This document shows positions 1 to 64,000 of a stretch of DNA of 64,000 nt, piece after piece. Source of the DNA: a virus. The notes beneath the pieces were generated by a model. It was not told the DNA's origin, did no database searches, and was given only the letters and a program-made list of their open reading frames with translations. Within the stretch, counting starts at the first letter, position 1; each line of letters starts with the position of its first letter. The position numbers were made by a program, and so were the translations under genes. Location: the UHGV virus genome UHGV-1493261; one strand, written 5' to 3'.

Positions 1-1
1 A

Positions 2-178
2 CGTCATGCTGCATACAATAACCATATCGGGGGGGATATTAGGATAGAAGATCCGTACGGGAATCCAAGTCAAACAGCTGAAAATGCAGCGTGGGGTAAC
101 AGGGTTACAGGGGAGATAGTTGTCAGCAATCAGATAACCGCTGACTCATTTGGTAATTACAGTGTCGCTGCGATTTAA
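2..178 (+). CDS. 3' end of an upstream gene (partial, frame 2), possibly another tail fibre/tailspike
   Basis: Open frame from window edge to TAA at 176-178 (..GNRVTGEIVVSNQITADSFGNYSVAAI*), followed by a terminator hairpin. Confidence 0.35.
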   Translation, partial: RHAAYNNHIGGDIRIEDPYGNPSQTAENAAWGNRVTGEIVVSNQITADSFGNYSVAAI

Positions 179-184
179 AATATA

Positions 185-209
185 AGCCCCTCAATCGAGG
201 GGCTTTTTC
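185..209 (+). terminator. Rho-independent terminator-like hairpin
   Basis: AGCCCCTC-AATC-GAGGGGCT stem-loop followed by a T-run. Confidence 0.5.
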
Positions 210-360
210 GTTTTGCAGTATTCCATCAGCTTTACCTTCAACACAAACACCTCCTGCTGCCGGGAGACATCGTGGTATTTCCCTGGTCTATGACGTCAAC
301 TACGACTACTGGTGTGTTGTTGGCATGTCTACATCTGACGAGTTGAGCGCTTGAGCACGA

Positions 361-389
361 AAAACCCCGCCGAAGCGGGGTTTTCTTTT
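361..389 (+). terminator. Rho-independent terminator-like hairpin
   Basis: CCCCGC-CGAA-GCGGGG stem-loop followed by TTTTCTTTT. Confidence 0.5.
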
Positions 390-432
390 ACATATTAGTA
401 GTATTTTTTATATAGAGTTTACGGTTTGCATT

Positions 433-458
433 ACCCTAACAGATACTGCTGTTAGGGT
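433..458. promoter_or_regulatory. Perfect 10-bp inverted repeat (candidate operator or RNA hairpin)
   Basis: ACCCTAACAG-atactg-CTGTTAGGGT; no T-run after it, so probably not a terminator. Confidence 0.3.
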
Positions 459-641
459 GATTACTTGCCCTGAGATATTAAGCATACCTAACTATGAAAG
501 GGTCCGTTGATCCAAGTGTGTAAGTAGCCAACGCATTATCTCTGTTAGCAATGTCCGTTTAACACTAGCGTCTCAACCTACTACTATAATTCCATTGGTT
601 CGTCTTGTTATACCTTTGTTCATAAATTTTATTAGTTCAGA

Positions 642-652
642 CTAAATACCCC
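642..652 (+). promoter_or_regulatory. Late-promoter-like motif CTAAATACCCC
   Basis: Analogue of the T4 late -10 element TATAAATA; the same motif recurs upstream of several structural genes in this window. Confidence 0.5.
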
Positions 653-684
653 ATATTGGCAAATCCTCTATGGGGTATCTTCAA

Positions 685-2967
685 ATGACCAGAAACGTCG
701 AGAGCATCTTTGGAGCGGTCGTAACAGCTCCGCACCAGATTCCATACACTTACACAGCAACGGGCGGAGAGAAGTTTATCTCCCTCCCTTTCTACCCTAT
801 CACTGGTATAGTCACAATCAACGGTGGTATGCAAGTTCCGTTAGACAACTTTGAAATCGATGGAAATACGTTGAATCTCGGGCGCGCATTATCCAAAGGT
901 GACGTTGTGTTCTGTCTGTTTGATAAGATTCTGTCTCCAGAAGATTATAAAACCGGGATTCGAATCTATAAGTTTCAGGCTATAGGAGGTGAAACCGAGT
1001 TCACTCCTGATTTCACATCTTATGGAGTCCAATCTCTTTATATCGGTGGTGAGTACAAAACACCCGAAATTGAATATTCCTATGACAGCACGACAGGGAA
1101 AGTGTCTTTACAAACTGCGCTGACTGCAGGCGTTTGGGTAGTCGCTGAAATGTCTGTTAAACAACCGAATATCAGTCCGTTGTTTGACCGAAGTATTCAG
1201 GAAATCGCCCGTTCAGCTAACGTAAAAGATTCTGAAGTGATTCTTAGTTCTGATACTACTCAGTCCCTTAATGGTAAGAAGATTATTTACTCTGTTAGTG
1301 AGCAGAAGACTTATGGTTTGCCAGCATTGCCGCCTAATGTGTACATCAGTTCTGTAACCAATGGACAATTAACCTATAACCCTGGTTCTGTTACAGTACC
1401 TTTAGTTGAAGTGCCTAATTCGGCTGCCAAGTTAAAAAGTGAACTTAATGCCAACACTGGTTCTAGCATGGTGCGTACTAGCTCAGGGATTACTGTTGAA
1501 GAATCCCTAGTTAAATTAAAGGATTCCTTCCAATTAGTAACACCTGAGCAGTTTTATGAGCAGTTCCCTGGTGAAACTGATTGGGCAGTGATGATTAATG
1601 CTGCATACGCTTATGCTCGTGGTCATAACAAAAGCGTATTACTTGCTAATGATTATCCAATCGAAAGTACTATTGTGCATATGGATGGACTTAATGTCAT
1701 ATGTACTGGACGTATTATTGCATCCCCAACTGGTACATATACGCATACCACCGCATCAGGTAATGAAGAGAAGGCTGCTTATGTAATTACTACAGAAAAC
1801 GGGGTGTTCAATAATGCTAAATCGTCTTCAATTATCGGCACTCTTACCTTGACTCACACCACTGACAGAGAGCCTACAGGCTATACAGATCCGCACATCA
1901 ATGCTACGGGTGTTGTTGTTACAGACATTGCCAACGTATACATTTCCAATATTCAAACTTTCGGATTCCTTGATGGTGGAATTGACGTCGGTGGTATCTC
2001 AGGCAACGGTTTTGAAATTGTAATCGACAAAAGTTTGTCATGGATTTACGCATGGGAGGATTCAGAGAAGATTGGTTTCCGTTGTAATGTAACCGATTCA
2101 ACGTTCAAAGACGTAGTAACCGTCGCTTACGGGATTGGAATTCACAACGTAAAAGGTGGTGGTAACGTTTATATCAACCCTCATCCGTGGGGGTACCCTC
2201 TGACTTCCACCAATTCATACCCTAATAGGCAGTGTAAAATTCACTTTGTTTTGACTGGTGGTGGTTCTACTTTTATCAGACCTTACGCGGACACTGTGAC
2301 AAAAATTGACAGTTCACTTAGCTCTAGTAGAGCAAACGGTGGTATAGGCTTTTATGTAGAAAACTGGCGTAATAAAATAATCGCAGGTGAGGCATTGCTT
2401 CATTCAGATGACGTAAACACAAACATGTCTCTGGTGTATCTTAAAGGCGATTCCGCCAGAAATGAGATTGAATTTGTAAATGTAACAAACCCGTCTAAGT
2501 TAATAGCGGAAAGAGTTTCGTATGATTCTGGATACCAAAACGCGTTATTTACTAACCTTGTTAGGGTTCCCGAATATATCGCTGGTAATTTAAGCAATCT
2601 TACAGGAAACATATCATTCAATGGTACAGGGGTTACTTCTTCTGGCACGTACAGTTTACGCAGAAGCGGTGAGTACATAGACATTGCTTTGATTATAAAT
2701 GTGACGTCAATCTCCAGTCCATCCGGTTCGTTATCCGTTACCTTGCCGCGGGGACTTGTTTGCCGTTTTGGTCCTACAGTTGAGCCAAGCCAGAATTCCT
2801 GCTTTGGAAATATCAACCAAAGCAACATTGGGGTGGTGGTGGTGTTGAACGGCAGTTCTATAGAGTTCTATTATAAAACGGCAAATGGCACACGAACTGC
2901 AATTAACGCAGCAGGTGTATCAACTGGTGCTCTTGAATTACATATACGTGGAAAGATTAGTAACTAA
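685..2967 (+). CDS. Tailspike protein (beta-helix, depolymerase-like)
   Basis: Long ORF (track start 670; ATG at 685 has a GGGG Shine-Dalgarno and typical spacing from the late motif). N-terminal anchor-like region and Gly/Asn/Thr-rich beta-helix-like repeats; preceded by the late motif. Confidence 0.8.
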   Translation: MTRNVESIFGAVVTAPHQIPYTYTATGGEKFISLPFYPITGIVTINGGMQVPLDNFEIDGNTLNLGRALSKGDVVFCLFDKILSPEDYKTGIRIYKFQAIGGETEFTPDFTSYGVQSLYIGGEYKTPEIEYSYDSTTGKVSLQTALTAGVWVVAEMSVKQPNISPLFDRSIQEIARSANVKDSEVILSSDTTQSLNGKKIIYSVSEQKTYGLPALPPNVYISSVTNGQLTYNPGSVTVPLVEVPNSAAKLKSELNANTGSSMVRTSSGITVEESLVKLKDSFQLVTPEQFYEQFPGETDWAVMINAAYAYARGHNKSVLLANDYPIESTIVHMDGLNVICTGRIIASPTGTYTHTTASGNEEKAAYVITTENGVFNNAKSSSIIGTLTLTHTTDREPTGYTDPHINATGVVVTDIANVYISNIQTFGFLDGGIDVGGISGNGFEIVIDKSLSWIYAWEDSEKIGFRCNVTDSTFKDVVTVAYGIGIHNVKGGGNVYINPHPWGYPLTSTNSYPNRQCKIHFVLTGGGSTFIRPYADTVTKIDSSLSSSRANGGIGFYVENWRNKIIAGEALLHSDDVNTNMSLVYLKGDSARNEIEFVNVTNPSKLIAERVSYDSGYQNALFTNLVRVPEYIAGNLSNLTGNISFNGTGVTSSGTYSLRRSGEYIDIALIINVTSISSPSGSLSVTLPRGLVCRFGPTVEPSQNSCFGNINQSNIGVVVVLNGSSIEFYYKTANGTRTAINAAGVSTGALELHIRGKISN

Positions 2968-2975
2968 AACATCCA

Positions 2976-2994
2976 CCCCTCTTCGGAGGGGTTT
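2976..2994 (+). terminator. Weak terminator/attenuator hairpin between the tailspike genes
   Basis: CCCCTC-TTCG-GAGGGG followed by a short TTT. Confidence 0.35.
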
Positions 2995-3017
2995 ACTAGA
3001 AAAACGAAGAGGTTGTT

Positions 3018-5126
3018 ATGAACGAAATGTTCTCACAAGGTGGTAAGGGTTCAACTGGAATCCTAACCAATAAACAAGCAGTGGCTCGACACTTTGGGGT
3101 TAAACAATCAGAGGTTGTTTACTTCTCAGCGGGTGCTCTGCTTACTGGTTACAAAGTCATCTATGACAAAGTGTCACAGCGTGCTTATTCCTTACCTGCT
3201 GGCATTGGTTCAGGGGTTACTGCTGTAAGCCTTAGTCCTGCTGGGGTATTAGTTCACTCTGCTGGTAATGTAGACTTAGGTGCACTAGCTGTTGCTCGCG
3301 AAGAATACGTAACCCTACCTGGTTCATTTGATACCGGTGTAACAGTTAATGCTAAGAATGAACTGGTTGTTTTTACTGACGGTAAGTACCGATGGGATGG
3401 TGCGCTTCCTAAAGTCGTTTCTGCTGGGTCTACTCCTATATCAACTGGTGGTATTAGTCTTGGCGCATGGGTTAGCGTTGGTGTTGCGTCATTACTAGCA
3501 AGGCTAAAAAGCAATAGCGCTGGTGAGGGCGCCTCCCTTATTACCTTTGAAAATGGCAATTCTGTTGAGAGTCTTTCCGACAGTGATGGTACTAAAAGCA
3601 TAGGTAGTGGTGAGAGAAGTTTGCAGGAACGTAATAATGATATTAAGCATTCTGGGGATTTCCTTACCTTACAAGCTGCGATAGATGCATCGTTACCGAA
3701 AAATGACTTACTTATTTCCCCTGGTGAATATACTGAAAAAGTTACTATTGGTAACGCACAGTTAAAAGGCGTTGGTGGGGCTGTAGTACTAAAAACACCA
3801 GCAGACTTTACAAACACTGTTCAGGTTAATTCATCTATACCCCATTGGCAATTCCGCCATAGTGGTGGTTTTGCTATAGATGGTTCCGGGACAACCGGGA
3901 GCGTAGGCATTAGTTTTGACCCGTCAGACCAATATTCCGGACGTCATAATTTTAGTGATTTATACATCCACAACATCAACAAGGCCATTCAGAAGCCTTC
4001 CGGGAACATCGGTAATACATGGAGAAATATTGGGATATCTACGTGTGATTGGGGTTACTGGGCGCAGTCTGCTTCTGAGATGCACTTAGGCACCGATACC
4101 CTTCAGAACATGCACTTTGATGGCATTAGTACTTACTGCGTTTATATGAACGCTACAGTAGGTGCAGTGCCGGGTACATTCGGAGGTGGTGTAGGCGGTT
4201 GGTGGATTAAGGATAGTGTCATGGAAGCCTCTGGCGGCGGCGGCATCTATCTCAAGAACAAAGCCGGAGACTGTCCTTCTGCTCCGTGCGGTGTATCCAA
4301 TGTATGGATGGAAGCTATCGCTACTACCCCAGCTGTTAATGTAGATGGTGTAGCTCAGAAGCCTCGTGTGCTTAAGCTCATTGACACTAGCATCTTCTTT
4401 GCAGAGTACACGTATCTGAACAACGTAGAGCTTCAGAACTCCAACCTTGTTGCTTATGGATGTCGTGTAGATAACTCAGATGGCCACATGGATATCTCTG
4501 TAGATGCCAGCAGCAGCTTTGTGGCTGAGCAATTGTACCTGAACGGTAGTTCTGGCAAGGATGTAATGGTGCGCTCTGTAGCGGCTCAGACGGGTATGAT
4601 TGGGCAGGGCTGGACACCTAATATGAGTATGCGTGGTTACCTGCCGGAAGGATACATCTATCGAGTATCGGGTAATAAACTCGTAGCTAAACCATTCGAC
4701 AGCGGTACTGCTGTGTTCGGCGGTACGGCAAGCAGTTCTGGCAGCTTGCAGCCACAAGGCCAGTTATCCCAGAACTGCATGTATTTTGAATTCCAAGGTG
4801 CTGCTGAGTTTGAACTTACTGATGCAGCATGGCAGGTAACCTCCGGTAATTGGTACGTATGGGGCATTAGCACTGAGCTGGTTCAGGGAACTCCTGCGAG
4901 CTTCCGTATTGGTGGGGATATCGGTGTGGGTGAAGTCTTTACTAAGCAGGGTCAGTGGGTGAGTACCTTCGGTGTAGCTCAGGCAAGTGCTTCGGGTGCA
5001 GTGAACCTCAGACTAAGTACTGCTGCAGGTGGTGTAGTAATGCGCTTAGCGGACTACTTCGTTGCTGAGTTCACTACTCAGGCAGAGGCTATGCGCTTCG
5101 TGAACAGTAGGCGTGCTCTGCGTTAA
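3018..5126 (+). CDS. Tailspike protein 2
   Basis: 702-aa ORF with an AAGAGG Shine-Dalgarno; N-terminus MNEMFSQGGKGSTGILTNKQAVARHFGVKQSEVVYF resembles the conserved N-terminal anchor of Vi1-like tailspikes (from memory); Gly-rich beta-helix-like body. Confidence 0.8.
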   Translation: MNEMFSQGGKGSTGILTNKQAVARHFGVKQSEVVYFSAGALLTGYKVIYDKVSQRAYSLPAGIGSGVTAVSLSPAGVLVHSAGNVDLGALAVAREEYVTLPGSFDTGVTVNAKNELVVFTDGKYRWDGALPKVVSAGSTPISTGGISLGAWVSVGVASLLARLKSNSAGEGASLITFENGNSVESLSDSDGTKSIGSGERSLQERNNDIKHSGDFLTLQAAIDASLPKNDLLISPGEYTEKVTIGNAQLKGVGGAVVLKTPADFTNTVQVNSSIPHWQFRHSGGFAIDGSGTTGSVGISFDPSDQYSGRHNFSDLYIHNINKAIQKPSGNIGNTWRNIGISTCDWGYWAQSASEMHLGTDTLQNMHFDGISTYCVYMNATVGAVPGTFGGGVGGWWIKDSVMEASGGGGIYLKNKAGDCPSAPCGVSNVWMEAIATTPAVNVDGVAQKPRVLKLIDTSIFFAEYTYLNNVELQNSNLVAYGCRVDNSDGHMDISVDASSSFVAEQLYLNGSSGKDVMVRSVAAQTGMIGQGWTPNMSMRGYLPEGYIYRVSGNKLVAKPFDSGTAVFGGTASSSGSLQPQGQLSQNCMYFEFQGAAEFELTDAAWQVTSGNWYVWGISTELVQGTPASFRIGGDIGVGEVFTKQGQWVSTFGVAQASASGAVNLRLSTAAGGVVMRLADYFVAEFTTQAEAMRFVNSRRALR

Positions 5127-5132
5127 GTGTAA

Positions 5133-5240
5133 TGGCATTACTATGGGTGGTTCAGGTGTGTGAGTAATTACTTTATCGCTGAGTTTACAACACAATCTCA
5201 GGCTTTGGCTTTCATTAACCCAGGGTTACCACTATCATGA
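5133..5240 (+). pseudogene. Vestigial in-frame duplicate of a tailspike 3' end
   Basis: Just after the TAA-GTG-TAA stops the same frame encodes ..SNYFIAEFTTQSQALAFINPGLPLS*, paralogous to the true C-terminus ..ADYFVAEFTTQAEAMRFVNSRRALR* (about 70% nt identity by eye). Confidence 0.45.
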
Positions 5241-5242
5241 AC

Positions 5243-5271
5243 AAAACCCCGCTTCGGCGGGGTTCTTTTTT
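5243..5271 (+). terminator. Rho-independent terminator
   Basis: CCCCGC-TTCG-GCGGGG hairpin followed by TTCTTTTTT. Confidence 0.6.
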
Positions 5272-5645
5272 ATGTACCTCAAACAAACCATTATGTAGAC
5301 TGTTTTAGTCAATTACGACTTAACTAACCTGAGAAAATCCCTATGGGAAATGAACCAGATAATGTAACTCTAGCCAGACTCGAAGAGAGACTCTGGTAGA
5401 ACTCCGAGATTCAAACAATGACATAGGCAATAGACTAAAGAACGTTGAGGCCAATATGCCAACTTGTGTGTTGTCTGGTAACATCCAGTTGGGCGGTGTA
5501 CGTCGATAGTACTCTGAAACTCTGATTTCTTCGGCGTCAGGCATTAACAGTGTCCGCGTGTACCTGGGAGACCTGAACGAGGGCAAATAATTGATGTTAG
5601 GACACGGCTTCTGCTGAGATCACCACAACCACAGAAAGATAATCA

Positions 5646-5666
5646 AAAGCCCCTTTGGGGTTTATT
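5646..5666 (+). terminator. Small terminator-like hairpin
   Basis: CCCC-TTT-GGGG followed by TTTATT. Confidence 0.35.
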
Positions 5667-5693
5667 CCTTTCTATTCCTCGGTTGGCTGTATA

Positions 5694-5700
5694 CTAAATA
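5694..5700 (+). promoter_or_regulatory. Late-promoter-like motif CTAAATA
   Basis: actaaatatc 35 nt upstream of the ATG at 5735. Confidence 0.4.
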
Positions 5701-5734
5701 TCTCTATAATGGCACCTATCGATGGAGCATCAAA

Positions 5735-8700
5735 ATGCAAGAAATGAACCTCAACCGCCGCCCATATTGGGATGACTGGAATCCAGAGAAGCGCTTTTCG
5801 CGCATCCTATTCCGTCCGGCACCTATCAAAGTTCAGACGCGTGAACTGAACCAGATGCAGACCATCTTCCAGGATCAACTGGAGAAACTTGGCAACCATC
5901 TGTTCAAAGACGGTTCAATGGTTATCCCCGGCGGCCTGACGATCACCAACACTGCAGTTTCCATGAAGTTCACTCTGGCTGGTGGTAGTGAGTTCACTGA
6001 TCTGGAAGGTATCTCCGAACTCTATGTTCTGGGTAAGGACAACAATGCGAAAGCACGCGTCCTGTCTCTGGAACGTTACCCAGCTGAACCGGATACAATG
6101 TATGCCATCTTAGAGATGACTGAGAGTGGTAGTTCAGACGGTTTCGAAGCTGGCGACAACCTATACTTCAACACCTATGACGTGAACGATAACTTCATCC
6201 GTGTCGGCTATGGTGTGGCCGATACTGTTGGCGGTTCGATTGTCGCTCGCATGACAAAGGGTGTTTATTTCGTTCGTGGTATGTTCCTGGATGTTGAACC
6301 AACCACTTTGATCGTAGACAACGCATCGAACTCTACATCTCACCGCATTGGTTTCAAAGTTACAGAAACAATCGTGACTGAAGCAGAAGATGAAAGTCTG
6401 TTCTCCAATGCTCAGGGTACTCCGAACTCTAAAGCCCCTGGTGCGCATCGCCTGCGCGTCGACCTCGTGTTGTCTCGCTACGATTATGATGAAGAAGTGG
6501 CCGACTTCGTTGAACTGGCGAAGGTGAAAGATGGTCGTATTCAGTCTATGGTCGCCCAGTCAACGTACAACATCCTCGAAGACGCGATGGCTCAGCGCAC
6601 CTATGAGACCAATGGTGACTACAATGTCTCTACTCACCAGATCGACCTGCGTGAACATCTGAAAGAGAACAACAACGGCGGCGTTTACGCTCCGGCTGAA
6701 GGTGGTGATGAAAGCAAATTCGTGGCGGTTATGAAGCCAGGGATATCCTACGTTCGTGGTCGTCGTATCGAAAACCTCGGCGAAGAGCTGGTCACAATTG
6801 ACAAAGCCCGTGACACTGATACCCTGAACAACAACCCTGTGGCTGTTTCGACTGGTAACTATCTGGTGTCCAAGAACTCCAAAGGGGTTCCGGTTGTCTC
6901 CCGTACAATCCGCTACAAGTTCCTGAACGCATCCAGCGATGTACAGGCCACCGCCCTGCTGATTTCGGCAGAGCGCTCCGGTACTGAATTCCGTCTGTAT
7001 ATGCGCGACCTCGTTGTCACCGGGGACATGGGCACGGTGACCAAAGTCGCTTATGAAGAAAGCGGTACAACGATGTTCTCTTGCGAACTGGAGTCCAATC
7101 AGTTCAGTCAGAGTTCGGCGATTGACCTGATCTTCCCTCTTCCTGTATTCGGCGTGAAGACCCTAGCACCTACTGGCACCATCGACATCAACTACACCGT
7201 CCTGCGTTCTAACAAAATCACATTGAACGCGGCAGGCACAGGCTCTATCTCTGCTCCTCTGGGATACAGCTTCAGTCCTGAGTTTTCTTTGTACTCAGCA
7301 GCGAAGGCAGACGGCACCACCGCTCAGTTCGATATCTCTTCGGGGCTGTCCCTGGCTGGTACTCCGGTTGGTTCAGCACTACAGATTTCCCTGGGTGCGG
7401 GGTACGCCAACCAGTCTATCAACCTGTTGGCATTGATGGTCCGCACCACAGCGACGATCAAGACCAAGACTGTTACCGAAGTCACCGAGACTGTGACGTT
7501 TACTGTGGCAGCCAGCGTACAACTTGGGAACCACGACGGATACAAGCTGGTCAGCGTGAAGAACGCAAATGGTGCTGACGTCACCTCGAACTTCACTCTG
7601 GACGGCGGTCAACGCGATGCGGCGTACTACCGTTCTAACCTCATATCGTCTACTGGAGCCATCTCAGGCGTGTTCACAGTGGTGTACCAGTACTTCGCTC
7701 ACAGCTCTGGTGATTTCTTCACAGCGGACTCCTATTCGTCCATCAACTACCCAGACATCCCGAACTATGTTTCATCCAGTTCTGGTACTGTGTATGGGTT
7801 GGCCGACAGTCTGGACTTCCGTCCCAAGATCACCAGCGGAGCGTCTGACACGGACATGGTTCGCCCGAACACCGCGATCATCCTAGATGCAGAGTACTAT
7901 CTGCCTCGTATTGATGCCGTGTATCTGGCAGACAACGGCGTGTTCAACGTTGCTCGCGGTGTGAGTTCCAACAACCTGGCTTCCCCTGCGATCCCAGACA
8001 ACGGCATGCGCCTGTATGAATTAATGATCCCACCATACACAGCCAACATTGACGACATCCAGATTCGCACTATCGACAACCGCCGCTACACGATGCGCGA
8101 TATCGGTAAACTGGAGACCCGTATCTCCAATGTCGAATATTACACCTCACTGTCTCAGCTGGAATCCTCGGCGATGGCGCAACAGGTGTTCGATCCAATT
8201 ACTGGCAACCCGCGCTTCAAGAACGGTATCGCAGCAGACCCGTTCAAAGACTTCCGTCTGATCGACGATTTGTCTGCAGACTGGGTGGGTTCAATCGACA
8301 CTGACAATGGTCGCCTGCGTCCGTTTGTTCAGCAGAACGCGATTGACCTGACGCCAGTCGGTTGGAACAACGTTCAGGATGGTATGGTTGTATGCAACTA
8401 CACCCGTGAGATCTCTGTCCGCCAGGACTATGCAACCACGACCATCAACGTGAACCCGTATGCGGTGTTCAACTGGGAAGGTTTCCTGAAACTGAACCCG
8501 ACTACTGATTACTGGTTTGAGAACTACTATGTTACTCCACGTGTGATCAACGAAACGATCAACACCCGTGGTGCGATCAAAGAAGGTTCTGTGTACGGCA
8601 CATGGCGTACTGTGTCCGTGTCTGAGCGTGTGTGGGAACCGCATGGTGCGGGTGGTGTATGGTGGGGCTACCGCTACCGCACGACTGTGTCCACCCGTGA

Positions 8701-10573
8701 CATTACCACGTACACGTACACCGACAGGACGACTACCACCATGACTGGTGAGCAGATCGTTGAAACGCAGGTAATCCCATACATGCGCAAAACGAACATC
8801 AACTTCGAAGCCACAGGCCTGCGTCCGTTCACTCGTGTGTATCCGTTCTTCTCCGGGCGTGATGTGAGCGCGTACTGTACCCCAAACGGTGGTGTACTGG
8901 GTGGTGCGTTGAACACTGATGCCAACGGTAACATCAAAGGTGTGTTTGCGGTTCCTCAGAACGAGACTATCAAGTTTAACACGGGTGACAACGTCTTCCG
9001 TCTGACTGACAGCCCTGTGGACAGCAAGTCTGCTGATGATACCCTGACCAATGCCGAGGCTGTTCATAAGTCCTTCGGCAAGAAACAGGGCATCCAGAAG
9101 ACTTATGTCAACACCCGCGTCCTGGGATACACTGCGACCAAGTCTACGGAAAACAAAACAGAGACGGTTGAAGTCGCGAAGTGGAAAGATCCTATCGCCC
9201 AGTCCTTCATGGTTGCCACCAATATCGGCGGCGAATATATCGAAGGCATCGAAGTGTTCTTCTCTACCAAGTCTCGCGATATTCCAATCACTTTGGAAAT
9301 CCGTGAGATGAGCAATGGTCTGCCAGCGACGACTGTCGTCACTCGTAAGACTCTGAATCCATCAGAAGTTTCCGTCTCCACAGACTCTTCTGTGCCGACG
9401 ATGTTCAAGTTTGATTATCCTGTGTATCTGCAGGCGCAAACCGAGTTCGCGATTGTTCTCTTGGCCAACACTCAGGACTACAACGCATACATCGCAGAGA
9501 TGGGCAAGAAGAACTTGCTGACCAACGAGTTCATTGCCAAACAGCCGTACACTGGCGTGTTCTTCACATCTTCAAATGGTACGACCTGGACTCCAAACCA
9601 GACTGCCGATATGAAGTTCCGTGTGTATCGCTGTAACTTCTCCGCTGGTTCAAACATCGTGACCTTCGATGCTAAAGTCGGTCCGAAGATCCGCCCTCTG
9701 GGTCTGAACACCGTGAAATGTGTCAACGGTTCTTCAACTGTTACTGTGTACGCTCCGGGGCATGGCCTGACTGCGGGTGAAAGTGTTACTCTGTCTGGGT
9801 TGACGGGTGGTTGCGGTTTCACTCCTGAGCAACTGAACGCTCAACACACTGTGACTGATGCGACGTTCACGACGTTCAAATTCGTTCTGAGTTCCAACGC
9901 CGACTCCGACGGTCAGATTGGTGGTGAAGCGGCTTCTTTCCTAGGCAACTACTTGGTAGACATGTTCTACGCAAGCGTCACCAATTCAGCCCTAGAAGGA
10001 TCTGTATTGAAACTGGAATACCGCTATCGCGATGCGACCTCCAACTCATTCTCTGATTGGGTTGAGTTCGAATCCGATACGGACGTGTCTCTACCGACGG
10101 AAGGTATCTATCGTCAGGTGGGCGACTTCCAGGTTCGTGCAACCATGACTCGCAACGAGAGTAATGTCTACACGGCTCCAATGATTGATGGGGATGATTT
10201 CACTATCATCTTCAACACATACGGTGTGGATCCGTTTGAAGACGTGTTCAGCTACGTGACCAAGGATATCGGATTCGATAACCCTTGCACCACTCTGAAA
10301 CAATACTTCGGCGCGATGCTACCTTCTCAGTCTTCAATGACTGTACAGGTTAAACTGCTGCGCGCAGGTCAGGAGATGGATGACGTGGAATGGGAAACTG
10401 TGACACCGACATCCCCTCTGGTCAATGACGGTTCTACATTCTTCGAATATGAGTATGACAAGACTGTAGCCAGTACCAATCCTTTCGTTGGCCTGAAGAT
10501 CCGCCTGCTGGTCAGAGGCAACCGCATAGCACCGCCGTCATTCAAAGATTTCCGTTTGATTGCTCTGGCATAA
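5735..10573 (+). CDS. Large virion structural protein (1612 aa; tail fibre/baseplate-associated candidate)
   Basis: Uninterrupted 4.8 kb ORF with a GGAG Shine-Dalgarno and an upstream late motif; beta-rich Thr/Ser/Gly composition typical of fibre or baseplate proteins. No family recognised. Confidence 0.75.
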   Translation: MQEMNLNRRPYWDDWNPEKRFSRILFRPAPIKVQTRELNQMQTIFQDQLEKLGNHLFKDGSMVIPGGLTITNTAVSMKFTLAGGSEFTDLEGISELYVLGKDNNAKARVLSLERYPAEPDTMYAILEMTESGSSDGFEAGDNLYFNTYDVNDNFIRVGYGVADTVGGSIVARMTKGVYFVRGMFLDVEPTTLIVDNASNSTSHRIGFKVTETIVTEAEDESLFSNAQGTPNSKAPGAHRLRVDLVLSRYDYDEEVADFVELAKVKDGRIQSMVAQSTYNILEDAMAQRTYETNGDYNVSTHQIDLREHLKENNNGGVYAPAEGGDESKFVAVMKPGISYVRGRRIENLGEELVTIDKARDTDTLNNNPVAVSTGNYLVSKNSKGVPVVSRTIRYKFLNASSDVQATALLISAERSGTEFRLYMRDLVVTGDMGTVTKVAYEESGTTMFSCELESNQFSQSSAIDLIFPLPVFGVKTLAPTGTIDINYTVLRSNKITLNAAGTGSISAPLGYSFSPEFSLYSAAKADGTTAQFDISSGLSLAGTPVGSALQISLGAGYANQSINLLALMVRTTATIKTKTVTEVTETVTFTVAASVQLGNHDGYKLVSVKNANGADVTSNFTLDGGQRDAAYYRSNLISSTGAISGVFTVVYQYFAHSSGDFFTADSYSSINYPDIPNYVSSSSGTVYGLADSLDFRPKITSGASDTDMVRPNTAIILDAEYYLPRIDAVYLADNGVFNVARGVSSNNLASPAIPDNGMRLYELMIPPYTANIDDIQIRTIDNRRYTMRDIGKLETRISNVEYYTSLSQLESSAMAQQVFDPITGNPRFKNGIAADPFKDFRLIDDLSADWVGSIDTDNGRLRPFVQQNAIDLTPVGWNNVQDGMVVCNYTREISVRQDYATTTINVNPYAVFNWEGFLKLNPTTDYWFENYYVTPRVINETINTRGAIKEGSVYGTWRTVSVSERVWEPHGAGGVWWGYRYRTTVSTRDITTYTYTDRTTTTMTGEQIVETQVIPYMRKTNINFEATGLRPFTRVYPFFSGRDVSAYCTPNGGVLGGALNTDANGNIKGVFAVPQNETIKFNTGDNVFRLTDSPVDSKSADDTLTNAEAVHKSFGKKQGIQKTYVNTRVLGYTATKSTENKTETVEVAKWKDPIAQSFMVATNIGGEYIEGIEVFFSTKSRDIPITLEIREMSNGLPATTVVTRKTLNPSEVSVSTDSSVPTMFKFDYPVYLQAQTEFAIVLLANTQDYNAYIAEMGKKNLLTNEFIAKQPYTGVFFTSSNGTTWTPNQTADMKFRVYRCNFSAGSNIVTFDAKVGPKIRPLGLNTVKCVNGSSTVTVYAPGHGLTAGESVTLSGLTGGCGFTPEQLNAQHTVTDATFTTFKFVLSSNADSDGQIGGEAASFLGNYLVDMFYASVTNSALEGSVLKLEYRYRDATSNSFSDWVEFESDTDVSLPTEGIYRQVGDFQVRATMTRNESNVYTAPMIDGDDFTIIFNTYGVDPFEDVFSYVTKDIGFDNPCTTLKQYFGAMLPSQSSMTVQVKLLRAGQEMDDVEWETVTPTSPLVNDGSTFFEYEYDKTVASTNPFVGLKIRLLVRGNRIAPPSFKDFRLIALA

Positions 10574-10586
10574 GTAGTATTAACAA

Positions 10587-10603
10587 GGCGGGGTTGCCCC
10601 GCC
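10587..10603 (+). promoter_or_regulatory. GC-rich stem-loop
   Basis: GGCGGGG-TTG-CCCCGCC without a T-run; member of the recurrent intergenic hairpin family. Confidence 0.4.
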
Positions 10604-10622
10604 ATTAACAGAGGATATTATC

Positions 10623-10871
10623 ATGCGTGGTGTAAAAGTACAAGGGCATGCATCGATGATGAGAAGTAGCTCTTGCCCTGGGGCTATCATCTGCACAGAC
10701 AATGCTGCCGGTTTGGCAGCACTGAACGCTCGTCGAAATCAGGAAGAAAAGGACAGAACTATTGCAGCGCAGGCAGCGCAAATAGATCAACTGACAGCGA
10801 TGGTACAACTCATGGCAGAACACCTCGGGATTGAACTCCCGTCAGGAGGCCAAGATGGCAACCCAAACTGA
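10623..10871 (+). CDS. Hypothetical small protein
   Basis: ATG with AGAGGA Shine-Dalgarno; 82 aa. Confidence 0.45.
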   Translation: MRGVKVQGHASMMRSSSCPGAIICTDNAAGLAALNARRNQEEKDRTIAAQAAQIDQLTAMVQLMAEHLGIELPSGGQDGNPN

Positions 10872-11193
10872 CACTGTGATCGATGTGAAAGCGATCCTCA
10901 CCGGGGTGCTGACGGCGACGATAGTCTCTGTTGGCTCGGTTGTTTGGATGATGGGTAAATTTGAGAATCGCCTTGATGTGGTTGAGCGTGACTCCAACAA
11001 GGTCGACCTAATCCTCACCAAGGTGAACGATATGAATGAGAAGATTGCTGTGTTAAACACAGACGTTAACTACGTCAAGCAGAACGTTGCTGAGTTGAAA
11101 CTCAATAGTAACAGTCTATCCGACGACGTTCGCACTTTACGTATCACCGTCGCTGATATCCAGAGCAACAAGGGGAATGGCAATGGCCGTTAA
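10855..11193 (+). CDS. Membrane-anchored coiled-coil protein
   Basis: ATG at 10855 (internal Met of track ORF 10831) with AGGAGG Shine-Dalgarno; N-terminal hydrophobic helix then heptad-like region. Confidence 0.5.
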   Translation: MATQTDTVIDVKAILTGVLTATIVSVGSVVWMMGKFENRLDVVERDSNKVDLILTKVNDMNEKIAVLNTDVNYVKQNVAELKLNSNSLSDDVRTLRITVADIQSNKGNGNGR

Positions 11194-11935
11194 TTCTATT
11201 GTTGATCGTAAAGGATTTATGAATTACATTCTCAAGAAATTGGGGGCACCTGTAATTCAGATCAACCTTGACCCAACGCAAGTTTCGGATGCTGTAGACG
11301 ATGCTCTACAGAAGTTTTGGGAGTATCATCGTGATGGCAGTCAGGACGCATTCTTTGTTCACCAGGTGACTGAAGAAACTATCACCAACGGTTACATCGA
11401 ATTCCCCAAAGACATCGATGACGTGGTTGAAGTCATCGTTGGCCCTCCGATTGAATCGATCGGTAACTGGGCAACCCCTCAATGGCAGATGGCCCAAGCC
11501 ATGTTGGTACCAAAGGCCGCCCTCGTTTCCATCCGCTTGGTCGACTATGTTTCAATGCAACAGCGTTTGTCTGACATCACCAGTGTGCTGAACGTGAAGC
11601 GCACCTTCGTTTACAAGAAATTCCAGCGCAAACTCTACCCACAATTCGCCCTGACAAAGGACGAGGTGTTGGCGTTCAAATGCTTCCAGAACATCGACCC
11701 AGAGGTTGAGGGTAATGAAGAAGCATGGAATGATATGTGGCTGAAGGCATATGCAACTGCGTTGGTCAAGCGCCGCTGGGCAGAAGTGCTCAAGAAGGCA
11801 AGAGGCATCCGTCTCCCTGGCGGTATCGAGCTGGATGGCGATAGTATGTTCAGTGAGGCTGAAGCGGAGATCGAGCGTTTAGAGGAAGAACTGCGCACTG
11901 GTCAGCAGTACCCTATCGACTTCTACATGGGATAA
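11183..11935 (+). CDS. Neck protein (T4 gp13/gp14-like by position)
   Basis: 250-aa ORF with AGGGGA Shine-Dalgarno; position in T4 order upstream of gp15/gp16/gp17. Confidence 0.55.
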   Translation: MAVNSIVDRKGFMNYILKKLGAPVIQINLDPTQVSDAVDDALQKFWEYHRDGSQDAFFVHQVTEETITNGYIEFPKDIDDVVEVIVGPPIESIGNWATPQWQMAQAMLVPKAALVSIRLVDYVSMQQRLSDITSVLNVKRTFVYKKFQRKLYPQFALTKDEVLAFKCFQNIDPEVEGNEEAWNDMWLKAYATALVKRRWAEVLKKARGIRLPGGIELDGDSMFSEAEAEIERLEEELRTGQQYPIDFYMG

Positions 11936-11940
11936 GGAAA

Positions 11941-11965
11941 GGCGGGATTACCCGCCCTTCTTTTA
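11941..11965. terminator. Terminator hairpin between convergent genes
   Basis: GGCGGG-ATTA-CCCGCC followed by CTTCTTTT. Confidence 0.5.
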
Positions 11966-12175
11966 GATTTTCAAATCCAGGTTTCCGTTGCCACTACCAC
12001 GCAGCAGACCGTCTTCTGTCTTGTCTTTGGAGTTCCACCACTCAATGAAGTCTGTGCCGTCTACTTCTTTCACCAGACCGACGATGTCGTAATCACCACC
12101 TCCAATCTTGGCGTCTACACAGATGATTCGGACGCGACGACCACTGCGAACTTCTTTGATGTCTTCCACTTGCAT
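11963..12175 (-). CDS. Small hypothetical protein (70 aa), only minus-strand ORF in the neck module
   Basis: ATG with GAGGAA Shine-Dalgarno; nested between two + strand morphogenesis genes. Confidence 0.35.
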   Translation of the reverse strand: MQVEDIKEVRSGRRVRIICVDAKIGGGDYDIVGLVKEVDGTDFIEWWNSKDKTEDGLLRGSGNGNLDLKI

Positions 12176-12204
12176 GAGCTATTCCTCAAAAGAATAAACT
12201 TCGA

Positions 12205-12213
12205 CTAAATACC
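12205..12213 (+). promoter_or_regulatory. Late-promoter-like motif CTAAATACC
   Basis: 22 nt upstream of the ATG at 12235. Confidence 0.4.
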
Positions 12214-12234
12214 TTCAAAATTGAGGGTATCGAT

Positions 12235-12885
12235 ATGGCCACTTCTAAATATTTCAACGCCACCAATCACCAAGGCACACAGAAGCTGATTGAAGATTTG
12301 GTACAGGAAATGATTGAGTTGCGCGGGATAGACATCAAGTATATACCCCGTTCCATCGTTGAAAAATTTCCTATCACCAACGATGCTAACCACAGGTTCG
12401 ACCAGGCGTTCGACATCGAAGCGTACATGCAGGATTATCAGGGCTTCAACACCCAGATGTGGGAGAAGTTTGGGGGTATCCAATTGCAAGACGAAGTGAC
12501 GTTCTCTATCTCGCGCCGCCGATTTGCCGAGGTGATAGGCAACGGTGTTGGGATTGAACAACAACCTCAGGAAGGTGACCTGATCTATCTACCACTGGCG
12601 AACAAGATCTTCAAGGTCAACAACCCGAACAACGATGAAGACTTCATGCAATTTGGCAAATGGTATACGTTCTCTCTGCCGTGCACGTTGTTCCAGTACG
12701 GCAACGAAAACTTCGATACGGGCGTTCCGGAGATCGACGATATCGACAAACGTCTGTCCATCTTGGACGAAGAGAACGAACCGGACGTGTACAAGGATTC
12801 TTCTCTACAGACCGACAATGCTTTAGCAGATGTTCTTGAGAAGGGGCTTGCAACAGACAAGATGAAGATCGACTTTGGAGAATAA
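12235..12885 (+). CDS. Neck protein (gp14-like by position)
   Basis: 216-aa ORF with GAGGG Shine-Dalgarno. Confidence 0.5.
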   Translation: MATSKYFNATNHQGTQKLIEDLVQEMIELRGIDIKYIPRSIVEKFPITNDANHRFDQAFDIEAYMQDYQGFNTQMWEKFGGIQLQDEVTFSISRRRFAEVIGNGVGIEQQPQEGDLIYLPLANKIFKVNNPNNDEDFMQFGKWYTFSLPCTLFQYGNENFDTGVPEIDDIDKRLSILDEENEPDVYKDSSLQTDNALADVLEKGLATDKMKIDFGE

Positions 12886-12887
12886 TC

Positions 12888-13583
12888 ATGGCCAGACCAT
12901 TTGAAAATTACTTCTACCATGATTCATTGATGAAATACATCAATCTGTTTGCCACCATTATGTCTGACCTGAAGGTGAACACAGAGCGTGGACTTATGGA
13001 AGTCCCATTACACATGGCCATCGGGAGACGCAATGACCTCAACAGGAACGTGCCGTCCAACATGCTTCCATTTGCGACCTTCTCTTTTGGTCAGTTTGAG
13101 ATCAACAAACAGGTGACGAAGACGTACCACAATCGACAATCGACACCAACAGCAGGGGCGAAGCAGCGAATCCCCCTGATTATCGATTTTGAGTACAATA
13201 TCCGAACCAAGAAATTGGTTGAGATGTTACAGGTGCTAGAGCAGGTTTATTCGGTATTCACTCCCTCTCTAGACTGTGGTATCAAGGACAACGATACACT
13301 ACAGCAAGACCAGAAGATCAAGATCCAACTGATCAGCCACCAGATGTCCGATAACTGGGAAGGGGATGCTTCTGATTCACCACACGTCGACTGCTCCTTC
13401 ATGTTCCAGCTGAGCGGCTTCATCTACGGGTATGACTATTGGGTGGACAACGGTGGAGGCGGGGATCCTAACGGGATCAAAGAGATAATTATCGAAATGT
13501 CTAATGATTTGAAAACACCGTGGACGGAACTGCCGGAGTGGTTCCGTGTTGACAAAGACGGTGTACATCATCCTGGAGATTGA
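12888..13583 (+). CDS. Tail completion/sheath stabiliser (gp15-like by position)
   Basis: 231-aa ORF with GGAGAA Shine-Dalgarno, directly upstream of the terminase genes. Confidence 0.5.
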   Translation: MARPFENYFYHDSLMKYINLFATIMSDLKVNTERGLMEVPLHMAIGRRNDLNRNVPSNMLPFATFSFGQFEINKQVTKTYHNRQSTPTAGAKQRIPLIIDFEYNIRTKKLVEMLQVLEQVYSVFTPSLDCGIKDNDTLQQDQKIKIQLISHQMSDNWEGDASDSPHVDCSFMFQLSGFIYGYDYWVDNGGGGDPNGIKEIIIEMSNDLKTPWTELPEWFRVDKDGVHHPGD

Positions 13584-13585
13584 TT

Positions 13586-14302
13586 ATGAGTGCTATGTCA
13601 GAACGCCTATTATCCACCCTCAGTGCTATCCAAGCGCGGGATGAGGTCGCTCAAGAAGTCATGGAGAAGACCTCGCCTATGGCCGGAAAAGATTACGATC
13701 CGGACACAGGCGAATGGTTGGGTGAAAAGCCTGCGGGGTATGAGTCTGCGGGGTATGAGCCTGTGGTGTTTCCTCCTTCATTGGACCCAGAAGAGCTGAA
13801 GCCCAAGGAGTCTAAGGTTCCAGACTTCGAAGACACTGATGCCACCACCGACTACAAACGTATCCGTGACACGACTTATGCCATGCAGGAAGCCACGATG
13901 TTCATGATGGGACAGGCAGCCAAACTTGCGACGACGACTGAAGCACCCCGTGCTTTCACAGTCTTCAAAGAGTTGGGTGAACTCATGCGCGGTCTGAACA
14001 AAGACCTGATGGAGAACCAGAAAACTATCAAGGCGGTCACGGGCGACAGAGAGCCACCTCCTGGAGACGAAACAACCGTCGAGGTCACCACGTCCCCTGA
14101 TGGCACAACCACGGTCAACGTCGGTAAACAGGCCAGGTCTTCTCGTGATCTACTGAAGACCATCGAAGACGCCCGTAAACGTGCTGAAGAACGTACTGCA
14201 GCGAAAGCTGCATCCAAAGGACCTGATCCCGAAGAAGATGTAATCGACGTTCAGGCAGAGCCGAAGGAAGAAGGTGAAGACGATGGCGTATCAGAAGCGT
14301 GA
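13586..14302 (+). CDS. gp16: Terminase small subunit (gp16-like)
   Basis: Segment DYKRIRDTTYAMQEATMFMMGQAAKLATTTEAPRAFTVFKELGELM aligns with remembered T4 gp16; acidic C-terminus; overlaps the large subunit start. Confidence 0.7.
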   Translation: MSAMSERLLSTLSAIQARDEVAQEVMEKTSPMAGKDYDPDTGEWLGEKPAGYESAGYEPVVFPPSLDPEELKPKESKVPDFEDTDATTDYKRIRDTTYAMQEATMFMMGQAAKLATTTEAPRAFTVFKELGELMRGLNKDLMENQKTIKAVTGDREPPPGDETTVEVTTSPDGTTTVNVGKQARSSRDLLKTIEDARKRAEERTAAKAASKGPDPEEDVIDVQAEPKEEGEDDGVSEA

Positions 14303-16493
14303 TGTAGAATATGCCCCGCTCAAGACGGGGTTTAAGACAGAAGACGTCAGACTGCGTATGGACCAAACGTTCATGCGCAAGCCGTCTGTGCGCGCTCCTC
14401 GCGTGGAGTTGATGCTAACAGATGAGCAGGAATCGGAGTTCGTCGAGTGCGCGATGGATGCCCATTACTTCGCCGCCAACTACTACAAGATCACGACCAT
14501 CGATAAAGGCTTCATCCTCTTTGACATGCACGATTACCAGAAGCAGTTGTTCCATGACTTCCAGGACTATCGATTCAATGCGGTCGTCCAGGCTCGTCAG
14601 TCTGGGAAATGTGTAAAAGGTGACACGCTTGTCACAGTTTACGATACTCTCAGCCAAGAGCAGTTGCTCCTGACCATAGGGGAGCTTCACAGCCGCTTCG
14701 AGGACGTCAACCACGCTGTGCCGCTGAATACCATTGGCAACCATGACAAGTTCGTGGACAGCCGCTTCGGCAAACGTTACTTTGTGCAATCCGATAGTGG
14801 CTGGGTTCCGGTTATCGCAGCGCATAAGACGAAGAAATATGCGGAATTCGTTATTGTGACTGTTACTGGGCGGCGAATTAACGTGGCCGACGAACATATA
14901 TTCTTCACTCCGGAAATGAAGGAGATATTTGCCAAAGACCTGAATGCTGGGTCATACATCATGACGTCAGAAGGTCCAGAAGAAATCCGTGAGATTTGGC
15001 AGACTGGTGAGACGCATCACATGTATGACCTACAGGTGAAATCTAGTGATCAGCGCTACTACACCAACGGCTTCCTCAGCCACAACACGACAGTCGTGGC
15101 AGCATTCCTTCTCTGGTATGCCATGTTCCACTCTGACAAAGAGATCGCAGTACTGGCGAACAAAGAGAAGCAGGCGATTGAAATCCTAGATCGTATTCGC
15201 AAAGCATATCAAGATTTGCCATTCTTCCTCCAACAGGGTTGTGAGAAGTTCGGTTCCACGCTGATCGAGTTCGAAAACGGATCAAAGATCTACGCCTATG
15301 CGACATCTTCCGACTCCATCCGTGGTCGATCTGTATCGCTCCTGTATGTGGACGAAGTGGCGTTCATTGAAAACGACTTTGAATTCTGGGAGTCTACATT
15401 CCCGGCGATTGCATCTGCAGAGACTTCACGTTGTATTCTGACCAGTACGCCGAAAGGTCAGCGCGGGTTGTTCTACGACATCGTCACCAAGGCGAACCCA
15501 GAACATCCACAATACAACGACTTCAAACTCACAGAGGTCCCATGGTATCGTGTTCCAACGTACACCAAAGATCCAGACTGGGAATCCAAACAGAGGGCGA
15601 AGCTGGGTGATGCACGTTTCGATCAAGAATTTGGCATTAAGTTCCGTGGTTCTGTGGGATCACTGATACCTGCCAAGTGTCTGGACAAGATGACCTCGAA
15701 GCTGTATCAGGAGCCGAACGAGTTCACCAAGATTTACCACGACTACGATCCGAAGCGCATTTATATGGGTATCGCAGATACAGGCAAGGGTGTCGAGGGG
15801 GATTATTCTGTGCTGACCATTATCGACATCACAGACTATCCTCACAAGATCGCAGCCAAGTATCGAAATAACACGATACCTCCAATGATGTATGCGTACA
15901 CAATCGCCGATATGGGCGAGAAGTATGGAACGTGCCCGATGCTAGTCGAGACTAACAACGACGTGGGTGGTCAGGTAATCACAATTCTATACCAGGAAAT
16001 TGAATATCCCGAGATCATCTTCACCACAACAGATACCAAGGGTACAGGCAAGAGAATCGGTGGTCGCCGCCCTGAACCTGGTATCAATACCAACAAGAAG
16101 GTGCGCACAAACGGCTGTGCCAACCTGAAAGCCCTGATTGAACGTGAAATGCTGGTGATAGATGACCAGGACACGATAGATGAACTCAGTACATTCGTAT
16201 GGACTGGGACAAGGTATGAAGCCGATGATGGTTGTCATGATGACTGTGTAATGCCTCTTGTGCTGTATGCATGGGCGGTGAAACAAGAATGGTTTAGTGA
16301 CCTCACCAACTCCAGTATCTCAGTCGACATGAGAGGACGGTTGTCTGCGATGGAAGAATCACAGATGCTACCATTTGGAGGTATGATGTCGGCGCCAGAT
16401 CCTCACTCTGTGGAGAACATCCCAGGGTTCGGTGGAATTCAGGTTTATGACGACCGCTCTGGTATGTCTATGGAAGAATGGCTGAGACGGTGA
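14283..16493 (+). CDS. gp17: Terminase large subunit (gp17-like), intein-containing
   Basis: Walker A QARQSGK|C..HN|T interrupted by a Hint domain; downstream ATPase/nuclease regions (LLYVDEVAF Walker B-like). ATG at 14283 (track GTG start 14274). Confidence 0.9.
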   Translation: MAYQKRDVEYAPLKTGFKTEDVRLRMDQTFMRKPSVRAPRVELMLTDEQESEFVECAMDAHYFAANYYKITTIDKGFILFDMHDYQKQLFHDFQDYRFNAVVQARQSGKCVKGDTLVTVYDTLSQEQLLLTIGELHSRFEDVNHAVPLNTIGNHDKFVDSRFGKRYFVQSDSGWVPVIAAHKTKKYAEFVIVTVTGRRINVADEHIFFTPEMKEIFAKDLNAGSYIMTSEGPEEIREIWQTGETHHMYDLQVKSSDQRYYTNGFLSHNTTVVAAFLLWYAMFHSDKEIAVLANKEKQAIEILDRIRKAYQDLPFFLQQGCEKFGSTLIEFENGSKIYAYATSSDSIRGRSVSLLYVDEVAFIENDFEFWESTFPAIASAETSRCILTSTPKGQRGLFYDIVTKANPEHPQYNDFKLTEVPWYRVPTYTKDPDWESKQRAKLGDARFDQEFGIKFRGSVGSLIPAKCLDKMTSKLYQEPNEFTKIYHDYDPKRIYMGIADTGKGVEGDYSVLTIIDITDYPHKIAAKYRNNTIPPMMYAYTIADMGEKYGTCPMLVETNNDVGGQVITILYQEIEYPEIIFTTTDTKGTGKRIGGRRPEPGINTNKKVRTNGCANLKALIEREMLVIDDQDTIDELSTFVWTGTRYEADDGCHDDCVMPLVLYAWAVKQEWFSDLTNSSISVDMRGRLSAMEESQMLPFGGMMSAPDPHSVENIPGFGGIQVYDDRSGMSMEEWLRR
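14610..15086 (+). mobile_element. Mini-intein (159 aa, no endonuclease domain) in the terminase P-loop
   Basis: Starts with Cys immediately after QSGK, ends ..MYDLQVKSSDQRYYTNGFLSHN followed by Thr (block F/G signature); removal restores QSGKT. Confidence 0.8.
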
Positions 16494-16496
16494 TCA

Positions 16497-16503
16497 CTAA
16501 ATA
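16497..16503 (+). promoter_or_regulatory. Late-promoter-like motif CTAAATA
   Basis: cactaaatatc upstream of the sheath gene. Confidence 0.4.
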
Positions 16504-16545
16504 TCTTTCAAATTGAGCGAAACTCTACAGAGAAGGAATAAGATT

Positions 16546-18441
16546 ATGGCAACTCAAAGCTTCAGCGTTGCGCCGTCCGTACAGTGGACTGAGCGTGATG
16601 CCACGCTTCAGACGTCTCCATCCGTTGTTGTTCAGGGTGCGACTGTCGGCAAATTCCAATGGGGTGAAGCAGAACTCCCTGTGTTGGTCACTGGTGGCGA
16701 AACTGGTCTGGTGAAGAAATTCTTCAAGCCAAACGATGCAACTGCCACCGACTTCTTGGTGATTGCTGACTTCCTGTCTTACAGCTCCGTTGCATGGGTG
16801 ACCCGTGTGGTCGGTCCGGCGGCACGCAACGCTGTAACCAAAGGTCAGACTGCAATCCTTATCCGCAACAAACTAGACTTCGAAACTGCGTCCCCATCTG
16901 CGTCTATTACCTGGACAGGTCGCTATGCTGGCTCTCTGGGTAACGACATTGCTGTGAACATCTGTGATGCTGCGCTGTTCCCGACCTGGGAATTCCGTAA
17001 CAACTTCGCATATGCTCCGCAGGCTGGCGAGTACCATATCGCCATCGTTGACAAAGTAGGTCGCATTACCGACTCTTCTGGCGCTGTTAGTCAGGTTGAT
17101 CGTATCTCTGTATCCGGTACTGCCTCCGCTTCTGGTTCCATCTCTGTTGCTGGTAAAGCCGTGGCGTACACTGACGCTGACACTCCGGCGACTCTGGCGA
17201 CAAAGATCGGAACCGCGCTGACGTCCCTGTCTGACGTGTATTCTTCTGTTGTCGTGAAGTCCAACACCGTCACCGTCACTCACAAAGCAATCGGTCCTCA
17301 GGCTGCGACTGCGATTGTTCCAGACGCGAATGGTCTGACTGCTACCGCTGCCGTCACCACTGTTGGTGCTTCCGGTACGATCATCGAGAAGTATGAACTG
17401 GTGCAGACCGCTCAGGGTTCTAAGAAATCTGATGGATCCAATGCGTACTTCAAAGACGTGATCAACGGCACCTCAAATTGGGTGTACACCTTCGCCACTA
17501 CCCTGGCTGCTGGTGTCATTGAACTCGAAGGTGGTGTAGACGATTACACTGGGAACCGTGTTGCGGCTATCCAGGCACTGAACAACGCCGAAGCGTATGA
17601 TGCCAAGCCAGTGTTCGGTTTCTGTGAAGAACTGATTGAGCAGCAGGCACTGATAGACCTGTCCACTGAGCGTAAAGACACAGTGTCCTTTGTGTCTCCT
17701 CTTCGCGATACGGTCGTCGGAAACCGTGGCCGTGAGATGGATGATGTTGTGGCCTGGCGTGAAAGCCTTGTTCGCGACTCCTCCTACTTCTTCATGGATG
17801 ACAACTGGGCGTATGTGTACGACAAGTACAACGACAAAATGCGTTGGATTCCGGCTTGTGGCGGCACCGCAGGTGTTTGGGCGCGAAGCATTGAAATCGC
17901 GGGTATCTACAAATCTCCGGCGTTCCACAACCGTGGTAAATACAACAACTATAATCGAATGGCTTGGTCTGCGTCTTCTGATGAGCGTGCTGTGCTGTAT
18001 CGCAACCAGATCAACAGCATTGTCACCTTCTCCAACGAAGGCATCGTGTTGTACGGCGACAAGACTGGCCTGACCCGCCCATCTGCGTTCGACCGCATCA
18101 ACGTTCGTGGTCTGTTCATTATGGCAGAACAGAACATCGCAGCCATCGCCAAATACTACCTTGGTGAGAACAACGATGCATTCACTCGTGGGTTGTTCAG
18201 CAACGCTGTCCGCCCATATATCCGCCAGTTGGCCAACATGGGCGCGATCTATGACGGGATGGTGAAGTGTGACGAGGACAACAACACCGCTGATGTTATC
18301 GCAGCCAACACCATGGTCGCGGGTATCTGGCTGAAACCAGAATACAGCATTAATTGGATTTATCTTGATTTTGCTTCCGTCCGTCCAGACATGGAATTCA
18401 GTGAGATCGAATCCGGCGGTGGTATCGTCGCTGCTTCCTGA
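16546..18441 (+). CDS. gp18: Tail sheath protein (gp18-like)
   Basis: 632-aa ORF, T4 gp18-like size and position after the terminase; ATG at 16546 with AGAAGGAA Shine-Dalgarno. Confidence 0.85.
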   Translation: MATQSFSVAPSVQWTERDATLQTSPSVVVQGATVGKFQWGEAELPVLVTGGETGLVKKFFKPNDATATDFLVIADFLSYSSVAWVTRVVGPAARNAVTKGQTAILIRNKLDFETASPSASITWTGRYAGSLGNDIAVNICDAALFPTWEFRNNFAYAPQAGEYHIAIVDKVGRITDSSGAVSQVDRISVSGTASASGSISVAGKAVAYTDADTPATLATKIGTALTSLSDVYSSVVVKSNTVTVTHKAIGPQAATAIVPDANGLTATAAVTTVGASGTIIEKYELVQTAQGSKKSDGSNAYFKDVINGTSNWVYTFATTLAAGVIELEGGVDDYTGNRVAAIQALNNAEAYDAKPVFGFCEELIEQQALIDLSTERKDTVSFVSPLRDTVVGNRGREMDDVVAWRESLVRDSSYFFMDDNWAYVYDKYNDKMRWIPACGGTAGVWARSIEIAGIYKSPAFHNRGKYNNYNRMAWSASSDERAVLYRNQINSIVTFSNEGIVLYGDKTGLTRPSAFDRINVRGLFIMAEQNIAAIAKYYLGENNDAFTRGLFSNAVRPYIRQLANMGAIYDGMVKCDEDNNTADVIAANTMVAGIWLKPEYSINWIYLDFASVRPDMEFSEIESGGGIVAAS

Positions 18442-18449
18442 TAAACAAA

Positions 18450-18478
18450 CCCCGCTTCGGCGGGGTTTTAAATTTTTT
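18450..18478 (+). terminator. Rho-independent terminator
   Basis: CCCCGC-TTCG-GCGGGG followed by a T-rich run. Confidence 0.6.
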
Positions 18479-18502
18479 CCCAGATTATTTTATTGAATTA
18501 CT

Positions 18503-18529
18503 TTACTTCTTCAATAACTCACGTATAAT
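18503..18529 (+). promoter_or_regulatory. Sigma70-like early promoter candidate
   Basis: TTTACT -35, 15-nt spacer, TATAAT -10; the -10 context TATAATTCTAAA recurs at 26705. Confidence 0.4.
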
Positions 18530-18577
18530 TCTAAACATAAGCAGTACGACACCAACTTGAAACGAAGGATCTATATC

Positions 18578-18934
18578 ATGACCAAGACCGAAATTAACGC
18601 TATCCTGAAAGAAATCGGCCTCTGTAACCTGAAACGCCGCATCAATCCTTACCAGCCTGCAAAGCCAGTACGCGACAGCCAGGGAAAGATGATAAAAGGG
18701 ATCTACTGTGCAGATGTTGGTCCAATGACGGTGACCAGTCCACACATTGACAGATTTAACGCTATCGTTGAGGAGTTTTGTGGTAAGGTTCTGGGTAAAC
18801 TATCTAATGATTTATGCTCCCCAGATACCAAAGTTGTAGCTTTCGGGAGCCACCTCGTCACCTTCCACCTCACCAGCTTCCGTGCCCACGGTGATTATCA
18901 TGTGTATTATGCTCAGGTTGGCATTCGCAAATAG
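18578..18934 (+). CDS. Hypothetical protein (119 aa)
   Basis: ATG with AAGGA Shine-Dalgarno inside a conserved leader (gaaggatctatatcATG) shared with the gene at 28953. Confidence 0.5.
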   Translation: MTKTEINAILKEIGLCNLKRRINPYQPAKPVRDSQGKMIKGIYCADVGPMTVTSPHIDRFNAIVEEFCGKVLGKLSNDLCSPDTKVVAFGSHLVTFHLTSFRAHGDYHVYYAQVGIRK

Positions 18935-18942
18935 TAGTTTAC

Positions 18943-18961
18943 CCCGCTGAGGCGGGGTTTT
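18943..18961. terminator. Bidirectional terminator hairpin between convergent genes
   Basis: CCCCGC-TGAG-GCGGGG followed by TTTTAGTTTT; overlaps the stop of the minus-strand gene. Confidence 0.5.
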
Positions 18962-20744
18962 AGTTTTCCAGTTCATACCGGATAAGACCACACCCCCAGA
19001 TACGCCCCAACCCGGCTTCTATCGCCAGCATATCTTCTGTTTTACCTTCTATATCGTATCCAAGTTTAAGGAATTTCTCTTTCCTGAAATTGAATTTGTG
19101 TATACGTAAGCTATAGTCTGGGGTCACATATTTGTAATCAGGGGGAAGGATTTCCTTTTCAACAAATCCGTTATTCAGGTAAACATTTTTCAGACGACTG
19201 ACAACACAACGATCACCAAAAGAATATACTGTCTCACCCCGATGTCGAGCGATATAATATTTCAGCAAGCGTGAGAATGCGCCATGGCAATTGTTAGAAG
19301 CAAATCTCACCAATTCAATACCATGCACTCGTTTGGTAAACAACATCACAGCCTGGATATTCCCAGTTTTGTCTACAAGGTGTATATAATCTGTCGCCAC
19401 CACACCACCTTGTATATGGAATCGGTCGAGAAAGTCCTTGGACGTCCTATAGGATCCTTCCAAAATGGTATGTTGGCGAGCGTATGACAATGGTTTCCCT
19501 ATCCCCAATTTTGCTTTAAGGAGTGATTTGACCACTTCCTGTTTCTCAACCCACTCATCTTCCCAGATATGGATTAATTGAATGCCCTGGGCTTCACAAT
19601 ACATGGTCTTTTCAAGATGGTAGTCTTTGTATCGATATTTCTCCGAATGCCAGTACAACCCATTAAATTCTATTGCCAACTTATGTTCTGGGCAGTATAT
19701 GTCTATCTGGCGTGTGGTCACCCTACCGTTGAACATTTTACCTCTGAGGACGGAGAAATTACCAGATTCATAAACGACACCCAATGAATCCAGGTATGAA
19801 CATATTTCTATTTCTGGCTGCGTTTGGTTTTGGCTGCTGGGGTACGTGAAAGAGTTCCTATATTCTTCAGAAGAGAAATAGTGAGATACGCCGTATTTTT
19901 CTTTTGAAATGATCCTGGTATTGACCTGGCTTCTATCCCATATAGCCTTTACCTTCAACGGATAATCAACCCCATATTTTAAGACGCATGTTTTCTTTCT
20001 CTTTTCTATAATGGAATTGAGGAACATTGGATGATCCACACCATAGATCTTCCTCCAAGTCTCAATCACCCTTTCCCTCACTTCTGGCATTTTCATGACG
20101 TGTGATACGCCATAGCGTTCCATGACGGAAGCAGCCACTCTGTCCTTTATAACATCAGACTTCATAGGGTGGTCGACCCCATATTTCTTAAGGACAGTTT
20201 CCCGTGACTTTTGTTTTACTTCTTCCAGCTGGAATGTGTTGGCTACGCCATATTTCTCTGATATGGCGTTTTCTAAGTTGGTCCGTTCTGAGCATCCCGC
20301 CTTCATTGATTTTCGTTGGCATTCTTCGGAACAAAACTTTTTGTATCTGGGTGGTTGGGCTTCCATTTCTAAGCCGACGTCAGCACCGCAAGTGACACAC
20401 TGCGACTTCGGAATATCGTACAGCCAAGCAGTTATCGCTTGTGGTTCTTCTAATAGGTCGTTGTGTGACACCACGTATCCAACAACATCAACCCCAGTAT
20501 GGGCTGTGAGTAGGGGATGAGAGATAAGTTTGTAGTTCAACGAACCATCTTTCTTCCTGAGTTTACTATCAACCCAAGAGCGGCATTCAGTTTCGGTCGT
20601 CGGGATGTTATCCAACAAACCCGGATTGCGTTTCATCGTTCCCAGCATGAATGATTTACATTCGTCACTACAATACAACGCAGCCTTCCTGGTTGGGGTG
20701 AACGGTTTGTGGCAGCATGAACAATTTTTATCGGGGAATGACAT
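18960..20744 (-). CDS. Freestanding homing-endonuclease-like protein: two zinc ribbons, tandem KYGV repeats, Vsr/DUF559-like PD-(D/E)xK nuclease domain
   Basis: 594 aa from ATG at 20744 (GAGGA Shine-Dalgarno). CxCC..CxxxC and CxxC..CxxxC motifs; about 33-aa repeats containing KYGV(x)HP; RQIDIYCPEHKLAIEFNGLYWH..IHIWEDEW nuclease core. Inserted on the opposite strand between sheath and tube genes. Confidence 0.8.
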   Translation of the reverse strand: MSFPDKNCSCCHKPFTPTRKAALYCSDECKSFMLGTMKRNPGLLDNIPTTETECRSWVDSKLRKKDGSLNYKLISHPLLTAHTGVDVVGYVVSHNDLLEEPQAITAWLYDIPKSQCVTCGADVGLEMEAQPPRYKKFCSEECQRKSMKAGCSERTNLENAISEKYGVANTFQLEEVKQKSRETVLKKYGVDHPMKSDVIKDRVAASVMERYGVSHVMKMPEVRERVIETWRKIYGVDHPMFLNSIIEKRKKTCVLKYGVDYPLKVKAIWDRSQVNTRIISKEKYGVSHYFSSEEYRNSFTYPSSQNQTQPEIEICSYLDSLGVVYESGNFSVLRGKMFNGRVTTRQIDIYCPEHKLAIEFNGLYWHSEKYRYKDYHLEKTMYCEAQGIQLIHIWEDEWVEKQEVVKSLLKAKLGIGKPLSYARQHTILEGSYRTSKDFLDRFHIQGGVVATDYIHLVDKTGNIQAVMLFTKRVHGIELVRFASNNCHGAFSRLLKYYIARHRGETVYSFGDRCVVSRLKNVYLNNGFVEKEILPPDYKYVTPDYSLRIHKFNFRKEKFLKLGYDIEGKTEDMLAIEAGLGRIWGCGLIRYELEN

Positions 20745-20792
20745 AATAAATATCCTCACTTTGGAGTATTTTAACCCCCATTTATTTCAAAA

Positions 20793-20799
20793 CTAAATA
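20793..20799 (+). promoter_or_regulatory. Late-promoter-like motif CTAAATA
   Basis: aactaaatattta upstream of the tail tube gene. Confidence 0.4.
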
Positions 20800-20825
20800 T
20801 TTACACTATTCAGAGGAGAACAACC

Positions 20826-21359
20826 ATGGCTACAGTTAATGAATTCAGAGCAGCTATGTCACGCGGGGGTGGCGTTCAGCGCCAACACCGTTGGCGTGTG
20901 ACTGTTAACTTCCCTTCCTTCGTGGCTGGAAGCGATACTATCCGTGATGTTTCGCTGTTGGCGGTGACCACAAACACCCCAACAGGCCAGCTCGGGGAAA
21001 TACTCGTCCCATGGGGTGGTCGTGAACTTCCATTCCCAGGCGACCGTCGTTTCGAAGCGCTGCCTGTAACGTTTATCAACGTTGTGGACAACGCCCCGTA
21101 CAACGCATTCGAAGTCTGGCAGCAGTATATCAACGGCAGCAACAACAACCGTGCGTCTGCTAACCCAGATGATTATTTCCGTGATGTAATCATGGAACTG
21201 CTGGATGCGAATGACAACGTCACCAAGACCTGGACCCTTCAGGGCACCTGGCCTCAGAACCTCGGTCAGCTGGAACTGGACATGTCTGCAATGGACTCTT
21301 ATACTCAGTTCACTGTTGACCTGCGTTACTTCCAGGCCATTTCAGACAAGTCTCTCTAA
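20826..21359 (+). CDS. gp19: Tail tube protein (gp19-like)
   Basis: C-terminal TWPQNLGQLELDMSAMDSYTQFTVDLRYF parallels remembered T4 gp19 LWPTNVGELQLDWDSNNEIQTFEVTLALDYW; AGAGGAGAA Shine-Dalgarno. Confidence 0.8.
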   Translation: MATVNEFRAAMSRGGGVQRQHRWRVTVNFPSFVAGSDTIRDVSLLAVTTNTPTGQLGEILVPWGGRELPFPGDRRFEALPVTFINVVDNAPYNAFEVWQQYINGSNNNRASANPDDYFRDVIMELLDANDNVTKTWTLQGTWPQNLGQLELDMSAMDSYTQFTVDLRYFQAISDKSL

Positions 21360-21425
21360 TGTCCTCAGTGCTGGGGGATCTTTATTCCCCCTCACTAATT
21401 ACAAGAAAATGTTGAGGACTTAATC

Positions 21426-23120
21426 ATGGCATTCGGTAATGGTGCATTCGGAAATGGGTTCTTCGGCCTGTTCGGTAGAGGCGGCAAAGTAGAAGCGCCG
21501 ATTGATACCGACAAGATGGTCACGAACCAAGAAGAGAAGTTGCTTTCAAAGGCGACTGTTGTTGCTCTGGACGATTCTCAGGATGGTTCCATCATCCTCC
21601 AGGGCGGCGCGAACACATTCAATTTCGTTGGTGTTGAGAATGAGTTGCTCAACGTCAAACAGCTGGTCGAAGAGTACCAGTCTATGGCTCAGCAGCCTGA
21701 GATTCGTAAGGCTGTGGATATCATTGTCAACGACATCGTCACCTGTGAAGAGGACGAGACTCCTGTAACTATCAACCTGGAAAAGGTAGATGGCATCACA
21801 AACGAAGTCAAAGAGAAGATCACCGACGCATTCAAAGAGATCATGCATCTCCTTGACTTTGACAACACAGCGTATCAGAAGATCCGCAAATGGTATATTG
21901 AAGGCCGTCAGGCATTCCACGTTGTAGTGGACCCGAAGAACAAGAAAGCGGGTATCGCCAAACTCATCATGATGGACTCACGCTGTATCCGTCCTGTATA
22001 CATCGTTCAAAAGGCGATGCGCGACGGTATCGAAGTCATCAATGACGTAAAACTTCAATACTACTACAACCCGAACTACAACCGCAACCAATTCACTGGA
22101 CAGTCCGGTACGTCTCAGAACTTCCAACCGTCACAGCAAGAGCTGGTGTTCGACGATGAGAGCATAGTGTATCTGGACAGTGGTGAAGAGCCTCTGGCGA
22201 ATGGGGTTGTACCCAGCCTGCTGAACCCAGCTATCCGTCCCCTGAACAACCTTGTTACAACTGAAGATGCAACGGTGATCTATGCGATCACACGTGCTCC
22301 TGAGAAGCGAGCGTTCTATCTCGACGTGGGTACGCTGGGTAAGAAGTCGGCCGAAGAATACATGCAAGCCATGATGGGCAAATTCAAGAACCGTCTGGCG
22401 TATGATCGCACCACTGGTAAGGTGGCTGGCAACACTCATTTGATGGGTATCGCTGAGGACTACTGGCTGCCACGTCGTGAAGGGCAGAACGCAACCGAGA
22501 TCTCCAACGTAGGCGGTGGCGATCAACTGGGTCAAATGGATCATGTGGTATACTTCCGCGAGAAGCTCTACGAGGCTCTGATGATCCCTAAGAGCCGCCT
22601 GCAAGAGGAAGGTTCTATCAACATCGGTGGTTCCAATCTTGCTGAAATCACACAGGAAGAACTGCGCTTCAACAAGTTCTGTGCGAGCCTGCGCCGTCGT
22701 TATTCTTCTGGTATCTTCCTGGAACTTCTGCGCCGTCAACTGATATTGAAAGGCATTACAGATCAGGCTGACTGGAATGAGAAGATCAAGCCGTTCGTCA
22801 AGTTCGAATTCACTTCTGACAGCTTCATCCGTGAACAACAAGAGAACGAAATCTTGTCACAGCGTATGGCGGCTCTCGGTCAGATCGAACCATATATCGG
22901 CACTCTCTTCTCTATCGATTTTGCTCAACGCAATTTGCTGCGTATGTCCGATGAAGACATCAAAGACCAGCAAGAGAAGATCGAGAAAGAGAAGAAAGAA
23001 GGCAAATACCCTGAAGTGCAGGCAGATGAGTCCGGCGGCTTCGGCAGCGGGGAAGTCAGTCCACTGAAATTCAGACCTAACGTCATCCCAGCGACTAACC
23101 CTCCTGGTGGTGAAGAATAA
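21426..23120 (+). CDS. gp20: Portal protein (gp20-like)
   Basis: 564-aa ORF directly upstream of the prohead core/protease/scaffold/capsid genes, as in T4; GAGGA Shine-Dalgarno. Confidence 0.85.
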   Translation: MAFGNGAFGNGFFGLFGRGGKVEAPIDTDKMVTNQEEKLLSKATVVALDDSQDGSIILQGGANTFNFVGVENELLNVKQLVEEYQSMAQQPEIRKAVDIIVNDIVTCEEDETPVTINLEKVDGITNEVKEKITDAFKEIMHLLDFDNTAYQKIRKWYIEGRQAFHVVVDPKNKKAGIAKLIMMDSRCIRPVYIVQKAMRDGIEVINDVKLQYYYNPNYNRNQFTGQSGTSQNFQPSQQELVFDDESIVYLDSGEEPLANGVVPSLLNPAIRPLNNLVTTEDATVIYAITRAPEKRAFYLDVGTLGKKSAEEYMQAMMGKFKNRLAYDRTTGKVAGNTHLMGIAEDYWLPRREGQNATEISNVGGGDQLGQMDHVVYFREKLYEALMIPKSRLQEEGSINIGGSNLAEITQEELRFNKFCASLRRRYSSGIFLELLRRQLILKGITDQADWNEKIKPFVKFEFTSDSFIREQQENEILSQRMAALGQIEPYIGTLFSIDFAQRNLLRMSDEDIKDQQEKIEKEKKEGKYPEVQADESGGFGSGEVSPLKFRPNVIPATNPPGGEE

Positions 23121-23157
23121 TTCGACTAAGTATAGAAAACATTTAGAGGATATGAAC

Positions 23158-23328
23158 ATGGCTGCTATCGATCTGGTAAAAGCAATCATCGCTGGTGATA
23201 CTGATGCCGCTGCTGCTGAATGCGAAATGGAGCTGTCCGCTCGCGCCCAAGAACTGGTCCAGCAGGGCACTGAATATGTCTTGAACTCCCTGAGCCAAGA
23301 CATGGGTCCTTTCGGCGACGACCAGTAA
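23158..23328 (+). CDS. Small prohead core protein (gp67-like by position)
   Basis: 56-aa acidic protein between portal and protease; preceded by the degenerate late motif CTAAGTA. Confidence 0.4.
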   Translation: MAAIDLVKAIIAGDTDAAAAECEMELSARAQELVQQGTEYVLNSLSQDMGPFGDDQ

Positions 23329-23340
23329 GAGGAATGTATC

Positions 23341-23646
23341 ATGGAAATCGAAGAAGTTGCAACGTTCGCTGATTTCCTGGCTTCCCGCATGGATGAGCAG
23401 AAAGTCATTGACAAGGTGAACGCAAGAGGCAAACGCCGTCGCCGTCTGCAGTGTGCTCCTGGTTTCAAACTGTCTGCGGATGGTTCCCGTTGTGAGGTGA
23501 TGGTCGCCAGTGAGCGCCGTACTCGCAAGCTGGGCAACCGCAAGGCGATCCGAGCCAAGAAACGCATGGGTATGGGATACCAGCGCAAAATCGAGCGTCG
23601 TAAGAAAAAAGCAATGAAGTTCCGTCGCATGATGGGGCTGAGTTAA
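23341..23646 (+). CDS. Prohead core protein (gp68-like by position)
   Basis: 101 aa with a very basic C-terminus; AGAGGAA Shine-Dalgarno. Confidence 0.45.
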   Translation: MEIEEVATFADFLASRMDEQKVIDKVNARGKRRRRLQCAPGFKLSADGSRCEVMVASERRTRKLGNRKAIRAKKRMGMGYQRKIERRKKKAMKFRRMMGLS

Positions 23647-23653
23647 GGAGCGA

Positions 23654-24322
23654 ATGATGAAACTGTTGCGTGAGATCACTGCGATAGGGAAAGACCTTCA
23701 GATTGGTGAAGCGGCCACGGCTACTGGCGGCAAAGCCATGTACATCGAAGGTCCATTCGTGATGTGTAACCAGGTGAACCGTAATGGTCGCAACTACGAT
23801 CTCCAAAAGGTGGGTATCCCTGCTGTCGAAGCATACGACAAAGAGTATATCCAGGATCGTCGTGCAATCGGTGAACTCAAGCATCCGGATTATCCTTTCC
23901 CCGATATCGAACACGCTGCACTCAAAACCGAATCTTTGCGCTGGGAAGGCACCAACGCTATCGGTCGAGCGCGGATCCTGAATACACCGAAAGGTCAGAT
24001 CATTCGTGCTCTGGCTGAAGCAGACTTCAACCTGGCCGTGTCTACACGTGGCCTTGGTGAGACCAAGTCAGTGAACGGCTATGATGACGTTCAACCCGGC
24101 TTTATGCTCACTGCTGTTGATGCAGTCGACCGTCCTTCTGGACAAGTTTGTTATGTAAAGGCTGTGAGCGAATCTGTGGAATGGCAGCTTGATGAATCTT
24201 CAGGAATTTGGGTTCCTAAGGACATTAAGGGGCATGTGGTCGATTCATTGGTGAAAACCAATATTCAGTTAGAAGACGACTTCCTGCGCCGCCTCGATAT
24301 CGCATTGAAACATCTGGGCTGA
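23654..24322 (+). CDS. gp21: Prohead core protease (gp21-like)
   Basis: 222 aa; GKAMYIEGPFVMCNQVNRNGRNY resembles remembered T4 gp21 around the catalytic region; position upstream of scaffold and capsid genes. Confidence 0.8.
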   Translation: MMKLLREITAIGKDLQIGEAATATGGKAMYIEGPFVMCNQVNRNGRNYDLQKVGIPAVEAYDKEYIQDRRAIGELKHPDYPFPDIEHAALKTESLRWEGTNAIGRARILNTPKGQIIRALAEADFNLAVSTRGLGETKSVNGYDDVQPGFMLTAVDAVDRPSGQVCYVKAVSESVEWQLDESSGIWVPKDIKGHVVDSLVKTNIQLEDDFLRRLDIALKHLG

Positions 24323-24333
24323 ATTCAGCCTCA

Positions 24334-24340
24334 CTAAATA
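24334..24340 (+). promoter_or_regulatory. Late-promoter-like motif CTAAATA
   Basis: cactaaatact upstream of the scaffold gene. Confidence 0.35.
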
Positions 24341-24367
24341 CTGAAAATCGTTCAGAAGGAAACAATC

Positions 24368-25216
24368 ATGAAACCTGAATTGCAAAAACTATTTGAGGGC
24401 GTTAACGGCCTCAGCACCGACTTCCTGGATAAAGTGTCTGGTCTGCTGGAATCTAAAGTAGAAGCCGCTCGCCTGACCGCTATTCAAGAAACCGAAAACG
24501 CTGCCAACGTTGAGCGCCTACGTCTGGTTGAAGCTCATCAGGCTGAGATTGCTCAGCTGAAAGAGTCTCACTTGATGGAAATCGCGACCAAAGTCGATGG
24601 CTTCCTGAACGCGGTTGTAGAAGAGTGGGCTAACAAGAACGCTCCTGCAATCGATGCTCAGATCAAACGTGAAGCGGCTGAAAATCTGCTGACTGGCCTG
24701 ACTGGTGTTCTGAAAGAAGCTGGTATCAACTTTGCCACCGACGAAAACGGCCAGATCGCTGCGCTGACCGCCCGCCTGACCGAAGCAGAACGACGTGCTG
24801 CGATTGCCGAAAACGAAAACCGTCAAATCAAAGAAGCCGCGAATGCGACTCTGCGTGACTCTGTGATCGCCCGTGTCTGTGAAGGTATGGTCGACACCAA
24901 GAAAGCAACGGTTGTCAATCTGCTGGAAGCTGTGCAGTTCACCACCGAAAGCGAATTCGCTTCCCGCGTACACACCTTCCGCAACCTGGTAGAAGGTAAG
25001 TCCGTGAAGAAAGAAGACGATGACGATGACTTCCAGGACAAAGTCGGCGGAAAAGACGGTGATGACGACAACAAAGATGTTAAAGTCGAAGAAGGCAAAA
25101 AGCCTAAGAAAGAAGGCGATGAAGACGACGATGAAGATGAAACAGACAAAGAGCTGAAAGAATCTATCAAGCGTCAGTTGGCCGACTATAATCGTCGCTT
25201 CGGCATCAACGGCTAA
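24368..25216 (+). CDS. gp22: Prohead scaffolding core protein (gp22-like)
   Basis: 282 aa, highly charged/acidic helical protein with a KEDDDDDF..DEDDDEDE tail, immediately upstream of the major capsid gene. Confidence 0.7.
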   Translation: MKPELQKLFEGVNGLSTDFLDKVSGLLESKVEAARLTAIQETENAANVERLRLVEAHQAEIAQLKESHLMEIATKVDGFLNAVVEEWANKNAPAIDAQIKREAAENLLTGLTGVLKEAGINFATDENGQIAALTARLTEAERRAAIAENENRQIKEAANATLRDSVIARVCEGMVDTKKATVVNLLEAVQFTTESEFASRVHTFRNLVEGKSVKKEDDDDDFQDKVGGKDGDDDNKDVKVEEGKKPKKEGDEDDDEDETDKELKESIKRQLADYNRRFGING

Positions 25217-25229
25217 TTTTAGCAGCCAC

Positions 25230-25255
25230 AGCCCTCGAAAGGGGGCTTGATTTTG
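25230..25255 (+). terminator. Terminator-like hairpin
   Basis: AGCCCTC-GAAA-GGGGGCT followed by TGATTTT. Confidence 0.45.
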
Positions 25256-25307
25256 AACTACTAAGTAATTTCAACTTAACTGAATATCAATGTAAGGAAT
25301 GACCATC

Positions 25308-26633
25308 ATGGCTAAGAAACTTGTTACCGAACAAATGCGCGAGCAGTGGCTGCCAGTTCTTCAGAAAGAATCTGAAAGCATCCAGCCGCTTTCTGCCGAA
25401 AACGTTGCCGTCCGTCTGCTGCAAAACCAGGCTGAGTGGAACGCCAAAAACCTGGGCGAATCTGACGCTCCTGGCTCCGTGAACGCCTCTGTTGGCAAAT
25501 GGCAGCCAGTCCTGATCGACATGGCCAAACGTCTGGCTCCGGTCAACATCGCGATGGACTTCTTCGGCGTTCAGCCGCTGTCTGGTCCTGACGGTCAGAT
25601 CTTTGCTCTGCGTGCTCGCCAGGGCATTTCAGACGGTGGATCCAACACCCAACATTCCCGTAAAGAACTGTTCATGCAGGAAGCTGATTCTGGCTACTCT
25701 GGTGACGACACTGCTCAGGCTGGCGACCCATCTGGCTTTACCCAGACTGAGATCGAAGGTTCCGGCGCTGCCACCACCACCATTGGTAAAGGCATGCCAA
25801 CCAAGGACGCTGAACTTCTGGGCACCACCACCAACCCATGGGCACGTGTTGGTATCACCGTTCAGAAAGCAACCGTGACTGCGAAGTCTCGCGGCCTGTA
25901 CGCTGACTACAGCCATGAACTGCGCCAGGACATGATGGCGATCCACGGCGAAGACGTTGACAGCATCCTGTCCGACGTGATGGTAACTGAAATTCAGGCA
26001 GAGATGAACCGTGAGTTTATCCGCACCATGAACTTCAGCGCAGTACGCTTCAAAAAATTCGGCAAGAACGGCATTGTGGACATCTCCACTGACATCTCCG
26101 GTCGTTGGGCGCTGGAAAAATGGAAGTACATGACTTTCATGCTGGAAGTTGAAGCGAACGGCATCGGTGTTGACACCCGTCGTGGTAAAGGCAACCGTGT
26201 TCTGTGCTCCCCGAACGTAGCATCCGCTCTGGCGATGTCTGGCATGCTGGATTATGCTCCGGCGCTGCAGGAAAACACCAAGCTGGCGATTGATCCGACT
26301 GGCCAAACCTTCGCTGGTGTGCTGTCTAACGGTATGCGTGTCTACATCGACCCGTATGCAGTAGCAGAATACATCACCCTGGCATACAAAGGCGCAACCG
26401 CACTGGATGCTGGTATCTTCTTCGCGCCATACGTGCCGCTGGAAATGTACCGCACCCAGGGTGAAACCACCTTCGCACCACGCATGGCGTTTAAAACCCG
26501 CTACGGTATCTGTGCTAACCCATTCGTTCAGATCCCAGCGAACCAGGATCCACAGGTCTATGTGACTGCGGACGGTATCGCCCAGGACAGCAACGTGTAC
26601 TTCCGTAAAGGGCTGATCAAAGGCCTGTTCTAA
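25308..26633 (+). CDS. gp23: Major capsid protein (gp23-like)
   Basis: DFFGVQPLSGPDGQIFALRA, FKTRYGICANPF and C-terminal YFRKGLIKGLF align with remembered T4 gp23 motifs (DICGVQPMNSPTGQVFALRA, FKTRYGIGINPF, YFRRVYVKGI). ATG at 25308 chosen for Shine-Dalgarno spacing (alternative 25299). Confidence 0.9.
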   Translation: MAKKLVTEQMREQWLPVLQKESESIQPLSAENVAVRLLQNQAEWNAKNLGESDAPGSVNASVGKWQPVLIDMAKRLAPVNIAMDFFGVQPLSGPDGQIFALRARQGISDGGSNTQHSRKELFMQEADSGYSGDDTAQAGDPSGFTQTEIEGSGAATTTIGKGMPTKDAELLGTTTNPWARVGITVQKATVTAKSRGLYADYSHELRQDMMAIHGEDVDSILSDVMVTEIQAEMNREFIRTMNFSAVRFKKFGKNGIVDISTDISGRWALEKWKYMTFMLEVEANGIGVDTRRGKGNRVLCSPNVASALAMSGMLDYAPALQENTKLAIDPTGQTFAGVLSNGMRVYIDPYAVAEYITLAYKGATALDAGIFFAPYVPLEMYRTQGETTFAPRMAFKTRYGICANPFVQIPANQDPQVYVTADGIAQDSNVYFRKGLIKGLF

Positions 26634-26661
26634 TCGAACAGTTGTCCTTAACCCTGACAAA

Positions 26662-26688
26662 CCCCGCCAACGTGCGGGGTTTTCTTTT
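26662..26688 (+). terminator. Rho-independent terminator
   Basis: CCCCGC-CAACGT-GCGGGG followed by TTTTCTTTT. Confidence 0.6.
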
Positions 26689-26737
26689 GAAACAAACCAG
26701 CATATAATTCTAAAATAATAACAGGTAGGATTAGATC

Positions 26738-27796
26738 ATGATTCACATATGCCGGACATGCAAAACCTCATTCGTCAATGCCCAGTCAAAGGCAGTCTAC
26801 TGTAGTGTTGATTGCAGAACCTTTTACCAAACAGTTGGCATCAAATTCTCCCCAGAGTTAATGTCGGACGCCAAATTTATTCAAACGGAAGATGACTACA
26901 AAGACTTCATCCGTGAATATTTCTATATGAAGAATGGCAACCTGAATTACCAACTACTGTCTTCACCCCTGTTGGCATCTTACCTTGGCGTAGACCCCCT
27001 CAAATATGCCAACCAGCACAACTCTGAAGAATCCGTGAACGCCCGTGTATTGGTCTGGTTACACGACGTCAAACCAACACCTTGTATCACCTGCGGTGCT
27101 AGAACTTCTGTCGAGATTAAGAAGTCTATCCCATCCTACCGGAAATATTGTTCGGAGGAATGCTATGCCCAATCAATGAAGTTGGGTGGTGAAGCCCGTA
27201 AAGTCTTGGACAAGACAATCCTTGACAAATATGGTGTATCCAACGTATTCCAGAATGAATCTGTAAAGGGCAGGGCAAGGGCTACCTTACTTCGGCGTTT
27301 CGGTGCGGAACATGTTATGCAATCAGAACATGGGCGACAGCTGTTCAAAGATTCCGTGATGGAGAAGTATGGAGTTGAGCATCCGATGCAGGTGGAAGAG
27401 GTCAAACAACGCGCCTGGGAAACCCTCGGTGCTCGGTCTTGGTATGCTACCCCAGAAGGTAAAGCGGCACGAGAGAAGGCATTCGGGGAGTATGAGGGCG
27501 GTCATCCTATGCGTGATGCTGCAGTCTTAAACAAATTGATCAAGACCAATTTAGAAAGATATGGAAAGGAATGGACGGGACAAGTACAAGAAATTCGAGA
27601 TAAGATAGGAAAAACTGTATTCGATCGTTACGGGGTTAAATGCTCTCTAAACACAGAAGTTTGCTTAGAAAATGCCAGGATAAAAAATATTGAGTTATAT
27701 GGCGTTCCGTATGCTATGCAAAACAAATCCGTTTGGGAATACGTTATTTCTTTCCGTAAATTCCAGTCCAAACCAGAAATAGAAATATCCGAGTAG
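26738..27796 (+). CDS. Homing-endonuclease-like paralog, N-terminal part (zinc ribbons + KYGV repeats), ends at an in-frame amber codon
   Basis: Paralogous to the N-terminal half of the minus-strand gene 18960-20744; TAG at 27794-27796 aligns with a Tyr codon of the intact copy. Confidence 0.6.
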   Translation: MIHICRTCKTSFVNAQSKAVYCSVDCRTFYQTVGIKFSPELMSDAKFIQTEDDYKDFIREYFYMKNGNLNYQLLSSPLLASYLGVDPLKYANQHNSEESVNARVLVWLHDVKPTPCITCGARTSVEIKKSIPSYRKYCSEECYAQSMKLGGEARKVLDKTILDKYGVSNVFQNESVKGRARATLLRRFGAEHVMQSEHGRQLFKDSVMEKYGVEHPMQVEEVKQRAWETLGARSWYATPEGKAAREKAFGEYEGGHPMRDAAVLNKLIKTNLERYGKEWTGQVQEIRDKIGKTVFDRYGVKCSLNTEVCLENARIKNIELYGVPYAMQNKSVWEYVISFRKFQSKPEIEISE

Positions 27797-27805
27797 CTCG
27801 CCTCA

Positions 27806-28648
27806 ATGGGTGTTGTACACAAGTGCTCAGACTTCACCCTCCTAAACAATATGAATTGCCAGGACGGTGGAACTCGGCGCCAGATCGACATCTACTGTCC
27901 AGACCACAAACTGGCAATTGAATTTAACGGCCTGTACTGGCATAGTGAGATACACAAATATCGCCGTTATCATCTCGAAAAGACAGAGGCATGTGAAGCA
28001 CAAGGCGTTCAGCTGATACACATCTGGGAAGATGAGTGGCATAACAACCCAGAGATCGTGAAAGGGTTGCTGGCTGCCAAACTCGGGATCAAGAAGCCAT
28101 CCGGGTACGCCCGTCAGTGTTATGTAGAGGAAGGTAAGAAGTCGGACATTCTAGAACTCCTGGCCTCTCAACACATACAGGGCACCATTCATTCGGCCAC
28201 GCATTACCTTCTCCTCAGAGATAAGAGAGACAACCGGGTTCGGGCTGTCATGACCTTTATCAAACGTGTGGTGAAGGGGGAACAGTGTATGGAACTTACG
28301 AGGTTTGCCTCCGACGGCATTCACGGGGCGTTCTCTAAACTGCTGGCGTACTACAAGGAACATCTCTGGGATGGCGTGAAGACTTTCTCCTTTGGCGATA
28401 GGTGTGTTGTTAGTCGGTTGTCCAACATTTATCTTTCTCACGGGTTCGCCGAGGAAGAAATACAAGACCCGGATTACAAATATCACAAACCAGGGACTCT
28501 CATGCGGGAGCACAAGTTTGGATTCAGAAAGACAGACTTTGCTCAGATGGGCTATGACGTAGAAGGTAAGACAGAAGATCAGTTAGCAACCGAAGCCGGG
28601 CTGGTCAGGATTTGGAATTGTGGACTGATCAAATATGTCTTGAACTAA
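27806..28648 (+). CDS. Homing-endonuclease-like paralog, C-terminal part (Vsr/DUF559-like nuclease domain)
   Basis: In frame with 26738-27796 (27806-26738 is divisible by 3); RQIDIYCPDHKLAIEFNGLYWH..IHIWEDEW matches the intact paralog. Confidence 0.6.
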   Translation: MGVVHKCSDFTLLNNMNCQDGGTRRQIDIYCPDHKLAIEFNGLYWHSEIHKYRRYHLEKTEACEAQGVQLIHIWEDEWHNNPEIVKGLLAAKLGIKKPSGYARQCYVEEGKKSDILELLASQHIQGTIHSATHYLLLRDKRDNRVRAVMTFIKRVVKGEQCMELTRFASDGIHGAFSKLLAYYKEHLWDGVKTFSFGDRCVVSRLSNIYLSHGFAEEEIQDPDYKYHKPGTLMREHKFGFRKTDFAQMGYDVEGKTEDQLATEAGLVRIWNCGLIKYVLN

Positions 28649-28710
28649 AAGAACATTTCAATAACGGGGTGAGAGGTATTATTGCCCCGTCTACTACCGA
28701 GGGCTGTGCC

Positions 28711-28935
28711 ATGTATCTGAAAAAGACTGTGAAGAATCCGAAAGGTGAGGTGATTGAAGTGCACCTGGTCGAGGCTTATGTTGACTCGTGGAATAGTGAG
28801 CAGCGTTACTTCATGGTCAATACGATGGTGTATGTGCCAGCCTCTCACCTGAACCGCGATTTCATCACAACCGAGAACATCGTCCGCTGGGAGATTGCAA
28901 CGCAGTCCGATATCGACGAACACAACATTCTTTGA
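28711..28935 (+). CDS. Hypothetical small protein (74 aa)
   Basis: Internal ATG of track ORF 28612 with GAGGG Shine-Dalgarno, just after the endonuclease stop. Confidence 0.35.
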   Translation: MYLKKTVKNPKGEVIEVHLVEAYVDSWNSEQRYFMVNTMVYVPASHLNRDFITTENIVRWEIATQSDIDEHNIL

Positions 28936-28952
28936 AAGGAAGGATCTATATC

Positions 28953-29396
28953 ATGTGTGACAAGAATTTCATTTTCATTAGTCCCGCCAAGAAACAGTTC
29001 TTCCGTAGTTCCGTTGGGGACAAGGTGAAAGGTTTCCGTAAATTCAAAGATTATCGCCTGGCATGCGGTGATGTTGATTTTCAGAGTTTCGACAATGATC
29101 GCCAGGATTTGAACGATGAGGGTTGGACAGAAGTTCCATCCCCACAGTTTATCGACGTCAAGCTGTACTACATGAAGGACAGTGGGAAGTATTATTCAGA
29201 GGGTGTGATCAAAATCAACCGTGGGGAGGCCGAGGCCGAACCTGCTAAGTCCTGGATGGAGACTATGGATAAAATCCGCTATCTGCTTGACTCAGGCAAT
29301 TTGCCTGGTTTGGTTAAAGGTGCCCAGTACGAGGTCTTCGTGACCGGAGAAGGGCATCCAGGTGGGTATCCGGCGGCATTCCGCGTTAACAACTGA
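28953..29396 (+). CDS. Hypothetical protein (147 aa)
   Basis: ATG in the conserved leader gaaggatctatatcATG (same as 18578). Confidence 0.5.
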   Translation: MCDKNFIFISPAKKQFFRSSVGDKVKGFRKFKDYRLACGDVDFQSFDNDRQDLNDEGWTEVPSPQFIDVKLYYMKDSGKYYSEGVIKINRGEAEAEPAKSWMETMDKIRYLLDSGNLPGLVKGAQYEVFVTGEGHPGGYPAAFRVNN

Positions 29397-29404
29397 GGTC
29401 AAAC

Positions 29405-29641
29405 ATGATTATCAAAAAGATCGGCACAAGTCCTCTCACTGGTACTATATTCCAGGGCAGGTTGAACACCAAAACCAGCATGTGGGTTGGTGGGAAGACC
29501 GACGTGACAGATGACTGCGTAGCAGCTGTAGCTGAACACTTGCGTCACATCAAGAAAGACTATTGCTTCCCAACGACGGATGGTAAGTTTCTGGTGCTGA
29601 GCGCCGAGGTTCACGACACCCTTCCTGATCGCTTCAAATAA
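29405..29641 (+). CDS. Hypothetical protein (78 aa)
   Basis: ATG with GAGG Shine-Dalgarno. Confidence 0.45.
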   Translation: MIIKKIGTSPLTGTIFQGRLNTKTSMWVGGKTDVTDDCVAAVAEHLRHIKKDYCFPTTDGKFLVLSAEVHDTLPDRFK

Positions 29642-29661
29642 ATTTTAAATTTATTCAATAA

Positions 29662-29690
29662 ACGGGGTTTAATTCTTCAATAAACCCCGT
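29662..29690 (+). promoter_or_regulatory. 10-bp-stem hairpin overlapping a -10-like TATACT
   Basis: ACGGGGTTTA-attcttcaa-TAAACCCCGT, then TATACT. Confidence 0.4.
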
Positions 29691-29842
29691 ATACTTCATT
29701 CCATAAGCAGCACAACACTGACTTGAAATGAAGGAACTATCACCACTCTCGTTACAAAGTAACATTGCAGCAATTTGTTCTAAACCTTTGAACAGGGTAT
29801 GTTAACCGCATACCCTATCCCCTACAAATAGAGGACTTTATC

Positions 29843-30163
29843 ATGGCTAATAGCATCCCGATTTTAGAAGCGGTCGTAAAAGAGAACCCTCGTGCACGCA
29901 AATCACGTCGCCGCCTGACCACCAAACTGGATATTCTGAAGCAGAAGTTCGGCGACCACAGCGTGTTCACTCGCATTCGCAATGCAATAAAGGAAGGGCG
30001 AACTGAGCTGGAGCTATATCGACCGAACGGTTCGACACGCGCGTATCAGACCACTGACGGCTTACTGGAACTGATCCGCCTGAGCGGGATGACGATCGAA
30101 CCTCGTTCGTCAGGCACTCCTCTGTGCTCCCTGTACGTAATCGGCAATCTTGGGGCGCTGTGA
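29843..30163 (+). CDS. Hypothetical protein (106 aa)
   Basis: ATG with AGAGGA Shine-Dalgarno; basic N-terminus. Confidence 0.5.
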   Translation: MANSIPILEAVVKENPRARKSRRRLTTKLDILKQKFGDHSVFTRIRNAIKEGRTELELYRPNGSTRAYQTTDGLLELIRLSGMTIEPRSSGTPLCSLYVIGNLGAL

Positions 30164-30167
30164 TTCT

Positions 30168-30590
30168 ATGAAGAAGTATATCGTTCTCATTACGGGTTCC
30201 CGCTCAATCACCGAGCGGGATAAGGTATTCGCCAAGCTGGACGAACTCCTCGATCCTCATGAAGTCTATACGTTGATCGAGGGTGAGGCCACGGGTGTCG
30301 ACACGATTTGCCGTGATTGGGCTGAAATCAATTATGTTCATATCACTCCCATGCCGATCCCTCCGAGCTATTATGAAAAGTATGGGAACGGGATGGGCAA
30401 CAAACGCAATCAGGACATGTTAGACAAGGCATTGGATCTCGTCAGGCAGACCAAGCTGGAAGTGTATCCGATTGCGATGTGGGATGGTTCGTCCACTGGC
30501 ACCCTGGACATGATCAACCGTTGCAAGAAAGCTGACCTCCCTGTGGATATCACTCTAATGGGTAAGCCGAAGACCAAGCGTCTTTTGTAA
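30168..30590 (+). CDS. SLOG-superfamily (DUF2493/YspA-like) nucleotide-binding protein
   Basis: IVLITGSRS near the N-terminus, EGEATGVDT, and C-terminal GNKRNQDML match the DUF2493/SLOG pattern (GSR .. G.A.G.D .. RN..M). Confidence 0.55.
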   Translation: MKKYIVLITGSRSITERDKVFAKLDELLDPHEVYTLIEGEATGVDTICRDWAEINYVHITPMPIPPSYYEKYGNGMGNKRNQDMLDKALDLVRQTKLEVYPIAMWDGSSTGTLDMINRCKKADLPVDITLMGKPKTKRLL

Positions 30591-30631
30591 CATATCATAA
30601 ATAATTTGAGTACACACAGCGGAGATACATC

Positions 30632-30802
30632 ATGTTTGTCGTCATCAATCTGTTCTGCTATATCTTCACGGCATACTTCTTGGGCGCGGTAGGGATCGAG
30701 ACCTACAATGACCTGAAGGATGGGGAATACGCCAACCGAATGGTTTATGTCAAGAAGTTTGTTCGTAAGTTCTGGTCCAACTTCGTATACAAACTACCAT
30801 GA
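30632..30802 (+). CDS. Small membrane protein (56 aa)
   Basis: ATG with GGAGAT Shine-Dalgarno; MFVVINLFCYIFTAYFLGAVGI hydrophobic helix; not in the ORF track (under 60 aa). Confidence 0.4.
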   Translation: MFVVINLFCYIFTAYFLGAVGIETYNDLKDGEYANRMVYVKKFVRKFWSNFVYKLP

Positions 30803-30805
30803 TCC

Positions 30806-30816
30806 CTAAATACCCC
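30806..30816 (+). promoter_or_regulatory. Late-promoter-like motif CTAAATACCCC
   Basis: Exact match to the motif at 642 and 34003; 24 nt upstream of the ATG at 30841. Confidence 0.5.
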
Positions 30817-30840
30817 CATCATCCATGGGGGTATTTTCTT

Positions 30841-31569
30841 ATGAACGCACAGATCTATGACGCCCTATCGCAGGGCAACGCCTTTACCAATCCTCTCCCG
30901 TCCCTCAGCAGCGCCTCACAGGGGTTAATCACCAGTGGTAAGGCGACTACAGCGTCACTGGCTAACACCGGAAATACGCAGATTCAGGAAGCGCTGGCGG
31001 CAGGTGGGTTGACTACATCCAAACTCAACGAATCTACAGCAATGTTCAACTCAGCCAACGACAGCATCACTACTTTGAACAACTATGGCTACCAGTCAGT
31101 GAACGAGGCATATTCCCGCATCGGTACATCTGTGTCGTATAAGTCCGCCCTGAAGTCTATAGGTCGAGAACCGAACAACTGTGATCTGATCAATAATGCA
31201 TTTGGGGTTATTCAGAACCTCGGCAAACAGTGGATCAACACAATGCAAAGTGTTCTCACAACTATCACAAACAAGATGAATGAGCTGGCTGAGTTGGTAG
31301 CTCAGGGTGTCAGTGCTGGTCTTGATGCTATTCAGGCACTGGCCGCTGAAGTTACTCAGGCCATCGACACTGCTGTCGCATCAGTAGCCTCTATTGCTCA
31401 GGACATCACGAACGGTATTGCAGCAGAGTTAGCCCATATCCAAGACATGGTTGGTAAGTGTCTTAACTTCTCTTTCGCCAACGTGATCTCAGAGTGGGCG
31501 AAAGATATCTGCGCCGGAGGTGTCATTAACAGCATCGGTTCCGATAATCTGAAGAACGCGCTGAAGTAA
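30841..31569 (+). CDS. Putative late (virion-associated) protein, Ala/Ser/Thr/Asn-rich
   Basis: Internal ATG of track ORF 30799 chosen because the late motif sits just upstream; 242 aa. Confidence 0.5.
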   Translation: MNAQIYDALSQGNAFTNPLPSLSSASQGLITSGKATTASLANTGNTQIQEALAAGGLTTSKLNESTAMFNSANDSITTLNNYGYQSVNEAYSRIGTSVSYKSALKSIGREPNNCDLINNAFGVIQNLGKQWINTMQSVLTTITNKMNELAELVAQGVSAGLDAIQALAAEVTQAIDTAVASVASIAQDITNGIAAELAHIQDMVGKCLNFSFANVISEWAKDICAGGVINSIGSDNLKNALK

Positions 31570-32049
31570 TCAGTGCTCCCGCGCCGGAAGAACTCCCACT
31601 GGTTCGATGCCATCCAACAGCAGGGAGTTCACACCCACATTACTCAGTCTGATTAAGATCGTTCCCCCTGGGTTAACTTCAAAAATACTCATCCCATTTC
31701 CAACCGCGTCGTTGTTAACGAACACACCCTGAGTTGCGATTCGTACTGGTTTATCTGAGTCATTCATGATCTTGAACGTCACGATTATATCTGATGTTGT
31801 ATCCAGTCGCCCAACCATGTGTTGCTTCAGCTTGGCATGGAATGATGGATTAAAGGTGATAATGATGCTGTTGTTCTGAGAGTAATAAATACTTGCTGAT
31901 AGGTACGGAATCTTCCCTTCATCGCCACGCCGCAGGAGAGGAATTGTGGTCTTCCAGTATGGCTTGAGGGTGCTCGTGTTCTCATCAAAGCAACCTAAAG
32001 GTACGAGCTTCTGGAAGGGCTGGAACTCTTGCACGATGATGTCCAGCAT
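31570..32049 (-). CDS. Hypothetical protein (159 aa; possible baseplate component); start uncertain
   Basis: Track ORF extends to 32385 (271 aa) but the N-terminal 112 codons are Arg/Ser/Leu/Cys-rich like antisense shadow and would overlap the divergent gene at 32249; beta-rich C-terminal part looks protein-like. Confidence 0.4.
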   Translation of the reverse strand: MLDIIVQEFQPFQKLVPLGCFDENTSTLKPYWKTTIPLLRRGDEGKIPYLSASIYYSQNNSIIITFNPSFHAKLKQHMVGRLDTTSDIIVTFKIMNDSDKPVRIATQGVFVNNDAVGNGMSIFEVNPGGTILIRLSNVGVNSLLLDGIEPVGVLPAREH

Positions 32050-32248
32050 ACCCTTGTTACAAGTGGGAACGCTGGCCGACAACGTCACAGGTACAGTGCG
32101 CACTTCTGGGTTCCAGAGTTCGGAAACAGAAATTATTGGCGTGACAAAGATGCGACAGCTCGTAAACAAGAGCATCGAGCATGCCAACAACAATCTACTG
32201 ATCCCGCGCATCAGGGTCACAAAATATCTCCACAGTAAAGGTGCTATT

Positions 32249-32761
32249 ATGTCCAACGTACAATTTAAGAACGAAAACCCTAATTTCGCGGCGTCCGATA
32301 AGTGGCGTCTGACTATCGGAGACCTTGTACTCCTAACCCGTAACATCCATGACTTCAGTATACCAGGGGTGTACTCCGAAGGCATCGATGGTCCGTCTCC
32401 TGGCGACGTGTTGGTTTCTATCCCATCAGAGCGTTTAACCTATGATCCCGTCGTATTTACTTTCGTTATCGATGAGGAGTGGAAATCATGGTTACAGATC
32501 CACCAATGGATCACCAGCAACGTCGGCAAGGATTTGCCTGTCAGCAAGGACATTACCATTGAATTGCTGGATAACCTCAATCGACCGATTGGCCTCACTC
32601 TCGTGCTGGAGGAAGCCCGCCCGACTGCTTTGGACAACGTACTGGTGGACGTAGACGCGGCTGTACCTCAGCTGGTGACGACAGTGACCTTCAAGTTCCA
32701 ACAGCTGGTTCCACTATCTGGTGGGAAGGCGATTGATTCTAATCCACGAAATGCGGTATAA
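32249..32761 (+). CDS. Tail-tube-like paralog (gp19 fold; baseplate tube/initiator candidate)
   Basis: 170 aa; DPVVFTFVIDEEWKSWLQIHQWITSNVG resembles ALPVTFINVVDNAPYNAFEVWQQYING of the tube protein at 20826; track ORF starts earlier at 31946. Confidence 0.5.
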   Translation: MSNVQFKNENPNFAASDKWRLTIGDLVLLTRNIHDFSIPGVYSEGIDGPSPGDVLVSIPSERLTYDPVVFTFVIDEEWKSWLQIHQWITSNVGKDLPVSKDITIELLDNLNRPIGLTLVLEEARPTALDNVLVDVDAAVPQLVTTVTFKFQQLVPLSGGKAIDSNPRNAV

Positions 32762-32791
32762 TTCTATGACATTGACAAGCTGGGATATTTT

Positions 32792-33244
32792 ATGAAAGAA
32801 CAACTACAGACAATGGCTACCGAGGACATCATGAACGAACTGGAGCCGCTGATCACAGTGGACCCAGAAGACATGAACCTTGACCAGATCTCGCTGAAAA
32901 TCGGGCGCTCTTGGATGGCTGTACAGCGGCATTATCTGCGCGAGGGGCGTTATCTTGAATTTCTCAACGGGCGCTTCCGCCAGATCGATCTCTATCTGCG
33001 CCGCTACTATGCAGGGGAGTTGCCCCCTAACATCTACGCAGAGCGCCCCCTGAAGGTTCGCCCCCTGAAGTCTGACCTGGATACATGGGTCAAAGCAGAC
33101 GATGACTATGTGGAGTTGTCTGTTCTGTTACAAGAACAAAAAGCAAAAGTCAAGTTCATAGAGACTTGTTTGGATCGCCTGAACAAACTGGGATACGAAG
33201 TGAAAAATGCTATTGAGTGGAGAAAATATATTGATGGTGTATAA
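32792..33244 (+). CDS. uvsY: Recombination mediator UvsY-like
   Basis: RRYYAGELP and KSDLDTWVKADDDYVELSVLLQEQKAKVKFIETCLDRLNKLGYEVKNAIEWRKY align with remembered T4 UvsY (DYYSGRG .. KSEMKTVLSADKDVLKVDTSLQYWGILLDFCSGALDAIKSRGFAIKHIQDMRAF). Confidence 0.7.
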   Translation: MKEQLQTMATEDIMNELEPLITVDPEDMNLDQISLKIGRSWMAVQRHYLREGRYLEFLNGRFRQIDLYLRRYYAGELPPNIYAERPLKVRPLKSDLDTWVKADDDYVELSVLLQEQKAKVKFIETCLDRLNKLGYEVKNAIEWRKYIDGV

Positions 33245-33259
33245 CGAGGATCACACATA

Positions 33260-34006
33260 ATGGCATCTCTCCAGGATCTACGCAAGCTGAATGACTTCGA
33301 AAACCGTCATTACACATTCCAGCAATACGAACTTCCTCATAAGGAACTGGAGTGTGTTACGACGGAGAACGGTCGTCATTACGTTTCACCGTCTGGTGTT
33401 AAACTGACATCCGTCACGACTATGCTGGGACGCACTGGAGATCATGAATGGCTTGAGTCTTGGAGGAAGAAGCTGGGCGCAGAGGCCGCTGACCTTGAGA
33501 CTATGCGCTGTGCTGACCGAGGGGAGAAGCTGCACCTTGCGTGTGAACTGTATCTAAAGAACCGCCCAATGAAAGAAGTGTTGGAAGCGGCTGGCGAATA
33601 CATGTTCATGTTCAAGCAGCTGTTCCCTTACCTGAACAAGATGACAAAGATCTATGCTCAGGAGATCCCATTATATAGCGAGGTGCTTGGTCTTGCAGGT
33701 CGTGTAGACCTTATCGGGGTTTATGAGGGTAAACCTGCTGTCATCGACTTCAAGACATCGAACACCATGAAGACGCGGGGCATGATCGAGGATTACAGTA
33801 TCCAGCTGTGCTTATATTCGGTCATGTTCCAGCAGATGTTCGGCGTCAAGATCACCCGCCTCATCAACGTGATTGCCAACGAGTCTTCCCCTCTACCAAC
33901 CGTCATTGAGTTCAACCGTGATGACATTCTGACTAAGATGTTTGAGCGTGTTCGTCTGTATCATCGCATGGATAAAGAACAAAACGGAGTCTGGCCGGAT
34001 CACTAA
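33260..34006 (+). CDS. PD-(D/E)xK nuclease (RecB/Cas4-like fold)
   Basis: GRVDLIGVYEGKPAVIDFKTSNT and QLCLYSVMF give a D .. (E/D)xK .. QxxxY pattern. Confidence 0.6.
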   Translation: MASLQDLRKLNDFENRHYTFQQYELPHKELECVTTENGRHYVSPSGVKLTSVTTMLGRTGDHEWLESWRKKLGAEAADLETMRCADRGEKLHLACELYLKNRPMKEVLEAAGEYMFMFKQLFPYLNKMTKIYAQEIPLYSEVLGLAGRVDLIGVYEGKPAVIDFKTSNTMKTRGMIEDYSIQLCLYSVMFQQMFGVKITRLINVIANESSPLPTVIEFNRDDILTKMFERVRLYHRMDKEQNGVWPDH

Positions 34007-34013
34007 ATACCCC
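34003..34013 (+). promoter_or_regulatory. Late-promoter-like motif CTAAATACCCC
   Basis: Embedded in the last codons of the upstream gene, 22 nt before the uvsW ATG. Confidence 0.5.
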
Positions 34014-34034
34014 ATAATCCTTGGGAGATTTTGT

Positions 34035-35543
34035 ATGGCAGACATTCAGATTGTTAAGGTTAACGAAGTCCGCATGCGTTGCATCGCAGATCTTTCTATC
34101 AGGGAAGAACTTAATGACTACTTCAAATTCGAAGACCCGAACTTCGTTCCCAACCCCTTCTCTAAATGGGACGGGGTTGTCCGCCTATTTACCAAGTCAT
34201 CTGGTCTAATCGATATCGGTCTGCTGTTTGAGGTATTTAAGTTCTGTAAGAACAACGGATACACCATTGAACTGGATCCGGCACTGAAGTACATTCAGGA
34301 CATCCCAGATGAAGAAATCCGTGACTTCATCGACAGTCTGCATCCAAAGATCCGCACCGAAAATCACGAATATATCGATGCCGAGACTCGTGACTACCAG
34401 TACGACACCATTGCCAAGGCTATGCGTCAAACCAGATGCGTCTGTGAACTGGCTACGAGTGCCGGTAAGTCCTTTATTCTGTATGTCATGGCGCGGTACT
34501 ACAGGCGGCGCAGAGAAGCTCTCGAAAGTCCTCTGAAGACGCTTATCGTGGTGCCGTCAATCCACCTAGTCACTCAGCTGTACGACAACTTCGAAGAGTA
34601 TGCGCATGGCAGTGATTGGAAGCCCGTTGTTAACACCCAGCTGATTTTTGAGGGCGCGACAAAGGATATCAGCAAACCAATCGTCATCAGTACATGGCAA
34701 GGCATTCAAGACCAGCCGAAGGAATGGTTCCACCAGTTCGGTGATATCGTGGTGGACGAAGTGCACACCTCCAAGTCTGAGAAACTGTCTTACATCCTAA
34801 ACAACTGCATCTATGCCGACCAGCGCCTGGGGGTTACAGGTACGCTGGCGAACACCAAAGTTGCCGGGCTTCAGGTGGTGGCTCACTTCGGGGCGTACCA
34901 TAAGATCATCACGGCTCGCGACCTTATCAATCTCGGGTACGCCACTGACATCAAAGTGAAGATGATTCAGCTGAAGCACACTCCGGCGGATGCCGTTGGT
35001 CTGGACGGGGATTATTCCAAGGAAATAGAATACCTTATTACACACCAGTCCCGCAACGAACTGATCGCAAAGATGGCGCTGAATCTGAAAGGAAACGTGG
35101 CCATCATGTTCGAGCGTATTGATGGCCACATGATGGTCGTGTATGATATGCTGAGCGCAGTCAAGCCCAACGTGTTTGTCATCAACGGGGAAGTGAAGAT
35201 CGAAGACCGCCGCCACATACAGAAAGCGATGGAGGACGGAGAGGACATCACCCTGTTAGCATCATACGGAACAATGCAGCAGGGTGTGTCAATCAATAAG
35301 CTGCACCACCTTGTACTGGCACACCCGAGCAAGTCATATATCCGCGTCATACAGACATTGGGTCGTCTGATGCGTCAGCACTCCTCTAAGGACGTTGCGT
35401 GGATATGGGACTTAGTTGATGATGCATCGTATAACGCCAGCACGAACCACGCTCTTAGGCACTCTCATGAGCGTTACAAGTTTTACCTGGCAGAGCGCCA
35501 CCCTGTGGAGTTCATGAAGGTGGCGCTGGGTAATCACGATTAA
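34035..35543 (+). CDS. uvsW: UvsW-like SF2 DNA helicase
   Basis: 502 aa; TSAGKSF Walker A, VVDEVH box, LHHLVLAH, QTLGRLMRQH and WDLVDDA align closely with remembered T4 UvsW. Confidence 0.9.
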   Translation: MADIQIVKVNEVRMRCIADLSIREELNDYFKFEDPNFVPNPFSKWDGVVRLFTKSSGLIDIGLLFEVFKFCKNNGYTIELDPALKYIQDIPDEEIRDFIDSLHPKIRTENHEYIDAETRDYQYDTIAKAMRQTRCVCELATSAGKSFILYVMARYYRRRREALESPLKTLIVVPSIHLVTQLYDNFEEYAHGSDWKPVVNTQLIFEGATKDISKPIVISTWQGIQDQPKEWFHQFGDIVVDEVHTSKSEKLSYILNNCIYADQRLGVTGTLANTKVAGLQVVAHFGAYHKIITARDLINLGYATDIKVKMIQLKHTPADAVGLDGDYSKEIEYLITHQSRNELIAKMALNLKGNVAIMFERIDGHMMVVYDMLSAVKPNVFVINGEVKIEDRRHIQKAMEDGEDITLLASYGTMQQGVSINKLHHLVLAHPSKSYIRVIQTLGRLMRQHSSKDVAWIWDLVDDASYNASTNHALRHSHERYKFYLAERHPVEFMKVALGNHD

Positions 35544-35911
35544 TCTTGATTCACATAGGCGGGGGTGGCCTCGCCTTCATCAGATACTACGCCGAACAAT
35601 TTGTCCAGAGAAGCCAGACATTGTGAGTTCAGGTGTTCACTGATCGTATCCTTCAGCATTTGTTCACTACCCAATTTGAATGGCAGAACCTTCGCTTCGA
35701 TGCCGTTTTCAAACGTCACAACGCCGACATACAGACCAACTTTCAGGCCTGTCATCAAGCCAAGGGGGACAAATCGCGGTTCCGATGGTAAGTTCTTGTC
35801 TGACGCCAGCTGTGTCAGATAAACTGGGGTGCTTGTGACAAATTGCCCTGCGGTGAGGATGGCGTCTGGCTTACTGCATCCGACCGCATATAATCCTACG
35901 AACTGTTTCAT
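35540..35911 (-). CDS. Hypothetical protein (123 aa), possible lipoprotein
   Basis: ATG with GAGAG Shine-Dalgarno; N-terminus MKQFVGLYAVGC is lipobox-like; convergent 4-bp overlap with uvsW. Confidence 0.5.
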   Translation of the reverse strand: MKQFVGLYAVGCSKPDAILTAGQFVTSTPVYLTQLASDKNLPSEPRFVPLGLMTGLKVGLYVGVVTFENGIEAKVLPFKLGSEQMLKDTISEHLNSQCLASLDKLFGVVSDEGEATPAYVNQD

Positions 35912-36006
35912 ATATTACTCTCGTGTGTTGGTTAACATGACATACATATTATTTCGCGTGCATGTTTAGACCAAATAAATTAATTTTGCTGTTGAATAAA
36001 AACTGC

Positions 36007-36036
36007 TTTCTTGTTGAACAATGGCGTGGTATTATA
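36007..36036 (+). promoter_or_regulatory. Extended -10 promoter candidate (TGgTATTAT)
   Basis: TG at 36027-36028 then TATTAT at 36030-36035 in an AT-rich divergent intergenic region. Confidence 0.3.
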
Positions 36037-36102
36037 CGAGTTGTGAGCGTTAGCGAACAACGAGTATTTGTTTTATGAGCGAAGCGAATAGGATTAATAA
36101 AG

Positions 36103-36140
36103 ATTATTATCTTTAATAAAGGTTATTATCTTTAATAAAG
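36103..36140. repeat. Two tandem 19-bp direct repeats (iteron-like)
   Basis: ATTATTATCTTTAATAAAG / GTTATTATCTTTAATAAAG; each unit contains the inverted half-sites TTATTA..TAATAA. Confidence 0.6.
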
Positions 36141-36143
36141 TCC

Positions 36144-36164
36144 ATAAATGCCGAAGGCATTTAT
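36144..36164. promoter_or_regulatory. Perfect palindrome ATAAATGCC-GAA-GGCATTTAT
   Basis: 9-bp arms, directly after the iteron-like repeats, upstream of the replication cluster. Confidence 0.5.
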
Positions 36165-36272
36165 TATAACGCGTAGCGCAATTTGCCACTTGTTCTATAA
36201 GCAAAACACAGCGATACTAGATTGCGTCAAACATGACTTGAATCCCCCACTATATTTTGAGGATACATACAA

Positions 36273-36941
36273 ATGCAAGAGATCACTCTCTCCGAACGTA
36301 CACTTCAGTTGCTGGCCAACTTTGAGACCATCAACCCATCTATCGTTCTGACACCGGGCAAGATGCTGCGCAGTATTAATGATTCTTCTACTGTGATCGC
36401 CGTGGCGCAGATCGAAGAAGACTTCCCGTTTGAGTTCCCGATTCTGGACCTGACCAAACTTCTGGCCATCCAGCGCCTACCTTCCTTCAAAGGTGCCAAA
36501 GCCGAATTTCATCAGGACTACATCCTGTTGAAAGGTGAAAGCTCTCAACTGCAGTTCTGGCGCTCCGCCAAAGAACTGACTGTGGTCCCGGCCGACACCA
36601 TCGAACTGCCTTCCGTCGACTTTGAAGCGATCATCACTCCAGAGAAGATGAAAGAACTGACCCGCGCCTGTTCTACCCTCGGACACAAGACTGTGCGCCT
36701 GGTTGCTCAGGGTGGCAAAACACGCCTGGTTGCAACCACCACTACCCTAGACAACTCCAACAACTACACTGTTGAGCTGGGCGAAACCGCACTGCCGGAC
36801 TTCGTAATGCCGCTGGATGTTGCCAACCTGAAAATGATCGAAGGCAACTACACTCTGCGTGCATGTGCTGATCTACAGATGGTGAACTTCCAATCATCCG
36901 ACGCGACGATCAATTACTTCGTCGGCGCACAGATTGAGTAA
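36273..36941 (+). CDS. gp45: Sliding clamp (gp45-like)
   Basis: 222 aa; N-terminus LSERTLQLLANFETINPSIVL parallels remembered T4 gp45 LSKDTTALLKNFATINSGIML; followed by the clamp loader genes. Confidence 0.85.
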   Translation: MQEITLSERTLQLLANFETINPSIVLTPGKMLRSINDSSTVIAVAQIEEDFPFEFPILDLTKLLAIQRLPSFKGAKAEFHQDYILLKGESSQLQFWRSAKELTVVPADTIELPSVDFEAIITPEKMKELTRACSTLGHKTVRLVAQGGKTRLVATTTTLDNSNNYTVELGETALPDFVMPLDVANLKMIEGNYTLRACADLQMVNFQSSDATINYFVGAQIE

Positions 36942-36960
36942 TCAATCTCCAGCCTGATGC

Positions 36961-36998
36961 TATAATGTGTGGGCGGGGCGTTCCCCGCCTATTTGAAA
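36961..36998 (+). promoter_or_regulatory. Cassette: TATAAT, GC hairpin (GGGCGGGGCG-TT-CCCCGCC), ATTTGAAA
   Basis: One of five similar cassettes placed 15-30 nt upstream of start codons. Confidence 0.4.
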
Positions 36999-37021
36999 TG
37001 ATTCTTCTACACGAGGCTGAA

Positions 37022-38011
37022 ATGTCTAATATCACTATCGTTTCCGACCAGTACGCATGGGAAAACAAGTACCGCCCTGACAACCTGGACGAGATTATCA
37101 TCCCTCAAGACGTCCGCGCTAAAATCCATGGCTACATCACCAGCGGCAACGGCAACATCCCGTCTATGCTGTTCTACTCCCCTCAGCCTGGTACTGGCAA
37201 GACTACCTCTGCTCTGGCCGTGTGTAATGAAATCGGCTGTAAGCAACCACTGATGATCAACGCATCCCTGGACAACAGCATCGACGTTATCCGTGACCGC
37301 GTGATTCAGTACTCTACTGGTGTGAGTGTATTCGGTGGCCGCAAAGTCGTTATTCTCGACGAAGTAGAGCGTCTGTCTATGGCGGCACAGGAGTCGCTGA
37401 AGGGTATTGTGGAGAAAGTCTCCAAGAACTGTTCATTCATCCTGACCACCAACGCCAAGCAACGCGTGAACGAACCTCTGCGCTCTCGTTGCCGTGAAAT
37501 CGACTTTATCTGGAACGAGCAGGAAGCACTGGAAGTTCAGAACAAGTTCTGTTTGCGTTGCGTTGAAATCCTCCGCGCCGAAGGTGTTGAGTTCGTTCCC
37601 CAGGTTCTGGCTGCTATCGTTAAGCGCCATTTCCCCGATAATCGCCGCATTATGGGCACCCTGCAGGATAACGTCACCACCTATGGCAAGATTGACGAAC
37701 GCGCCCTGGCTGTGCTGAAAGCAGGCGATATGGGCACGCTGGTCGGTATGCTGAAGACTGAAGATTGGGCTGGTATGAAGCAATGGGTGACTGACAACCA
37801 GAACTACATCACAGAAGACTTCTATTCTCGCTTCTTCCAATTCTGTGTACCACAGGATAAAGAGAAGCCGACGATGGTTAAGAACGAGTCTATCCCAGAT
37901 CTGGTCTGTGTCTGTGGTCAGTCACAAATCGAACATCGTCAGGTGGGTGATGTGTGGCTTCACGCCGTTTATTTCCTGACCAACGTCATGCTCAACATTA
38001 AGTGGAAGTGA
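37022..38011 (+). CDS. gp44: Clamp loader large subunit (gp44-like AAA+ ATPase)
   Basis: PQPGTGKTT Walker A, VVILDEVE Walker B, SRC motif (PLRSRC); ATG at 37022 is Met20 of track ORF 36965. Confidence 0.9.
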   Translation: MSNITIVSDQYAWENKYRPDNLDEIIIPQDVRAKIHGYITSGNGNIPSMLFYSPQPGTGKTTSALAVCNEIGCKQPLMINASLDNSIDVIRDRVIQYSTGVSVFGGRKVVILDEVERLSMAAQESLKGIVEKVSKNCSFILTTNAKQRVNEPLRSRCREIDFIWNEQEALEVQNKFCLRCVEILRAEGVEFVPQVLAAIVKRHFPDNRRIMGTLQDNVTTYGKIDERALAVLKAGDMGTLVGMLKTEDWAGMKQWVTDNQNYITEDFYSRFFQFCVPQDKEKPTMVKNESIPDLVCVCGQSQIEHRQVGDVWLHAVYFLTNVMLNIKWK

Positions 38012-38015
38012 TACG

Positions 38016-38438
38016 ATGGCCGCTCCTGCACTGTTCGATTTCCGCAACGCGCTCATGGAAACGAAGGAAGATATCCTCCGCACGACTGACCCAGAAGTGT
38101 TGAAGGCATTTGACCCGTTCATGATCCGGCGCTGTTTTGCTCAGAGTAAGGACACACTGGTAACGGCAGAGCAGTTGAATAAACTGCACGCCATCACGCC
38201 ATGGATGCAATGGTCATATGCCTTTTACACCATTCCGGCTCGGAAACGCTACGACAAATGGTCTAAGAAAGGTCCGATTGATCCTGACGTGAAGTTACTC
38301 TCAGAGTACTTCTACATCAGCATGGAGAAGGCATCGGAGTACGTCCGTTTCTTGCCGAAGGAAGTTCTGGCCGAGATACGCGAGAAGATGGGACGTACTG
38401 AGCTGAACGCCAAAGCGAAACCGCGCAAGGCTAAGTAG
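38016..38438 (+). CDS. gp62: Clamp loader small subunit (gp62-like)
   Basis: Position between gp44 and regA as in T4; RKRYDKWSKK resembles T4 gp62 RGKRYGKWAKL. Confidence 0.6.
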   Translation: MAAPALFDFRNALMETKEDILRTTDPEVLKAFDPFMIRRCFAQSKDTLVTAEQLNKLHAITPWMQWSYAFYTIPARKRYDKWSKKGPIDPDVKLLSEYFYISMEKASEYVRFLPKEVLAEIREKMGRTELNAKAKPRKAK

Positions 38439-38467
38439 TTCAAACTATTGTAAAAGGGGAATGAGTC

Positions 38468-38932
38468 ATGGCGCGTAATACGCTAGACATATTGAATATT
38501 TCAGCAGTCAACGATGAGGCCAGCATCGTTGATTGTATGGTTGAAGTTCAATTGAACCAAGATCGGCCAGGTATATTCCTGGGGATCAAGGAAACACTGA
38601 GCCGGATTGGGGTAAACACGCGCCAAGAGCCGAATACTCTGTATCAGACTTGCCATATTCTTCATAAGTGTGGTAAGTATTATATCGTCCACTTTAAGCA
38701 TCTATTTATGCTGGACGGGCATTACAACGGATTTAACCGCGAAGATGTCCTGAGGATGAACCGAATCATCAAGCTGCTGGAGCAGTGGAACATGGTGAAG
38801 GTCATTCATCCCGAGCAGGTCACCGAAGCCGCCGATATGTCACGCATTAAAGTGGTTAAACACGATCAGGTTCCTGAATGGAAGCTGGTCCCAAAATACA
38901 TTATCCGGCCCACAAAGGCCAAAAGCGAATAA
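38468..38932 (+). CDS. regA: Translational repressor RegA-like
   Basis: LYQTCHILHKCGKYYIVHFKHLF and EWKLVPKYIIRP match remembered T4 RegA LYQSCHILQKKGLYYIVHFKEM .. EWKLVPKYTIGN. Confidence 0.8.
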   Translation: MARNTLDILNISAVNDEASIVDCMVEVQLNQDRPGIFLGIKETLSRIGVNTRQEPNTLYQTCHILHKCGKYYIVHFKHLFMLDGHYNGFNREDVLRMNRIIKLLEQWNMVKVIHPEQVTEAADMSRIKVVKHDQVPEWKLVPKYIIRPTKAKSE

Positions 38933-38948
38933 CTGGAGTCTCTAAATC

Positions 38949-39821
38949 ATGACAACTACATTTTCTAAGAACGTGAATCTGAATCTGGCTTTCGGTAATG
39001 CAAAGGGCGACGTCACATCGCCTGACTTTGGTAAGATCCGCAATCAGGCGAAACTGGTGCTGGAAGAGACCCGCGAACTGCTGGAAGCGGCGTTCTTTGA
39101 CCATGATGTGAAGGTGGAATTCACTGCAACTCCACGAGTCCTGAAAGAACCTGTTGTTGTCGACATCAAAGGCATTATGCGCCAGATCATGGATGCCCAT
39201 GGCGACATCACAACAGTCAACGACGGTGTGGCTCATATTGCTGGTTTCGACGGTGACGAATGCCTACAGCGCGTGTATGCCTCTAACATGAGCAAGTTCG
39301 TCCGCAATGAAGGTGAAGTTGTTCCAGCGCTGGAGTATTACTACAACAAAGGCTTCCCACGCGAAAGTCTACGCATCGAAGGGGAATTCCCTCAGGCATG
39401 CATCAAAGTGGTGGACACCATCACCGTCGACGGCAAAGAATACCCGGCTGGCAAGTTCCTGAAGAACATGGCAACCTTCAAAGAGCCTGACTTCTCTGAT
39501 ATGTTGACCACCGAGCCTAAGCGCCAGATCACCGAAATCATTCTGACGGGCACGGCTACCCCAGGTCGACTCAGTTCTAACGAACATGCTGGTGTTGCCT
39601 ACGCGCCGTTCGATTTTATTGACGAGATCGTAGGATACACCAAGATGGGCTTCCAGGCGTTCTCTGGTGAAACAATCGAGAGTTATATTCCTGTGTTTGT
39701 TTTCAATGAAGACAACTTCCCAACTCTGCCGTTGATCTGGGGTGAATGGAAAGCCAACGTTCGTATCTATGTGTCCAGCCCAGTACAATCATCTATCACC
39801 CAACTGACCCGTATCGATTAA
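38949..39821 (+). CDS. Protein with N-terminal MazG-like (all-alpha NTP pyrophosphohydrolase) signature; candidate dNTPase
   Basis: LVLEETRELLEAAF carries the EExxE motif; sits where T4 has the DNA polymerase gene after regA. Remaining about 170 aa unassigned. Confidence 0.4.
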   Translation: MTTTFSKNVNLNLAFGNAKGDVTSPDFGKIRNQAKLVLEETRELLEAAFFDHDVKVEFTATPRVLKEPVVVDIKGIMRQIMDAHGDITTVNDGVAHIAGFDGDECLQRVYASNMSKFVRNEGEVVPALEYYYNKGFPRESLRIEGEFPQACIKVVDTITVDGKEYPAGKFLKNMATFKEPDFSDMLTTEPKRQITEIILTGTATPGRLSSNEHAGVAYAPFDFIDEIVGYTKMGFQAFSGETIESYIPVFVFNEDNFPTLPLIWGEWKANVRIYVSSPVQSSITQLTRID

Positions 39822-39843
39822 GATATACAGTTATTCACTAAAC

Positions 39844-39875
39844 AACAGAGGCTATAATGGCCTCTGTTTTCTTAT
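39844..39875 (+). terminator. Rho-independent terminator
   Basis: AACAGAGGC-TATAATG-GCCTCTGTT followed by TTTTCTT; the track ATG at 39857 lies in the loop. Confidence 0.6.
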
Positions 39876-39889
39876 TCTGTGAGGATACC

Positions 39890-41086
39890 ATGAAAGACAA
39901 AGCCCTGGACGTCCCGTACTGCGGTGTCCGCGAAGAAAAGATAAAGTCGGCCAAACCGGTTCTCAGTCCGACCCATACCCGCCTGTCTTACGAATGGATG
40001 CGCGATCGTTATCAGATCCACGTCAAGAAGGACGTCCAGCGCCTTCCTGCTCCTTGGACTGATAATCCCATATTACGCCAGGTTAAATTCTGTAACGTCC
40101 GGAGAGAGCACGACAGGCAGTCTCTCAACCTGATCAATAACATTGTCAAGAACGATGCTCTGGGCATGGCAGACAAGATGTTCAACTGCGTGTTGTTCCG
40201 CATGTTCAACCTCTGGGATCCGATCCAGGCTATCGGCGGCGCGATGACGATCAAAGAATTCGCCAAGATCAACCTCGATGCAACCCGCGAACGACTTCAG
40301 AAGTTCGAGGCCGACGGCGGTAAAGTATTCACCAATGCCTTCAACACGGGCGGTCTGAAGCAATGCCTGGCTTTCCCTGAGATGGTTGTCAACCACAAGG
40401 AGCAGCGCTTCGGTGGGATGATGGTGAATCTGATCTGTAAAGACGGTTCAACCCAGAACATGGATTATAAAGAAGCCAAGGCGATAGCCGAAGCAGAGCC
40501 GGACTTCTACACCATCGAAGGTTGGGAACCGTACATGCCAATGCGTGTCATCCGCTCCCTGAAGGCATTCGTCAACAAGTATCCAAATTATTTCCATGAC
40601 CTGCTGCGCCTTGATACGCCTTTGGAAGTATACCAGCGCATGTACGACGACATCGAAGGGCTTGGTCCATTCCTGGCCTATCAGATCTGGGTTGATTTCA
40701 CGTACATTCCTGGATATCCTTTCAGTGAGAACCACTTCACGGTTGCTGGACCAGGCTGTCGCGCAGGGATTGATCTTCTGTTCCTGAACAAAGACGGTAT
40801 GACCCACGAAGAATGCATCTTCTGGTTGCGGGACAATCAGGACGCAGTTTATGGTCCTCTTGGGTATAACAGGGAAGAATTTTGGTCTGAGGAAGAGCCT
40901 TGGGATCGCCATTTAAATATAATGGCAGGAGAAAATATGTTTTGTGAACTTCAGAAATATACCCGTTGTGTAGAGGCCATACAGCAAGGTAAAAAACCGC
41001 GCGGGAAGGTTGGATACGATGGGGAAGGACGACCTAAAGCGACGACATCTGGTTCTAAAAACCTACTAAATTTATTTAAAAAGTAA
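39890..41086 (+). CDS. Hypothetical protein (398 aa), enzyme-like
   Basis: ATG with GAGGA Shine-Dalgarno after the terminator; no family recognised. Confidence 0.6.
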   Translation: MKDKALDVPYCGVREEKIKSAKPVLSPTHTRLSYEWMRDRYQIHVKKDVQRLPAPWTDNPILRQVKFCNVRREHDRQSLNLINNIVKNDALGMADKMFNCVLFRMFNLWDPIQAIGGAMTIKEFAKINLDATRERLQKFEADGGKVFTNAFNTGGLKQCLAFPEMVVNHKEQRFGGMMVNLICKDGSTQNMDYKEAKAIAEAEPDFYTIEGWEPYMPMRVIRSLKAFVNKYPNYFHDLLRLDTPLEVYQRMYDDIEGLGPFLAYQIWVDFTYIPGYPFSENHFTVAGPGCRAGIDLLFLNKDGMTHEECIFWLRDNQDAVYGPLGYNREEFWSEEEPWDRHLNIMAGENMFCELQKYTRCVEAIQQGKKPRGKVGYDGEGRPKATTSGSKNLLNLFKK

Positions 41087-41145
41087 CTTACTTTGTGAGT
41101 TAATAAAGTATATTATAACAGGAACTTTCATTTGGAGTTCCTGTT

Positions 41146-42075
41146 ATGTTTTACGAATTATTGATTTCTAAAGGCGGTAAACCGCATTTTATCAAGAAGT
41201 ATTTGAGGATGATTCAATCTTTCAAATATTCTGATGGTGACTACACTGAATTACACCACATCCTTCCCAAGAGCATGTTCCCTGAATATTCTAAAGATAA
41301 GATCAATTTGGCAAGACTTACTGGCAGGCAACATTATCTTGCCCATGTGTGTTTGGCCTTGGCTTTCCCGAATTCTGATATGGTATATGCTGTTATTTTG
41401 ATGAGCCGTGGGGGTAGGTATACACCAACGGGTATAAAATTTAATTCTCACCTTTACGAAAAGTTAAGGAAAGAATTTGGACAAAGAATATCCAAACTCA
41501 CAAAGGGTGTCTCTAAATGCGTCGGGGCAAACAACCCAATGTATGGGAGAAGAGGAAAGAATAATCCCCAATATAGATATAAGAGAACTCCAGAGCAAGT
41601 CAAGAAAATTACCAAAGGATTGATGAAAATCCATGAAAGGATGGCTTCTGATCCTGAATATAAAAGGCGGGTTTTAGAGAAACGCCGCGCCAACATGGAT
41701 TTAGAACAATTTTCTGAACGTGCCAGGAAAGCTAAACTTGGGGAACTTAATCCAAATCATGGCAAAGATATTACCAACACGTTTACCCCTGAACAACGAC
41801 AGAAACAAATAGAAGGTATTAGAAAAGCCCATTTATCAAAAATGCCCTGGGAGAAACCGCGTTGGTCTGATGAAAAGGACATGTATTGGGCGAAAGCTGA
41901 TAAATTCCTTGAAGCAATGAAAACAATGAAAAGAGCGGAAGCCCTCATGCATGTGTACGGAACAAAGGATTTGAAGGCTTTTAATGCGACAAACAGCATT
42001 ATCGAACGTTTCAATAGAGGGTGGGAACCTTTGAAATGTCCTAAATGGACAGAACGATACGGTTCTTCTGAATAA
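41146..42075 (+). CDS. HNH homing endonuclease with NUMOD3-like motifs
   Basis: TELHHILPKSMFPEY .. NLARLTGRQHYLAHV HNH core; NPMYGRRGKNNP and GELNPNHGKD NUMOD3-like; AT-rich coding sequence; hairpin CAGGAACT..AGTTCCTG immediately upstream. Confidence 0.8.
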   Translation: MFYELLISKGGKPHFIKKYLRMIQSFKYSDGDYTELHHILPKSMFPEYSKDKINLARLTGRQHYLAHVCLALAFPNSDMVYAVILMSRGGRYTPTGIKFNSHLYEKLRKEFGQRISKLTKGVSKCVGANNPMYGRRGKNNPQYRYKRTPEQVKKITKGLMKIHERMASDPEYKRRVLEKRRANMDLEQFSERARKAKLGELNPNHGKDITNTFTPEQRQKQIEGIRKAHLSKMPWEKPRWSDEKDMYWAKADKFLEAMKTMKRAEALMHVYGTKDLKAFNATNSIIERFNRGWEPLKCPKWTERYGSSE

Positions 42076-42115
42076 AGATTCCCTTTACTTCGTTCTTCAA
42101 TAACTCAATCCAGCG

Positions 42116-42169
42116 TATATTGACCTCACTTAAACGAAGCGCCCTGGCAAACGGGGCGCACATTTGAAC
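42116..42169 (+). promoter_or_regulatory. Cassette: TATATT, GC hairpin (GCGCCC..GGGCGC), CATTTGAAC
   Basis: Same architecture as the cassette at 36961. Confidence 0.35.
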
Positions 42170-42189
42170 TGAAACAGGAAGATTACATC

Positions 42190-44208
42190 ATGTCAGATTT
42201 TAAGTCCTTCGCAGTAGCTGTCAACAATAACGTGCTGGCCATGTCAGCAACTGGTCTGTTCATGACCAACATCGATAAAGATGCTCTGTGGGATCTGTAT
42301 CTGTCTTCTTTCCCTGCTGGCACTAACCCGCTTTATCGTGAGCGTACCGAGCACGACTGCACCTGCTGTAAACAATTCATCCGTAACATTGGCGGTGTGG
42401 TCACCATCGACTCCGACCTGAACGTGATCTCTATCTGGGATAACATTCAGCTGGGTAACGAATACGACGTTGTCTCTGCGGCGCTGTCAGCGTATGTTAA
42501 GCAGCACGCAATCGTCGACGTGTACTTCAACGACACCAAGAAAGTTGGTGTTGAGTCGAATCACGAAATGAAAGACGGTATTGTCCGCACCTACAACCAC
42601 TTCCACACCGACCTGCTGGGTAGCTATGTTCTGCGGGCAGATACCATCGCTTCTAAGAAGGGTGAAATCCGCCAGGCGATTGAAGTGTTTGAGCGCGGCC
42701 TGCGCGAACTGTCTCTGGAATCGGCTGAAATCGTCCTGGAACTGATCGATCAGAATTCTCTGTATCGCGGTGAAGAGCACAAAGCGGCAGTGCAGGCGTT
42801 CGTGGTGAACAAGACCATGTACGAACAAACTGCAGAAGAGAAACGCGCTCTGTGGGCTTGGCGCACTGGCTACCGTGCAAACGGTCATACCCCTCACGGC
42901 ATTCGTAATACCGTGATTGGCTCTCTGCTGGTAGACCTCAATGAAGGCCGGGATCTGGAAACCGCCGTGAAGTCCTTTGAAGCCAAAGTCGCTCCGACGA
43001 ACTACAAGCGCCCGACTGCGCTGGTGACAAAGTCGATGATCGAAAACGCGCAGAAAGAAGTCGAAGCGCTGGGTCTGACTGATTCGCTGGGTCGCCGTTA
43101 TGCCGTGTATGACGATCTGACCATCAACAACGTTCTGTTCGCCGATCTGGCAGCGCAGAAGAAGATGGACCCGTTTGCTCAACTGGCGTCTGAAGTGAAG
43201 ACTCCGACCAAGTCCCTGGATAAGGTTGAAGAGATCACCATCGACGACTTCCTGGCCAACGTGTTGCCAAAGGCGCATTCCATGGAAGTGCTGGTTGAGA
43301 ACTCTCACATTGGCAACCTGATGTCTCTGATCGCTCCGGCGAACCCAGATGCACCTAACCTGTTCAAGTGGAACAACGGCTTCAGCTGGTCATACAACGG
43401 TGAAGTGGCAGACTCCATCAAAGAGCGCGTGAAGACCGCTGGTGGCAACGTTGACAGCTTCCTCCGTGTGTCACTGGCTTGGCATAACAACGACGACCTG
43501 GATCTGAGCCTGAACGATCCTCTTCACAACCACGTGTACTTCCGCAACCGTCGTTCGTCAACAGGTGCAACCCTGGACATCGATATGAACGGTATGGATG
43601 GCATTGACCCAAATCGCCGTCCGGTGGAGAACATCTTCTTCAGCGATGAACGCAAGCTACGTGACGGGAATTATGAGTTCTATGTCACCAACTACAACAA
43701 GCGTGAAACCTGTGACGTTGGCTTCGAAATCGAAGTCGAATACAAAGGCCAGACCAAGCGCTTCTCACATCCTGGTCTGGGTAACAAAGATCGCACGTTG
43801 GCTGTTGTGGTTCAGGTTCGCGCTGGTCAGGTAGTAGACATCCGTTCCACCCTGAAAGACGACGAACGCTCTCAGGAAATCTGGGGTATCAAGACTGCTA
43901 CCTTCCAGAAAGTACAGCTGGTCCTGAATTCACCAAACCATTGGGACGGCGAGCAGACGGGCAACAAGCACGTGTTCTTCATCCTGGAAGGTTGCGCCAA
44001 CCCTGTGGGCACCCGTGGCTTCTACAACGAATATCTGAAGCCGGAACTGGATAAACACCGCAAGGTTTTTGAAATGTTAGGTGGTAAGATTAAAGTACAG
44101 CCAAGCACTGAGCAGCTGTCCGGTCTGGGCTTCTCTACCACCCAACGCAACCACGTGTTCGTGAAGGTGAGCGGCTCGTTCAACCGCACTGTGAAAGTTG
44201 TGTTCTAA
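42190..44208 (+). CDS. Hypothetical protein (672 aa)
   Basis: Uninterrupted ORF with AGGAAG Shine-Dalgarno; contains HDCTCC and EMKDG motifs but no family recognised. Confidence 0.7.
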   Translation: MSDFKSFAVAVNNNVLAMSATGLFMTNIDKDALWDLYLSSFPAGTNPLYRERTEHDCTCCKQFIRNIGGVVTIDSDLNVISIWDNIQLGNEYDVVSAALSAYVKQHAIVDVYFNDTKKVGVESNHEMKDGIVRTYNHFHTDLLGSYVLRADTIASKKGEIRQAIEVFERGLRELSLESAEIVLELIDQNSLYRGEEHKAAVQAFVVNKTMYEQTAEEKRALWAWRTGYRANGHTPHGIRNTVIGSLLVDLNEGRDLETAVKSFEAKVAPTNYKRPTALVTKSMIENAQKEVEALGLTDSLGRRYAVYDDLTINNVLFADLAAQKKMDPFAQLASEVKTPTKSLDKVEEITIDDFLANVLPKAHSMEVLVENSHIGNLMSLIAPANPDAPNLFKWNNGFSWSYNGEVADSIKERVKTAGGNVDSFLRVSLAWHNNDDLDLSLNDPLHNHVYFRNRRSSTGATLDIDMNGMDGIDPNRRPVENIFFSDERKLRDGNYEFYVTNYNKRETCDVGFEIEVEYKGQTKRFSHPGLGNKDRTLAVVVQVRAGQVVDIRSTLKDDERSQEIWGIKTATFQKVQLVLNSPNHWDGEQTGNKHVFFILEGCANPVGTRGFYNEYLKPELDKHRKVFEMLGGKIKVQPSTEQLSGLGFSTTQRNHVFVKVSGSFNRTVKVVF

Positions 44209-44252
44209 ACCTGATTTGAAATTGTGTCCCATTCATCATTGAGGATAGTAAA

Positions 44253-44624
44253 ATGTTTGATAAAGTAACCCGTCTGAAACTGCGCTTCGAGTCTAACAAA
44301 GGTCTGCTGTCTGTTGAGCAGGTCTGGGACCTGAGCCTGACCGCTCTGAACGAAATGGCGAAAAGCCTGAGCCGTCAGGTGAAGGCAGCGGAAACCGATG
44401 AAGAAGATTTCATTGGCACCAAAAGCAACGTTGACTCCGAACTGCAGCTGCGCTTCGACGTTGTCAAGCACATCATCGGCGTTAAGCTGAAAGAACGTGA
44501 CGACAGCAGAGACGCGGCAGAGCGTAAGGCGAACAACCAGGTTATCCTGGAGCTGATCCAGCGTAAGAAACAGCAAGAGCTGGAAAGCAAATCTGTTGAA
44601 GAACTGGAAGCGCTGCTGAAATAA
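44253..44624 (+). CDS. Hypothetical protein (123 aa), charged helical
   Basis: ATG with GAGGATAG Shine-Dalgarno. Confidence 0.55.
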   Translation: MFDKVTRLKLRFESNKGLLSVEQVWDLSLTALNEMAKSLSRQVKAAETDEEDFIGTKSNVDSELQLRFDVVKHIIGVKLKERDDSRDAAERKANNQVILELIQRKKQQELESKSVEELEALLK

Positions 44625-44645
44625 CCCTGTTGGCCTCGGCCTGAG

Positions 44646-44673
44646 CAACCCCGCCATGTGCGGGGTTTCTTTT
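44646..44673 (+). terminator. Rho-independent terminator
   Basis: CCCCGC-CATGT-GCGGGG followed by TTTCTTTT. Confidence 0.6.
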
Positions 44674-44684
44674 GGACAAAGAAT

Positions 44685-45059
44685 ATGAAACCTGTTATAT
44701 GTGATTACTGTGGCCTCCCAGCCGAATTCGTCGGTGGTGATGTTCTCTACCCTCATCGCCCTGACCTCCGTAATCTGAAGTTCTGGGTTTGCACCCCGTG
44801 TGATGCCCGTGTCGGTTGCCATGCCCATGGCGGCGGCAGACAACCTTTGGGAAGGATGGCGAATGCCGCTCTCCGTGCCGAGAAGCAAAATGCCCATAGA
44901 TCGTTTGACCCATTGTGGAAAAGCGGAGAGAGGAGCAGGAGCGACGCTTACAGTTGGCTGGCGCATAAGCTGGGGATAAAGAAGCGTGAGTGTCATATTG
45001 GTTTGTTCGATATCGACATGTGCCGTAAAGTAGTGGAGGTCTGTAAACAAATATCATAG
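44685..45059 (+). CDS. Zinc-ribbon protein (124 aa)
   Basis: CDYCG .. CTPCD cysteine pairs; internal ATG of track ORF 44658, whose GTG start lies in the terminator. Confidence 0.5.
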   Translation: MKPVICDYCGLPAEFVGGDVLYPHRPDLRNLKFWVCTPCDARVGCHAHGGGRQPLGRMANAALRAEKQNAHRSFDPLWKSGERSRSDAYSWLAHKLGIKKRECHIGLFDIDMCRKVVEVCKQIS

Positions 45060-45067
45060 GATAACAC

Positions 45068-45940
45068 ATGACAAATCGTACTGGCATAAAACTCACTCCT
45101 GAAGTCCTGAAGTCACATATCGCTGAGGTGATTTACGAAGACCGCGAAGTCGGCGGTCACCGGGCTATCACTTGTCATTTCAAGATGGATAACGGCTTCG
45201 TCGTTCACGGCACCAAGCCCAGCACATCCATAGACCCGGCCAACTTCGATGAAGCCCTGGGCAAAGAGATTTCCTACAATAACACCTTCGACCAGCTGTG
45301 GCAGCTGGAGGCGTACCGGGCGCTTGTTGAACAAGATCTGTTGGCCAAAGCCACGGAAACGGCAGAGATACAGATCGATCAATACGCTGTTGAACGTAGC
45401 GCCCTCTGTCCGGCCTATCACCTCGGCTTCAATGTGATGGTTCAGGAAGTGATGTTCAAAGCGGAAAATGGTGAGCGCTTCTTGGCATCTTTCGTTTGTG
45501 GGCCGGATGACATGGAACTTGTTGTTGAATCTCACAACGCCAAATCTCGTAAGGCTGTTAGTGATTTCCTGCGCGCCAACTCCAAACTCGATCTCACTTA
45601 TTCGCCATTGGTTCTGCGCATCGCCAAGATTTGTCATGAAGCCAACCGCGCATACTGCAAGTCTATTGGTGACGACTCTCAACTGCCTTGGGAACAATCT
45701 CCGGCCTGGCAGCGTGAGAGCGCTTGCAAAGGTGTTATCTTCCATCTCACTGGTGATCGTAAGCCCAGCGAATCGCATGAGAGATGGATGGCGGAGAAGG
45801 AGTCTGAGGGATGGGTGTATGGCCCAGTCAAAGACCCTCAGACCAAGCAACACCCTTGCATGGTTCCGTATGGAGAACTCCCGGTACAACAACGCTCCAA
45901 AGATTATATTTTCAAATCCATTGTAGACTCCTTTAAATAA
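45068..45940 (+). CDS. RyR-domain-containing protein
   Basis: C-terminal ESHERWMAEKESEGWVYGPVKDPQTKQHPCMVPYGELPVQQRSKD matches the RyR repeat pattern (W..GW.YG .. K.HP.LVPY.EL). Confidence 0.6.
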   Translation: MTNRTGIKLTPEVLKSHIAEVIYEDREVGGHRAITCHFKMDNGFVVHGTKPSTSIDPANFDEALGKEISYNNTFDQLWQLEAYRALVEQDLLAKATETAEIQIDQYAVERSALCPAYHLGFNVMVQEVMFKAENGERFLASFVCGPDDMELVVESHNAKSRKAVSDFLRANSKLDLTYSPLVLRIAKICHEANRAYCKSIGDDSQLPWEQSPAWQRESACKGVIFHLTGDRKPSESHERWMAEKESEGWVYGPVKDPQTKQHPCMVPYGELPVQQRSKDYIFKSIVDSFK

Positions 45941-45974
45941 GCTCTGAATAATATTTCAACCTGTCAATAATATA

Positions 45975-46006
45975 ATGCCCGGTTATATTCAATCGGGCAT
46001 TTTTAT
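45975..46006 (+). terminator. Rho-independent terminator
   Basis: ATGCCCG-gttatattcaat-CGGGCAT followed by TTTTT. Confidence 0.55.
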
Positions 46007-46014
46007 TATATTAA

Positions 46015-46045
46015 TTGGCATCAATACCGCCTGTCGTAATATAAT
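46015..46045 (+). promoter_or_regulatory. Sigma70-like promoter candidate
   Basis: TTGGCA -35, 16-19 nt spacer, TAATAT/TATAAT -10. Confidence 0.4.
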
Positions 46046-46090
46046 AGTCCCATGTTGAAATAGTTGGGAAATATAACTCACGAGAGCCTG

Positions 46091-46267
46091 ATGACCGACA
46101 ACAAATTAAAACGCGCCGGACTTGATTGTCTTGACAATTCATTCCGCCCCAGTGATGTTCTGGTCGCCCAAATGGAAAACAACCGGGATTTCATTGAAAC
46201 TATGCTGGAGAACGCCGACGCGAACTCCAAACACTCCAAAGCCCAAAAAGGTCAAAACGATGATTGA
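46091..46267 (+). CDS. Small hypothetical protein (58 aa)
   Basis: ATG overlapping the vWA gene start. Confidence 0.35.
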   Translation: MTDNKLKRAGLDCLDNSFRPSDVLVAQMENNRDFIETMLENADANSKHSKAQKGQNDD

Positions 46268-48461
46268 GTCATTAACATTTAAGAATGCGGTTGCGACCGT
46301 CGCGCCGTCTAACCATGTAATCGTTGTGGATATCTCCGGTTCCATGTATCGTTCACTTCCAGAAGTCCGTAAGCATCTGAAGGAGAACCTGCCTTCCCTG
46401 GTGAAACCCGAAGATACTGTGAGCATCCTTTACTTTTCATCTCGCGGTGATTTCGGAACGGTATTTGCCGGACGTCAGATCGGTGTCGCATCTGACCTGA
46501 GCGAGCTGAATAAGCTGATCGACCGTTTCCTGCAACCATCCGGCTGTACTGGTTTTGTTGAGCCATTGAAACTGGCGATGGATACTGCGCGCGGCCTGAA
46601 GAAACCCGGCTACGTCAACAACCTGGCATTCATGACCGATGGTTATGACAACTGCTGGCGCTCCAATGAAATCCTGGATACCGCCGAAAAACTTCCTTCC
46701 GCGTTCGACAACGTTACATTCATCGAATACGGCTGGCACTGTAACCGTGAACTGCTGGCGCAGATGGCCGAACGCTCTGGTGCAACCCACGTTTTCGCCG
46801 AAGGTCAGACTGAATATCAGACCGAGCTGGAAAACGTGCTGAAGTCATCAGTGCCGAAGGTGAAAGTTGATGTCCCAGTCATCTACACCCATGCCATCTA
46901 CGTCGAAAACGGTGTGGCAACAGTACTGGCGGTGCAGGACGATGACGCTCACCCGGTCGGTTATGTGAGCATCCCTGAGAGCGTCACCAAGCTGTGGGTT
47001 GTAAACCCTAACATGATCGACCAGATGGATAGCCTGACGGACATCCAGGCGGCATACGTGCTGGCGTTCTACGGCGTACACACTATGGACGCAGATCTGG
47101 TTTGGGCTGCGCTGAAGAAGACGGGCGACGTTCGCTTCATCAAACAGTACAGCAACTGCTTCACCAAGCAGGACTACTCCAACATCAAGAACGATCTGAC
47201 CCAGGCCATCGTTGATGACCAGCTGCGCGGCGTTGACGGTATTGACTATGACCTGGTTCCAGCTGAAGATGCGACCACCGTCGTTGATGTGCTGACGTAC
47301 CTGGCTGAAGCTGGTGTGCCTGTTGCTACCAAGCATCCGATGTTCTCCTATAAGAGTATCGGGCGCGGTACGGTTCAGAAAACCGACGACACCGAAGACA
47401 AGCTGGCAGAACAGATCGCGAATGCTCAGTCCAAAGAAGAGCGTAAAGCCCTGGCTCTCAAGCTGGCAGAACACGAAGAGTGGAACCCGACGTTCGAACC
47501 TACCAACGACCTGGGTGTTGTGCCAATCAGCGATTTGGTCTATAATTCCGAACGCCCGAACATCAGTGTGCGTACAATTCAACACGGTACTGTGGCTGTG
47601 CCTGAATTCGCACAGAAGAAGTTTGGCCTGCCTGAAGAACTGGATACTTTCCAGTGGCGCAACTACACCATCGTCAAAGATGGTATCATCAACGTGAAGA
47701 CCCTGCCGTTCAAGGCTGATATCGAAGTTGTACAGAAGCTGATCGAAATGGGCGTCCACGTGTTTGGTGGTCCGGAAGTGTTCATCTTGAACCTGGAAAG
47801 CGTACCGCTGGTCAACCGCGCCATGGTCAAGAACATCAGTGCTGCTCAGTTCTTTGCGGATAATGTCCGTCTGGAAGCCCTGAAAGGCAAGCAGAAGGTG
47901 CTGAAGTTCTATCGAGACGCCCTGGTTGGTAAGGGTAACGCCAAAGGCCTGGCAGTACAGTACGGCGCTGAGGCGGCCGAGTTCCTGTCCTCCTATGGCA
48001 TCCGCGATTACGGCTTCTCACCGAAGACTGAGACCAAAGAGTCTACCGACTTCTACATGAGCCGTGAGCTGAACGTGAAGATCGCTGGCGCTTCTTCTCT
48101 ACCGTCTATCGCAGCGGTACAGAAGAAGATAGCCGAGAACAAGAAACTCAATGCTGGTGACTTGTTCATCGCCAATGCGCTGAAGGAGTACGAAGCATTC
48201 GTGAAGTCTCCTATGATCACTGCCGTGCCTGAAGCCTTACAGAAACATCTGATCGAAAACTGGATCGACGCTGCTGCCAAGGCGGCCATCACCGAAGTCC
48301 GTGCTCTGAACAAGACGCTGTCTAAAGTGGTGTATGGTATCGTTGCTGGTCATGGCTGGTTCACCGACCTCGACCTGGAAGAGTCCACCATGGAAGTTGA
48401 AGTGGATGGGGTGAAGTACAAGGTCACTGCCGAACTGGCAGAGAAAGAAATCAAAATCTAA
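46260..48461 (+). CDS. von Willebrand factor A (vWA) domain protein (733 aa)
   Basis: MIDAS motif VIVVDISGSM (DxSxS) near the N-terminus; AAAGG Shine-Dalgarno; long C-terminal region of unknown fold. Confidence 0.7.
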   Translation: MIESLTFKNAVATVAPSNHVIVVDISGSMYRSLPEVRKHLKENLPSLVKPEDTVSILYFSSRGDFGTVFAGRQIGVASDLSELNKLIDRFLQPSGCTGFVEPLKLAMDTARGLKKPGYVNNLAFMTDGYDNCWRSNEILDTAEKLPSAFDNVTFIEYGWHCNRELLAQMAERSGATHVFAEGQTEYQTELENVLKSSVPKVKVDVPVIYTHAIYVENGVATVLAVQDDDAHPVGYVSIPESVTKLWVVNPNMIDQMDSLTDIQAAYVLAFYGVHTMDADLVWAALKKTGDVRFIKQYSNCFTKQDYSNIKNDLTQAIVDDQLRGVDGIDYDLVPAEDATTVVDVLTYLAEAGVPVATKHPMFSYKSIGRGTVQKTDDTEDKLAEQIANAQSKEERKALALKLAEHEEWNPTFEPTNDLGVVPISDLVYNSERPNISVRTIQHGTVAVPEFAQKKFGLPEELDTFQWRNYTIVKDGIINVKTLPFKADIEVVQKLIEMGVHVFGGPEVFILNLESVPLVNRAMVKNISAAQFFADNVRLEALKGKQKVLKFYRDALVGKGNAKGLAVQYGAEAAEFLSSYGIRDYGFSPKTETKESTDFYMSRELNVKIAGASSLPSIAAVQKKIAENKKLNAGDLFIANALKEYEAFVKSPMITAVPEALQKHLIENWIDAAAKAAITEVRALNKTLSKVVYGIVAGHGWFTDLDLEESTMEVEVDGVKYKVTAELAEKEIKI

Positions 48462-48468
48462 TCCAACG

Positions 48469-48490
48469 GGCGGGTTGCCCCGCCTTTCTT
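48469..48490 (+). terminator. Terminator hairpin
   Basis: GGCGGG-TTG-CCCCGCC followed by TTTCTTT. Confidence 0.5.
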
Positions 48491-48503
48491 TGGGAGAAGT
48501 AGC

Positions 48504-48830
48504 ATGAGCAGTAAACCAACATATGTTGAAGTCATGCGTCATCTGGCTCAGTACGCCACTGACAATTTGAACTTAGATGCAGATGAGGTGAAATACCCAG
48601 ACGTCAAGAAAATGATTGACGGCGAAGTTGTCATAGACGATGCGTTGGACAAGTTTGCAGGCCTCCGCACCAAGAAAGATCTGGGTGGTGACGAACTCGA
48701 TACCATCGAAATCGTGATGGACCTGGAAGAAGAGTTCAACGTCGAAATCGACGACGGTTGGCTAGGTAGTAAAGGCGATGACCCGACCATGGGTGAACTC
48801 GCTGAACTCGTGGTTGCCCTGCGCAAATAA
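48504..48830 (+). CDS. Acyl carrier protein-like protein lacking the phosphopantetheine-attachment serine
   Basis: DLGGDELDTIEIVMDLEEEFNVEIDD versus E. coli ACP [26 protein letters not shown]: 19 of 26 identical, with the conserved Ser replaced by Glu (GAA at 48693-48695). GGGAGAAG Shine-Dalgarno. Confidence 0.7.
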   Translation: MSSKPTYVEVMRHLAQYATDNLNLDADEVKYPDVKKMIDGEVVIDDALDKFAGLRTKKDLGGDELDTIEIVMDLEEEFNVEIDDGWLGSKGDDPTMGELAELVVALRK

Positions 48831-48836
48831 CAGAAG

Positions 48837-48862
48837 TCCCCAACAAACGTTGGGGATTTTTA
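48837..48862 (+). terminator. Rho-independent terminator
   Basis: TCCCCAAC-aaac-GTTGGGGA followed by TTTTT. Confidence 0.6.
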
Positions 48863-48872
48863 CTTTTAGGGG

Positions 48873-48902
48873 GTTTACTTCCTCTAAGGAATGTCCTATT
48901 AT
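48873..48902 (+). promoter_or_regulatory. Sigma70-like early promoter candidate
   Basis: GTTTAC -35 (T4 early-like), 18-nt spacer, TATTAT -10. Confidence 0.45.
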
Positions 48903-48953
48903 TCAATAACTGGCGAACGATGGGTTCACCGGGTTGAAAGGTAAGATTATATC

Positions 48954-49193
48954 ATGAAGAACAAAATGGTCGAAACTTCAGTAGAGATTGATCGCAATTG
49001 GGGATTGCTCCGCGCTAAAGGGTTCCGTCGTGTGTATGCGACCAAAGAAGTCTACGCACAGCGCCGTGACGTTATCATCAGCAAGAAAGGCAAAGAGTGG
49101 GTTGCTGAAGAAGTTGATGTCGAGACAGGCATCGTAGGAAAGGTAAAGGCCAAGGCCGTGATCCTCTTCGCTCTTCTGAAGCACATCAGTTAA
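48954..49193 (+). CDS. Hypothetical protein (79 aa)
   Basis: ATG with AAGGTAAGA Shine-Dalgarno. Confidence 0.5.
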   Translation: MKNKMVETSVEIDRNWGLLRAKGFRRVYATKEVYAQRRDVIISKKGKEWVAEEVDVETGIVGKVKAKAVILFALLKHIS

Positions 49194-49196
49194 TTC

Positions 49197-49238
49197 TATA
49201 ACTTTGGGCGGGGTATGATTACCCCGTCTATTTGAAAT
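49197..49238 (+). promoter_or_regulatory. Cassette: TATAAC, hairpin CGGGGTATGATTACCCCG, TATTTGAAAT
   Basis: Hairpin core identical to the copy at 49765-49786. Confidence 0.45.
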
Positions 49239-49252
49239 GCAGGAACTATACC

Positions 49253-49759
49253 ATGACCGATCAACAAATTCAAGATTTATTTTACCTCGTCCATGATAAG
49301 TCCCACATCATGCGCCCCGGTACTGTTTCCCCTGCCGTCCGTGATCTGGTGCAAGAATTGCGCGAACCACAGACGACCACACTTTATCGCGGGTTGCCTA
49401 AAGAGGACGTTGCGCGTTTAGAGATGATGTTTGAACGAGGCGACATGTTCCAGACATGGGATTCTTGCCTTAGCTTCAGTGAACTGAAGCATGTGGCCAA
49501 AAAATTTTCTAAATCGTACGGAACCCAAGCTGTTGCCCGCATTTGTTACAAACATCGAAACAGACTCCCGGAGGGGCTTAATGTCTATGGTTCTCTAGAA
49601 AAATTTGTGAACAAAGGCGATGAATCAGAAATGGATATGCTGGACTTGGCGTCCATGGAGAAAGAATGGATATTCTGCCAGCCTCGCGTCATACCAGTTT
49701 CAAGAAAAATGGCAACAGACGGGACGATGGTTTTTACCGTATCACTTGTTACTCTATAA
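49253..49759 (+). CDS. Hypothetical protein (168 aa), candidate mono-ADP-ribosyltransferase
   Basis: Possible R-S-E triad: YRG, SxS in WDSCLSFSE, ExE in MEKEWIF. Assignment is speculative. Confidence 0.5.
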   Translation: MTDQQIQDLFYLVHDKSHIMRPGTVSPAVRDLVQELREPQTTTLYRGLPKEDVARLEMMFERGDMFQTWDSCLSFSELKHVAKKFSKSYGTQAVARICYKHRNRLPEGLNVYGSLEKFVNKGDESEMDMLDLASMEKEWIFCQPRVIPVSRKMATDGTMVFTVSLVTL

Positions 49760-49796
49760 CCCACGGCGGGGTATGATTACCCCGCCCATTTGAAAC
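49755..49796 (+). promoter_or_regulatory. Cassette: TATAAC, hairpin GGCGGGGTATGATTACCCCGCC, CATTTGAAAC
   Basis: Near-identical repeat of the cassette at 49197. Confidence 0.45.
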
Positions 49797-49810
49797 CAAG
49801 AGACTATATC

Positions 49811-50185
49811 ATGAAAAAGTTAATCCTCGCTGTTGCCCTGCTGGGCGCTTCCTTTGCTGCTGTTTCCGCTCCTCCTGTCATTACCGGGGTGTCTACCAAC
49901 GGTGTTTATGCTTTCAAGGCGTATGGTCAAGACCTCGTTCTGTATAAGAACGGGAAGATGATTGAGCGCTGCGTATCAGAAGACGTGAATCGTGGGATCG
50001 ACAATCAGGGTAGCCCATACGTCCTGGACATCTATGCCTGCTCCAACGGGACGAAGTCCTTTGGTGTCAAGACCTTTGGCAACGTCGCCGTCGGCGGCTG
50101 GGGCTTCATGATCGAAACCCGCAACCACCAACCGGTCAAGACCATGCAAGAAGAGTTCTTGATCTCTGTCGGGGGTACGTTATGA
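49811..50185 (+). CDS. Secreted small protein (Sec signal peptide)
   Basis: MKKLILAVALLGASFAAVSA then a mature domain with two Cys. Confidence 0.6.
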   Translation: MKKLILAVALLGASFAAVSAPPVITGVSTNGVYAFKAYGQDLVLYKNGKMIERCVSEDVNRGIDNQGSPYVLDIYACSNGTKSFGVKTFGNVAVGGWGFMIETRNHQPVKTMQEEFLISVGGTL

Positions 50186-50469
50186 CACCATCAGAGAGAA
50201 GTTCTATCAAGGAGATGATCAGAGACAAGGCGTGTGTTGGCCATACTCAGTCAGAGAACATCTTGCGCCTGATGGTAATAAAGAACGATATCGATAACAG
50301 CCGATTCCAAACAGCGTTGTATGGCATGCTGGAGTTTATATCGCGGTCATCTGATCTTGGCACGGTCCGATATCTTGATGATCTAACCAAGCTGTTGAAC
50401 ACGGGCGGGGAAACTTTCGACACCGCTCGTATCCTGATTGACGGTGGACCTGAAGAAGACGAGGTATAA
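50182..50469 (+). CDS. Hypothetical protein (95 aa)
   Basis: ATGA overlap with the upstream gene. Confidence 0.5.
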   Translation: MTPSERSSIKEMIRDKACVGHTQSENILRLMVIKNDIDNSRFQTALYGMLEFISRSSDLGTVRYLDDLTKLLNTGGETFDTARILIDGGPEEDEV

Positions 50470-50470
50470 T

Positions 50471-50629
50471 TTGGATAAAGAATTGGTTTGGGAAATTGTG
50501 AAGGGTGTCCTAGTGATAATTGCGGTGGTTTTCATCTTGGGTGGGAACTTCTTCTATTGGTTATTCCGATCCGACCAGAAACGTCGCGAACGCAAGGAGA
50601 AAGAGAGAAAGGATCGATGGATGCGCTAA
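50471..50629 (+). CDS. Tiny single-pass membrane protein (TTG start), tentative
   Basis: GAGGT Shine-Dalgarno 5 nt before TTG; VKGVLVIIAVVFILGGNFFYWLF helix then a basic tail. No ATG available. Confidence 0.25.
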   Translation: MDKELVWEIVKGVLVIIAVVFILGGNFFYWLFRSDQKRRERKEKERKDRWMR

Positions 50630-50661
50630 CTAAGGGATAACCCTATATCCCGAGGTGTGTC

Positions 50662-51111
50662 ATGTTCCTTACATCCTTTATTGACTGGTTGAACATCATT
50701 AACGGCCTGAGGATCCCTGTTGGGAACCTCGGGCTTTCTCGTTCTTCTATGCCGCAAATCGATGCCGACAAACAAGAAGATTTTCACAAATATCTTGAAG
50801 ACAACGGCGTGTCCATAGATGCTGCGCAAGTGCCCATCAAAATGCTTCGTCTTACCCAGAACGAAATCAACAAGATGAAGGTCTGGAAGATTATGAAGCA
50901 GATCAGAAATAAGAAACCTATGGGTCGAGTTTGGGTGTCTTCTGACAATTACGTTGTTGACGGTTCTCACCGATTTGTCGCTGCGTTGAACATGGACGGC
51001 AAACAGCGCATGAAGGTCTACAAAGTTGATTTACCAGCGATGGAATTTGTTAAACTCGCTAAACAGTTTCAGGGTGTGCGATACAGAACGGTCAGCGATA
51101 CCCGTTTCTGA
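50662..51111 (+). CDS. ParB/Srx-fold (ParB-like nuclease domain) protein
   Basis: VVDGSHRFVAAL matches the ParB N-terminal DGxHR motif; GAGGTG Shine-Dalgarno. Confidence 0.55.
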   Translation: MFLTSFIDWLNIINGLRIPVGNLGLSRSSMPQIDADKQEDFHKYLEDNGVSIDAAQVPIKMLRLTQNEINKMKVWKIMKQIRNKKPMGRVWVSSDNYVVDGSHRFVAALNMDGKQRMKVYKVDLPAMEFVKLAKQFQGVRYRTVSDTRF

Positions 51112-51190
51112 ATACGATAGTTTATTGAATCCCTTTACTCATCATGGTGAGCCGCCTATCATTTCATCCAATGAAATAAGGAGAATCACC

Positions 51191-51877
51191 ATGAAACGTT
51201 TAATCCTCGGGGTTGTGCTGGCTGGTCTGGCATTACCCGCCGCTGCCAAGCTGAACTCCACAGGTGATAAACTGTGGTCCGACCTTTCCTATTGTGCTGG
51301 GTTCTCCCAGGCGGTTGCTATCGACAAGTCTGGTTCCATAGAGAACTTCGCTGAACTCTGGAACACAGGCAACGTCTCCACCGCTGTCATCAATGCCGGA
51401 ATTGAGTTCAACCGTTACAAACAGGGAGCCTATAACCTCAAGGGCTACCTCAATGACGACGAATTTAACCGTGGAGGCATGGAGGCTGGCGATTTGATCA
51501 TGACTGGGCGTATGGGCACCCAAGGCCGAATGACCGTAAGACAGTGCCGTTCGCTCCCTTCTCCGGCATTACAGAAGGGTGTGCAGATAGGCCGCCGTCA
51601 CCTGAACCTCATCAACGATGGCAACCAGTGCATCAAAGTATTCGAATACAGCGCTACGCAGACCTCTGATCGCGTCCTGAAGAAGGAATGGCGCACTCGC
51701 GCTCTCGGTCTCAGAGCCTGGCTGGTTGAGAACGATTATTACTTTGAAGACAGGGTTCAGAACGGTCTGAAAGACCTGGCCACGAATCTGAGCGTGAACC
51801 TTGATGATCCTCGCATGTCGCGCGAACTCCAGCAGACTCGTGTTGACTGCGACAATATGATGAAGGAGAACGAGTGA
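51191..51877 (+). CDS. Secreted protein (228 aa, Sec signal peptide)
   Basis: MKRLILGVVLAGLALPAAA; AGGAG Shine-Dalgarno; internal ATG of track ORF 51026. Confidence 0.6.
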   Translation: MKRLILGVVLAGLALPAAAKLNSTGDKLWSDLSYCAGFSQAVAIDKSGSIENFAELWNTGNVSTAVINAGIEFNRYKQGAYNLKGYLNDDEFNRGGMEAGDLIMTGRMGTQGRMTVRQCRSLPSPALQKGVQIGRRHLNLINDGNQCIKVFEYSATQTSDRVLKKEWRTRALGLRAWLVENDYYFEDRVQNGLKDLATNLSVNLDDPRMSRELQQTRVDCDNMMKENE

Positions 51878-52203
51878 TGAAATGTAAAATCCTGCTCTTG
51901 TTGGTACTGATAGCCGGGTGTGTAAACGCCGCGCCACCGTCCAAACTGAACACATGTGTGGCATGGATGGAGACGTATCAGCAGTTCCACCCAGATGACA
52001 AAGATACATCTATCCTCTTGTCTGACTTCGAGGGAGAGCTGAAGCGCCTTGATCTGTTCAGTGTTGATCAGATAGAGAATGCGCTGGATCTTCCCATGAT
52101 GCTGACTGCGGCTGACAACAGTTCACAAACGAAGAAAGACCTGATGTATTGCCGGGGGATTGCCCAGGACTTTGTCGGATTTCAAAATAAAGTTTCGGGT
52201 TAA
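51877..52203 (+). CDS. Lipoprotein (108 aa)
   Basis: MKCKILLLLVLIAGC with lipobox LIAGC; GAAGGAGAA Shine-Dalgarno; several mature-domain Cys. Confidence 0.6.
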   Translation: MKCKILLLLVLIAGCVNAAPPSKLNTCVAWMETYQQFHPDDKDTSILLSDFEGELKRLDLFSVDQIENALDLPMMLTAADNSSQTKKDLMYCRGIAQDFVGFQNKVSG

Positions 52204-52243
52204 AATTTTAGCTCTACATTGTGAACTGAAGGAATACACTGTG

Positions 52244-53110
52244 ATGCTCCTGACCAAAACAATCGCTGCAGCGATTATCGAAAAGAATAAGGCTTTTGCC
52301 CCCAACGCAGCCAAAGTTATGTTGGTACACGAAGACGCTCGCGTGATCTTCGCCGAGAAGTTCGAGATGGGCGCGAAGTTCTGGTATGCCGACAACTTAC
52401 GTGAGAGCAAACTTCAGGGTATCATCCACAAACTGACTCTGGTCGCCAAGCGTAATGACCAGGGTGACTGGGTCGGCGTTTCTGACTTCAGTACGAAGAT
52501 CACCCCAAAGGCTCCACTTTCTCGTCAAGAGCGCATTCTGGAAGCCCAGGAAAAGCTGCGTGCGGCTCGGAGTACCCCAAAGGCGAAACCAGATGCAAGC
52601 CCTGTCATCAAGCCAGCGGTTGTTCCTAAGTCCAAATACCTCCCGCCCGTGAGTCAAAAGGCTGTGGAGCAATTGGTTGAGAAGCGCAAGGGTGACGTTG
52701 TGATGAAGTCTGACTCTTCAGTGGAGCCGTTCAAGCCGGATCCAGCAGAAGTACAGGCGCTGGCAGAAAAGGTAAAGAATTCACAATTCATTTCCCTGCG
52801 TGAACTTGAACCGCCTACTCGCCGTCGTATCGCCAACGAGCTGTTTGTGTCGTTCAGGTCGGATGGCAAGATCGTCCTGTGCAAAGCCCTGCGCGATGCA
52901 ATCCCTTGGACAACTCTGAACATGATGGTCACTCGCGACTTCAAGCGTTTTGGTATCATGCAAGGCAAGGACTACAACGTGAACCAGAGTGGGACTTATG
53001 TTAATCGCGCCATGTGTGACAAACTGACCTTCCCAGAAGATACTGGAACGATCCGTGTCGTTCTGAATTGGGACGACAAGCTGAACATGTATGTTGGCGA
53101 TTTCCAATAA
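52244..53110 (+). CDS. Hypothetical protein (288 aa) with a basic Pro/Lys-rich linker
   Basis: ATG with GAAGGAA Shine-Dalgarno (track ORF 52160). Confidence 0.55.
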   Translation: MLLTKTIAAAIIEKNKAFAPNAAKVMLVHEDARVIFAEKFEMGAKFWYADNLRESKLQGIIHKLTLVAKRNDQGDWVGVSDFSTKITPKAPLSRQERILEAQEKLRAARSTPKAKPDASPVIKPAVVPKSKYLPPVSQKAVEQLVEKRKGDVVMKSDSSVEPFKPDPAEVQALAEKVKNSQFISLRELEPPTRRRIANELFVSFRSDGKIVLCKALRDAIPWTTLNMMVTRDFKRFGIMQGKDYNVNQSGTYVNRAMCDKLTFPEDTGTIRVVLNWDDKLNMYVGDFQ

Positions 53111-53121
53111 TCAATAACCTC

Positions 53122-53157
53122 GGGCGGCTTATCATAAAGCTGCCCTTTCATTTGAGT
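53122..53157 (+). promoter_or_regulatory. Cassette: GC hairpin (GGGCGGCTT..AAGCTGCCC), CATTTGAG
   Basis: Same architecture as the cassettes at 36961, 42116, 49197 and 49755. Confidence 0.3.
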
Positions 53158-53166
53158 GACTATATC

Positions 53167-53829
53167 ATGGAAAAACTTTATTCTATTATCGTCGGTCCTG
53201 ATCCTGACGGATTATTCTTCGCCCCGTTGTCTTATATTGCCCACGCCCGTATCGGCAGCCATTACGCATATTGCACACGTGGCCACGACGGTTCCAATAT
53301 CCTCCATTATAGCCGCCTGAACGATTTCCTGGCACTTCAACCAGAAGATGTTGTGCTGGCGCGTCGCGTGTTCATCGACTTCAACGCTATGCACAACAAC
53401 GAAATTGACGCTCGCTATCATGCCATGCGTTCTATGGAAGGGGGAGACTGCATTTATCGTATCGACCATTTTAGTGAGTTTACCCAATCTATTGATTGGT
53501 TCGTTTCAGAAAAGACGTTGGGTGAAAGAATCGTCACAACTCCGTGGGCACATGCGGAACAACTTCGTGTGTCTACCGATGCGTACAAAGAAGTCGACAA
53601 TCTGTGCAACAAGTTCCGCATCTCTGTGACCTGTAATCAAGACCCGGGCGAAGAGATACAATGGACAGCCGAGTCTCCTCATTTCAGTGGCCTGGTGATG
53701 ACGGCCGAAACCCGTTCCCGTGCTGTTGTCCAGTTAGTACTCTGGGCGTTCTACCAGCGCACCCCGTTCTCATACATGGGACAGAAAGAGATTGATGAAC
53801 TCCTGAAGTCTCACGCGGTGGAGGTGTGA
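53167..53829 (+). CDS. Hypothetical protein (220 aa)
   Basis: ATG in a ctatatcATG leader. Confidence 0.55.
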   Translation: MEKLYSIIVGPDPDGLFFAPLSYIAHARIGSHYAYCTRGHDGSNILHYSRLNDFLALQPEDVVLARRVFIDFNAMHNNEIDARYHAMRSMEGGDCIYRIDHFSEFTQSIDWFVSEKTLGERIVTTPWAHAEQLRVSTDAYKEVDNLCNKFRISVTCNQDPGEEIQWTAESPHFSGLVMTAETRSRAVVQLVLWAFYQRTPFSYMGQKEIDELLKSHAVEV

Positions 53830-53830
53830 T

Positions 53831-54268
53831 ATGGCTGGCGTATGGTGTGATGTCTTGCTGGTTCGTTACAGCGTAAATGGGAGCACGCAAGTGTGTTCTG
53901 CTTTCTATCCGGTCCCGTTCTCTTCCGGTGGCCTGACGGTTCAGCGAGTTCTTGATATTGAGGCAGATCTGAACACGAAGCCATATATCGGTGATACACA
54001 AGTGTTGGGATACGATCTTCTGAACGAAATGTTGATCGATGAAGATCGTGTAGAAACCATTGTTAGCCGTCAAGAAATGGAGGTCTTGATGAAACCGGAA
54101 GGCACCGAAAAGACTGAAGTTCAAACGATGTCTGTGCCTGTCGCGCCAACACAGGAACGCCTTGATGCCATTGCTGGATTATTCACGTATGGATTTTGTG
54201 ATGATCGCATGGCTCGTGGTATCTATGCCGCCGCACTGGGCGTTGAGAAACAAACGGAGCAAATATGA
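53831..54268 (+). CDS. Hypothetical protein (145 aa)
   Basis: Tightly packed after the upstream stop. Confidence 0.5.
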   Translation: MAGVWCDVLLVRYSVNGSTQVCSAFYPVPFSSGGLTVQRVLDIEADLNTKPYIGDTQVLGYDLLNEMLIDEDRVETIVSRQEMEVLMKPEGTEKTEVQTMSVPVAPTQERLDAIAGLFTYGFCDDRMARGIYAAALGVEKQTEQI

Positions 54269-54534
54269 GCACAAAGACTGTAATCGTGTGGGGAGTCGGT
54301 ATGGGGCGTTGTTGTCCTCACAAGACGATCACATTCACACAGGATGACCGTGTAGAAATCTCTCGCATCGAGACAGCCGAAGCACCTGTTGGGGATTCAA
54401 TGATCAGAACTCCGGTGTCCCGTGTGCAGGTATTGCGCCCAGTAGTTGAGGTCATTTGCGAAGATTGCGGACAGCGCGGCACCATGATGTTGGAAGAGAA
54501 TTCTGATGAAGAAATCGTGGTGAAAGGCTATTAA
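54265..54534 (+). CDS. Small Cys-containing protein (89 aa)
   Basis: RCCPH .. CEDC; ATGA overlap with the upstream gene. Confidence 0.4.
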   Translation: MSTKTVIVWGVGMGRCCPHKTITFTQDDRVEISRIETAEAPVGDSMIRTPVSRVQVLRPVVEVICEDCGQRGTMMLEENSDEEIVVKGY

Positions 54535-54624
54535 TTCCGCTTTATTCAATATGTTTTGTTAGTTAAACTGTAGTCCTCTTGTAGTGAACATGAAAGTAAA
54601 CATTAACCCAACGGAGAAATCCAG

Positions 54625-54903
54625 ATGAATCGTACTGAATTTGTTGCCCACATTGCTTCGACCCAGAATATCACCAAAGGCGAAGCGGAGAAAGTGGTGG
54701 CATCCTTTATCGACGGTGTTAAAACTGCAGTTGCTGCAGGCGCATCTGTACAGCTGGTCGGCTTCGGTGCGTTCGAAGTGAAACACCAAGAAGCGCGTGA
54801 AGGTCGCAACCCTCTGAACGGCCAGACCATTCAGATCGCGGCGAAAAACGTTGTGAAATTCAAAGTGGGCGAAGGTCTGAAGAACGCTGCCAACGGCAAG
54901 TAA
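54625..54903 (+). CDS. HU/IHF-family DNA-binding protein
   Basis: GFGAFEVKHQEAREGRNPLNGQTIQIAAKNVVKFKVGEGLK matches the HU beta-arm signature. Confidence 0.85.
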   Translation: MNRTEFVAHIASTQNITKGEAEKVVASFIDGVKTAVAAGASVQLVGFGAFEVKHQEAREGRNPLNGQTIQIAAKNVVKFKVGEGLKNAANGK

Positions 54904-54954
54904 TTCTATCTGACGCGCGGCCAGGCTCTGCAATCAGGGCATGGCAAAAGAGAA

Positions 54955-54983
54955 AGCCGGAGTACAATGCTCCGGCTTTTTCG
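54955..54983 (+). terminator. Rho-independent terminator
   Basis: AGCCGGAG-tacaatg-CTCCGGCT followed by TTTTT. Confidence 0.65.
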
Positions 54984-55031
54984 TTCTTGGGGATCGGGTA
55001 AACTATAGGCAAATCCCATAGGAGGAAGAAA

Positions 55032-56750
55032 GTGACAGCATTCAACCAATATACCAAGGCGCTTGACGGCGTCGGACCAGTCAGCATAGACCGCATCAAG
55101 TCTCTTGCCACTGAGTTCTTCCCGTATGACACCGCCAACCCCGGCCAGATGGAATGCATCGTTGAAGCCATTGATGCCCTTGTGAATAAGAAATTCAAAC
55201 ACGTGATCATCGAGGCTCCGACTGGTGTAGGTAAATCCCTCATCGGCACTACCATCCATAACGTGCTTCGCCATTTGGTTCTTGAGCACAACCCGTATGG
55301 TCAGTTCCGCACGTCTATCACGACGCCGACCAAAGGTTTACAGGATCAGTATGCAGCAGAGAAAGCCGTGGCGATAGACATCCTGAAGGGCAAGAAGAAC
55401 TACCGTTGCCACATCAGTCCCGACCTATACTACAACGCCATTCAGTGCCGTATGGCATGCCGTGATGGCCACTGTAGTAAGAATCGTTGCCCATATGTTC
55501 AGGCGCGTCGACAGTGGACCGACGTCTCCTCCTTGCGCTGCACCAACGCCGCCATGATGGTGGAGATGTGCACGACGATCTGTATGAAGCCGGAAAACCG
55601 CGCCGATATGCTGATCCTTGACGAGTGTCATAAGATGCCCTCTACGCTCCTAGAGCATACTATCATGGAATACAACACAAAGGCTGTGGAAGGGCTGCTT
55701 ACGATCCCCGAGGGAGTGCCTATCGTGGAGACCATCAAGGATATCATCATCCGCACAGAGAACTATGAATTGGGCAAGCTGTATTCCCTGTCTGGTGAGA
55801 TGCATGCGATATTTGATGAACTGCACGGCAAGGTTGAAGCCCTGTTGGAAACTCTTGAGGAACTGGTAGAGGACGAGCGCCTGACTGAAGCCCAGGTGAT
55901 GAAGCTGTCTGATATTATTGATACTCTTCACAACCTCAGCGACTACTGTGGTATCATGGGGCAGACCAACGCCAGCACTTTCATCGTACAGGAGAAGGAC
56001 AAGGGTATGATTCAGTTCAAGCCTGTCATCGCCTCTGATGTATCCCAGTTCGGTCTGTTCCGCAAGGGTGACTACCACGTCCACATGTCGGCGACCATTT
56101 GTGGGATTGACTCGTACGCCCGGTCACTGGGTATCCGTGAGGGTGAGTACCACAAGATACAGATCGGCAACCCTATCCCGATTGAGAACCGGAAAGTCAA
56201 CTACATGCCCATCATGAAGATGACGGCGAACATGGGTGACTACGAGATGAAGAAGCTGGCTGAATACGTGGATGAGATTATCGCGTTCCACCCTGGACAG
56301 TCTGGCATCATTCACACAGTCAGTTATGACCGCGCCCTGGCTCTACAGAAGTTCAGTAAGTACCGGAATATGATTCACGTTCCTCGTACTCGTAAGGCTC
56401 TGATGGACATCATGGAACACGCGTTCAGGACGAAGACGCCTTGTGTCATCGCCAGTCCGGCCATGGAAGAGGGGTATGACTTCAAAGGCGATTATAGTCG
56501 ATTTCAGATCTTGATCAAGGTGCCATACGATTACCTTGGTGATCCTCTGGTGGCCCACGTCAACAGTGTGGACCCATCGGCGTACTTCAGGATGGCGGTA
56601 CTGCGTATCGTTCAGATGTGTGGGCGTTCTGTCAGGGGCGTGAATGACTGGGCTGCGACATACATCCTTGATTCTTCTTTTGAATCACTGATGATGCGCA
56701 ACCCAGAGTTCTTCCCCGCTTGGTTCACTGATGCCGTGTTTGAGGTTTAG
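55032..56750 (+). CDS. DinG/XPD-family (Rad3-like) Fe-S helicase
   Basis: GTG start with GGAGGAAG Shine-Dalgarno; APTGVGKS Walker A, LILDECHK DEAH-like box, four-Cys cluster CHISPDLYYNAIQCRMACRDGHCSKNRC. Confidence 0.8.
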   Translation: MTAFNQYTKALDGVGPVSIDRIKSLATEFFPYDTANPGQMECIVEAIDALVNKKFKHVIIEAPTGVGKSLIGTTIHNVLRHLVLEHNPYGQFRTSITTPTKGLQDQYAAEKAVAIDILKGKKNYRCHISPDLYYNAIQCRMACRDGHCSKNRCPYVQARRQWTDVSSLRCTNAAMMVEMCTTICMKPENRADMLILDECHKMPSTLLEHTIMEYNTKAVEGLLTIPEGVPIVETIKDIIIRTENYELGKLYSLSGEMHAIFDELHGKVEALLETLEELVEDERLTEAQVMKLSDIIDTLHNLSDYCGIMGQTNASTFIVQEKDKGMIQFKPVIASDVSQFGLFRKGDYHVHMSATICGIDSYARSLGIREGEYHKIQIGNPIPIENRKVNYMPIMKMTANMGDYEMKKLAEYVDEIIAFHPGQSGIIHTVSYDRALALQKFSKYRNMIHVPRTRKALMDIMEHAFRTKTPCVIASPAMEEGYDFKGDYSRFQILIKVPYDYLGDPLVAHVNSVDPSAYFRMAVLRIVQMCGRSVRGVNDWAATYILDSSFESLMMRNPEFFPAWFTDAVFEV

Positions 56751-57514
56751 TAACCCGCAACGAAGGACAGATGGCACTTGACATTCGGTTCCAACGACGT
56801 CACAGAAACCGTCATATTGTCCGTATCTTGGCTGAAGTCAATGGTGGCGAGAGGTTTGGTCTGAATATGGTTATAGACACTGTAGATCAGATCCTCGCCA
56901 CGATACCCTACCTTCCCATCGGTGTCTTGCCAATGACCCAGTGTCTCATCGTAGACATGCACTCTGAACTCGATCATATGGAAGAGTGCCTTGGGGATGT
57001 CCTTGAGTACGCTGGTGCCAACCACGGGAATCTCTATACTGGAATCATTGGAGTTCCCTTCATAGACCGAAGCCCATGCAAAGGTAGGATCACCCCCAGC
57101 AACAGGGGTTCGCTTCCAGTATTGGAATTCTGGGTTGCCCGAAGCGTTCTTCTGAAGTAGAATGACCTCACCACCTTTGAAGTTCGAGGTATCGATGTCG
57201 CCTCGCTGAAGTTCATCTGCTGGAGATCCAATAAATTTCCAACCTTCGCGATCCAGTAAAGACTTATAATAGTCGGTGAACACGTTGCTGTCTTCTGCAT
57301 CGTTGATGGCATCTTTGAGACCTTGGCCTGTCACCATCTCGTTGAGCTTCAACCACATGTTCTTGACAGCAGACGCTGCTGCGACTTGTCCAGCAGTCCC
57401 ACCTGCAGCATAATCATAGATGATATCTTCTGACTTGATAGCATCATAGATAGAGAGGAGCAATTGCTCAATCTGCGGGGCGGTGAGACTGAAACGATAT
57501 GCGCGGGGTGCCAT
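56747..57514 (-). CDS. Hypothetical protein (255 aa); start uncertain
   Basis: ATG at 57514 with AGAGGAA Shine-Dalgarno; track ORF extends to 57673 but would overlap the divergent RNase H gene. Confidence 0.5.
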   Translation of the reverse strand: MAPRAYRFSLTAPQIEQLLLSIYDAIKSEDIIYDYAAGGTAGQVAAASAVKNMWLKLNEMVTGQGLKDAINDAEDSNVFTDYYKSLLDREGWKFIGSPADELQRGDIDTSNFKGGEVILLQKNASGNPEFQYWKRTPVAGGDPTFAWASVYEGNSNDSSIEIPVVGTSVLKDIPKALFHMIEFRVHVYDETLGHWQDTDGKVGYRGEDLIYSVYNHIQTKPLATIDFSQDTDNMTVSVTSLEPNVKCHLSFVAGY

Positions 57515-57559
57515 AGTTTCATTCCTCTTTCTATAAAACCAGTTTGGGATATTTATATC

Positions 57560-58087
57560 ATGATAGAAATTTATTCTGACGGGGGTTCTAACCCGAAGAC
57601 CAACCAGGCCGCAGGCTGGGCATTTGTCATCAGGCCAATAACGGGTATGCAATGGAAGGTGTTCTTCGGCCATCTACCTCCCCCGTCCACCAACAATATC
57701 GCCGAGTTGTTGGGCGTGACCAACGCATTGAAGCTACTGTGGGCATTCTCAGGAAAGGGTGAGCGCAGAATACCAAAGGCAACAATTTGGTCTGACAGCC
57801 AATACACCATCAAGAGTGTCACCGAATGGCGAACGAAGTGGGAGTATCAGGGGTTCCCAGAAAAGAACGTTGAACTCATCAAAGATCTGTTCAGAATCTA
57901 TGATCTCGTTTGTTCAATCTGTGAAGTTGAACTAAAATGGGTTAAGGGTCATGCGGGGCACGAAGGCAACGAACTTGCCGATGACTGGGCCACAGCAGCC
58001 AAAAACGACAGCAACTTCCTGATTGAGAATGACAATATCTCGGTGAAGAAGGTTGTTGGATCTTTTGATGAATTTATCGGTATCTGA
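57560..58087 (+). CDS. rnhA: Ribonuclease HI (bacterial-type RNase H)
   Basis: IYSDGGSNPKTNQAAGWAFVI, NNIAELLGVTNALK, IWSDSQYTI and KGHAGHEGNELADDWA match the RNase HI DEDD fold. Confidence 0.85.
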   Translation: MIEIYSDGGSNPKTNQAAGWAFVIRPITGMQWKVFFGHLPPPSTNNIAELLGVTNALKLLWAFSGKGERRIPKATIWSDSQYTIKSVTEWRTKWEYQGFPEKNVELIKDLFRIYDLVCSICEVELKWVKGHAGHEGNELADDWATAAKNDSNFLIENDNISVKKVVGSFDEFIGI

Positions 58088-58098
58088 GGGCTATCATA

Positions 58099-58890
58099 AT
58101 GGGAATGAACTTCGTGGACAGAGGGGAGAATGTCGTCAAATATTTCACAGACGAAGATAACGAGCGTGTCATCAGCATCCTGCGTGATTGGATCCCTGCT
58201 CGTAAGAAGGCTCTGGCTGAAGGCACCAGGCTTCCAAAGATCCCCAACTATGTTGCTCTACAGGTCCAGCGCATCATCACCAAGATGAGCACCCGCTACA
58301 ACTATCGCGACTATCCCTTCCGTGAAGACATGGTCTCTGAAGCAATAGTCAACATATTGCGCTACCTCCACACATTTGACGTCGAACACATTGGAAAGAA
58401 AGGGAAGATCAACTTCTTCTCTTGGGTGACCATGTGTGCTGATCGATCATTTGCTCGTAAACTGAACATCGAAGAAGAGCACACGTACATTAAATTGCGC
58501 TCATTTGAAGAGGCGGGTGGGTTCGCAGGCCTGGCAGACGACCCCGACTTCCAACAAGAGATCTTTGTTGACGCGACAGGGATTGGTATGGACTTCCGTG
58601 AGCGTATCGGCAACTTTGAGAACAAAAAGGACGCTCAAAGACAGAAGGAGCGAGAGAAGGTGGAGGCAGCTCGTCTCGCAGAATCGAATAAAAAGATTGC
58701 GAAAGGCATACTTCAATACATGGCGCAGGCTAAGAATACGGTAACAGCGCAGGCCGAAGACAATTCAGATCAGGACTTTGGCAAAACCCAATTCAATCTG
58801 GAAGATGATATCTGTGCGATGGAACCAGATTGGGAAGCCCTCAAACAAAGATTAGAAGAACGGGAGAAAAAGAATAATGGCGATTGCTAA
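58099..58890 (+). CDS. Late-transcription sigma factor (gp55-like), tentative
   Basis: Directly upstream of gp47/gp46 as in T4; FFSWVTMCADRSFARKLNIEEE resembles T4 gp55 ITQACFNAFVQRIKKERKE. Longer than T4 gp55 (263 vs 185 aa). Confidence 0.5.
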   Translation: MGMNFVDRGENVVKYFTDEDNERVISILRDWIPARKKALAEGTRLPKIPNYVALQVQRIITKMSTRYNYRDYPFREDMVSEAIVNILRYLHTFDVEHIGKKGKINFFSWVTMCADRSFARKLNIEEEHTYIKLRSFEEAGGFAGLADDPDFQQEIFVDATGIGMDFRERIGNFENKKDAQRQKEREKVEAARLAESNKKIAKGILQYMAQAKNTVTAQAEDNSDQDFGKTQFNLEDDICAMEPDWEALKQRLEEREKKNNGDC

Positions 58891-59992
58891 AATCGGCGAT
58901 CTGCATATCGGGAGCCGTAATGGTTCCCGTTACGTTCGCGACTTCATCAAGAACTACCTCATCAATTATTTCATCCCTGAACTTGCCGACTCTGATATCA
59001 AAGAGGTCTGGCAGTTCGGTGATACGTTTGATGTCCGCAAATTCATGTACGGTCGTGACAAAGACTGGCTGAAGGATGAACTCACCCCTGCGTTGAAAGC
59101 GGCTGGTATCAAGTGGAATGGCATCGTGGGCAACCATGACATCACCCTGGAAGAGTCCAACCGCATCAACTGGCCATCCTACCTGAACGAACTCGACCCG
59201 GATGTGTACTGCTATTACAGCGAACCGACCGAAGTGATGATCGAGGGTGTCAAGACTCTGCTGCTGCCTTGGATCAACAAGGAGAACTATGATGCGTCTA
59301 TTAAAGCGATACAGGATACAGACGCCGAGTACTGTTTTGCGCATCTGGAGCTGGCGGGGTTCAAAATGTACCAGTCTTCTACTTGTGATCACGGTCAGAT
59401 CGACGTTGCGCTGCTTTCCAAGTTTACCAGGGTCGACACGGGGCATTTCCATACCCGTTCGATGGAAGGTAACATTCAATATATTGGGACTCCGTATCAC
59501 CTGAACTGGGAAGACTACAAAGACGGGACCAATCGTGGCTTCTATGTAGACGACATGCGTGGTGGTGAGATCTTTATCCCGAACGCCGAGCACCAGACGC
59601 TGTTCCGCTATGTGGAATATGATTACACCAAGTTGTCCTCTGATGAAGAAGGTAATTGGATCGACCCGGAATGGTTGAACACAGGCTTGGGTATTGAAGG
59701 GCAAATCGTTAAGGTTATTGTACAGAACCGTGACAATGCTAAGCATTATGAAAAGTTCTGTGATGCCATGAAGCGATGCAAGTGTATTGACTACAACTTC
59801 ATCGACCGGACGATTACTGTTGCTGCCGAGAAGGTTGAGGTCACCGAAGAGATGGTGGCGACCGATGCGGTGGAAGTCCTGAAGAAGGATATCCGCGCCG
59901 GGAACAACATTCAGCGCCCCGACAACGTCTGTAAACTGGCAGAGCACTTCTATAATGCTGCCCAACAACGCCTGAACAAACTGGATGCATAA
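58877..59992 (+). CDS. gp47: Mre11/SbcD-like recombination nuclease subunit (gp47-like)
   Basis: GDLHIG and GNHD calcineurin-like phosphoesterase motifs; GGGAGAA Shine-Dalgarno. Confidence 0.85.
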   Translation: MAIAKIGDLHIGSRNGSRYVRDFIKNYLINYFIPELADSDIKEVWQFGDTFDVRKFMYGRDKDWLKDELTPALKAAGIKWNGIVGNHDITLEESNRINWPSYLNELDPDVYCYYSEPTEVMIEGVKTLLLPWINKENYDASIKAIQDTDAEYCFAHLELAGFKMYQSSTCDHGQIDVALLSKFTRVDTGHFHTRSMEGNIQYIGTPYHLNWEDYKDGTNRGFYVDDMRGGEIFIPNAEHQTLFRYVEYDYTKLSSDEEGNWIDPEWLNTGLGIEGQIVKVIVQNRDNAKHYEKFCDAMKRCKCIDYNFIDRTITVAAEKVEVTEEMVATDAVEVLKKDIRAGNNIQRPDNVCKLAEHFYNAAQQRLNKLDA

Positions 59993-59993
59993 C

Positions 59994-62330
59994 ATGACTC
60001 AGAGCACAGATATCTTGACCAAATTTGGTAATCTTTTGAAGGAAGCCGACGCCCCGGTCGAGGTTGAAGTCCCATTTGAAGTGCGTAACGTTGTTACACA
60101 CAAACTGACCTTCCGCAAAGGCCGCGCCAAGAACTTCCGCTCCATCGGCAATCAGTTCATGGAGATTGATTATCAGCGCAACCCGGCCACCCTTGTCACT
60201 TCTGATGACAACGGCGCGGGTAAATCCACTATGCTGGTATGGCTGCTGTTTTTCGTACTGTACAACGACACGTACAGTAAGAAGGAGAAGAAGGCAGGCC
60301 TGGTTAACTCACAAAGCCGCAAGGAATGTGTGGGTGAGGTGGAGTTTGCCTGCCGTGGTAGCGAATGGAAGGTTCGCCGTGGCATTAAACCTGACTTTGT
60401 TGAAGTCTACCAGATGGTGGACGGCAAGTGGTTGAAGATCGATAACGAAGCAGCCAAGGCCGACATGAACAAGTACATCGTGAACCTCATCGGTGTAGAC
60501 CAGAAGATGTTTGAGAACTCTCTGGTGCTGGGTAAAGAGAAGTTCATTCCGTTTACGGAGATGTACACTGCCGACCGTCGCGCCATGGTGGAGACAATTT
60601 GGGACTTGGGCTTCTTCAGCCTGATGAACGAAGATGTCAAGGCCGCCATCAAAAAGGCAAATGCAACGCTGGACTCCATATCTAACGAATGCGCACTGAA
60701 GGTTATTGACCACACCAACAAGAAGACGCAGCTTCAGCAGATCGAGCAATCCAACGCCCTGATCCAACAGCAGTCGGCCGATATCCTTGTACAGCAACAG
60801 GAAGCCCTGAATTCCCTGGATGCTGACATCGCTTCCCAGAACGAAGAGCGCACCCGCCTCACTGCGGTTGAGTTAGAAGCCACCCAGGAAATGAAGACGG
60901 TAGAAAACCGCCTGCATGATGAATCCATGGTGGAGATCGAGGCTGTCAAGAAAGACTTTGATACCAAGATCCAGGCGGTGAAGGACGCCGCGCAGGACAA
61001 GGCTGACGATTATGAGCGCATCGAAGTGTCTACTGCGGAGCATGATCTTCAGGTCTTGCGTGACCGCGCCTTTACAGTGGCCGAACGCAAGAACACCCTG
61101 CTGACCGAGCGCAACACAAACCTGGACGCTCTGAACGCTGCTATTCAGCGCCGCCAGCAGGGTGAGAACTTCCGCATCAAGTTCCAGACCGAAATGGATG
61201 GCCACCAGTCGGCCATCAAGCGCTTCCACGACATGGGGACTTGCCCAACATGTACCCAACTGGTGTCTGATGACACCAAGGCGCGGATTGAGAGTGAGTA
61301 CAATCCTCAGATCCAGGAACTACAGTCGAAGTTAGATCAACTGGACAAAGTTACCGCCGATATCAATGTCCTGATCGATGACCACAAAGCCCAGGACGAC
61401 AAGTTGGTTGCTGACATTGCTGTGTTGGATGCTGAACTGGATGCAATGCGCAAGCAGGCCGACGAAATCGTTGACAACATCAAGCAGCTGCGCCGTGATA
61501 TTCAAGGTTTTCATGATGCCGCCACGATTGAGTGTAATTCGCTGAACCGTGAATGCCAACAGAAGATCCTTGACATCCGTAAGGCACTGAACGTTCGTTT
61601 TGAAGACATCACTGCGTCACTACAACAAACGCGAGAGAATGCCGTCAGCGGGATTAAAGCCGTCGATGATAAGATCGCCGAGCTGAAAGCCCGTCGTGCT
61701 CCTCTCGTGGCGTCTATTGCCGATCTGGAGCGTAAACTGGCTGTACAGCCAACACCTACCACCGACCTAGAGAACTCTATCGCTGCGTTGGAGGGTGAAC
61801 TGGAGGATCTATACCAGCGCCGCGAGGATGCCGACCAGGAACTCCAGGACTTACAGCACCTGCTGTTCTTCTTGAAAGATGACCAGACCAAGGCGCGTAT
61901 CATCGCCCTGTATCTGCCATTCCTCAATAGCAAGATCAACGAGTATCTTGAAGCCCTCAACATGTTCTTGGACATCGTTGTTGACGATACCTTTGAGATC
62001 ACCATGAGCGCAGCAGGCCGCAAAGGACAGAGTATCTTCTCCCTGTCTACTGGTCAGCGCAGTCGTCTGAACCTGGCTGTGACATTAGCCCTGCGCGATG
62101 TGGCTAACCTCAAGGCGTCTGTACAATGTAACCTGTTCGTGCTGGACGAGATCCTTGAGAACATGAGCGAGCGCGGGGTGCAGGAATCGGTTGAGATGTT
62201 GAAGCATAAGTTCGGCGGGAACAACCTGTTTGTCATCAGCCAGCGTGAGCAGGAGTTCCAGGAATACTTCCAACACAATATTCGCTATGGCCTGCGCAAC
62301 GGCCTGACCGAAGTTATCAAGAAGGATTGA
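59994..62330 (+). CDS. gp46: Rad50/SbcC-like recombination ATPase (gp46-like)
   Basis: DDNGAGKST Walker A, long coiled coil with CPTC zinc hook, LSTGQRSRLNLA signature, LFVLDEIL Walker B. ATG at 59994 (track 59985). Confidence 0.85.
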   Translation: MTQSTDILTKFGNLLKEADAPVEVEVPFEVRNVVTHKLTFRKGRAKNFRSIGNQFMEIDYQRNPATLVTSDDNGAGKSTMLVWLLFFVLYNDTYSKKEKKAGLVNSQSRKECVGEVEFACRGSEWKVRRGIKPDFVEVYQMVDGKWLKIDNEAAKADMNKYIVNLIGVDQKMFENSLVLGKEKFIPFTEMYTADRRAMVETIWDLGFFSLMNEDVKAAIKKANATLDSISNECALKVIDHTNKKTQLQQIEQSNALIQQQSADILVQQQEALNSLDADIASQNEERTRLTAVELEATQEMKTVENRLHDESMVEIEAVKKDFDTKIQAVKDAAQDKADDYERIEVSTAEHDLQVLRDRAFTVAERKNTLLTERNTNLDALNAAIQRRQQGENFRIKFQTEMDGHQSAIKRFHDMGTCPTCTQLVSDDTKARIESEYNPQIQELQSKLDQLDKVTADINVLIDDHKAQDDKLVADIAVLDAELDAMRKQADEIVDNIKQLRRDIQGFHDAATIECNSLNRECQQKILDIRKALNVRFEDITASLQQTRENAVSGIKAVDDKIAELKARRAPLVASIADLERKLAVQPTPTTDLENSIAALEGELEDLYQRREDADQELQDLQHLLFFLKDDQTKARIIALYLPFLNSKINEYLEALNMFLDIVVDDTFEITMSAAGRKGQSIFSLSTGQRSRLNLAVTLALRDVANLKASVQCNLFVLDEILENMSERGVQESVEMLKHKFGGNNLFVISQREQEFQEYFQHNIRYGLRNGLTEVIKKD

Positions 62331-62332
62331 TC

Positions 62333-62497
62333 ATGAACTACGAACAAATTAAACTCGCAATCCTGGTCTTTGCATGCATCATTGACATCGTTGCGTTTTC
62401 TCGTGAAGTCGAAAGGAAAAACTACCTGAAAGCACTGGGGTATCTCGGGTTCTCTGTCTGGTTCTGTTATCTACTTGCAGGTCAAATCCTGAAATGA
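62333..62497 (+). CDS. Small membrane protein (54 aa)
   Basis: GAAGGA Shine-Dalgarno; hydrophobic helices; stop overlaps the next start; not in the ORF track. Confidence 0.4.
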   Translation: MNYEQIKLAILVFACIIDIVAFSREVERKNYLKALGYLGFSVWFCYLLAGQILK

Positions 62498-62823
62498 AAG
62501 TCGTCCACTTCAAGAAGGAGCCATATGACGTCTACATTGGTCGGCCTGGTAAATGGGGGAACCCGTTTGAGGTCAAAGACCATGGACGAGGCGTCTGTAT
62601 CGAACTGTTTGAGGACGACCTGTATGTGCGCCTGATTGAAGGGGATATCACTGAGGATGAACTCCTTGATCTTGACGGGAAGGTATTGGGGTGCTGGTGT
62701 AAGCCGCGCCCCTGTCACGGAGATGTTTACGTCAAAGTCATTGGTCGTATTAAACTATTCCGCAAGCTGGGTAAATCCTTTACCGAACACCTGAGACAAA
62801 CGTATGTCAGAAAACAAAGATGA
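62494..62823 (+). CDS. DUF4326-family protein
   Basis: GCWCKPRPCHGDV matches the DUF4326 signature. Confidence 0.6.
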   Translation: MKVVHFKKEPYDVYIGRPGKWGNPFEVKDHGRGVCIELFEDDLYVRLIEGDITEDELLDLDGKVLGCWCKPRPCHGDVYVKVIGRIKLFRKLGKSFTEHLRQTYVRKQR

Positions 62824-63088
62824 AATTCAGGAATCCTGTGACATTGCTGTGGAGATATGGAATCGCAGGAATCCTCATTACCAAGTGACCGTCACTCTGA
62901 ATCGTTATCTTGAGCAGGGCGGCCTGATTGTGGTTGATGCTGTACTCGCTTTCAACAAGTACCAAGATATGCAGATCCTGGACGGCAACTTTACCGTCGC
63001 GACCAAGACGGCATGGGATGACCCTCTACAGTTCGTCTATGGCTGGCTGGAGTGTATCGAGGAATCCTACCACCTCATCTACGAATGA
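62804..63088 (+). CDS. Hypothetical protein (94 aa)
   Basis: Overlapping start. Confidence 0.5.
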   Translation: MSENKDEIQESCDIAVEIWNRRNPHYQVTVTLNRYLEQGGLIVVDAVLAFNKYQDMQILDGNFTVATKTAWDDPLQFVYGWLECIEESYHLIYE

Positions 63089-63094
63089 GGCTGA

Positions 63095-63127
63095 AGGGCA
63101 CTAAATATCACGTGCCCTTTATCTTTT
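63095..63127 (+). terminator. Terminator hairpin whose loop carries CTAAATAT
   Basis: AGGGCAC-taaatatcac-GTGCCCT followed by TTATCTTTT. Confidence 0.5.
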
Positions 63128-63184
63128 AACCCCTGTCAGGAGGCTCAATCGAGCTGCAAGTCGACAAACATAAGGAACGCCATC

Positions 63185-63799
63185 ATGACGATGACAACGT
63201 TGAAGGCCATGGCCTTGTCCGTGACCTTTACCATTGCCAGCGGGAATGTGCACGCTTCCCAAAATACAAGTCAATGTGGTTATAATTTCTCCGAGCAACA
63301 ACTTAATACGATGGCAACCGCCTATCACGTAGGCAAGACACAAGATCTTGGCTACACTCTGGCCGCCATATCTTGGCGAGAGAGCCGCGCTGGTGAAGAT
63401 GTAGTGTCAATGCGATACGGCCTCAAGGCGGCCAACATGGGAGCCTTTCAGAACAAGGTGAAGACAGTTGGTGATCGCGAAGGTTGTAAGAATCGCAAGT
63501 GCTATGCCAATGTCGCCATAAAGTTGCTGACCGACCAAGAATATGCCGCGCAAGCCGCCCTCGATGAGATGCAGTTCTGGCTGACCTATCACAATCAGAA
63601 TATCCGCAAATCCCTCTCCTCTTACAATGCTGGCTTCGCCCGTAATCCTGCATCGAACGCTTATGCTGCCGACGTCGTGAAGAAAGCTAAATATCTTCAG
63701 AAATGTGTGTCTTTCGAAGGCCGGACCATCTCCGAGGTAGATCCTCAGGTGATCGCCATGAACAAGCACACAATAGAGAAACTGAAGAGGACAAGATAA
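63185..63799 (+). CDS. Secreted lytic transglycosylase (SLT domain)
   Basis: Signal-peptide-like N-terminus; ISWRESRAG (catalytic ES), GAFQ and YNAGF match SLT-domain motifs. Confidence 0.7.
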   Translation: MTMTTLKAMALSVTFTIASGNVHASQNTSQCGYNFSEQQLNTMATAYHVGKTQDLGYTLAAISWRESRAGEDVVSMRYGLKAANMGAFQNKVKTVGDREGCKNRKCYANVAIKLLTDQEYAAQAALDEMQFWLTYHNQNIRKSLSSYNAGFARNPASNAYAADVVKKAKYLQKCVSFEGRTISEVDPQVIAMNKHTIEKLKRTR

Positions 63800-64000
63800 T
63801 GAACATCACTCCATCTCAGGCCGGATATGAACATATCTTGGTCTTCATTGCTCTACAGGGTGCGAAGGAAGGCATCATCGTATCCGAGTACTCAGGCACG
63901 GTTCGCCTTGCTGATTATGTCGCACCGGAGGCATTTATCAAGAAGTGTATTGACGCATGGTGCCTCTATGCCCTCAGCACATACCCTGCTCCTCCTGATG
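63799..64000 (+). CDS. Hypothetical protein, 5' partial at window end
   Basis: TAATG stop/start overlap with the transglycosylase gene; open to the window edge. Confidence 0.4.
   Translation, partial: MNITPSQAGYEHILVFIALQGAKEGIIVSEYSGTVRLADYVAPEAFIKKCIDAWCLYALSTYPAPPD

Follow-up and report, generated by a model that had tools for sequence, protein, structure and literature searches.

What fills the roughly 19 kb between regA and the late sigma factor gene gp55 in the 64,000-nt stretch of virus genome UHGV-1493261 analysed here (the window), and is it a variable accessory region, as an earlier note proposed, or a regular part of the genome in phages of this kind? The flanks are clear. On the left, the genes for the gp45 sliding clamp (g45; 36273-36941; 100% amino acid identity to AV101), the g44 (ending at 38011) and g62 (38016-38438) clamp loader proteins and RegA (38468-38932; Pfam Translat_reg 2e-34; 100% amino acid identity to AV101) occupy 36273..38932 on the plus strand and are annotated identically in Maynard, AV101 and ViI; on the right, also on the plus strand, stand gp55 (58099-58890; phrog_234 3.4e-52), SbcD-like gp47 (58877-59992; phrog_100 1.3e-106) and SbcC-like gp46 (59985-62330; Pfam SMC_N 1.2e-10). 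The order 45-44-62-regA, a long insert, then 55-47-46 had been described correctly and with the right coordinates, and the T4 order with which it was compared (55, a-gt, 47, 46, rpbA, 45, 44, 62, regA, 43) matches the NC_000866 annotation. The interval holds 26 genes rather than 25, of which 25 lie on the plus strand and one (56747-57514) on the minus strand. Pfam, PHROG and structure searches gave a family or domain label to about 15 of them, so that "mostly unrecognised" was too strong a description; 10 are without a functional label after domain, PHROG and fold searches. No DNA polymerase or glucosyltransferase gene lies in the interval, again as reported: in AV101, the nearest relative, the polymerase gene (6092-9091) is some 98 kb distant from regA, and a 14-nt overlap of gp55 with gp47 leaves no room between them for any gene, glucosyltransferase or other. 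Both the unlinking of the polymerase from the clamp loader and the absence of a glucosyltransferase are family traits; Ackermannviridae of this kind modify thymidine, not cytosine, and the window phage is Agtrevirus-like, close to AV101, ZQ1 and vB_CECAV_050.

The regA-gp55 stretch is very probably a standard collinear block of the enterobacterial ViI-like phages, interrupted by a few strain-variable slots, and therefore ordinary and previously documented rather than a variable island. When 33 window proteins were compared by tblastn with 13 loci from seven enterobacterial genera (Agtrevirus, Kuttervirus, Limestonevirus, Taipeivirus, Miltonvirus, Nezavisimistyvirus and a Yersinia phage), a sample drawn from similarity matches and thus favouring relatives that share the block, not one break in gene order was found, the type phage ViI included, which keeps the same order from Vi01_135c to Vi01_101c. 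Nine of the 26 block genes are present in 13/13 genomes and 16 in at least 11, and only three are rare: an HNH homing endonuclease gene, a ModA/ModB-like ADP-ribosyltransferase gene and an 89-aa ORF. By megablast the block is matched by 284 phage records, 30 of which cover at least 80% of it, and Agtreviruses cover 86-93% at about 95% identity, equal to the flanks. Published comparisons likewise describe conserved synteny, with NAMPT/RPPK, homing nucleases and the tail-spike cluster as the variable elements (PMC10791037), and an organisation "scattered" relative to T4 (PMC11721090). Given synteny, gene presence, the 284 matches and these comparisons, the reading as a variable accessory region largely falls: related phages share content and order in every enterobacterial member of the Ackermannviridae examined. 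Among what survives of it is non-T4 material between two T4-like modules. The stronger version, a hyperplastic T4-like island in which host-takeover genes each ride on their own mobile promoter/hairpin cassette, is largely refuted by the same synteny matrix, and the recognisable content is mainly DNA metabolism, DNA modification, lysis and a virion protein, not host takeover.

Whether the window genome might itself have newly acquired the block as a foreign island is a separate matter. Such an exchange has happened elsewhere: the Kutterviruses Maynard and Marshall carry an Agtrevirus-type copy in place of their own block, and the breakpoints, at 38916-38945 and about 58205, are clean. In the window, however, the block and its surroundings match Agtreviruses equally well (identity inside/outside: AV101 94.9/94.9, CECAV_050 95.0/94.6) and GC stays at 0.48-0.53 throughout, the HNH gene excepted, which makes recent acquisition exceedingly improbable.

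The block nevertheless has a clade-specific component, and to this extent the idea of an accessory region was justified. In the two distant genera sampled, the Vibrio-infecting Vapseptimavirus (VP-1, whole genome) and Kujavirus (Kuja, part of the genome), regA and gp55 stand only about 4 kb apart. Between them VP-1 carries a ParB-like gene, a helicase, p3833 (the virion protein gene) and RNase H, and Kuja the ParB-like gene, helicase and RNase H, with p3833 upstream of g45 instead; of the remaining block proteins, 22 in number, none is detectable in the whole VP-1 genome. The other 15 kb or so is therefore inferred to be a clade-specific expansion fixed in the enterobacterial phages, unless it was lost in the Vibrio clade instead. 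The block would then be a co-directional array of early- or middle-type genes, judged so by inference, built in three evolutionary layers rather than as one system. The first, a family-ancestral core of ParB/sulfiredoxin (Srx)-fold protein, DinG-like helicase, RNase H and divergent virion protein, is all that lies between regA and gp55 in the Vibrio-infecting genera (the virion protein in VP-1 only). The second would be the enterobacterial expansion, consisting of 38949-50629 (MazG-like, aG/PT-PPlase1, DUF8224 with its partner, vWFA and ACP-like genes) and 51191-54903 (spanin pair and HU). The third would comprise five indel slots, located at gene junctions that carry hairpins, with strain-variable cargo: HNH; DUF3268 plus gp49/RyR (NAMPT/RPPK in relatives); ADP-ribosyltransferase (DenV in ViI); small membrane proteins or lipoproteins; and an empty RNaseH|gp55 site. 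What was observed is the genes present, their collinearity and distribution, the breakpoints, the motifs and the folds; the enzyme activities named below for the window's proteins are all predicted.

The left part, all on the plus strand, opens with a predicted MazG-like nucleoside triphosphate pyrophosphohydrolase of 290 aa (38949..39821; phrog_2144 4.5e-130, phrog_671 1.4e-20; no Pfam, NCBIfam or PDB sequence match), which all 13 genomes have and Vibrio phage VP-1 lacks. It is followed by the orthologue of ViI gp160, an aG/PT-PPlase of clade 1 (39857..41086; Pfam HMUDK_hel 1.1e-78), which occupies the position of Vi01_130c/orf00160 with 76% amino acid identity to ViI and is a member of the gene set for thymidine hypermodification. 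A terminator-like hairpin at 39844-39868 overlaps its first ATG, and the true start may be 39890. In ViI, gp160 is one of five genes (gp67, gp160, gp226, gp243 and gp247) sufficient for 5-NeOmdU synthesis, its necessity being left undecided by the hypermodification papers themselves (PMC5889632); its role is also treated in PMC8989533. Further on lie a 672-aa DUF8224 (PF26675) protein with a TerD-like beta-sandwich domain (42190..44208), its 123-aa partner (44253..44624; phrog_2018 1e-46), a 58-aa protein (46091..46267; phrog_11447 6e-45), a 733-aa vWFA-domain protein found in 13/13 genomes (46260..48461; Pfam VWA 5e-08, VWA_3 1.2e-06; phrog_2426) and an acyl-carrier-protein-like protein (48504..48830; Pfam PP-binding 5.7e-05, above the cut-off; phrog_4154 1.9e-54). 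It is tempting to unite the whole block, or only the 10 kb on its left, in a single Ter-like pathway for nucleotide metabolites or DNA modification, with MazG-like, aG/PT-PPlase1, DUF8224 (TerD-like), vWFA (TerY-like) and ACP members and, in relatives, phosphoribosyltransferases. The vWFA and ACP-like genes adjoin and are co-conserved, NAMPT and RPPK-like genes are interposed among the members in AV101, Ag3 and Menlow, and the members, the PPlase included, are jointly missing from VP-1. Yet DUF8224 gives no sequence-level TerD match and an empty Foldseek search; in unrelated phages it is accompanied only by a 125-aa partner (a homologue directly follows it in two unrelated contigs, at 35%, E 3e-26, and 44%, E 1e-32) and not by vWFA or ACP; only one gene of the sufficient ViI set is in the block; and for the NAMPT/RPPK-like pair a different function, NARP1, is known. 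A single pathway is accordingly unlikely, and a collinear block of mixed content is preferred here as well.

The right part begins with three small plus-strand genes (49811..50629) encoding a signal-peptide protein (phrog_5474), a phrog_4458 protein and a 50-aa membrane protein (phrog_14464), present in 7-10 of the 13 genomes. The core follows with a 149-aa plus-strand protein (50662..51111) whose AF2 model (pLDDT 84) is matched by Foldseek to the ParB N-domain (5k5d_B, E 3.5e-4, prob 1.00), Srx and Noc; it is called "ParB/Sulfiredoxin domain" in UniRef, has an invariant DGSHR motif (D100-R104) and occurs in 13/13 genomes as well as VP-1 (43%) and Kuja (46%). A predicted spanin pair (51191..52203, +; phrog_4260 3e-154; phrog_3843 "Rz-like spanin" 1.1e-54) consists of a 228-aa secreted or periplasmic protein (i-spanin) and a 108-aa lipoprotein (Rz-like o-spanin, lipobox LIAGC), and Marshall is annotated with i-spanin and Rz-like spanin at this pair. 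Beyond slot D are an HU-type DNA-binding protein (54625..54903, +; Pfam Bac_DNA_binding 6e-30; 13/13 genomes) and a core DinG/XPD-type (Helicase_C_2) DNA helicase (55032..56750, +; Helicase_C_2 4.8e-12, ResIII, DEAD; phrog_2488 7e-260), also in VP-1 (40%) and Kuja (36%). The sole minus-strand gene (56747..57514; 255 aa; phrog_3833 8e-160) has homologues that are listed as an "unknown structural protein" for LIMEstone1 and as a "virion structural protein" for CECAV_050 and FKP10; 35 nt upstream of this gene, at 57550-57557(-), is the only TATAAATA of the window. The last gene of the interval, also core, encodes an RNase H of RNase HI type (57560..58087, +; Pfam RNase_H 7.9e-25), found in all genomes, VP-1 and Kuja included.

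Variation is confined to the slots, whose contents in relatives were read directly from annotation tables. Slot A holds the HNH homing endonuclease gene (41146..42075, +; phrog_655 2.1e-60, phrog_12434 5e-18), a low-GC insertion (0.387 versus about 0.50) with counterparts only in AV101 (77%) and Coodle (50%) among the 13 genomes. Slot B contains a DUF3268 zinc-finger protein (44682..45059, +; Pfam DUF3268 1.2e-37; 9/13 genomes) and a protein with Phage_gp49_66 and RyR domains (45068..45940, +; Pfam 1.4e-11 and 2.6e-10) that is 97-99% identical to those of Maynard, Marshall and CECAV_050 and 38-47% identical or absent elsewhere; AV101, Ag3 and Menlow have NAMPT and/or RPPK there. Within 52244..54534 (+), a phrog_3828 protein precedes the slot D cargo of phrog_5426, DUF7425 and the Cys-rich 89-aa ORF (phrog_31251; only Ag3, at 45%, has a counterpart among the 13), a slot filled in ViI, KE28 and Menlow by Sie, LysM or lipoprotein genes. 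The fifth site, the RNaseH|gp55 junction, is empty in the window; other phages have a gene for a GIY-YIG endonuclease there.

Slot C bears most directly on host takeover. After a 79-aa protein (48954..49193, +; phrog_804 4.7e-29) comes a putative ModA/ModB-like ADP-ribosyltransferase of 168 aa (49253..49759, +; phrog_832 "RNA polymerase ADP-ribosylase" 1e-15), in which R46, S74 and E136-x-E138 are invariant in an alignment with T4 ModA and ModB. On this sequence evidence it is a credible candidate host-takeover gene, and as such survives from the earlier reading. It occurs in 67 of about 280-340 Ackermannviridae-type records (284 in one search, 357 in another), CBA120 orf140 carrying the same annotation, and is absent from Maynard and Ag3; in ViI, DenV takes its place. 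It lies between 62-nt direct repeats (D1; 81% identity, spacing 558 nt) of a hairpin cassette, GGCGGGGTATGATTACCCCGYC plus YATTTGAAA plus RBS, at 49195..49256 and 49753..49814 (both +); relatives keep the cassette, and Ag3 shows a compensatory change in it. Hairpins at junctions are real (of 17 intergenic gaps 30 nt or longer, 11 form stable ones on folding, and five of these coincide with terminators annotated in Maynard) and may act as terminators or RNA stability elements, but the accompanying claim of dedicated promoters and terminators fares less well: sigma-70-like promoter matches do not exceed chance (27 versus 20.9 +/- 4.3 in shuffles) and terminator-like sites do so only mildly (26 versus 18.4 +/- 4.3). 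The five indel slots, the repeat-bounded ADP-ribosyltransferase gene, the patchy distribution of that gene, the foreign GC of the HNH gene and the shorter interval in Vibrio-infecting genera all speak for a T4-like island, whereas invariant order, near-universal genes, only three rare ones, Agtrevirus identity equal to the flanks and a single duplicated cassette type (three copies in 64 kb) make it very unlikely.

T4-type hyperplastic regions carry mobile promoter/stem-loop cassettes (PeSL), and slot C resembles these in that repeated stem-loop cassettes in the intergenic gaps enclose a variable ORF, with ADP-ribosyltransferase or DenV as alternative cargo behind the same cassette; it differs in that duplicated cassettes occur at one slot only, the surrounding genes are conserved and not hyperplastic, and the promoter scan showed no early-promoter consensus. 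The 45-44-62-regA and 55-47-46 modules are homologous to, and each internally collinear with, those of T4, but in the window they stand in opposite relative order, 19 kb apart, with gene 43 about 98 kb away (AV101) and a-gt, mobB and rpbA missing from the cluster. The ADP-ribosyltransferase shares with T4 ModA/ModB the R-S-ExE signature in register, small single-domain size and PHROG family 832, but is only about 20% identical (BLASTP only E 0.009) and lacks the N-terminal 33 or so residues. Relative to the ViI 5-NeOmdU pathway (Lee et al. 2018, 2021), 39857-41086 is the syntenic gp160 (aG/PT-PPlase1) orthologue, and counterparts of gp67, gp226, gp243 and gp247 are not in the block. The closest likeness is to ViI (Vi01_131c to Vi01_104c), AV101, Ag3, ZQ1 and vB_CECAV_050, which have the same flanks, orientation and gene order and share the MazG-like, gp160 PPlase1, DUF8224 and partner, vWFA, ACP, ParB-like, spanin, HU, helicase, structural protein and RNase H orthologues. 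Slot cargo alone differs: slot C has the ADP-ribosyltransferase gene in the window, DenV in ViI and nothing in Ag3, the RNaseH|gp55 junction is without a GIY-YIG gene in the window, and the window also has the HNH gene after the PPlase, a Maynard/CECAV-type gp49/RyR allele in place of NAMPT/RPPK, and the rare 89-aa ORF.

What lies between regA and gene 55 in this genome is a known feature of enterobacterial Ackermannviridae, their collinear regA-gp55 block, and not a variable island. Its layout had been described correctly in the earlier note: the ORF map and family searches place 45-44-62-regA on one side (gp45 at 36273-36941, followed by gp44, gp62 and RegA at 38468-38932, the last with Pfam Translat_reg at 2e-34) and 55-47-46 on the other (gp55 at 58099-58890, gp47 at 58877-59992, gp46 at 59985-62330), all on the plus strand in a single orientation, and the same arrangement recurs in the 13 comparator loci. 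The T4 gene order cited there matches the T4 record and, given that gp55 and gp47 overlap, nothing, and hence no glucosyltransferase, lies between them. The position and flanks of the block stand as described; the count of 25 genes does not, as 26 are found at 38949-58087, all but one (56747-57514, minus strand) of them on the plus strand. In the Escherichia phage AV101 the DNA polymerase gene (6092-9091) lies about 98 kb from regA. Within the left flank, 37500-38500 (the 3' part of gp44 plus gp62) is another small mosaic patch, in which identity to all Agtrevirus relatives falls to about 81-89%, against 96-100% in the adjoining segments.

Comparison of the block by megablast with 50,697 phage records yielded 284 matching records, all of them Ackermannviridae-type phages and none identical to the window. 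The Escherichia phages AV101, PC3 and ZQ1 and Salmonella phage vB_CECAV_050 match best, with 86-93% of the block aligned at about 95% identity, so the window represents an Agtrevirus-like phage. Collinearity was assessed by tblastn of 33 translated window genes against 13 loci, drawn from Agtrevirus (AV101, ZQ1, CECAV_050, Ag3), Kuttervirus (ViI, KE28, Maynard, Marshall), Limestonevirus (Coodle), Taipeivirus (Menlow), Miltonvirus (2050H1), Nezavisimistyvirus (Bue1) and a Yersinia phage, and not one break in order was seen in any of them. Nine of the 26 genes occur in all 13 genomes (MazG-like, PPlase, vWFA, ParB-like, Rz-like spanin, HU, helicase, the minus-strand gene and RNase H) and 16 in at least 11, while three are rare: the HNH endonuclease (2/13), the ART-like gene (4/13) and an 89-aa ORF at 54265-54534 (1/13). 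Among Agtreviruses, 86-93% of the block is covered at 95-96.5% identity, the same as the flanks (94.9% for AV101 in both), and gene content does not differ substantially between these close relatives in the manner of a hyperplastic or accessory region. GC content is uniform over the block with the exception of the HNH gene (0.387). A recent foreign island in this genome was also considered and was rejected because block identity to Agtreviruses equals flank identity. The earlier note had given a conserved core block, alike in gene content and order among related phages, as the result that would refute its variable region, and that result is what the comparison yields. Conserved architecture and synteny have been published, and NAMPT/RPPK, homing nucleases and the tail-spike cluster are named there as what varies (PMC10791037); the same gene series is given in a study of six Vi01-like phages (PMC10892097). 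The finding as originally posed is already known, its value lying mainly in the correction, since comparison with T4 alone makes the standard backbone of a well-sequenced phage family look like an accessory island; block replacement in Maynard and Marshall and a layered history are modest additions.

Some of the accessory idea does survive at greater evolutionary distance. Searches with the minus-strand protein also pick up Vibrio-infecting Ackermannviridae, among which VP-1 (Vapseptimavirus) has the order 45-44-62-regA, ParB-like gene (43% identity), helicase (40%), structural gene (35%, on the opposite strand), RNase H (39%) and 55-47-46, in a regA-gp55 interval of only about 4.4 kb; the remaining 22 block proteins are undetectable across the whole VP-1 genome. 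Kuja (Kujavirus) has the same compact interval, at about 4.1 kb, so that the block is not a feature of every genus of the family, VP-1 and Kuja having an interval of about 4 kb without 22 of the 26 genes. Relative to these phages, 38949-50629 and 51191-54903, together about 15 kb, are extra material, collinear and fixed in the seven enterobacterial genera. Gene content suggests a layered history comprising a four-gene ancestral core, a clade-fixed 15 kb that may be a gain in the enterobacterial genera or a loss in the Vibrio-infecting ones, and five cargo slots. This presumed expansion includes the PPlase of thymidine hypermodification, the MazG-like enzyme, HU, the spanins and very widespread unknowns such as vWFA and DUF8224 with its partner.

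The block has moved as a whole between genera. Maynard and Marshall are classified as Kuttervirus, and in the flanks they share 66-84% identity with the window and 86-95% with Kuttervirus KE28; over the block itself, their identity to the window jumps to 87-100%. Mean identity to the window is, for Maynard, 94.7% over the block against 75.5% over the flanks and, for ViI, 77.2% against 75.5%. Breakpoints were placed with sites at which three Agtreviruses agree among themselves and differ from two Kutterviruses. Up to 38916, Maynard and Marshall each show 54 Kuttervirus-type and 2 unassigned of 56 informative sites, and from 38945 onward 160 of 162 sites are of Agtrevirus type (one Kuttervirus-type, one unassigned), locating a shared left junction within 38916-38945, at the regA/MazG boundary. 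The right junctions differ: in Maynard (locus L001, 6001-23900) it falls at 58205|58206, 107 nt into gp55, and in Marshall (L019) at about 58,900-59,000. Maynard and Marshall therefore carry Kuttervirus backbones with an Agtrevirus-type copy of exactly this block, the exchanged tract coinciding almost exactly with the region originally delimited. Genus boundaries in the Ackermannviridae evidently do not stop the exchange of some 20 kb of replication and modification genes, and the swap bears both on average-identity taxonomy and on the engineering of these therapeutic phages.

How such an exchange might come about is a matter of conjecture. The right junction of Maynard adjoins a GIY-YIG homing endonuclease gene that arrived with the block; this gene shares 97.5% identity with its same-site counterpart in Yersinia phage CAU_YEP3 and is absent from ViI and KE28. 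An HNH-type endonuclease gene lies about 0.9 kb inside the left junction. In a mixed infection, homing endonucleases might make double-strand breaks, and gap repair might then copy the whole interval of about 19 kb from the donor. That the regA-to-gp55 block regularly passes from genus to genus as one discrete unit, perhaps through the action of homing endonucleases, is a tentative and on balance doubtful proposition.

As to what the block encodes, it opens with a MazG-like pyrophosphohydrolase (38949-39821, PHROG matches only) and the PPlase (39857-41086), which matches Pfam HMUDK_hel (PF18723, 1.1e-78), occupies the position of Vi01_130c/orf00160 and shares 76% amino acid identity with ViI. 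The HMUDK_hel/DNA-glycosylase-like domain and synteny with ViI gp160 together identify it as a clade 1 aG/PT-PPlase. ViI gp160 belongs to a set of five genes from which lysates regenerate 5-NeOmdU, a result that shows the set to suffice but not that gp160 itself is needed (PMC5889632); group transfer on 5-PmdU DNA would be the predicted activity of 39857-41086. An HNH homing endonuclease (41146-42075) follows, and the genes after it include Pfam-recognized DUF3268 zinc-finger, gp49/RyR-domain, vWFA and ACP-like proteins. Further along lie a predicted spanin pair (51191-52203, from PHROG and the Marshall annotation) and, by Pfam, HU (54625-54903), a DinG/XPD-type helicase (55032-56750) and RNase H (57560-58087), all on the plus strand; LIMEstone1 and other relatives have the product of the minus-strand gene (56747-57514) annotated as a structural protein of the virion. 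NCBIfam gave no name for nine of ten conserved proteins, Pfam relaxed to E values of up to 5 gave only noise for ten unlabeled ones, PDB sequence searches with the ART-like, MazG-like and ParB-like proteins and a DUF8224 profile found nothing, and Rfam and tRNA scans of the block were likewise empty. Judged by these family matches, the recognizable content covers the control of DNA precursors, the modification of DNA, DNA transactions and lysis, plus a single virion protein, with the ART-like gene (49253-49759) as the one clear candidate for host takeover. The concentration of host-takeover functions claimed for the block is for the most part not borne out, and it is a poor priority as a source of novel genes of this kind.

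Two of the less familiar components merit separate comment. DUF8224 (42190-44208, 672 aa) and its partner of about 125 aa (123 aa here, 44253-44624) form a two-gene module (window 42190-44624; locus L013, 3464-5889; L014, 8001-10647). The module is kept in unrelated phage contigs of 100-210 kb at identities of about 50% (DUF8224) and 35-44% (partner), and more than 5600 homologs are found; vWFA and ACP were rejected as fellow travelers, co-occurrence in unrelated phages holding only for the partner. One domain of DUF8224 is predicted to have the beta-sandwich fold of TerD, the sole clue to its fold; Pfam and NCBIfam TerD models and PDB profiles gave no match, nor did Foldseek against the PDB below an E value of 0.01. 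An invariant DDLDL at residues 435-439 is suggestive only as a Ca-binding motif, and no solved structure matches the 400 residues at the N terminus, among which E51, R52, E54, D56, C57 and C60 are invariant. The ParB-like protein (50662-51111, 149 aa) has no sequence-level Pfam match; Foldseek assigns a probability of 1.00 to ParB, Srx and Noc (best E 3.5e-4), and an invariant D100-G-S-H-R104 box of the GxxR/DGxHR type accompanies the ParB/sulfiredoxin fold. Its gene is one of only four in the interval that the Vibrio-infecting genera also have. Free serine kinases and SbnI adopt this fold as well, which is intriguing beside a serine-derived thymidine modification.

Promoter/hairpin cassettes had also been described, and here the hairpins hold up and the promoters do not. 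Of 17 intergenic gaps that are 30 nt or longer, 11 form stable hairpins, the strongest lying at slot edges and coinciding with terminators annotated in Maynard. A sigma-70 scan returned 27 sites versus 20.9 +/- 4.3 expected, a chance-level and uninformative result that leaves the promoter part of the description unsupported. GC-rich hairpins also lie over the first in-frame starts of gp44 (a cassette copy at 36972-36998, within 36965-37025) and the PPlase gene (39844-39868, within 39844-39890); the true starts are probably the downstream ATGs, at about 37022 (MSNITIV) and 39890 (MKDKAL), matching the annotation in relatives. The T4 late-promoter motif TATAAATA has a single exact match in 64 kb, on the minus strand at 57550-57557, 35 nt upstream of the minus-strand gene, which is not significant alone (reached in 51 of 100 shuffles). 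This lone match implies that the family's late promoters differ from those of T4 and are not simply TATAAATA. A literature search on Ackermannviridae transcriptomics returned unrelated papers only.

Five indel slots emerge within the block when annotation tables are compared. Slot A, at the PPlase-DUF8224 junction, holds the HNH gene here; small ORFs or different endonuclease genes take its place in other genomes. Slot C (ACP-ParB-like junction) holds the ART-like gene here and in AV101, KE28 and CBA120, DenV in ViI and nothing in Maynard or Ag3. Slot D (phrog_3828-HU junction) contains phrog_5426, DUF7425 and the 89-aa ORF here, and Sie, LysM and lipoprotein genes in ViI. The 89-aa product is Cys-rich (CCPH...CEDC), matches phrog_31251 (1.7e-26) and has a counterpart (45%) only in Ag3 among the 13, making it the rarest block gene. 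Slot E (RNaseH-gp55 junction) is empty here; in Maynard, Marshall, CAU_YEP3 and Coodle it carries a GIY-YIG endonuclease gene.

The product of the ART-like gene in slot C matches PHROG 832 (RNA polymerase ADP-ribosylase) at 1e-15 and has R46, S74 and E136-x-E138 invariant and in register with the R-S-ExE residues of T4 ModA and ModB, with an E value of only 0.009 against ModB in pairwise BLASTP and no PDB or Pfam match. On sequence grounds it is a likely ModA/ModB-type enzyme, for which NAD-dependent ADP-ribosylation of host proteins is predicted. Direct repeats of 62 nt (49195-49256 and 49753-49814), each combining a GC hairpin with YATTTGAAA and a ribosome-binding context, bracket the gene. 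The cassette is single-copy in genomes without the ART-like gene, precedes denV in ViI (L012, 17500-18060) and carries a compensatory change in its stem in Ag3, and alternative cargo genes seem to be swapped at this site. Repeated stem-loop cassettes flank a variable ORF at this slot only: the specific cassette has only three good copies in 64 kb, and the generalized hairpin + YATTTGA pattern has four matches versus 1.2 expected, a weak excess. Within 49000-51111, the ART-like and ParB-like genes share 95-99% identity with Kuttervirus KE28 or ViI and their neighbors 62-88%, a smaller, gene-scale exchange between genera inside the block; the ParB-like gene itself is 98-99% identical to KE28 and ViI and 83-85% to Maynard and Ag3.

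Slot B, at the partner-vWFA junction, holds DUF3268 and gp49/RyR in this genome, RPPK and NAMPT in AV101 and Menlow, and NAMPT alone in Ag3. Set against L003 (8968-12520), the window has at 44625-46090 no RPPK-like and NAMPT-like pair, which occupies this slot in 8 of 14 published Agtreviruses. Counter-defense or takeover genes turn over in the slots (ART-like, DenV, NAMPT/RPPK, superinfection exclusion), and the RPPK/NAMPT pair that relatives carry in slot B resembles the NARP1 NAD-reconstitution counter-defense pair.

Follow-up and report, generated by a model that had tools for sequence, protein, structure and literature searches.

In phage T4, gene 43 adjoins regA. What do the genes encode that take this place in a phage genome in which regA is followed by other ORFs, and are they part of a pathway for DNA base modification? 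We addressed these questions in a 64,000-nucleotide stretch of the virus genome UHGV-1493261 (the window), in which an earlier note had placed two enzyme-like ORFs directly after regA. Both ORFs (here ORF1 and ORF2) are present on the plus strand (Table 1), behind a clamp-loader region with the order 45, 44 (36965-38011), 62 (38016-38438) and regA as identified using Pfam and PHROG; the HU-like ORF listed in the same note was found at 54625-54903. The window DNA is 95% identical to that of Escherichia phage RPN242 (Ackermannviridae), and on the basis of its sequence, the window is from a ViI-like Ackermannviridae phage. The order regA, MazG-like gene and gp160 is common to the window and ViI, while an HNH homing endonuclease gene follows ORF2 in the window and is lacking in ViI. 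In the relatives, the gene for the family-B DNA polymerase (PolB) is located elsewhere, i.e., at 145.1-148.1 kb in ViI and 141.4-145.6 kb in RPN242. Proteins 100% identical to the products of ORF1 and ORF2 are present in public collections. The two genes are already known, being orthologs of ViI gp161 and gp160, and are ordinary for Ackermannviridae phages.

Table 1. Features of the locus downstream of regA (positions are those of the window)
Feature	Coordinates	Strand	Evidence
Sliding clamp gene, gp45 homolog	36273..36941	+	RPN242 ortholog annotated as sliding clamp; ViI ortholog gp45
regA translational repressor gene, synteny anchor upstream of ORF1	38468..38932	+	Pfam Translat_reg, 2.1e-34
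ORF1, 290 aa	38949..39821	+	MazG-like N-domain and Ackermannviridae-only C-domain
ORF1 first metal-binding helix motif LVLEETRELLEA, residues 36-47 (E40, E43)	39054..39089	+	Alignment of 47 relatives
ORF1 partner metal motif D82...D86	39192-39206	+	Alignment of 47 relatives
ORF1 conserved K169/K172 (PAGKFLK)	39453-39464	+	Alignment of 47 relatives
Terminator-like hairpin and T-run between ORF1 and ORF2, containing in-frame ATG 39857	39844..39868	+	Terminator scan, RNA fold
ORF2, 398 aa, ATG 39890, stop at 41086	39890..41086	+	PF18723; ViI gp160 ortholog
ORF2 Arg-rich motif R71-R72-E73-H74-D75-R76, candidate DNA-binding/base-flipping loop	40100..40117	+	Invariance of R72, E73 and D75
ORF2 Glu/Cys motif E348-N-M-F-C352-E353-L-Q-K356-Y357, predicted active site	40931..40960	+	PF18723 alignment
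ORF2 C-terminal tail SGSKNLLNLFKK, predicted clamp-docking motif	41048..41083	+	Disorder, tail pattern, co-variation

ORF1 is 58% identical to ViI gp161, of which it is the ortholog as judged by sequence, and by family it is a MazG-like all-alpha NTP pyrophosphohydrolase. It consists of an N-domain (approximately aa 1-187, 38949-39509) and a C-terminal domain of approximately 100 aa. The MazG-like EExxE motif that the earlier note had pointed out is genuine: in an alignment of 47 relatives, the invariant columns include E40 and E43 of this motif together with D82, D86, G93, K169 and K172, and in the predicted model, which has a four-helix core, the ExxE and DxxxD motifs are carried by the helices spanning residues 27-48 and 73-98, respectively. 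ORF1 had no direct match in Pfam or NCBIfam (the latter also had no match to ORF2), and searches of PDB sequences with ORF1 and ORF2 returned no matches. By contrast, a profile search matched ORF1 to DR2231, a MazG-like protein and the closest relative of known structure that is detectable by sequence, and this significant match to a solved member, together with the invariant motifs, supports the placement of ORF1 in the MazG/all-alpha NTP pyrophosphohydrolase superfamily, as had been proposed. The C-terminal domain is restricted to Ackermannviridae, ends in an invariant ...ITQLTRID, and had neither a Pfam match when searched alone nor a structural match; among the remaining ORFs of the window and of ViI, none has the ...LTRID ending. 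A literature search found no functional study of an ORF1-type protein from Ackermannviridae.

We predict that ORF1 is a MazG-like dNTP pyrophosphohydrolase whose most likely function is to adjust the pool of pyrimidine dNTPs. A stricter version of this function, suggested previously, is that ORF1 excludes the canonical nucleotide, i.e., that it is a dTTP (and dUTP) pyrophosphatase that bars thymidine from new DNA such that hmdUTP is used in its place, comparable to the action of T4 gp56 on dCTP. We consider this doubtful. It is consistent with the MazG-like fold and metal-binding motifs, with the frequent location of a distant MazG-like gene at ≤2.5 kb from a PF18723 gene in unrelated contigs, and with the nearest solved relative being DR2231, which we take to be a dUTP-selective pyrophosphatase. 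A MazG-like gene also lies near regA in the relative L010 and in the thymine-hypermodified phage PhiW-14, and the latter, in which the domain is homologous to that of ORF1, induces dTTPase activity (PMC13458397). However, the only characterized dTTPase/dUTPase from an Ackermannviridae phage, gp18 of Acinetobacter phage SH-Ab 15599 (PMC13458397), is a different protein, in which a dNMP-kinase-like domain is fused to a dUTPase_2 domain. BLASTP detected no similarity between ORF1 and 15599 gp18, and ORF1 did not match dUTPase_2 (PF08761). The gp18 counterparts are Vi01_059c and Vi01_058c in ViI and gp050 and gp049 in RPN242, all adjoining the hydroxymethylase gene at a position outside the window, and Vi01_058c matches PF08761 at 8e-10 and 15599 gp18 at 4e-8. 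T4 gp56 is presumably also a dUTPase_2 family member, and we assume that the dUTPase_2 proteins and ORF1 belong to the same broad all-alpha superfamily. Moreover, relatives of the ORF1 N-domain at approximately 50% identity occur in N4-like phages, and in the one such phage inspected, the MazG-like gene lies among structural genes and is not flanked by modification genes. The excluder function proposed earlier for ORF1 is therefore unsupported. This wide distribution of the N-domain family, in phages with and without a modification pathway, would fit a general house-cleaning or pool-feeding pyrophosphatase that is irrelevant to base choice and that, e.g., converts dCTP or dGTP to monophosphates and so feeds dUMP synthesis by dCMP deaminase, or removes aberrant dNTPs. 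Cyanophage MazG reportedly prefers dGTP and dCTP, and dCMP deaminase and MazG-like genes are adjacent in many contigs. One report describes a cyanophage MazG as a pyrophosphohydrolase (PMC6850273). Nevertheless, we consider a pure house-cleaning function equally doubtful, since the added C-domain and the invariant tail, which are confined to Ackermannviridae, point to a partner or role of greater specificity for ORF1.

For ORF2, two start codons had to be compared. The hairpin that separates ORF2 from ORF1 has 11 pairs, five of which are G-C, in the terminator scan, and a folding energy of -18.8 kcal/mol (z -3.6). Because ATG 39857 is inside this terminator-like hairpin, while ATG 39890 is preceded by a GAGGA Shine-Dalgarno sequence at 39880-39884, we assigned the start to 39890, in agreement with the starts of ViI gp160 and RPN242 gp121; the longer ORF of 409 aa starting at 39857 is unlikely. 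From this start, ORF2 matches Pfam PF18723 (HMUDK_hel, formerly 'aGPT-Pplase clade 1') with 264.9 bits (cut-off 25; E 1.1e-78) over profile positions 4-280 of 281, and is 76% identical to ViI gp160 over 405 residues, i.e., over its full length. By these sequence comparisons, ORF2, which had previously been left unassigned, is a PF18723 member and the ortholog of gp160, a protein already used in a published lysate reconstitution. The Pfam description of the family ('5-hmdU DNA kinase, helical domain') would suggest that ORF2 is itself a kinase. We rejected this possibility: ViI gp67 is a separate 220-aa P-loop protein encoded beside thyA, whereas ORF2 lacks a P-loop, with no GxxxxGK[ST] in its sequence and no kinase-family match, while ViI gp67 and gp243 match at 1e-116 and 1e-169, respectively.

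The predicted fold of ORF2 is all-helical and resembles that of helix-hairpin-helix (HhH) DNA glycosylases. In structural comparisons, the best-covered match was a 5-PmdU transferase, and sequence identity to HhH glycosylases was only 5-14%. Among PF18723 members, including those with as little as 20% identity, five residues of the Glu/Cys motif (E348, C352, E353, K356 and Y357) do not vary, and E348-x-x-x-C352 sits in the last long helix of the model. A Glu and a Cys residue are also essential in the amino-acid:DNA transferases M6 gp51 and ViI gp247 and in the 15599 transferase (PMC8989533; PMC13458397). BLASTP detected no similarity between ORF2 and ViI gp247, and the Pfam model for the transferases (ADDT) did not match ORF2 at E values up to 0.1. 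Using hhalign, PF18723 and ADDT were aligned such that E348/C352 fell on E243-T-I-L-C247 of PaMx11 PUGT with an E value of 0.039; because an unrelated control gave 0.041, we do not count this match as statistical evidence. In the Arg-rich motif, R72, E73 and D75 are retained without exception, PaMx11 gp50 and 15599 gp16 included. By eye, this motif resembles the ERRHxRG loop of the transferases (PMC11472151), and a low-confidence extended hhalign alignment left the two loops unpaired. These features are best explained if ORF2, with its DNA-glycosylase-like fold, is a base-flipping enzyme and distantly paralogous to the amino-acid:DNA transferases. Because its invariant Glu/Cys pair is like the essential pair of the transferases, the probable reaction of ORF2 is an attack on a 5-substituted uracil of DNA at C6, the uracil being 5-hmdU or the kinase product 5-PmdU.

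The genomic context links this candidate enzyme to a known pathway. ViI DNA carries 5-NeOmdU (PMC5889632, PMC8989533), and RPN242 encodes all the ViI pathway enzymes, including the kinases, hydroxymethylase and transferase, with 61-91% identity. Using tblastn with the ViI proteins, we found no hydroxymethylase, kinase, transferase or family-B polymerase in the window. Thus, the earlier interpretation was partly upheld: the locus lies in a lineage with hmU-derived thymidine modification, in line with the suggested non-glucosylated pathway, the window is devoid of hydroxymethylase and kinase genes as reported, and the MazG superfamily assignment holds, while the lack of an assignment for ORF2 and the role of ORF1 as an excluder do not. 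Reconstitution of 5-NeOmdU was achieved with five ViI lysates, of which one contained gp160 (PMC5889632). Published work assigns the steps to 5-NeOmdU to the purified ViI kinase, gp247 and gp226, and gp160 is not on the list of proteins with assigned functions; M6 gp55, a gp160 homolog, is dispensable for the first transfer step.

PF18723 is present in all the thymidine-hypermodifying phages examined (ViI, M6, PaMx11, PhiW-14, SP10 and 15599). In relatives at 46-47% identity (L009 and L010), its gene is in compact clusters with hydroxymethylase, kinase and transferase genes, as in L009 with the order HMUD2, transferase, PF18723, ..., HMUD1, thymidylate-synthase homolog, dNMP-kinase-like and dUTPase_2, and in L030 and SP10 gp186, PF18723 is fused to the kinase. 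The adjacency of ORF1 and ORF2 was rejected as a conserved unit, since in L010 the MazG-like gene is near regA and the PF18723 gene is with the transferase and kinase 2 genes across the clamp-loader genes. In this relative, PF18723 is adjoined by a 187-aa gene with no relation to ORF1. As a check on the thymine-forming function considered below, co-occurrence was surveyed in 78 IMG/VR loci with 10-kb flanks using profiles built from few sequences. In approximately 40 metagenomic contigs (30-55 kb), neither a kinase nor a transferase was detected within 10 kb of PF18723, a count obtained with kinase profiles that were built from three sequences each and may miss divergent kinases. Because of these contigs, the substrate of PF18723 proteins may not always be 5-PmdU.

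ORF2 has a second distinctive feature at its C-terminus. Residues 382-398 are disordered in the model (pLDDT < 50) and end in ...SKNLLNLFKK, a tail that is common to ORF2 and the PolB proteins of ViI and RPN242, the polymerases of these relatives having been used for the comparison. Specifically, PolB ends in ...RRVNLLSMMGKKG, kinase 2 in ...SVSLLGLMRKA, the transferase in ...SVNLMSLLKR, and gp160 in ...SVNLLDRLKKPE. In a scan of approximately 1080 ORFs, in which approximately 0.3 chance matches are expected, the ViI and RPN242 proteins that fit the tail pattern were PolB, kinase 2, the transferase, gp160 and one 70-aa protein, and one further match was doubtful; in the window, ORF2 is the only ORF that fits. 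Moreover, kinase 2, the transferase and PF18723 have tails that vary together in four lineages, giving four tail 'dialects', of which the other three are ...K[KR]LW (24 observed versus 2.7 expected), ...xD[ILF]F(G) (9 versus 0) and ...[DE]EW[LIF] (6 versus 0.9). The PolB tail could be closely compared in two lineages and matches the enzyme tails in both; in the [DE]EW[LIF] lineage, PolB has the same tail (...NFEMDEWLI), as does the PLP enzyme. In the KLW lineage, the resemblance between PolB and the enzymes at the C-terminus is only loose, and 15599 gp16 lacks a tail of this type. Because it ends in the same tail as PolB, kinase 2 and the transferase, ORF2 probably docks on the sliding clamp. 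We envisage that ORF2 is most likely held on the gp45 clamp, the gene for which is 3 kb upstream, and would act on fresh DNA behind the fork. By extension, these tails make it fairly likely that kinase 2, the transferase, PF18723 and sometimes the PLP decarboxylase form a gp45 'toolbelt' in T4-like phages.

Altogether, we favor, with somewhat better than even confidence, that ORF1 and ORF2 are accessory parts of a ViI-type thymidine hypermodification system, in which ORF1 would act as a pool pyrophosphatase and ORF2 as a clamp-held base-flipping enzyme. An alternative that we deem rather improbable is that ORF2 is not an enzyme but a module for DNA and hmU recognition, by which the 5-hmdU DNA kinases are directed to their targets and the choice of modified thymidines is set, in keeping with the Pfam name. 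SP10 gp186 and L030 indeed have the domain fused to the kinase, the two are encoded side by side in PaMx11 (gp49-gp50), the in vitro steps reconstituted to date do not require the domain, and hypermodification is sequence-specific (TG/TC sites) with no assigned source of this specificity. On the other hand, the SP10 kinase domain is active alone, many contigs have no kinase within 10 kb, and ViI-like phages keep the gene apart from both kinases and with its own polymerase-like tail; in addition, the invariance of the Glu/Cys pair and several polar residues down to 20% identity would be unusual for a pure binding module. The fold could also be that of an ordinary HhH glycosylase for repair or attack on host DNA, unrelated to base modification. 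This is very unlikely considering the low identity to such glycosylases, the better-covered match to the 5-PmdU transferase, PF18723 membership, the tight clustering of the gene with those for kinases, transferase and hydroxymethylase in relatives, and the inclusion of gp160 in the published reconstitution mixture.

One step of the pathway, by which the 5-hmdU that is left over becomes thymidine, has been stated to be unknown (PMC5889632). Because of the invariant Glu/Cys pair on a transferase-like fold, PF18723 is a concrete candidate for this step. Our preferred guess, to which we assign a low probability, is that ORF2 would form thymine from non-hypermodified 5-PmdU; attack of Cys352 on C6 would be followed by phosphate loss, an exocyclic methylene and hydride transfer, the last replacing amino-acid addition. 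The corresponding general proposition, that PF18723 proteins on the clamp turn the non-hypermodified 5-hmdU of nascent DNA into thymine via 5-PmdU, is a long shot, and it is its thymine-forming part that makes it so. The shared, co-varying polymerase-like tails would provide a simple physical explanation for the long-standing observation that the modifications are made with or just after replication, with the enzymes tethered to the clamp. What is new here is the invariant Glu/Cys pair in ORF2 and its polymerase-like C-terminal tail, and the latter implies a testable lead to the clamp. In the literature searched, no base-modifying enzyme was described as a clamp ligand, and the word 'clamp' is absent from PMC8989533 and PMC5889632.

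Compared with its solved relatives DR2231 (Deinococcus radiodurans, PDB 2YEU) and Exig_1061 (Exiguobacterium, PDB 3NL9), ORF1 has the extra C-domain of approximately 100 residues with the ...LTRID end, and 15599 gp18, a protein of the dimeric dUTPase_2 family (which presumably includes T4 gp56) with the role earlier proposed for ORF1, lacks detectable similarity to it. ORF2 does not differ substantively from ViI gp160 (Vi01_130c, YP_004327501, orf00160; 'aG/PT-PPlase1' of Lee et al. 2018), with which it shares the Pfam family, the place after regA and the MazG-like gene, and the style of the C-terminal tail. The 5-hmdU DNA kinases (ViI gp67, PF18748, and gp243, PF18747) have the pathway in common with ORF2, are fused to PF18723 in some phages and, in the case of kinase 2, share the tail, but ORF2, with no P-loop, is not a kinase despite its family name. 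The amino-acid:DNA transferases (PF18724 ADDT, 'aGPT-Pplase clade 2'), i.e., ViI gp247, M6 gp51 and PaMx11 gp46/PUGT (PDB 8Z2M), differ from ORF2 in that it has no ADDT match, no BLASTP similarity to them and a profile-profile score at noise level; within its own family, ORF2 has an insertion of approximately 65 residues (approximately aa 155-225) that is lacking in short PF18723 members. The closest parallel for the tails is in T4, in which gp43, gp55 and gp33 have similar, interchangeable C-termini that are ligands of gp45 and are joined by an unstructured linker (PMC2988020). If clamp docking by ORF2 is true, the T4 idea of the 'clamp as toolbelt', which covers replication and late transcription, would apply to DNA base modification as well. 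In both systems, the very C-terminus is a short hydrophobic motif that follows a disordered linker and is common to the polymerase and other DNA-tracking proteins of the same phage; the ViI-type tail is basic (...NLLxxMxKK), whereas the tails of the T4 ligands are acidic, and its carriers here are DNA base-modifying enzymes.

Both ORFs that the earlier note described after regA are present on the + strand, downstream of the sliding clamp gene, clamp loader genes 44 and 62, and regA (see the table of positions). In T4, the polymerase gene comes after regA; here, that position is occupied by ORF1 and ORF2, as had been noted. Using tblastn, we detected no family-B polymerase anywhere in the window, and ViI proteins used as queries matched ORF1 and ORF2 only, in line with the earlier statement that the window contains no hydroxymethylase or kinase. 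In the mechanical ORF list, ORF2 begins at an ATG inside a strong terminator-like hairpin (RNA fold); this start was rejected in favor of ATG 39890, which is preceded by GAGGA, gives a protein of the length first described and agrees with ViI and RPN242. The loop of the hairpin contains TATAAT, and ORF1 and ORF2 may be transcriptionally uncoupled or under different regulation. The HU-like protein previously reported is also present; by eye, it resembles a typical HU/IHF family member, and its ortholog is labelled a DNA-binding protein in RPN242 and ViI.

Positions of the features discussed (window coordinates unless a retrieved locus, L, is named)
Feature	Position	Details
Sliding clamp gene	36273-36941	upstream of ORF1
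regA	38468-38932	upstream of ORF1
ORF1	38949-39821	290 aa
ORF1 tail	39762-39818	residues about 272-290; ...[IV]TxL[TS]RID
Terminator-like hairpin	39844-39868	11 pairs, then T-run; -18.8 kcal/mol, z -3.6
Rejected ORF2 start (ATG)	39857	409 aa
GAGGA	39880-39884	
ORF2	39890 to stop 41086	398 aa
Hairpin after ORF2	41114-41148	15-bp stem; -17.8 kcal/mol, z -5.2
Homing endonuclease gene, HNH/NUMOD-type	41146-42075	PHROG 655, 2e-60
672-aa protein gene	42190-44208	PHROG 1735, unknown function
HU-like ORF	54625-54903	92 aa
ViI Vi01_049c	L002 356-568	70 aa
RPN242 gp040	L089 1623-1835	70 aa
RPN242 family-B polymerase	L090 11440-15622	two CDS
15599 region with the transferase gene	L006 3922-5251	directly after regA
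15599 gp16 (PF18723)	L006 8961-9926	
PF18723 module, uncultured phages (example)	L035 7490-13540	

The region is 95% identical at the DNA level to Escherichia phage vB_EcoM-RPN242 (Ackermannviridae, Aglimvirinae) and shares 78-90% identity with numerous Ackermannviridae phages of Salmonella, Dickeya and Klebsiella. DNA of the type member, Salmonella phage ViI, contains 5-(2-aminoethoxy)methyl-deoxyuridine, which is built post-replication from 5-hmdU by the DNA kinases gp67 and gp243 (kinases 1 and 2), the serine:DNA transferase gp247 and the PLP decarboxylase gp226 (PMC5889632, PMC8989533). In ViI, regA is followed by orf00161, annotated as MazG-like, and orf00160, which have 58% and 76% identity to ORF1 and ORF2, respectively. 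Lee et al. 2018 refer to orf00160 as gp160; the 2021 pathway paper does not list it among the proteins to which it assigns a function. By tblastn, RPN242 has the remaining pathway genes outside the region matching the window, with 61-91% identity to ViI (kinase 1, thymidylate-synthase homolog, dNMP-kinase-like protein, dUTPase_2, PLP enzyme, kinase 2, transferase and PolB), and a complete pathway in the window phage is predicted by analogy with these two genomes.

The earlier note left ORF2 unassigned; its match to Pfam PF18723 'HMUDK_hel' (1.1e-78), together with the identity to gp160, places it in a family that also includes PaMx11 gp50 and gp16 of SH-Ab 15599. The family name is misleading because the true kinases fall in other Pfam families (ViI gp67 in PF18748 and gp243 in PF18747); ViI gp247 and the amino-acid:DNA transferase PUGT (PaMx11 gp46) belong to PF18724 'ADDT'. 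The ORF2 sequence contains no P-loop. Among PF18723 members down to 20% identity, R72, E73, D75, R104, N107 and T148 are invariant in the N-terminal half, as are F261, Y264, D269, G287-P288-G289, E348, C352, E353, K356 and Y357 in the C-terminal half. The transferases have an essential Glu and Cys at a spacing of four residues (E243/C247 in PUGT); after addition of the Cys to C6, loss of phosphate leaves an exocyclic methylene that takes the nucleophile (PMC8989533, PMC11472151, PMC13458397). Using hhalign, D339-R-x-x-N343...E348-N-x-x-C352 of ORF2 aligned with D234-R-x-x-N...E243-T-x-x-C247 of PUGT, and 'GLGPF' with the 'FGPW' helix. The E-value for PF18723 and the transferases (0.039) is no better than the 0.041 obtained with an unrelated control, so the correspondence is based on similar motifs and the match in fold and lacks statistical support.

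In the model, ORF2 is disordered over its final 17 residues, which end in a short motif, or tail, that ORF2 shares with PolB of ViI and RPN242 (see the table of tails). In a scan of about 1080 ORFs (every ORF of at least 60 aa in the window and in ViI 30-157 kb), the tail pattern matched only PolB, kinase 2, transferase and gp160-type proteins, the 70-aa Vi01_049c and one doubtful case, with about 0.3 chance matches expected from shuffled tails; within the window, it matched ORF2 alone. Elsewhere, the tails of different lineages vary but co-vary among the enzymes. The PolB tail of the KLW lineage is loosely similar to those of its enzymes, the DLF comparison was made without PolB (the gene is not in the locus), and in the DEWL lineage, the PLP enzyme has the tail too (...EIDEWLKESE). 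The tail is never present on kinase 1, the thymidylate-synthase homolog, dUTPase_2 or ORF1.

C-terminal tails by lineage, with ORFs matching the lineage pattern and number expected
Source	PolB	Kinase 2	Transferase	PF18723	Matches	Expected
Window				...SGSKNLLNLFKK		
ViI	...HKRRVNLLSMMGKKG	...SSVSLLGLMRKA	...STSVNLMSLLKR	...GSVNLLDRLKKPE		
RPN242	...KRRVNLLAMMQKKKG	...SRSLLDLMKKG	...NSVNLMALLKR	ortholog of window ORF2		
KLW (L009, L027, L028)	...KKKVNVLKFFK	...KTKKLW	...KTKRLW	...GTKKLW	9/203	0
DLF (L010, L026)		...VFDIFGA	...LNDFFG	...VLDLF	6/275	0.9
DEWL (L031, L036, L041, L051, L071, L073)	...NFEMDEWLI	...SGMDEWI	...STLGEWI	...CSIDEWL	24/444	2.7

Highly similar, interchangeable C-termini are the signature of ligands of the T4 gp45 sliding clamp, and the polymerase gp43, gp55 and gp33 each carry such a tail on an unstructured linker (PMC2988020). 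On the simplest reading of the tails, the clamp would be the docking site of ORF2, kinase 2 and the transferase, and these enzymes would work on DNA close behind the fork. Such docking agrees with the old finding that thymidine modifications arise with or immediately after replication (PMC5889632). Vi01_049c and its RPN242 counterpart gp040, which adjoins the DNA ligase gene, end in ...DKVNLLSLMRK, a tail shared with PolB and the modification enzymes, and are candidates for a further clamp ligand. The RPN242 polymerase is annotated as two CDS with a 293-aa ORF and a small reverse ORF between them, and PolB is also in two parts in DEWL-lineage contigs; these polymerases are split or intron/intein-interrupted.

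In relatives with 46-47% identity, the PF18723 gene lies within compact clusters, with the orders PolB ... kinase 2 - transferase - PF18723 ... kinase 1 - thymidylate-synthase homolog - dNMP-kinase-like - dUTPase_2 in L009, and kinase 2 - transferase - x - x - PF18723 - ... - 44 - 62 - regA - (reverse gene) - MazG-like in L010. PF18723 is fused to a kinase in L030 and SP10 gp186. In SH-Ab 15599, a transferase gene directly follows regA, in the slot held by ORF1 and ORF2 in the window, and gp16, which is not named in the text of the 15599 paper (PMC13458397), adjoins the hydroxymethylase. These clusters, fusions and the 15599 arrangement place PF18723 firmly in the modification pathway and show the slot after regA to be a site where modification genes recur. 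In about 40 IMG/VR contigs of 30-55 kb with PF18723, our profiles, built locally from few sequences, detected no kinase or transferase within 10 kb; either these genes are farther away or too divergent for such small profiles, or PF18723 also acts on unphosphorylated hydroxymethyl-pyrimidines. Neighbors in these contigs are dCMP deaminase, HD and NT5C phosphohydrolases, a distant MazG-like gene (hhalign E 9.5e-4 to the ORF1 family) and, in 12 loci, a TET-associated glycosyltransferase. A large uncultured phage group (L029-L078, contigs of 30-55 kb), again with no kinase or amino-acid:DNA transferase detected within 10 kb, has the module DUF2786 - HD - x - PF18723 - (TET-associated glycosyltransferase) - dCMP deaminase - MazG-like - primase/helicase - PolA, which may represent a different, undescribed hydroxymethyl-pyrimidine modification pathway.

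ORF1 has no match in Pfam or NCBIfam and matches PHROG 2144 'MazG-like pyrophosphatase' (4.5e-130). Among 1.84 billion representatives scanned in full with HMMER, 240 relatives were identified, nearly all of which align to residues 1 to about 187 alone; the C-terminal 100 residues occur only in the three nearest clusters, and no match was found for this C-domain. In an alignment of 47 relatives, E40, E43, D82, D86, G93, K169 and K172 are invariant, and the sequences match PRA-PH (19/47), MazG-like (8/47) and MazG (8/47) in Pfam. The family profile matches the MazG-like NTP pyrophosphohydrolase DR2231 of Deinococcus (3.7e-8). The PHROG match, invariant motifs and these matches show that the MazG-type superfamily proposed earlier is correct. 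The model shows disorder over the final 20 residues, yet the sequence ...ITQLTRID is invariant, which suggests a specific partner; the ...[IV]TxL[TS]RID ending is in no other ORF of the window or ViI.

We infer clamp binding and catalysis by ORF2, which is probably a clamp-tethered, Cys-dependent, base-flipping hypermodification enzyme, with ORF1 as a dNTP pyrophosphohydrolase conditioning the nucleotide pool. Held on the clamp, ORF2 would act on 5-hmdU or 5-PmdU of nascent DNA. How the remaining 5-hmdU becomes thymidine is stated as unexplained (PMC5889632), and because PF18723 accompanies every known hypermodification system, ORF2 might form thymine by delivering hydride, and not an amino acid, to the exocyclic methylene, which we regard as unlikely. 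That ORF2 is a non-catalytic module targeting the kinases is somewhat less doubtful, while a plain repair glycosylase is highly improbable.

The earlier note also likened ORF1 to enzymes that exclude canonical nucleotides. Such exclusion of dTTP/dUTP by ORF1 is not supported and is doubtful. In its favor, PhiW-14, whose thymine is hypermodified, and the metagenomic phage L010 encode a homologous domain close to regA. Against it, the one characterized Ackermannviridae dTTPase/dUTPase, 15599 gp18, which cleaves dTTP and dUTP and not 5-hmdUTP (PMC13458397), joins a dNMP-kinase-like domain to one of the dUTPase_2 type and is unrelated to ORF1. Moreover, ViI (Vi01_059c and Vi01_058c, 4e-8) and RPN242 (gp050 and gp049) have their own gp18 counterparts, which adjoin the hydroxymethylase in both, and N4-like phages encode N-domain relatives with about 50% identity; in phiA41, the one inspected, the gene lies among structural genes. 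A general nucleotide-pool or house-cleaning enzyme is equally tentative. Weighing the different gp18 family and the N4-like relatives against the regA neighborhood in PhiW-14 and L010, we keep a role of ORF1 in the pyrimidine pool as plausible.

A homing endonuclease gene lies between ORF2 and the 672-aa gene. It is absent at the matching ViI site, where gp160 directly precedes Vi01_129c, and is found in some relatives only; thus, it is a mobile insertion beside a modification gene. A hairpin covers its Shine-Dalgarno sequence and ATG and could act as a translational lock, of a kind described for phage homing endonucleases. The 672-aa protein is conserved in Ackermannviridae and has no match in Pfam or NCBIfam; the ViI record splits its gene into Vi01_128c and Vi01_129c, both noted orf00158.

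The word 'clamp' is absent from both pathway papers (PMC5889632, PMC8989533), and our literature search found no clamp-docking proposal for modification enzymes. The family-wide Glu/Cys invariance in PF18723 and the polymerase-like tail common to DNA-acting enzymes are not in the literature examined, and we consider both as leads suggested by sequence. The genes themselves are not new: public collections contain identical proteins, and both the names of the orthologs and the pathway have been published.

Follow-up and report, generated by a model that had tools for sequence, protein, structure and literature searches.

A cassette with a probable free-standing Mob-type HNH homing endonuclease gene at the 5-hmdU DNA kinase locus of an Agtrevirus-like phage

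Results

In this study, we report that an open reading frame (ORF) of 309 aa in a 64 kb stretch of DNA (hereafter the window) from an Agtrevirus-like phage of the Ackermannviridae is very probably a free-standing homing endonuclease gene (HEG) of the T4 Mob-type HNH class which, judging from sequence, moves within a 1045-nt cassette seated in the 3′-terminal part of the gene for a 5-hmdU DNA kinase. The ORF, with its ATG start and containing ELHHILPKSMFPEYSKDKINLARLTGRQHYLAHV, was confirmed in the window, where it is flanked by two complete ORFs, and no paralogue of the HNH gene was found elsewhere in the 64 kb (Table 1). The gene is of a known type of phage selfish nuclease and is ordinary for the phage family save for a shared tail module. 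Free-standing HEGs are abundant in the Ackermannviridae, with 14 in LIMEstone1 (PMC3296691) and 18 in Kamild (PMC6267328), and our literature search found no biochemical or genetic data for this orthologue group; nuclease activity and homing of the protein are predicted properties.

Table 1. Features of the kinase–endonuclease locus (coordinates are those of the window)
Feature	Position	Strand	Basis
5-hmdU DNA kinase, thymidine-hypermodification pathway, host (target) gene	39890..41086	+	Pfam HMUDK_hel PF18723
Allele-specific cassette, 1045 nt, in place of 80 nt of the empty allele	41023..42067	+	alignment with HEG-less ZQ1
Substitute kinase C-terminal coding tail, cassette-borne (ending ...EGRPKATTSGSKNLLNLFKK and stop)	41023..41086	+	tail comparison among alleles
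Kinase–HEG spacer, GC 0.29, near-invariant among HNH-plus alleles	41087..41145	+	
RNA hairpin, 15-bp stem, 5-nt loop	41114..41148	+	folding; stem conservation
Homing endonuclease gene (HEG), stop codon included	41146..42075	+	PHROG 655 "homing endonuclease", E = 2.1e-60
Mob-type HNH (His-Me finger) nuclease domain, aa ~14-120	41185..41505	+	
First NUMOD3-like repeat (GANNPMYGRRGKNNPQY..TPEQVKKITKGL)	41524..41619	+	family profile match to I-TevI 1i3j
C-terminal module, aa 195-309: second NUMOD3-like repeat and helical domain	41728..42072	+	
Right junction CTGAATAA	42068..42075	+	alignment with ZQ1
Downstream spacer, both allele types	42076..42189	+	100% identical to ZQ1

The assignment to the Mob-type nucleases rests first on T4 MobE, which the protein matches by BLASTP (34% identity over 95 aa, E = 3e-13) and the family profile matches by hhalign (99.8%, E = 4.6e-30, 118 columns). 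Matches by tblastn include Straboviridae genes annotated as Mob-like, and orthologues in GenBank already bear the labels "homing endonuclease," "T4 MobE-like" or "MobD." The HNH signature ELHHILP..N54..H63...H67 is found in the protein, and H37, H38, P41, N54, H63, and H67 are invariant in alignments with 78 and 91 homologues; the codons of the candidate catalytic residues lie at 41254-41259 (H37/H38), 41305-41307 (N54), 41332-41334 (H63), and 41344-41346 (H67). At E <= 1e-3 there are 17,619 representative homologues, and the motif HH.P..N..H...H recurs in 152 of 159 retrieved proteins, mostly the best representative matches. The modeled N-terminal domain (pLDDT 88.8) has a beta-beta-alpha core formed by strands 34-38 and 55-59 and helix 60-73. 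Cas8f-HNH, McrA, and a group II maturase each have an HNH motif with which positions 33-63 of the family profile align (E = 0.04-0.15). These findings bear out the HNH core described in an earlier note on this DNA, although membership is transitive: it runs through Pfam matches of homologues (HNH PF01844 in 24 of 78, HNH_5 in 9 of 78; E <= 0.01), while the best score of the protein itself, to HNH_4 (E = 0.18, 12.2 bits), is below the 22-bit gathering threshold.

The NUMOD3-like motifs claimed in the same note are likewise supported at the level of the family and sub-threshold in the protein itself. Searched alone, it aligns with NUMOD3 PF07460 over aa 195-208 at E = 0.59 (10.6 bits; cut-off 20.4), and it finds nothing significant in NCBIfam, in the PDB by phmmer or in Pfam (E up to 10). 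PF07460 is matched by 49 of the 78 homologues (best 4.9e-31), and a precomputed match to it exists for a 72%-identical orthologue. In addition, the family profile matches the DNA-binding domain of I-TevI (1i3j, E = 0.0024) over the region of the first repeat, and among the 78 homologues one matches I-HmuI_NUMOD-like and one I-TevI_DNA-bd. All eight HEG ORFs examined are intact and full length (307-309 aa), and dN/dS against orthologues is 0.10-0.22 and well below 1 in every domain; therefore, selection acts on the protein. A search of 40500-42600 against Rfam (E <= 1) returned no group I or group II intron, which indicates that the gene is free-standing rather than intron-encoded; neither tRNA nor known RNA family was found in the region, apart from a sub-threshold match of a miRNA model to the hairpin described below.

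The gene differs sharply from its surroundings in base composition. Its GC content is 0.3925 against a mean of 0.489 in the window (SD 0.031, 930-nt segments); 0.5% of such segments are equally low, and the lowest gene-sized stretch in the whole 64 kb begins at 41056. GC3 is 0.384; of 15 further genes compared, 14 lie at 0.56-0.66 and one, the tail-spike gene at 3018-5126, at 0.40. The low-GC tract extends from ~40900 to 42150 and therefore includes the kinase 3′ end and the spacer, with GC of 0.398 over the final ~185 nt of kinase sequence and 0.288 in the 59-nt spacer. A diverged AT-rich patch at 40905-40960 is probably not a co-conversion tract, since empty alleles likewise differ from one another over ~100 nt of kinase sequence around it and the HEG-plus phage AV101 carries the ZQ1-type sequence there.

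Comparison of alleles placed the computed boundaries of the cassette at the left anchor ...GGATAYGAYGG and the right anchor CTGAATAAAGATTCCC. The upstream gene matches HMUDK_hel PF18723 over aa 41-376 of 409 (E = 1.1e-78); its longest ORF starts at 39857, and the start annotated in relatives corresponds to 39890. The cassette-less relatives ZQ1, PC3, PH4, SW16-7, SP-9-14, A221, and CECAV_050 are exactly 965 bp shorter at this site, with flanks ~95% identical. The cassette is present in about 43 phage records of three genera and the empty-site sequence in at least 104 records; the Agtrevirus-like phages and Kuttervirus each include both states, and HNH or GIY-YIG versions are found in Limestonevirus. 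The earlier note had held the coding sequence to be more AT-rich than its neighbors and had named uniform composition and conserved presence in all relatives as outcomes that would speak against a mobile nuclease gene. The GC profile and the presence/absence comparison contradict both, and its interpretation stands for that reason.

The type of kinase tail follows the type of insert and not the phage genus. One tail type is common to seven of seven HNH-plus alleles, four of four empty alleles end in ...GGEYKKRCDEVVLKRGSVNLLDRLKKPE before the stop (one with ...SGDY...), and GIY-YIG alleles have other tails; this part of the kinase lies outside its Pfam kinase domain. The variable C-terminus of the kinase is thus cassette-borne. 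Salmonella Kuttervirus phages match the left end of the cassette at 98.1% identity, compared with only 94.5% for RPN242, the closest relative overall. At the other end, the last HEG codons and the stop coincide with the bases that, in empty alleles, terminate the kinase gene. The idea that the 3′ end of the HEG is a duplicated kinase tail was rejected; only CTGAATAA is in common and the proteins are unrelated. The cassette accounts for a sharp compositional anomaly as well as for the 965-bp indel by which closely related phages of therapeutic or biocontrol use differ. The downstream spacer holds a GC hairpin, GCGCCCTGGCAAACGGGGCGC, at 42139-42159 and the ribosome-binding site (RBS) of the next gene.

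The hairpin noted previously at the RBS of the HEG is present, is stronger than had been stated, and covers the start codon too. Positions 41114-41128 pair with 41134-41148 around the loop CAUUU, placing both the Shine-Dalgarno sequence GGAG (41134-41137) and the AUG (41146-41148) within the stem. The hairpin alone folds at -17.8 kcal/mol (z = -5.9, with none of 200 shuffles as stable), and in an 89-nt context at -30.4 kcal/mol (z = -7.0). The stem is kept in seven alleles, where the sole change is U-A to U.G, and a 58%-identical metagenomic orthologue shows one compensatory pair (AACAG/CUGUU to AGCAG/CUGCU). Over a 90-nt aligned stretch comprising the spacer and ~30 nt of flanking coding sequence, mean column identity among seven alleles is 96%, although HEG dS is 0.27-0.9 or saturated. 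The spacer also contains a promoter-like element, CTTACTT...TATATTAT, which resembles a recurrent promoter-like motif of the phage. A sigma-70 scan found no canonical site in the spacer; all 11 copies of CTAAATA, the phage's own late motif, in the window are on the + strand and none of them lies in the spacer, and the single copy of the T4-style late promoter TATAAATA is likewise located elsewhere in the window. No promoter is placed to bypass the hairpin, and a model in which late transcripts escape it is unsupported because these late motifs and a sigma-70 site are absent from the spacer.

Some relatives carry a GIY-YIG endonuclease in the slot of the HNH gene, directly after the kinase. The C-terminal module of the HNH protein is identical to that of the Kamild GIY-YIG protein at 87 of 115 residues (76%) and to that of the FKP14 protein at 78 of 111, and over the last 60 residues the HNH protein and its GIY-YIG counterpart are 87% identical. 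The module is modeled with pLDDT 87-93 for aa 240-300 and has no PDB, Pfam, or fold match, including in a profile search against the PDB; it presumably binds DNA. A kinship to the DUF7487 region of two other endonucleases in the window was dropped, as hhalign against these two paralogues found nothing.

Discussion

The closest known system is MobE of phage T4, a free-standing HNH homing endonuclease encoded between nrdA and nrdB (Wilson & Edgell, 2009, PMC2790892). The two share a homologous N-terminal nuclease domain and a free-standing position directly after a gene of nucleotide metabolism, and by analogy the chemistry expected of the protein described here would be a strand-specific nick followed by recombinational repair. 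However, MobE has 141 aa and is without the long NUMOD3-like and C-terminal modules. The mobE gene is also promoterless and starts at an AUG that overlaps the nrdA stop, in contrast to the 59-nt spacer and the hairpin that buries the Shine-Dalgarno sequence and AUG here. Further differences are that the present HEG supplies a substitute C-terminus for the upstream gene and that host gene and phage family are not the same. A Mob-type architecture with a distinct C-terminal region fits the description in Edgell et al. (2010, PMC2988022). [quoted passage not shown] In those genes a late promoter in or beside the hairpin lets late transcripts escape, unlike the spacer studied here, which is without CTAAATA, and the hairpin here additionally covers the AUG.

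The arrangement of an N-terminal nuclease followed by DNA-binding modules as "beads on a string" is shared with I-HmuI and I-TevI. I-HmuI, from Bacillus phage SPO1, is an HNH nicking enzyme encoded in an intron; I-TevI is a GIY-YIG enzyme with a NUMOD3-containing DNA-binding region. Both differ from the present protein in being intron-encoded rather than free-standing, and its terminal helical domain has no detectable PDB relative. With regard to position, the nearest likeness is F-LimVI (ORF114) of Dickeya phage LIMEstone1, a free-standing, I-TevI-like GIY-YIG protein (Adriaenssens et al., 2012, PMC3296691), which with its Kamild and FKP14 orthologues sits in the same slot after the kinase, has an identical right junction, and brings along a substitute tail of its own for the kinase. 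This group differs in that its catalytic domain is GIY-YIG and not HNH; in Pfam the counterpart scores 4.8e-4 to SegE_GIY-YIG and 5.7e-3 to GIY-YIG, both below cut-offs, and its gene begins 1 nt after the kinase stop, without spacer or hairpin.

A route of spread can be sketched from these parts. In a mixed infection, the NUMOD3-like and C-terminal modules would let the enzyme bind the empty allele carried by a related phage, at a site probably in or beside the 80 nt of kinase tail that are missing from HEG-plus genomes. Recombination-dependent repair would then copy the donor cassette between a conserved left anchor, ...AAACCGCGCGGGAAGGTTGGATAYGAYGG, and a conserved right anchor, CTGAATAAAGATTCCC, as the observed allele boundaries suggest. 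The substitute C-terminus in the cassette leaves the kinase intact, and the carrier genome would be immune, since the empty-site sequence is gone. The hairpin may keep translation of the nuclease low or restricted in time, an effect suggested by T4 I-TevI and segB and by Aeh1 mobE (PMC2988022). Moreover, the DNA of this phage is presumably hypermodified at thymidine, so that the enzyme would have to act on such DNA, which is of possible interest for modified-base-tolerant nucleases.

It is plausible, though we hold it with some reserve, that the slot after the kinase is an arena in which one DNA-binding module (aa 195-309) is swapped between unrelated HNH and GIY-YIG heads that address the same empty site, each cassette bringing its own immunizing kinase C-terminus. 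The Mob-type HNH head is probably a nickase and the Seg/I-TevI-type GIY-YIG head probably a double-strand cutter, and the near-invariant segment of tail plus spacer might serve as an operator for the shared module. If this is true, related phages hold competing homing elements at the same address with different chemistry. The HNH and GIY-YIG versions, with one slot and one module in common, are a matched natural pair for comparing nicking with double-strand cutting in homing efficiency.

A different history, which we consider unlikely, is that a formerly mobile endonuclease has become fixed or domesticated and is kept for marker exclusion in co-infection, for stimulating local recombination or amplification, or for regulating neighboring genes by DNA binding, and not because it promotes its own spread. 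The purifying selection seen across eight intact alleles would fit such a role. The kinase tail and spacer, moreover, are 96-98% identical across genera against an HEG dS of 0.7-0.9, which suggests constraint at the nucleotide level, as an operator or a regulatory RNA. There are T4 precedents in the I-TevI autorepressor and in endonuclease-driven marker exclusion (PMC2988022), and amplification of anti-defense loci driven by SegB has been reported (PMC13096335). However, the gene is absent from most relatives and is therefore dispensable, its patchy spread across genera and foreign composition fit continuing transfer, and a domesticated role is in any case compatible with homing.

That the gene is a decaying, catalytically dead remnant, persisting because its deletion has not yet happened, is improbable. 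Many phage HEGs are defunct, T4 I-TevIII for example (PMC2790892), the Pfam HNH and NUMOD3 scores of the protein alone are under threshold, and strong sequestration of the RBS and AUG could mean that the gene is effectively silent. Decay is nevertheless hard to reconcile with catalytic-motif residues that are all invariant, with full-length ORFs in eight of eight alleles at a dN/dS well below 1 throughout, and with an N-terminal domain modeled at high confidence. Some phage HNH proteins assist terminases, but that this one is an immobile accessory factor of the packaging terminase or of another core replication nuclease is scarcely credible, given its distance of ~25 kb from the terminase genes (13580-16493), its absence from most close relatives, its Mob-type architecture with NUMOD3-like repeats, and its foreign composition.

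The probable homing cassette is not the only candidate selfish element in the window, in which the earlier note had counted four such insertions. The count is borne out in part: the intein proposed in the terminase reaches 29.5 bits in Pfam against a cut-off of 35.8 and is sub-threshold, whereas the two further endonuclease genes are paralogues of the homing-endonuclease family phrog_3339, one of which carries the Vsr-like DUF559/MTES_1575 region.

The homing endonuclease gene and its protein

The window's phage is a member of the Ackermannviridae, and the best match among 282 related records is Escherichia phage RPN242 (Aglimvirinae; 95% identity). The ORF that an earlier note had described as an AT-rich homing endonuclease gene (HEG) is present, starts with ATG and contains ELHHILPKSMFPEYSKDKINLARLTGRQHYLAHV. 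Its AT-richness was confirmed: its GC content is 0.3925 versus a window value of 0.489, a level that just 0.5% of 930-nt windows match or undercut, and the minimum of the 64 kb starts at 41056. GC3 is 0.384; of 15 other genes checked, 14 lie at 0.56-0.66 and one, a tail-spike gene, at 0.40. The low-GC tract extends from ~40900, within the 3' end of the upstream gene, to ~42150. The tail-spike/tail-fibre genes at 670-2967 and 3018-5126 are also low in GC (0.42 and 0.47; GC3 0.40 for the second) and are probably another horizontally exchanged module, for host range. The gene upstream of the HEG encodes a 5-hmdU DNA kinase of the thymidine-hypermodification pathway (PF18723, E = 1e-78), and the one downstream a conserved 672-aa protein of unassigned function (phrog_1735). 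Since neither Rfam nor ARAGORN detected an intron, a tRNA or a known RNA here, the HEG is free-standing.

The HEG protein alone gave no significant match in Pfam, NCBIfam or PDB sequence searches, and the proposed HNH core and NUMOD3-like motifs reached only E = 0.18 (HNH_4) and E = 0.59; both are well supported at the level of the family. Among 78 homologues, Pfam matches were to HNH (24), HNH_5 (9) and NUMOD3 (49; best 4.9e-31). PHROGs assigned the protein to phrog_655 'homing endonuclease' (2e-60) and phrog_12434 'HNH endonuclease' (5e-18, aa 16-92), and an exhaustive HMMER search retrieved 17,619 cluster representatives at E <= 1e-3 and 8,005 at E <= 1e-10. The motif HH[ILVM].P...N...H...H occurs in 152 of 159 retrieved proteins, and when 78 and 91 homologues were aligned, Y19, H37, H38, P41, N54, H63, H67 and L70 did not vary. 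NUMOD modules are common to different endonuclease families, and over the NUMOD3-like region our family profile matched 1i3j, the DNA-binding domain of I-TevI (E = 0.0024). Profile positions 33-63 aligned with HNH motifs in three proteins, Cas8f-HNH, McrA and a group II intron maturase, at E = 0.04-0.15. The likeness to T4 MobE (BLASTP, 34% identity over 95 aa, E = 3e-13; hhalign, 99.8% probability, E = 4.6e-30) places the protein among the Mob-type HNH endonucleases. In a model of the N-terminal 126 residues (pLDDT 88.8, pTM 0.78), the predicted strands 34-38 and 55-59 and helix 60-73 form the expected HNH beta-beta-alpha arrangement. The modelled C-terminal helical domain (pLDDT 87-93, aa 240-300) had no detectable relative by PDB profile search, fold match or hhalign against the window's two other endonucleases; by analogy with the Mob architecture (PMC2988022), it may bind DNA.

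The claim that the window holds four selfish insertions stood for two further endonuclease genes, which are paralogous and have lowered GC3 (0.46-0.47), and the shorter of which looks truncated. For the terminase intein it stood less well, the Intein_splicing match (E = 7.4e-7, 29.5 bits) falling below the 35.8-bit Pfam cut-off; a (mini-)intein in the large terminase is plausible.

A cassette that replaces the kinase tail

Presence/absence polymorphism, which had been suggested as a check, was found: phage ZQ1 lacks the HEG, its flanks are 95% identical and the boundaries are exact, the 1045-nt cassette lying in place of 80 nt of the empty allele between a left anchor ...AAACCGCGCGGGAAGGTTGGATAYGAYGG and a right anchor CTGAATAAAGATTCCC. 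The replaced 80 nt encode the kinase C-terminus. Because the kinase ends in ...YKKRCDEVVLKRGSVNLLDRLKKPE* in all four empty alleles examined (ZQ1, Ag3, ECML-4, Marshall) and in variants of ...GEGQPKATTSGSKNLLNLFKK* in all seven alleles with the HNH gene (this window, RPN242, AV101, phiD3, Mansal, SJ3, Det7), the cassette supplies a substitute kinase tail. The swap is outside the Pfam kinase domain (aa 41-376), the HEG stop codon is the same stop that closes the kinase in empty alleles, and tail type tracks insert type, not phage taxonomy. Tail plus spacer are 96-98% identical between the window and AV101, phiD3, SJ3 and Det7 (84% for Mansal); in the same four comparisons the kinase body is 84-92% and the HEG 75-88% identical, with an HEG dS of 0.7-0.9. 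This conservation could be due to a regulatory RNA, an operator or repeated conversion.

Because the cassette left end is closer to Salmonella Kuttervirus phages (PM10, Chennai, barely; 98.1%) than to RPN242 (94.5%), exchange between genera is indicated. This left end was found in 43 records (38 Salmonella, 3 Dickeya and 2 Escherichia phages), the empty-site sequence in at least 104 (>= 80% of query covered) and the locus at all in about 273-282, counts that include some GenBank/RefSeq duplicates. Since orthologous ORFs are intact in 8 of 8 examined (307-309 aa), with a dN/dS of 0.10-0.22 overall and <0.32 in each domain, the HEG protein is under purifying selection.

Several observations concern the surrounding locus. 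An AT-rich, strongly diverged kinase patch at 40905-40960 (kinase aa ~DRHLNIMAGENM) is shared only with RPN242; ~100 nt around it are highly variable among empty alleles too (67-69% identity vs 80-90% for the kinase body), and it is a local hypervariable segment unconnected with the HEG. Salmonella phage Marshall (Kuttervirus) and ZQ1 (Aglimvirinae), classified in different subfamilies, are 91-99% identical in the kinase and downstream locus, a mosaic exchange of the whole kinase region. In Marshall and Kamild, an additional HNH endonuclease gene separates the MazG gene from the kinase gene. OR844942.1, 'Enterococcus phage Efm 3-10', has the Ackermannviridae locus at ~81% identity, and its host label or assembly is probably wrong.

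An alternative nuclease in the same slot

Directly after the kinase gene, Dickeya phage Kamild and Klebsiella phage FKP14 encode a protein of 259-261 aa, whose ORF begins 1 nt past the kinase stop and whose N-terminus has GIY-YIG features (SegE_GIY-YIG 4.8e-4, GIY-YIG 5.7e-3, both below the Pfam cut-off). The Kamild protein is essentially identical to the 261-aa P0009 of Dickeya phage JA15, named 'F-LimVI' in the database; F-LimVI is LIMEstone1 ORF114 (PMC3296691). Over its C-terminal 115 residues, the GIY-YIG protein shares 76% identity (87/115; last 60, 87%) with aa 195-309 of the window protein, a level that some HNH orthologues at best equal. The HNH gene is present instead in phiD3, a phage assigned to Kamild's species. 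These comparisons point to a swap of HNH and GIY-YIG nuclease heads on a common C-terminal module in one slot. Sandegren and colleagues are said to have described, in 2005, a locus at which distinct endonuclease genes substitute for one another. Relatives also carry small cargo ORFs between the endonuclease gene and the CTGAATAA junction, and the window has none; those of 74-97 aa gave no family match and accompany both nuclease versions. In Kamild, L007 3770-5804, 3' of the endonuclease gene, holds several small annotated ORFs, one labelled 'nicotinamide phosphoribosyltransferase', instead of one ~670-aa phrog_1735-type gene; possible reasons are gene decay, frameshifts from sequencing, or that the region is a different one.

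Features of the window and of related loci (L numbers, locus sequences of related phages in their own coordinates)
Feature	Location	Strand	Remarks
HEG ORF	41146-42075	+	309 aa
Cassette	41023-42067		1045 nt, in place of 80 nt of the empty allele
Kinase tail + spacer	41023-41145
Hairpin stem	41114-41128 / 41134-41148
Endonuclease gene	18960-20759	-	phrog_3339 'homing endonuclease', 5e-191; DUF7487 + Vsr-like MTES_1575/DUF559 region
Endonuclease gene	26738-27796	+	phrog_3339 'homing endonuclease', 3.5e-34; DUF7487 only
Large terminase, 739 aa	14274-16493	+	Intein_splicing aa 130-231, then Terminase_6N aa 272-464
GIY-YIG-type endonuclease (F-LimVI-like)	Kamild MH807812, L007 2869-3654; FKP14, L014 1478-2257		compare window 41728-42072
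74-aa cargo ORF	AV101 L003 3078-3302; Det7 L010 2394-2618; FKP14 L014 2262-2486
97-aa cargo ORF	SJ3 L006 3074-3367
135-aa zinc-ribbon cargo ORF	phiD3 L004 3062-3469; pertopsoe L009 1411-1818		phiD3: unannotated, with HNH gene; pertopsoe: alone
CTAAATA	642, 5694, 12205, 12245, 16497, 20793, 24334, 30806, 34003, 63101, 63687	+
Recurrent promoter-like element CTTTACTT...TTCAATAACTC...GTATAAT/GTATATT	18480-18556, 26680-26737, 42080-42125, 48880-48953		5' of several genes

Proposed homing mechanism

The gene most likely spreads by intronless homing. The enzyme would recognise the empty allele, its target probably lying within or next to the 80-nt tail absent from carrier genomes, which would themselves be immune, and would nick or cut that allele; the HEG-plus genome would then serve as repair template, the cassette being copied between the two conserved anchors. 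Existing annotations call HEG orthologues 'homing endonuclease', 'T4 MobE-like', 'MobD' or 'NUMOD3 motif family protein', and with 14 free-standing homing endonuclease genes in LIMEstone1 (PMC3296691) and 18 in Kamild (PMC6267328), the phage family is already known to be rich in genes of this kind. Three features add interest: a kinase C-terminus replaced by one that the cassette brings, the swap of nuclease heads on a shared module, and the very conserved tail and spacer segment. All of them are within known paradigms.

The hairpin and candidate promoters

The hairpin noted at the ribosome-binding site (RBS) is real, with a 15-bp stem and a 5-nt loop (-17.8 kcal/mol, z = -5.9; -30.4 kcal/mol, z = -7.0 in its 89-nt context), and both the GGAG Shine-Dalgarno and the AUG are paired in the stem. 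Seven alleles show hardly any variation in the 59-nt spacer and hairpin (96% identity across the aligned 90-nt stretch), the sole stem change being U-A to U.G. In a 58%-identical metagenomic orthologue at the same locus, the outer stem is kept through one compensatory change (AACAG/CUGUU to AGCAG/CUGCU) and the inner stem is lost. RBS-sequestering hairpins are documented for T4-type HEGs, whose late transcripts avoid this block thanks to a late promoter (PMC2988022), and by analogy this hairpin may repress HEG translation. In contrast to the T4-type genes, no late promoter bypassing the hairpin was found for the window HEG: the spacer contains neither TATAAATA nor CTAAATA, and a sigma-70 scan of it gave no site. 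CTAAATA is probably the late-promoter core of this phage, as its 11 copies in the window are all on the + strand, mostly just 5' of genes, and at least six lie in a spacer just 5' of a start codon, in most cases that of a structural gene. A CTTACTT...TATATT element in the HEG spacer resembles the recurrent promoter-like motif of the window and is a candidate, unproven promoter-like element. A gene for a gp55-like late sigma factor is located at 58099-58890.
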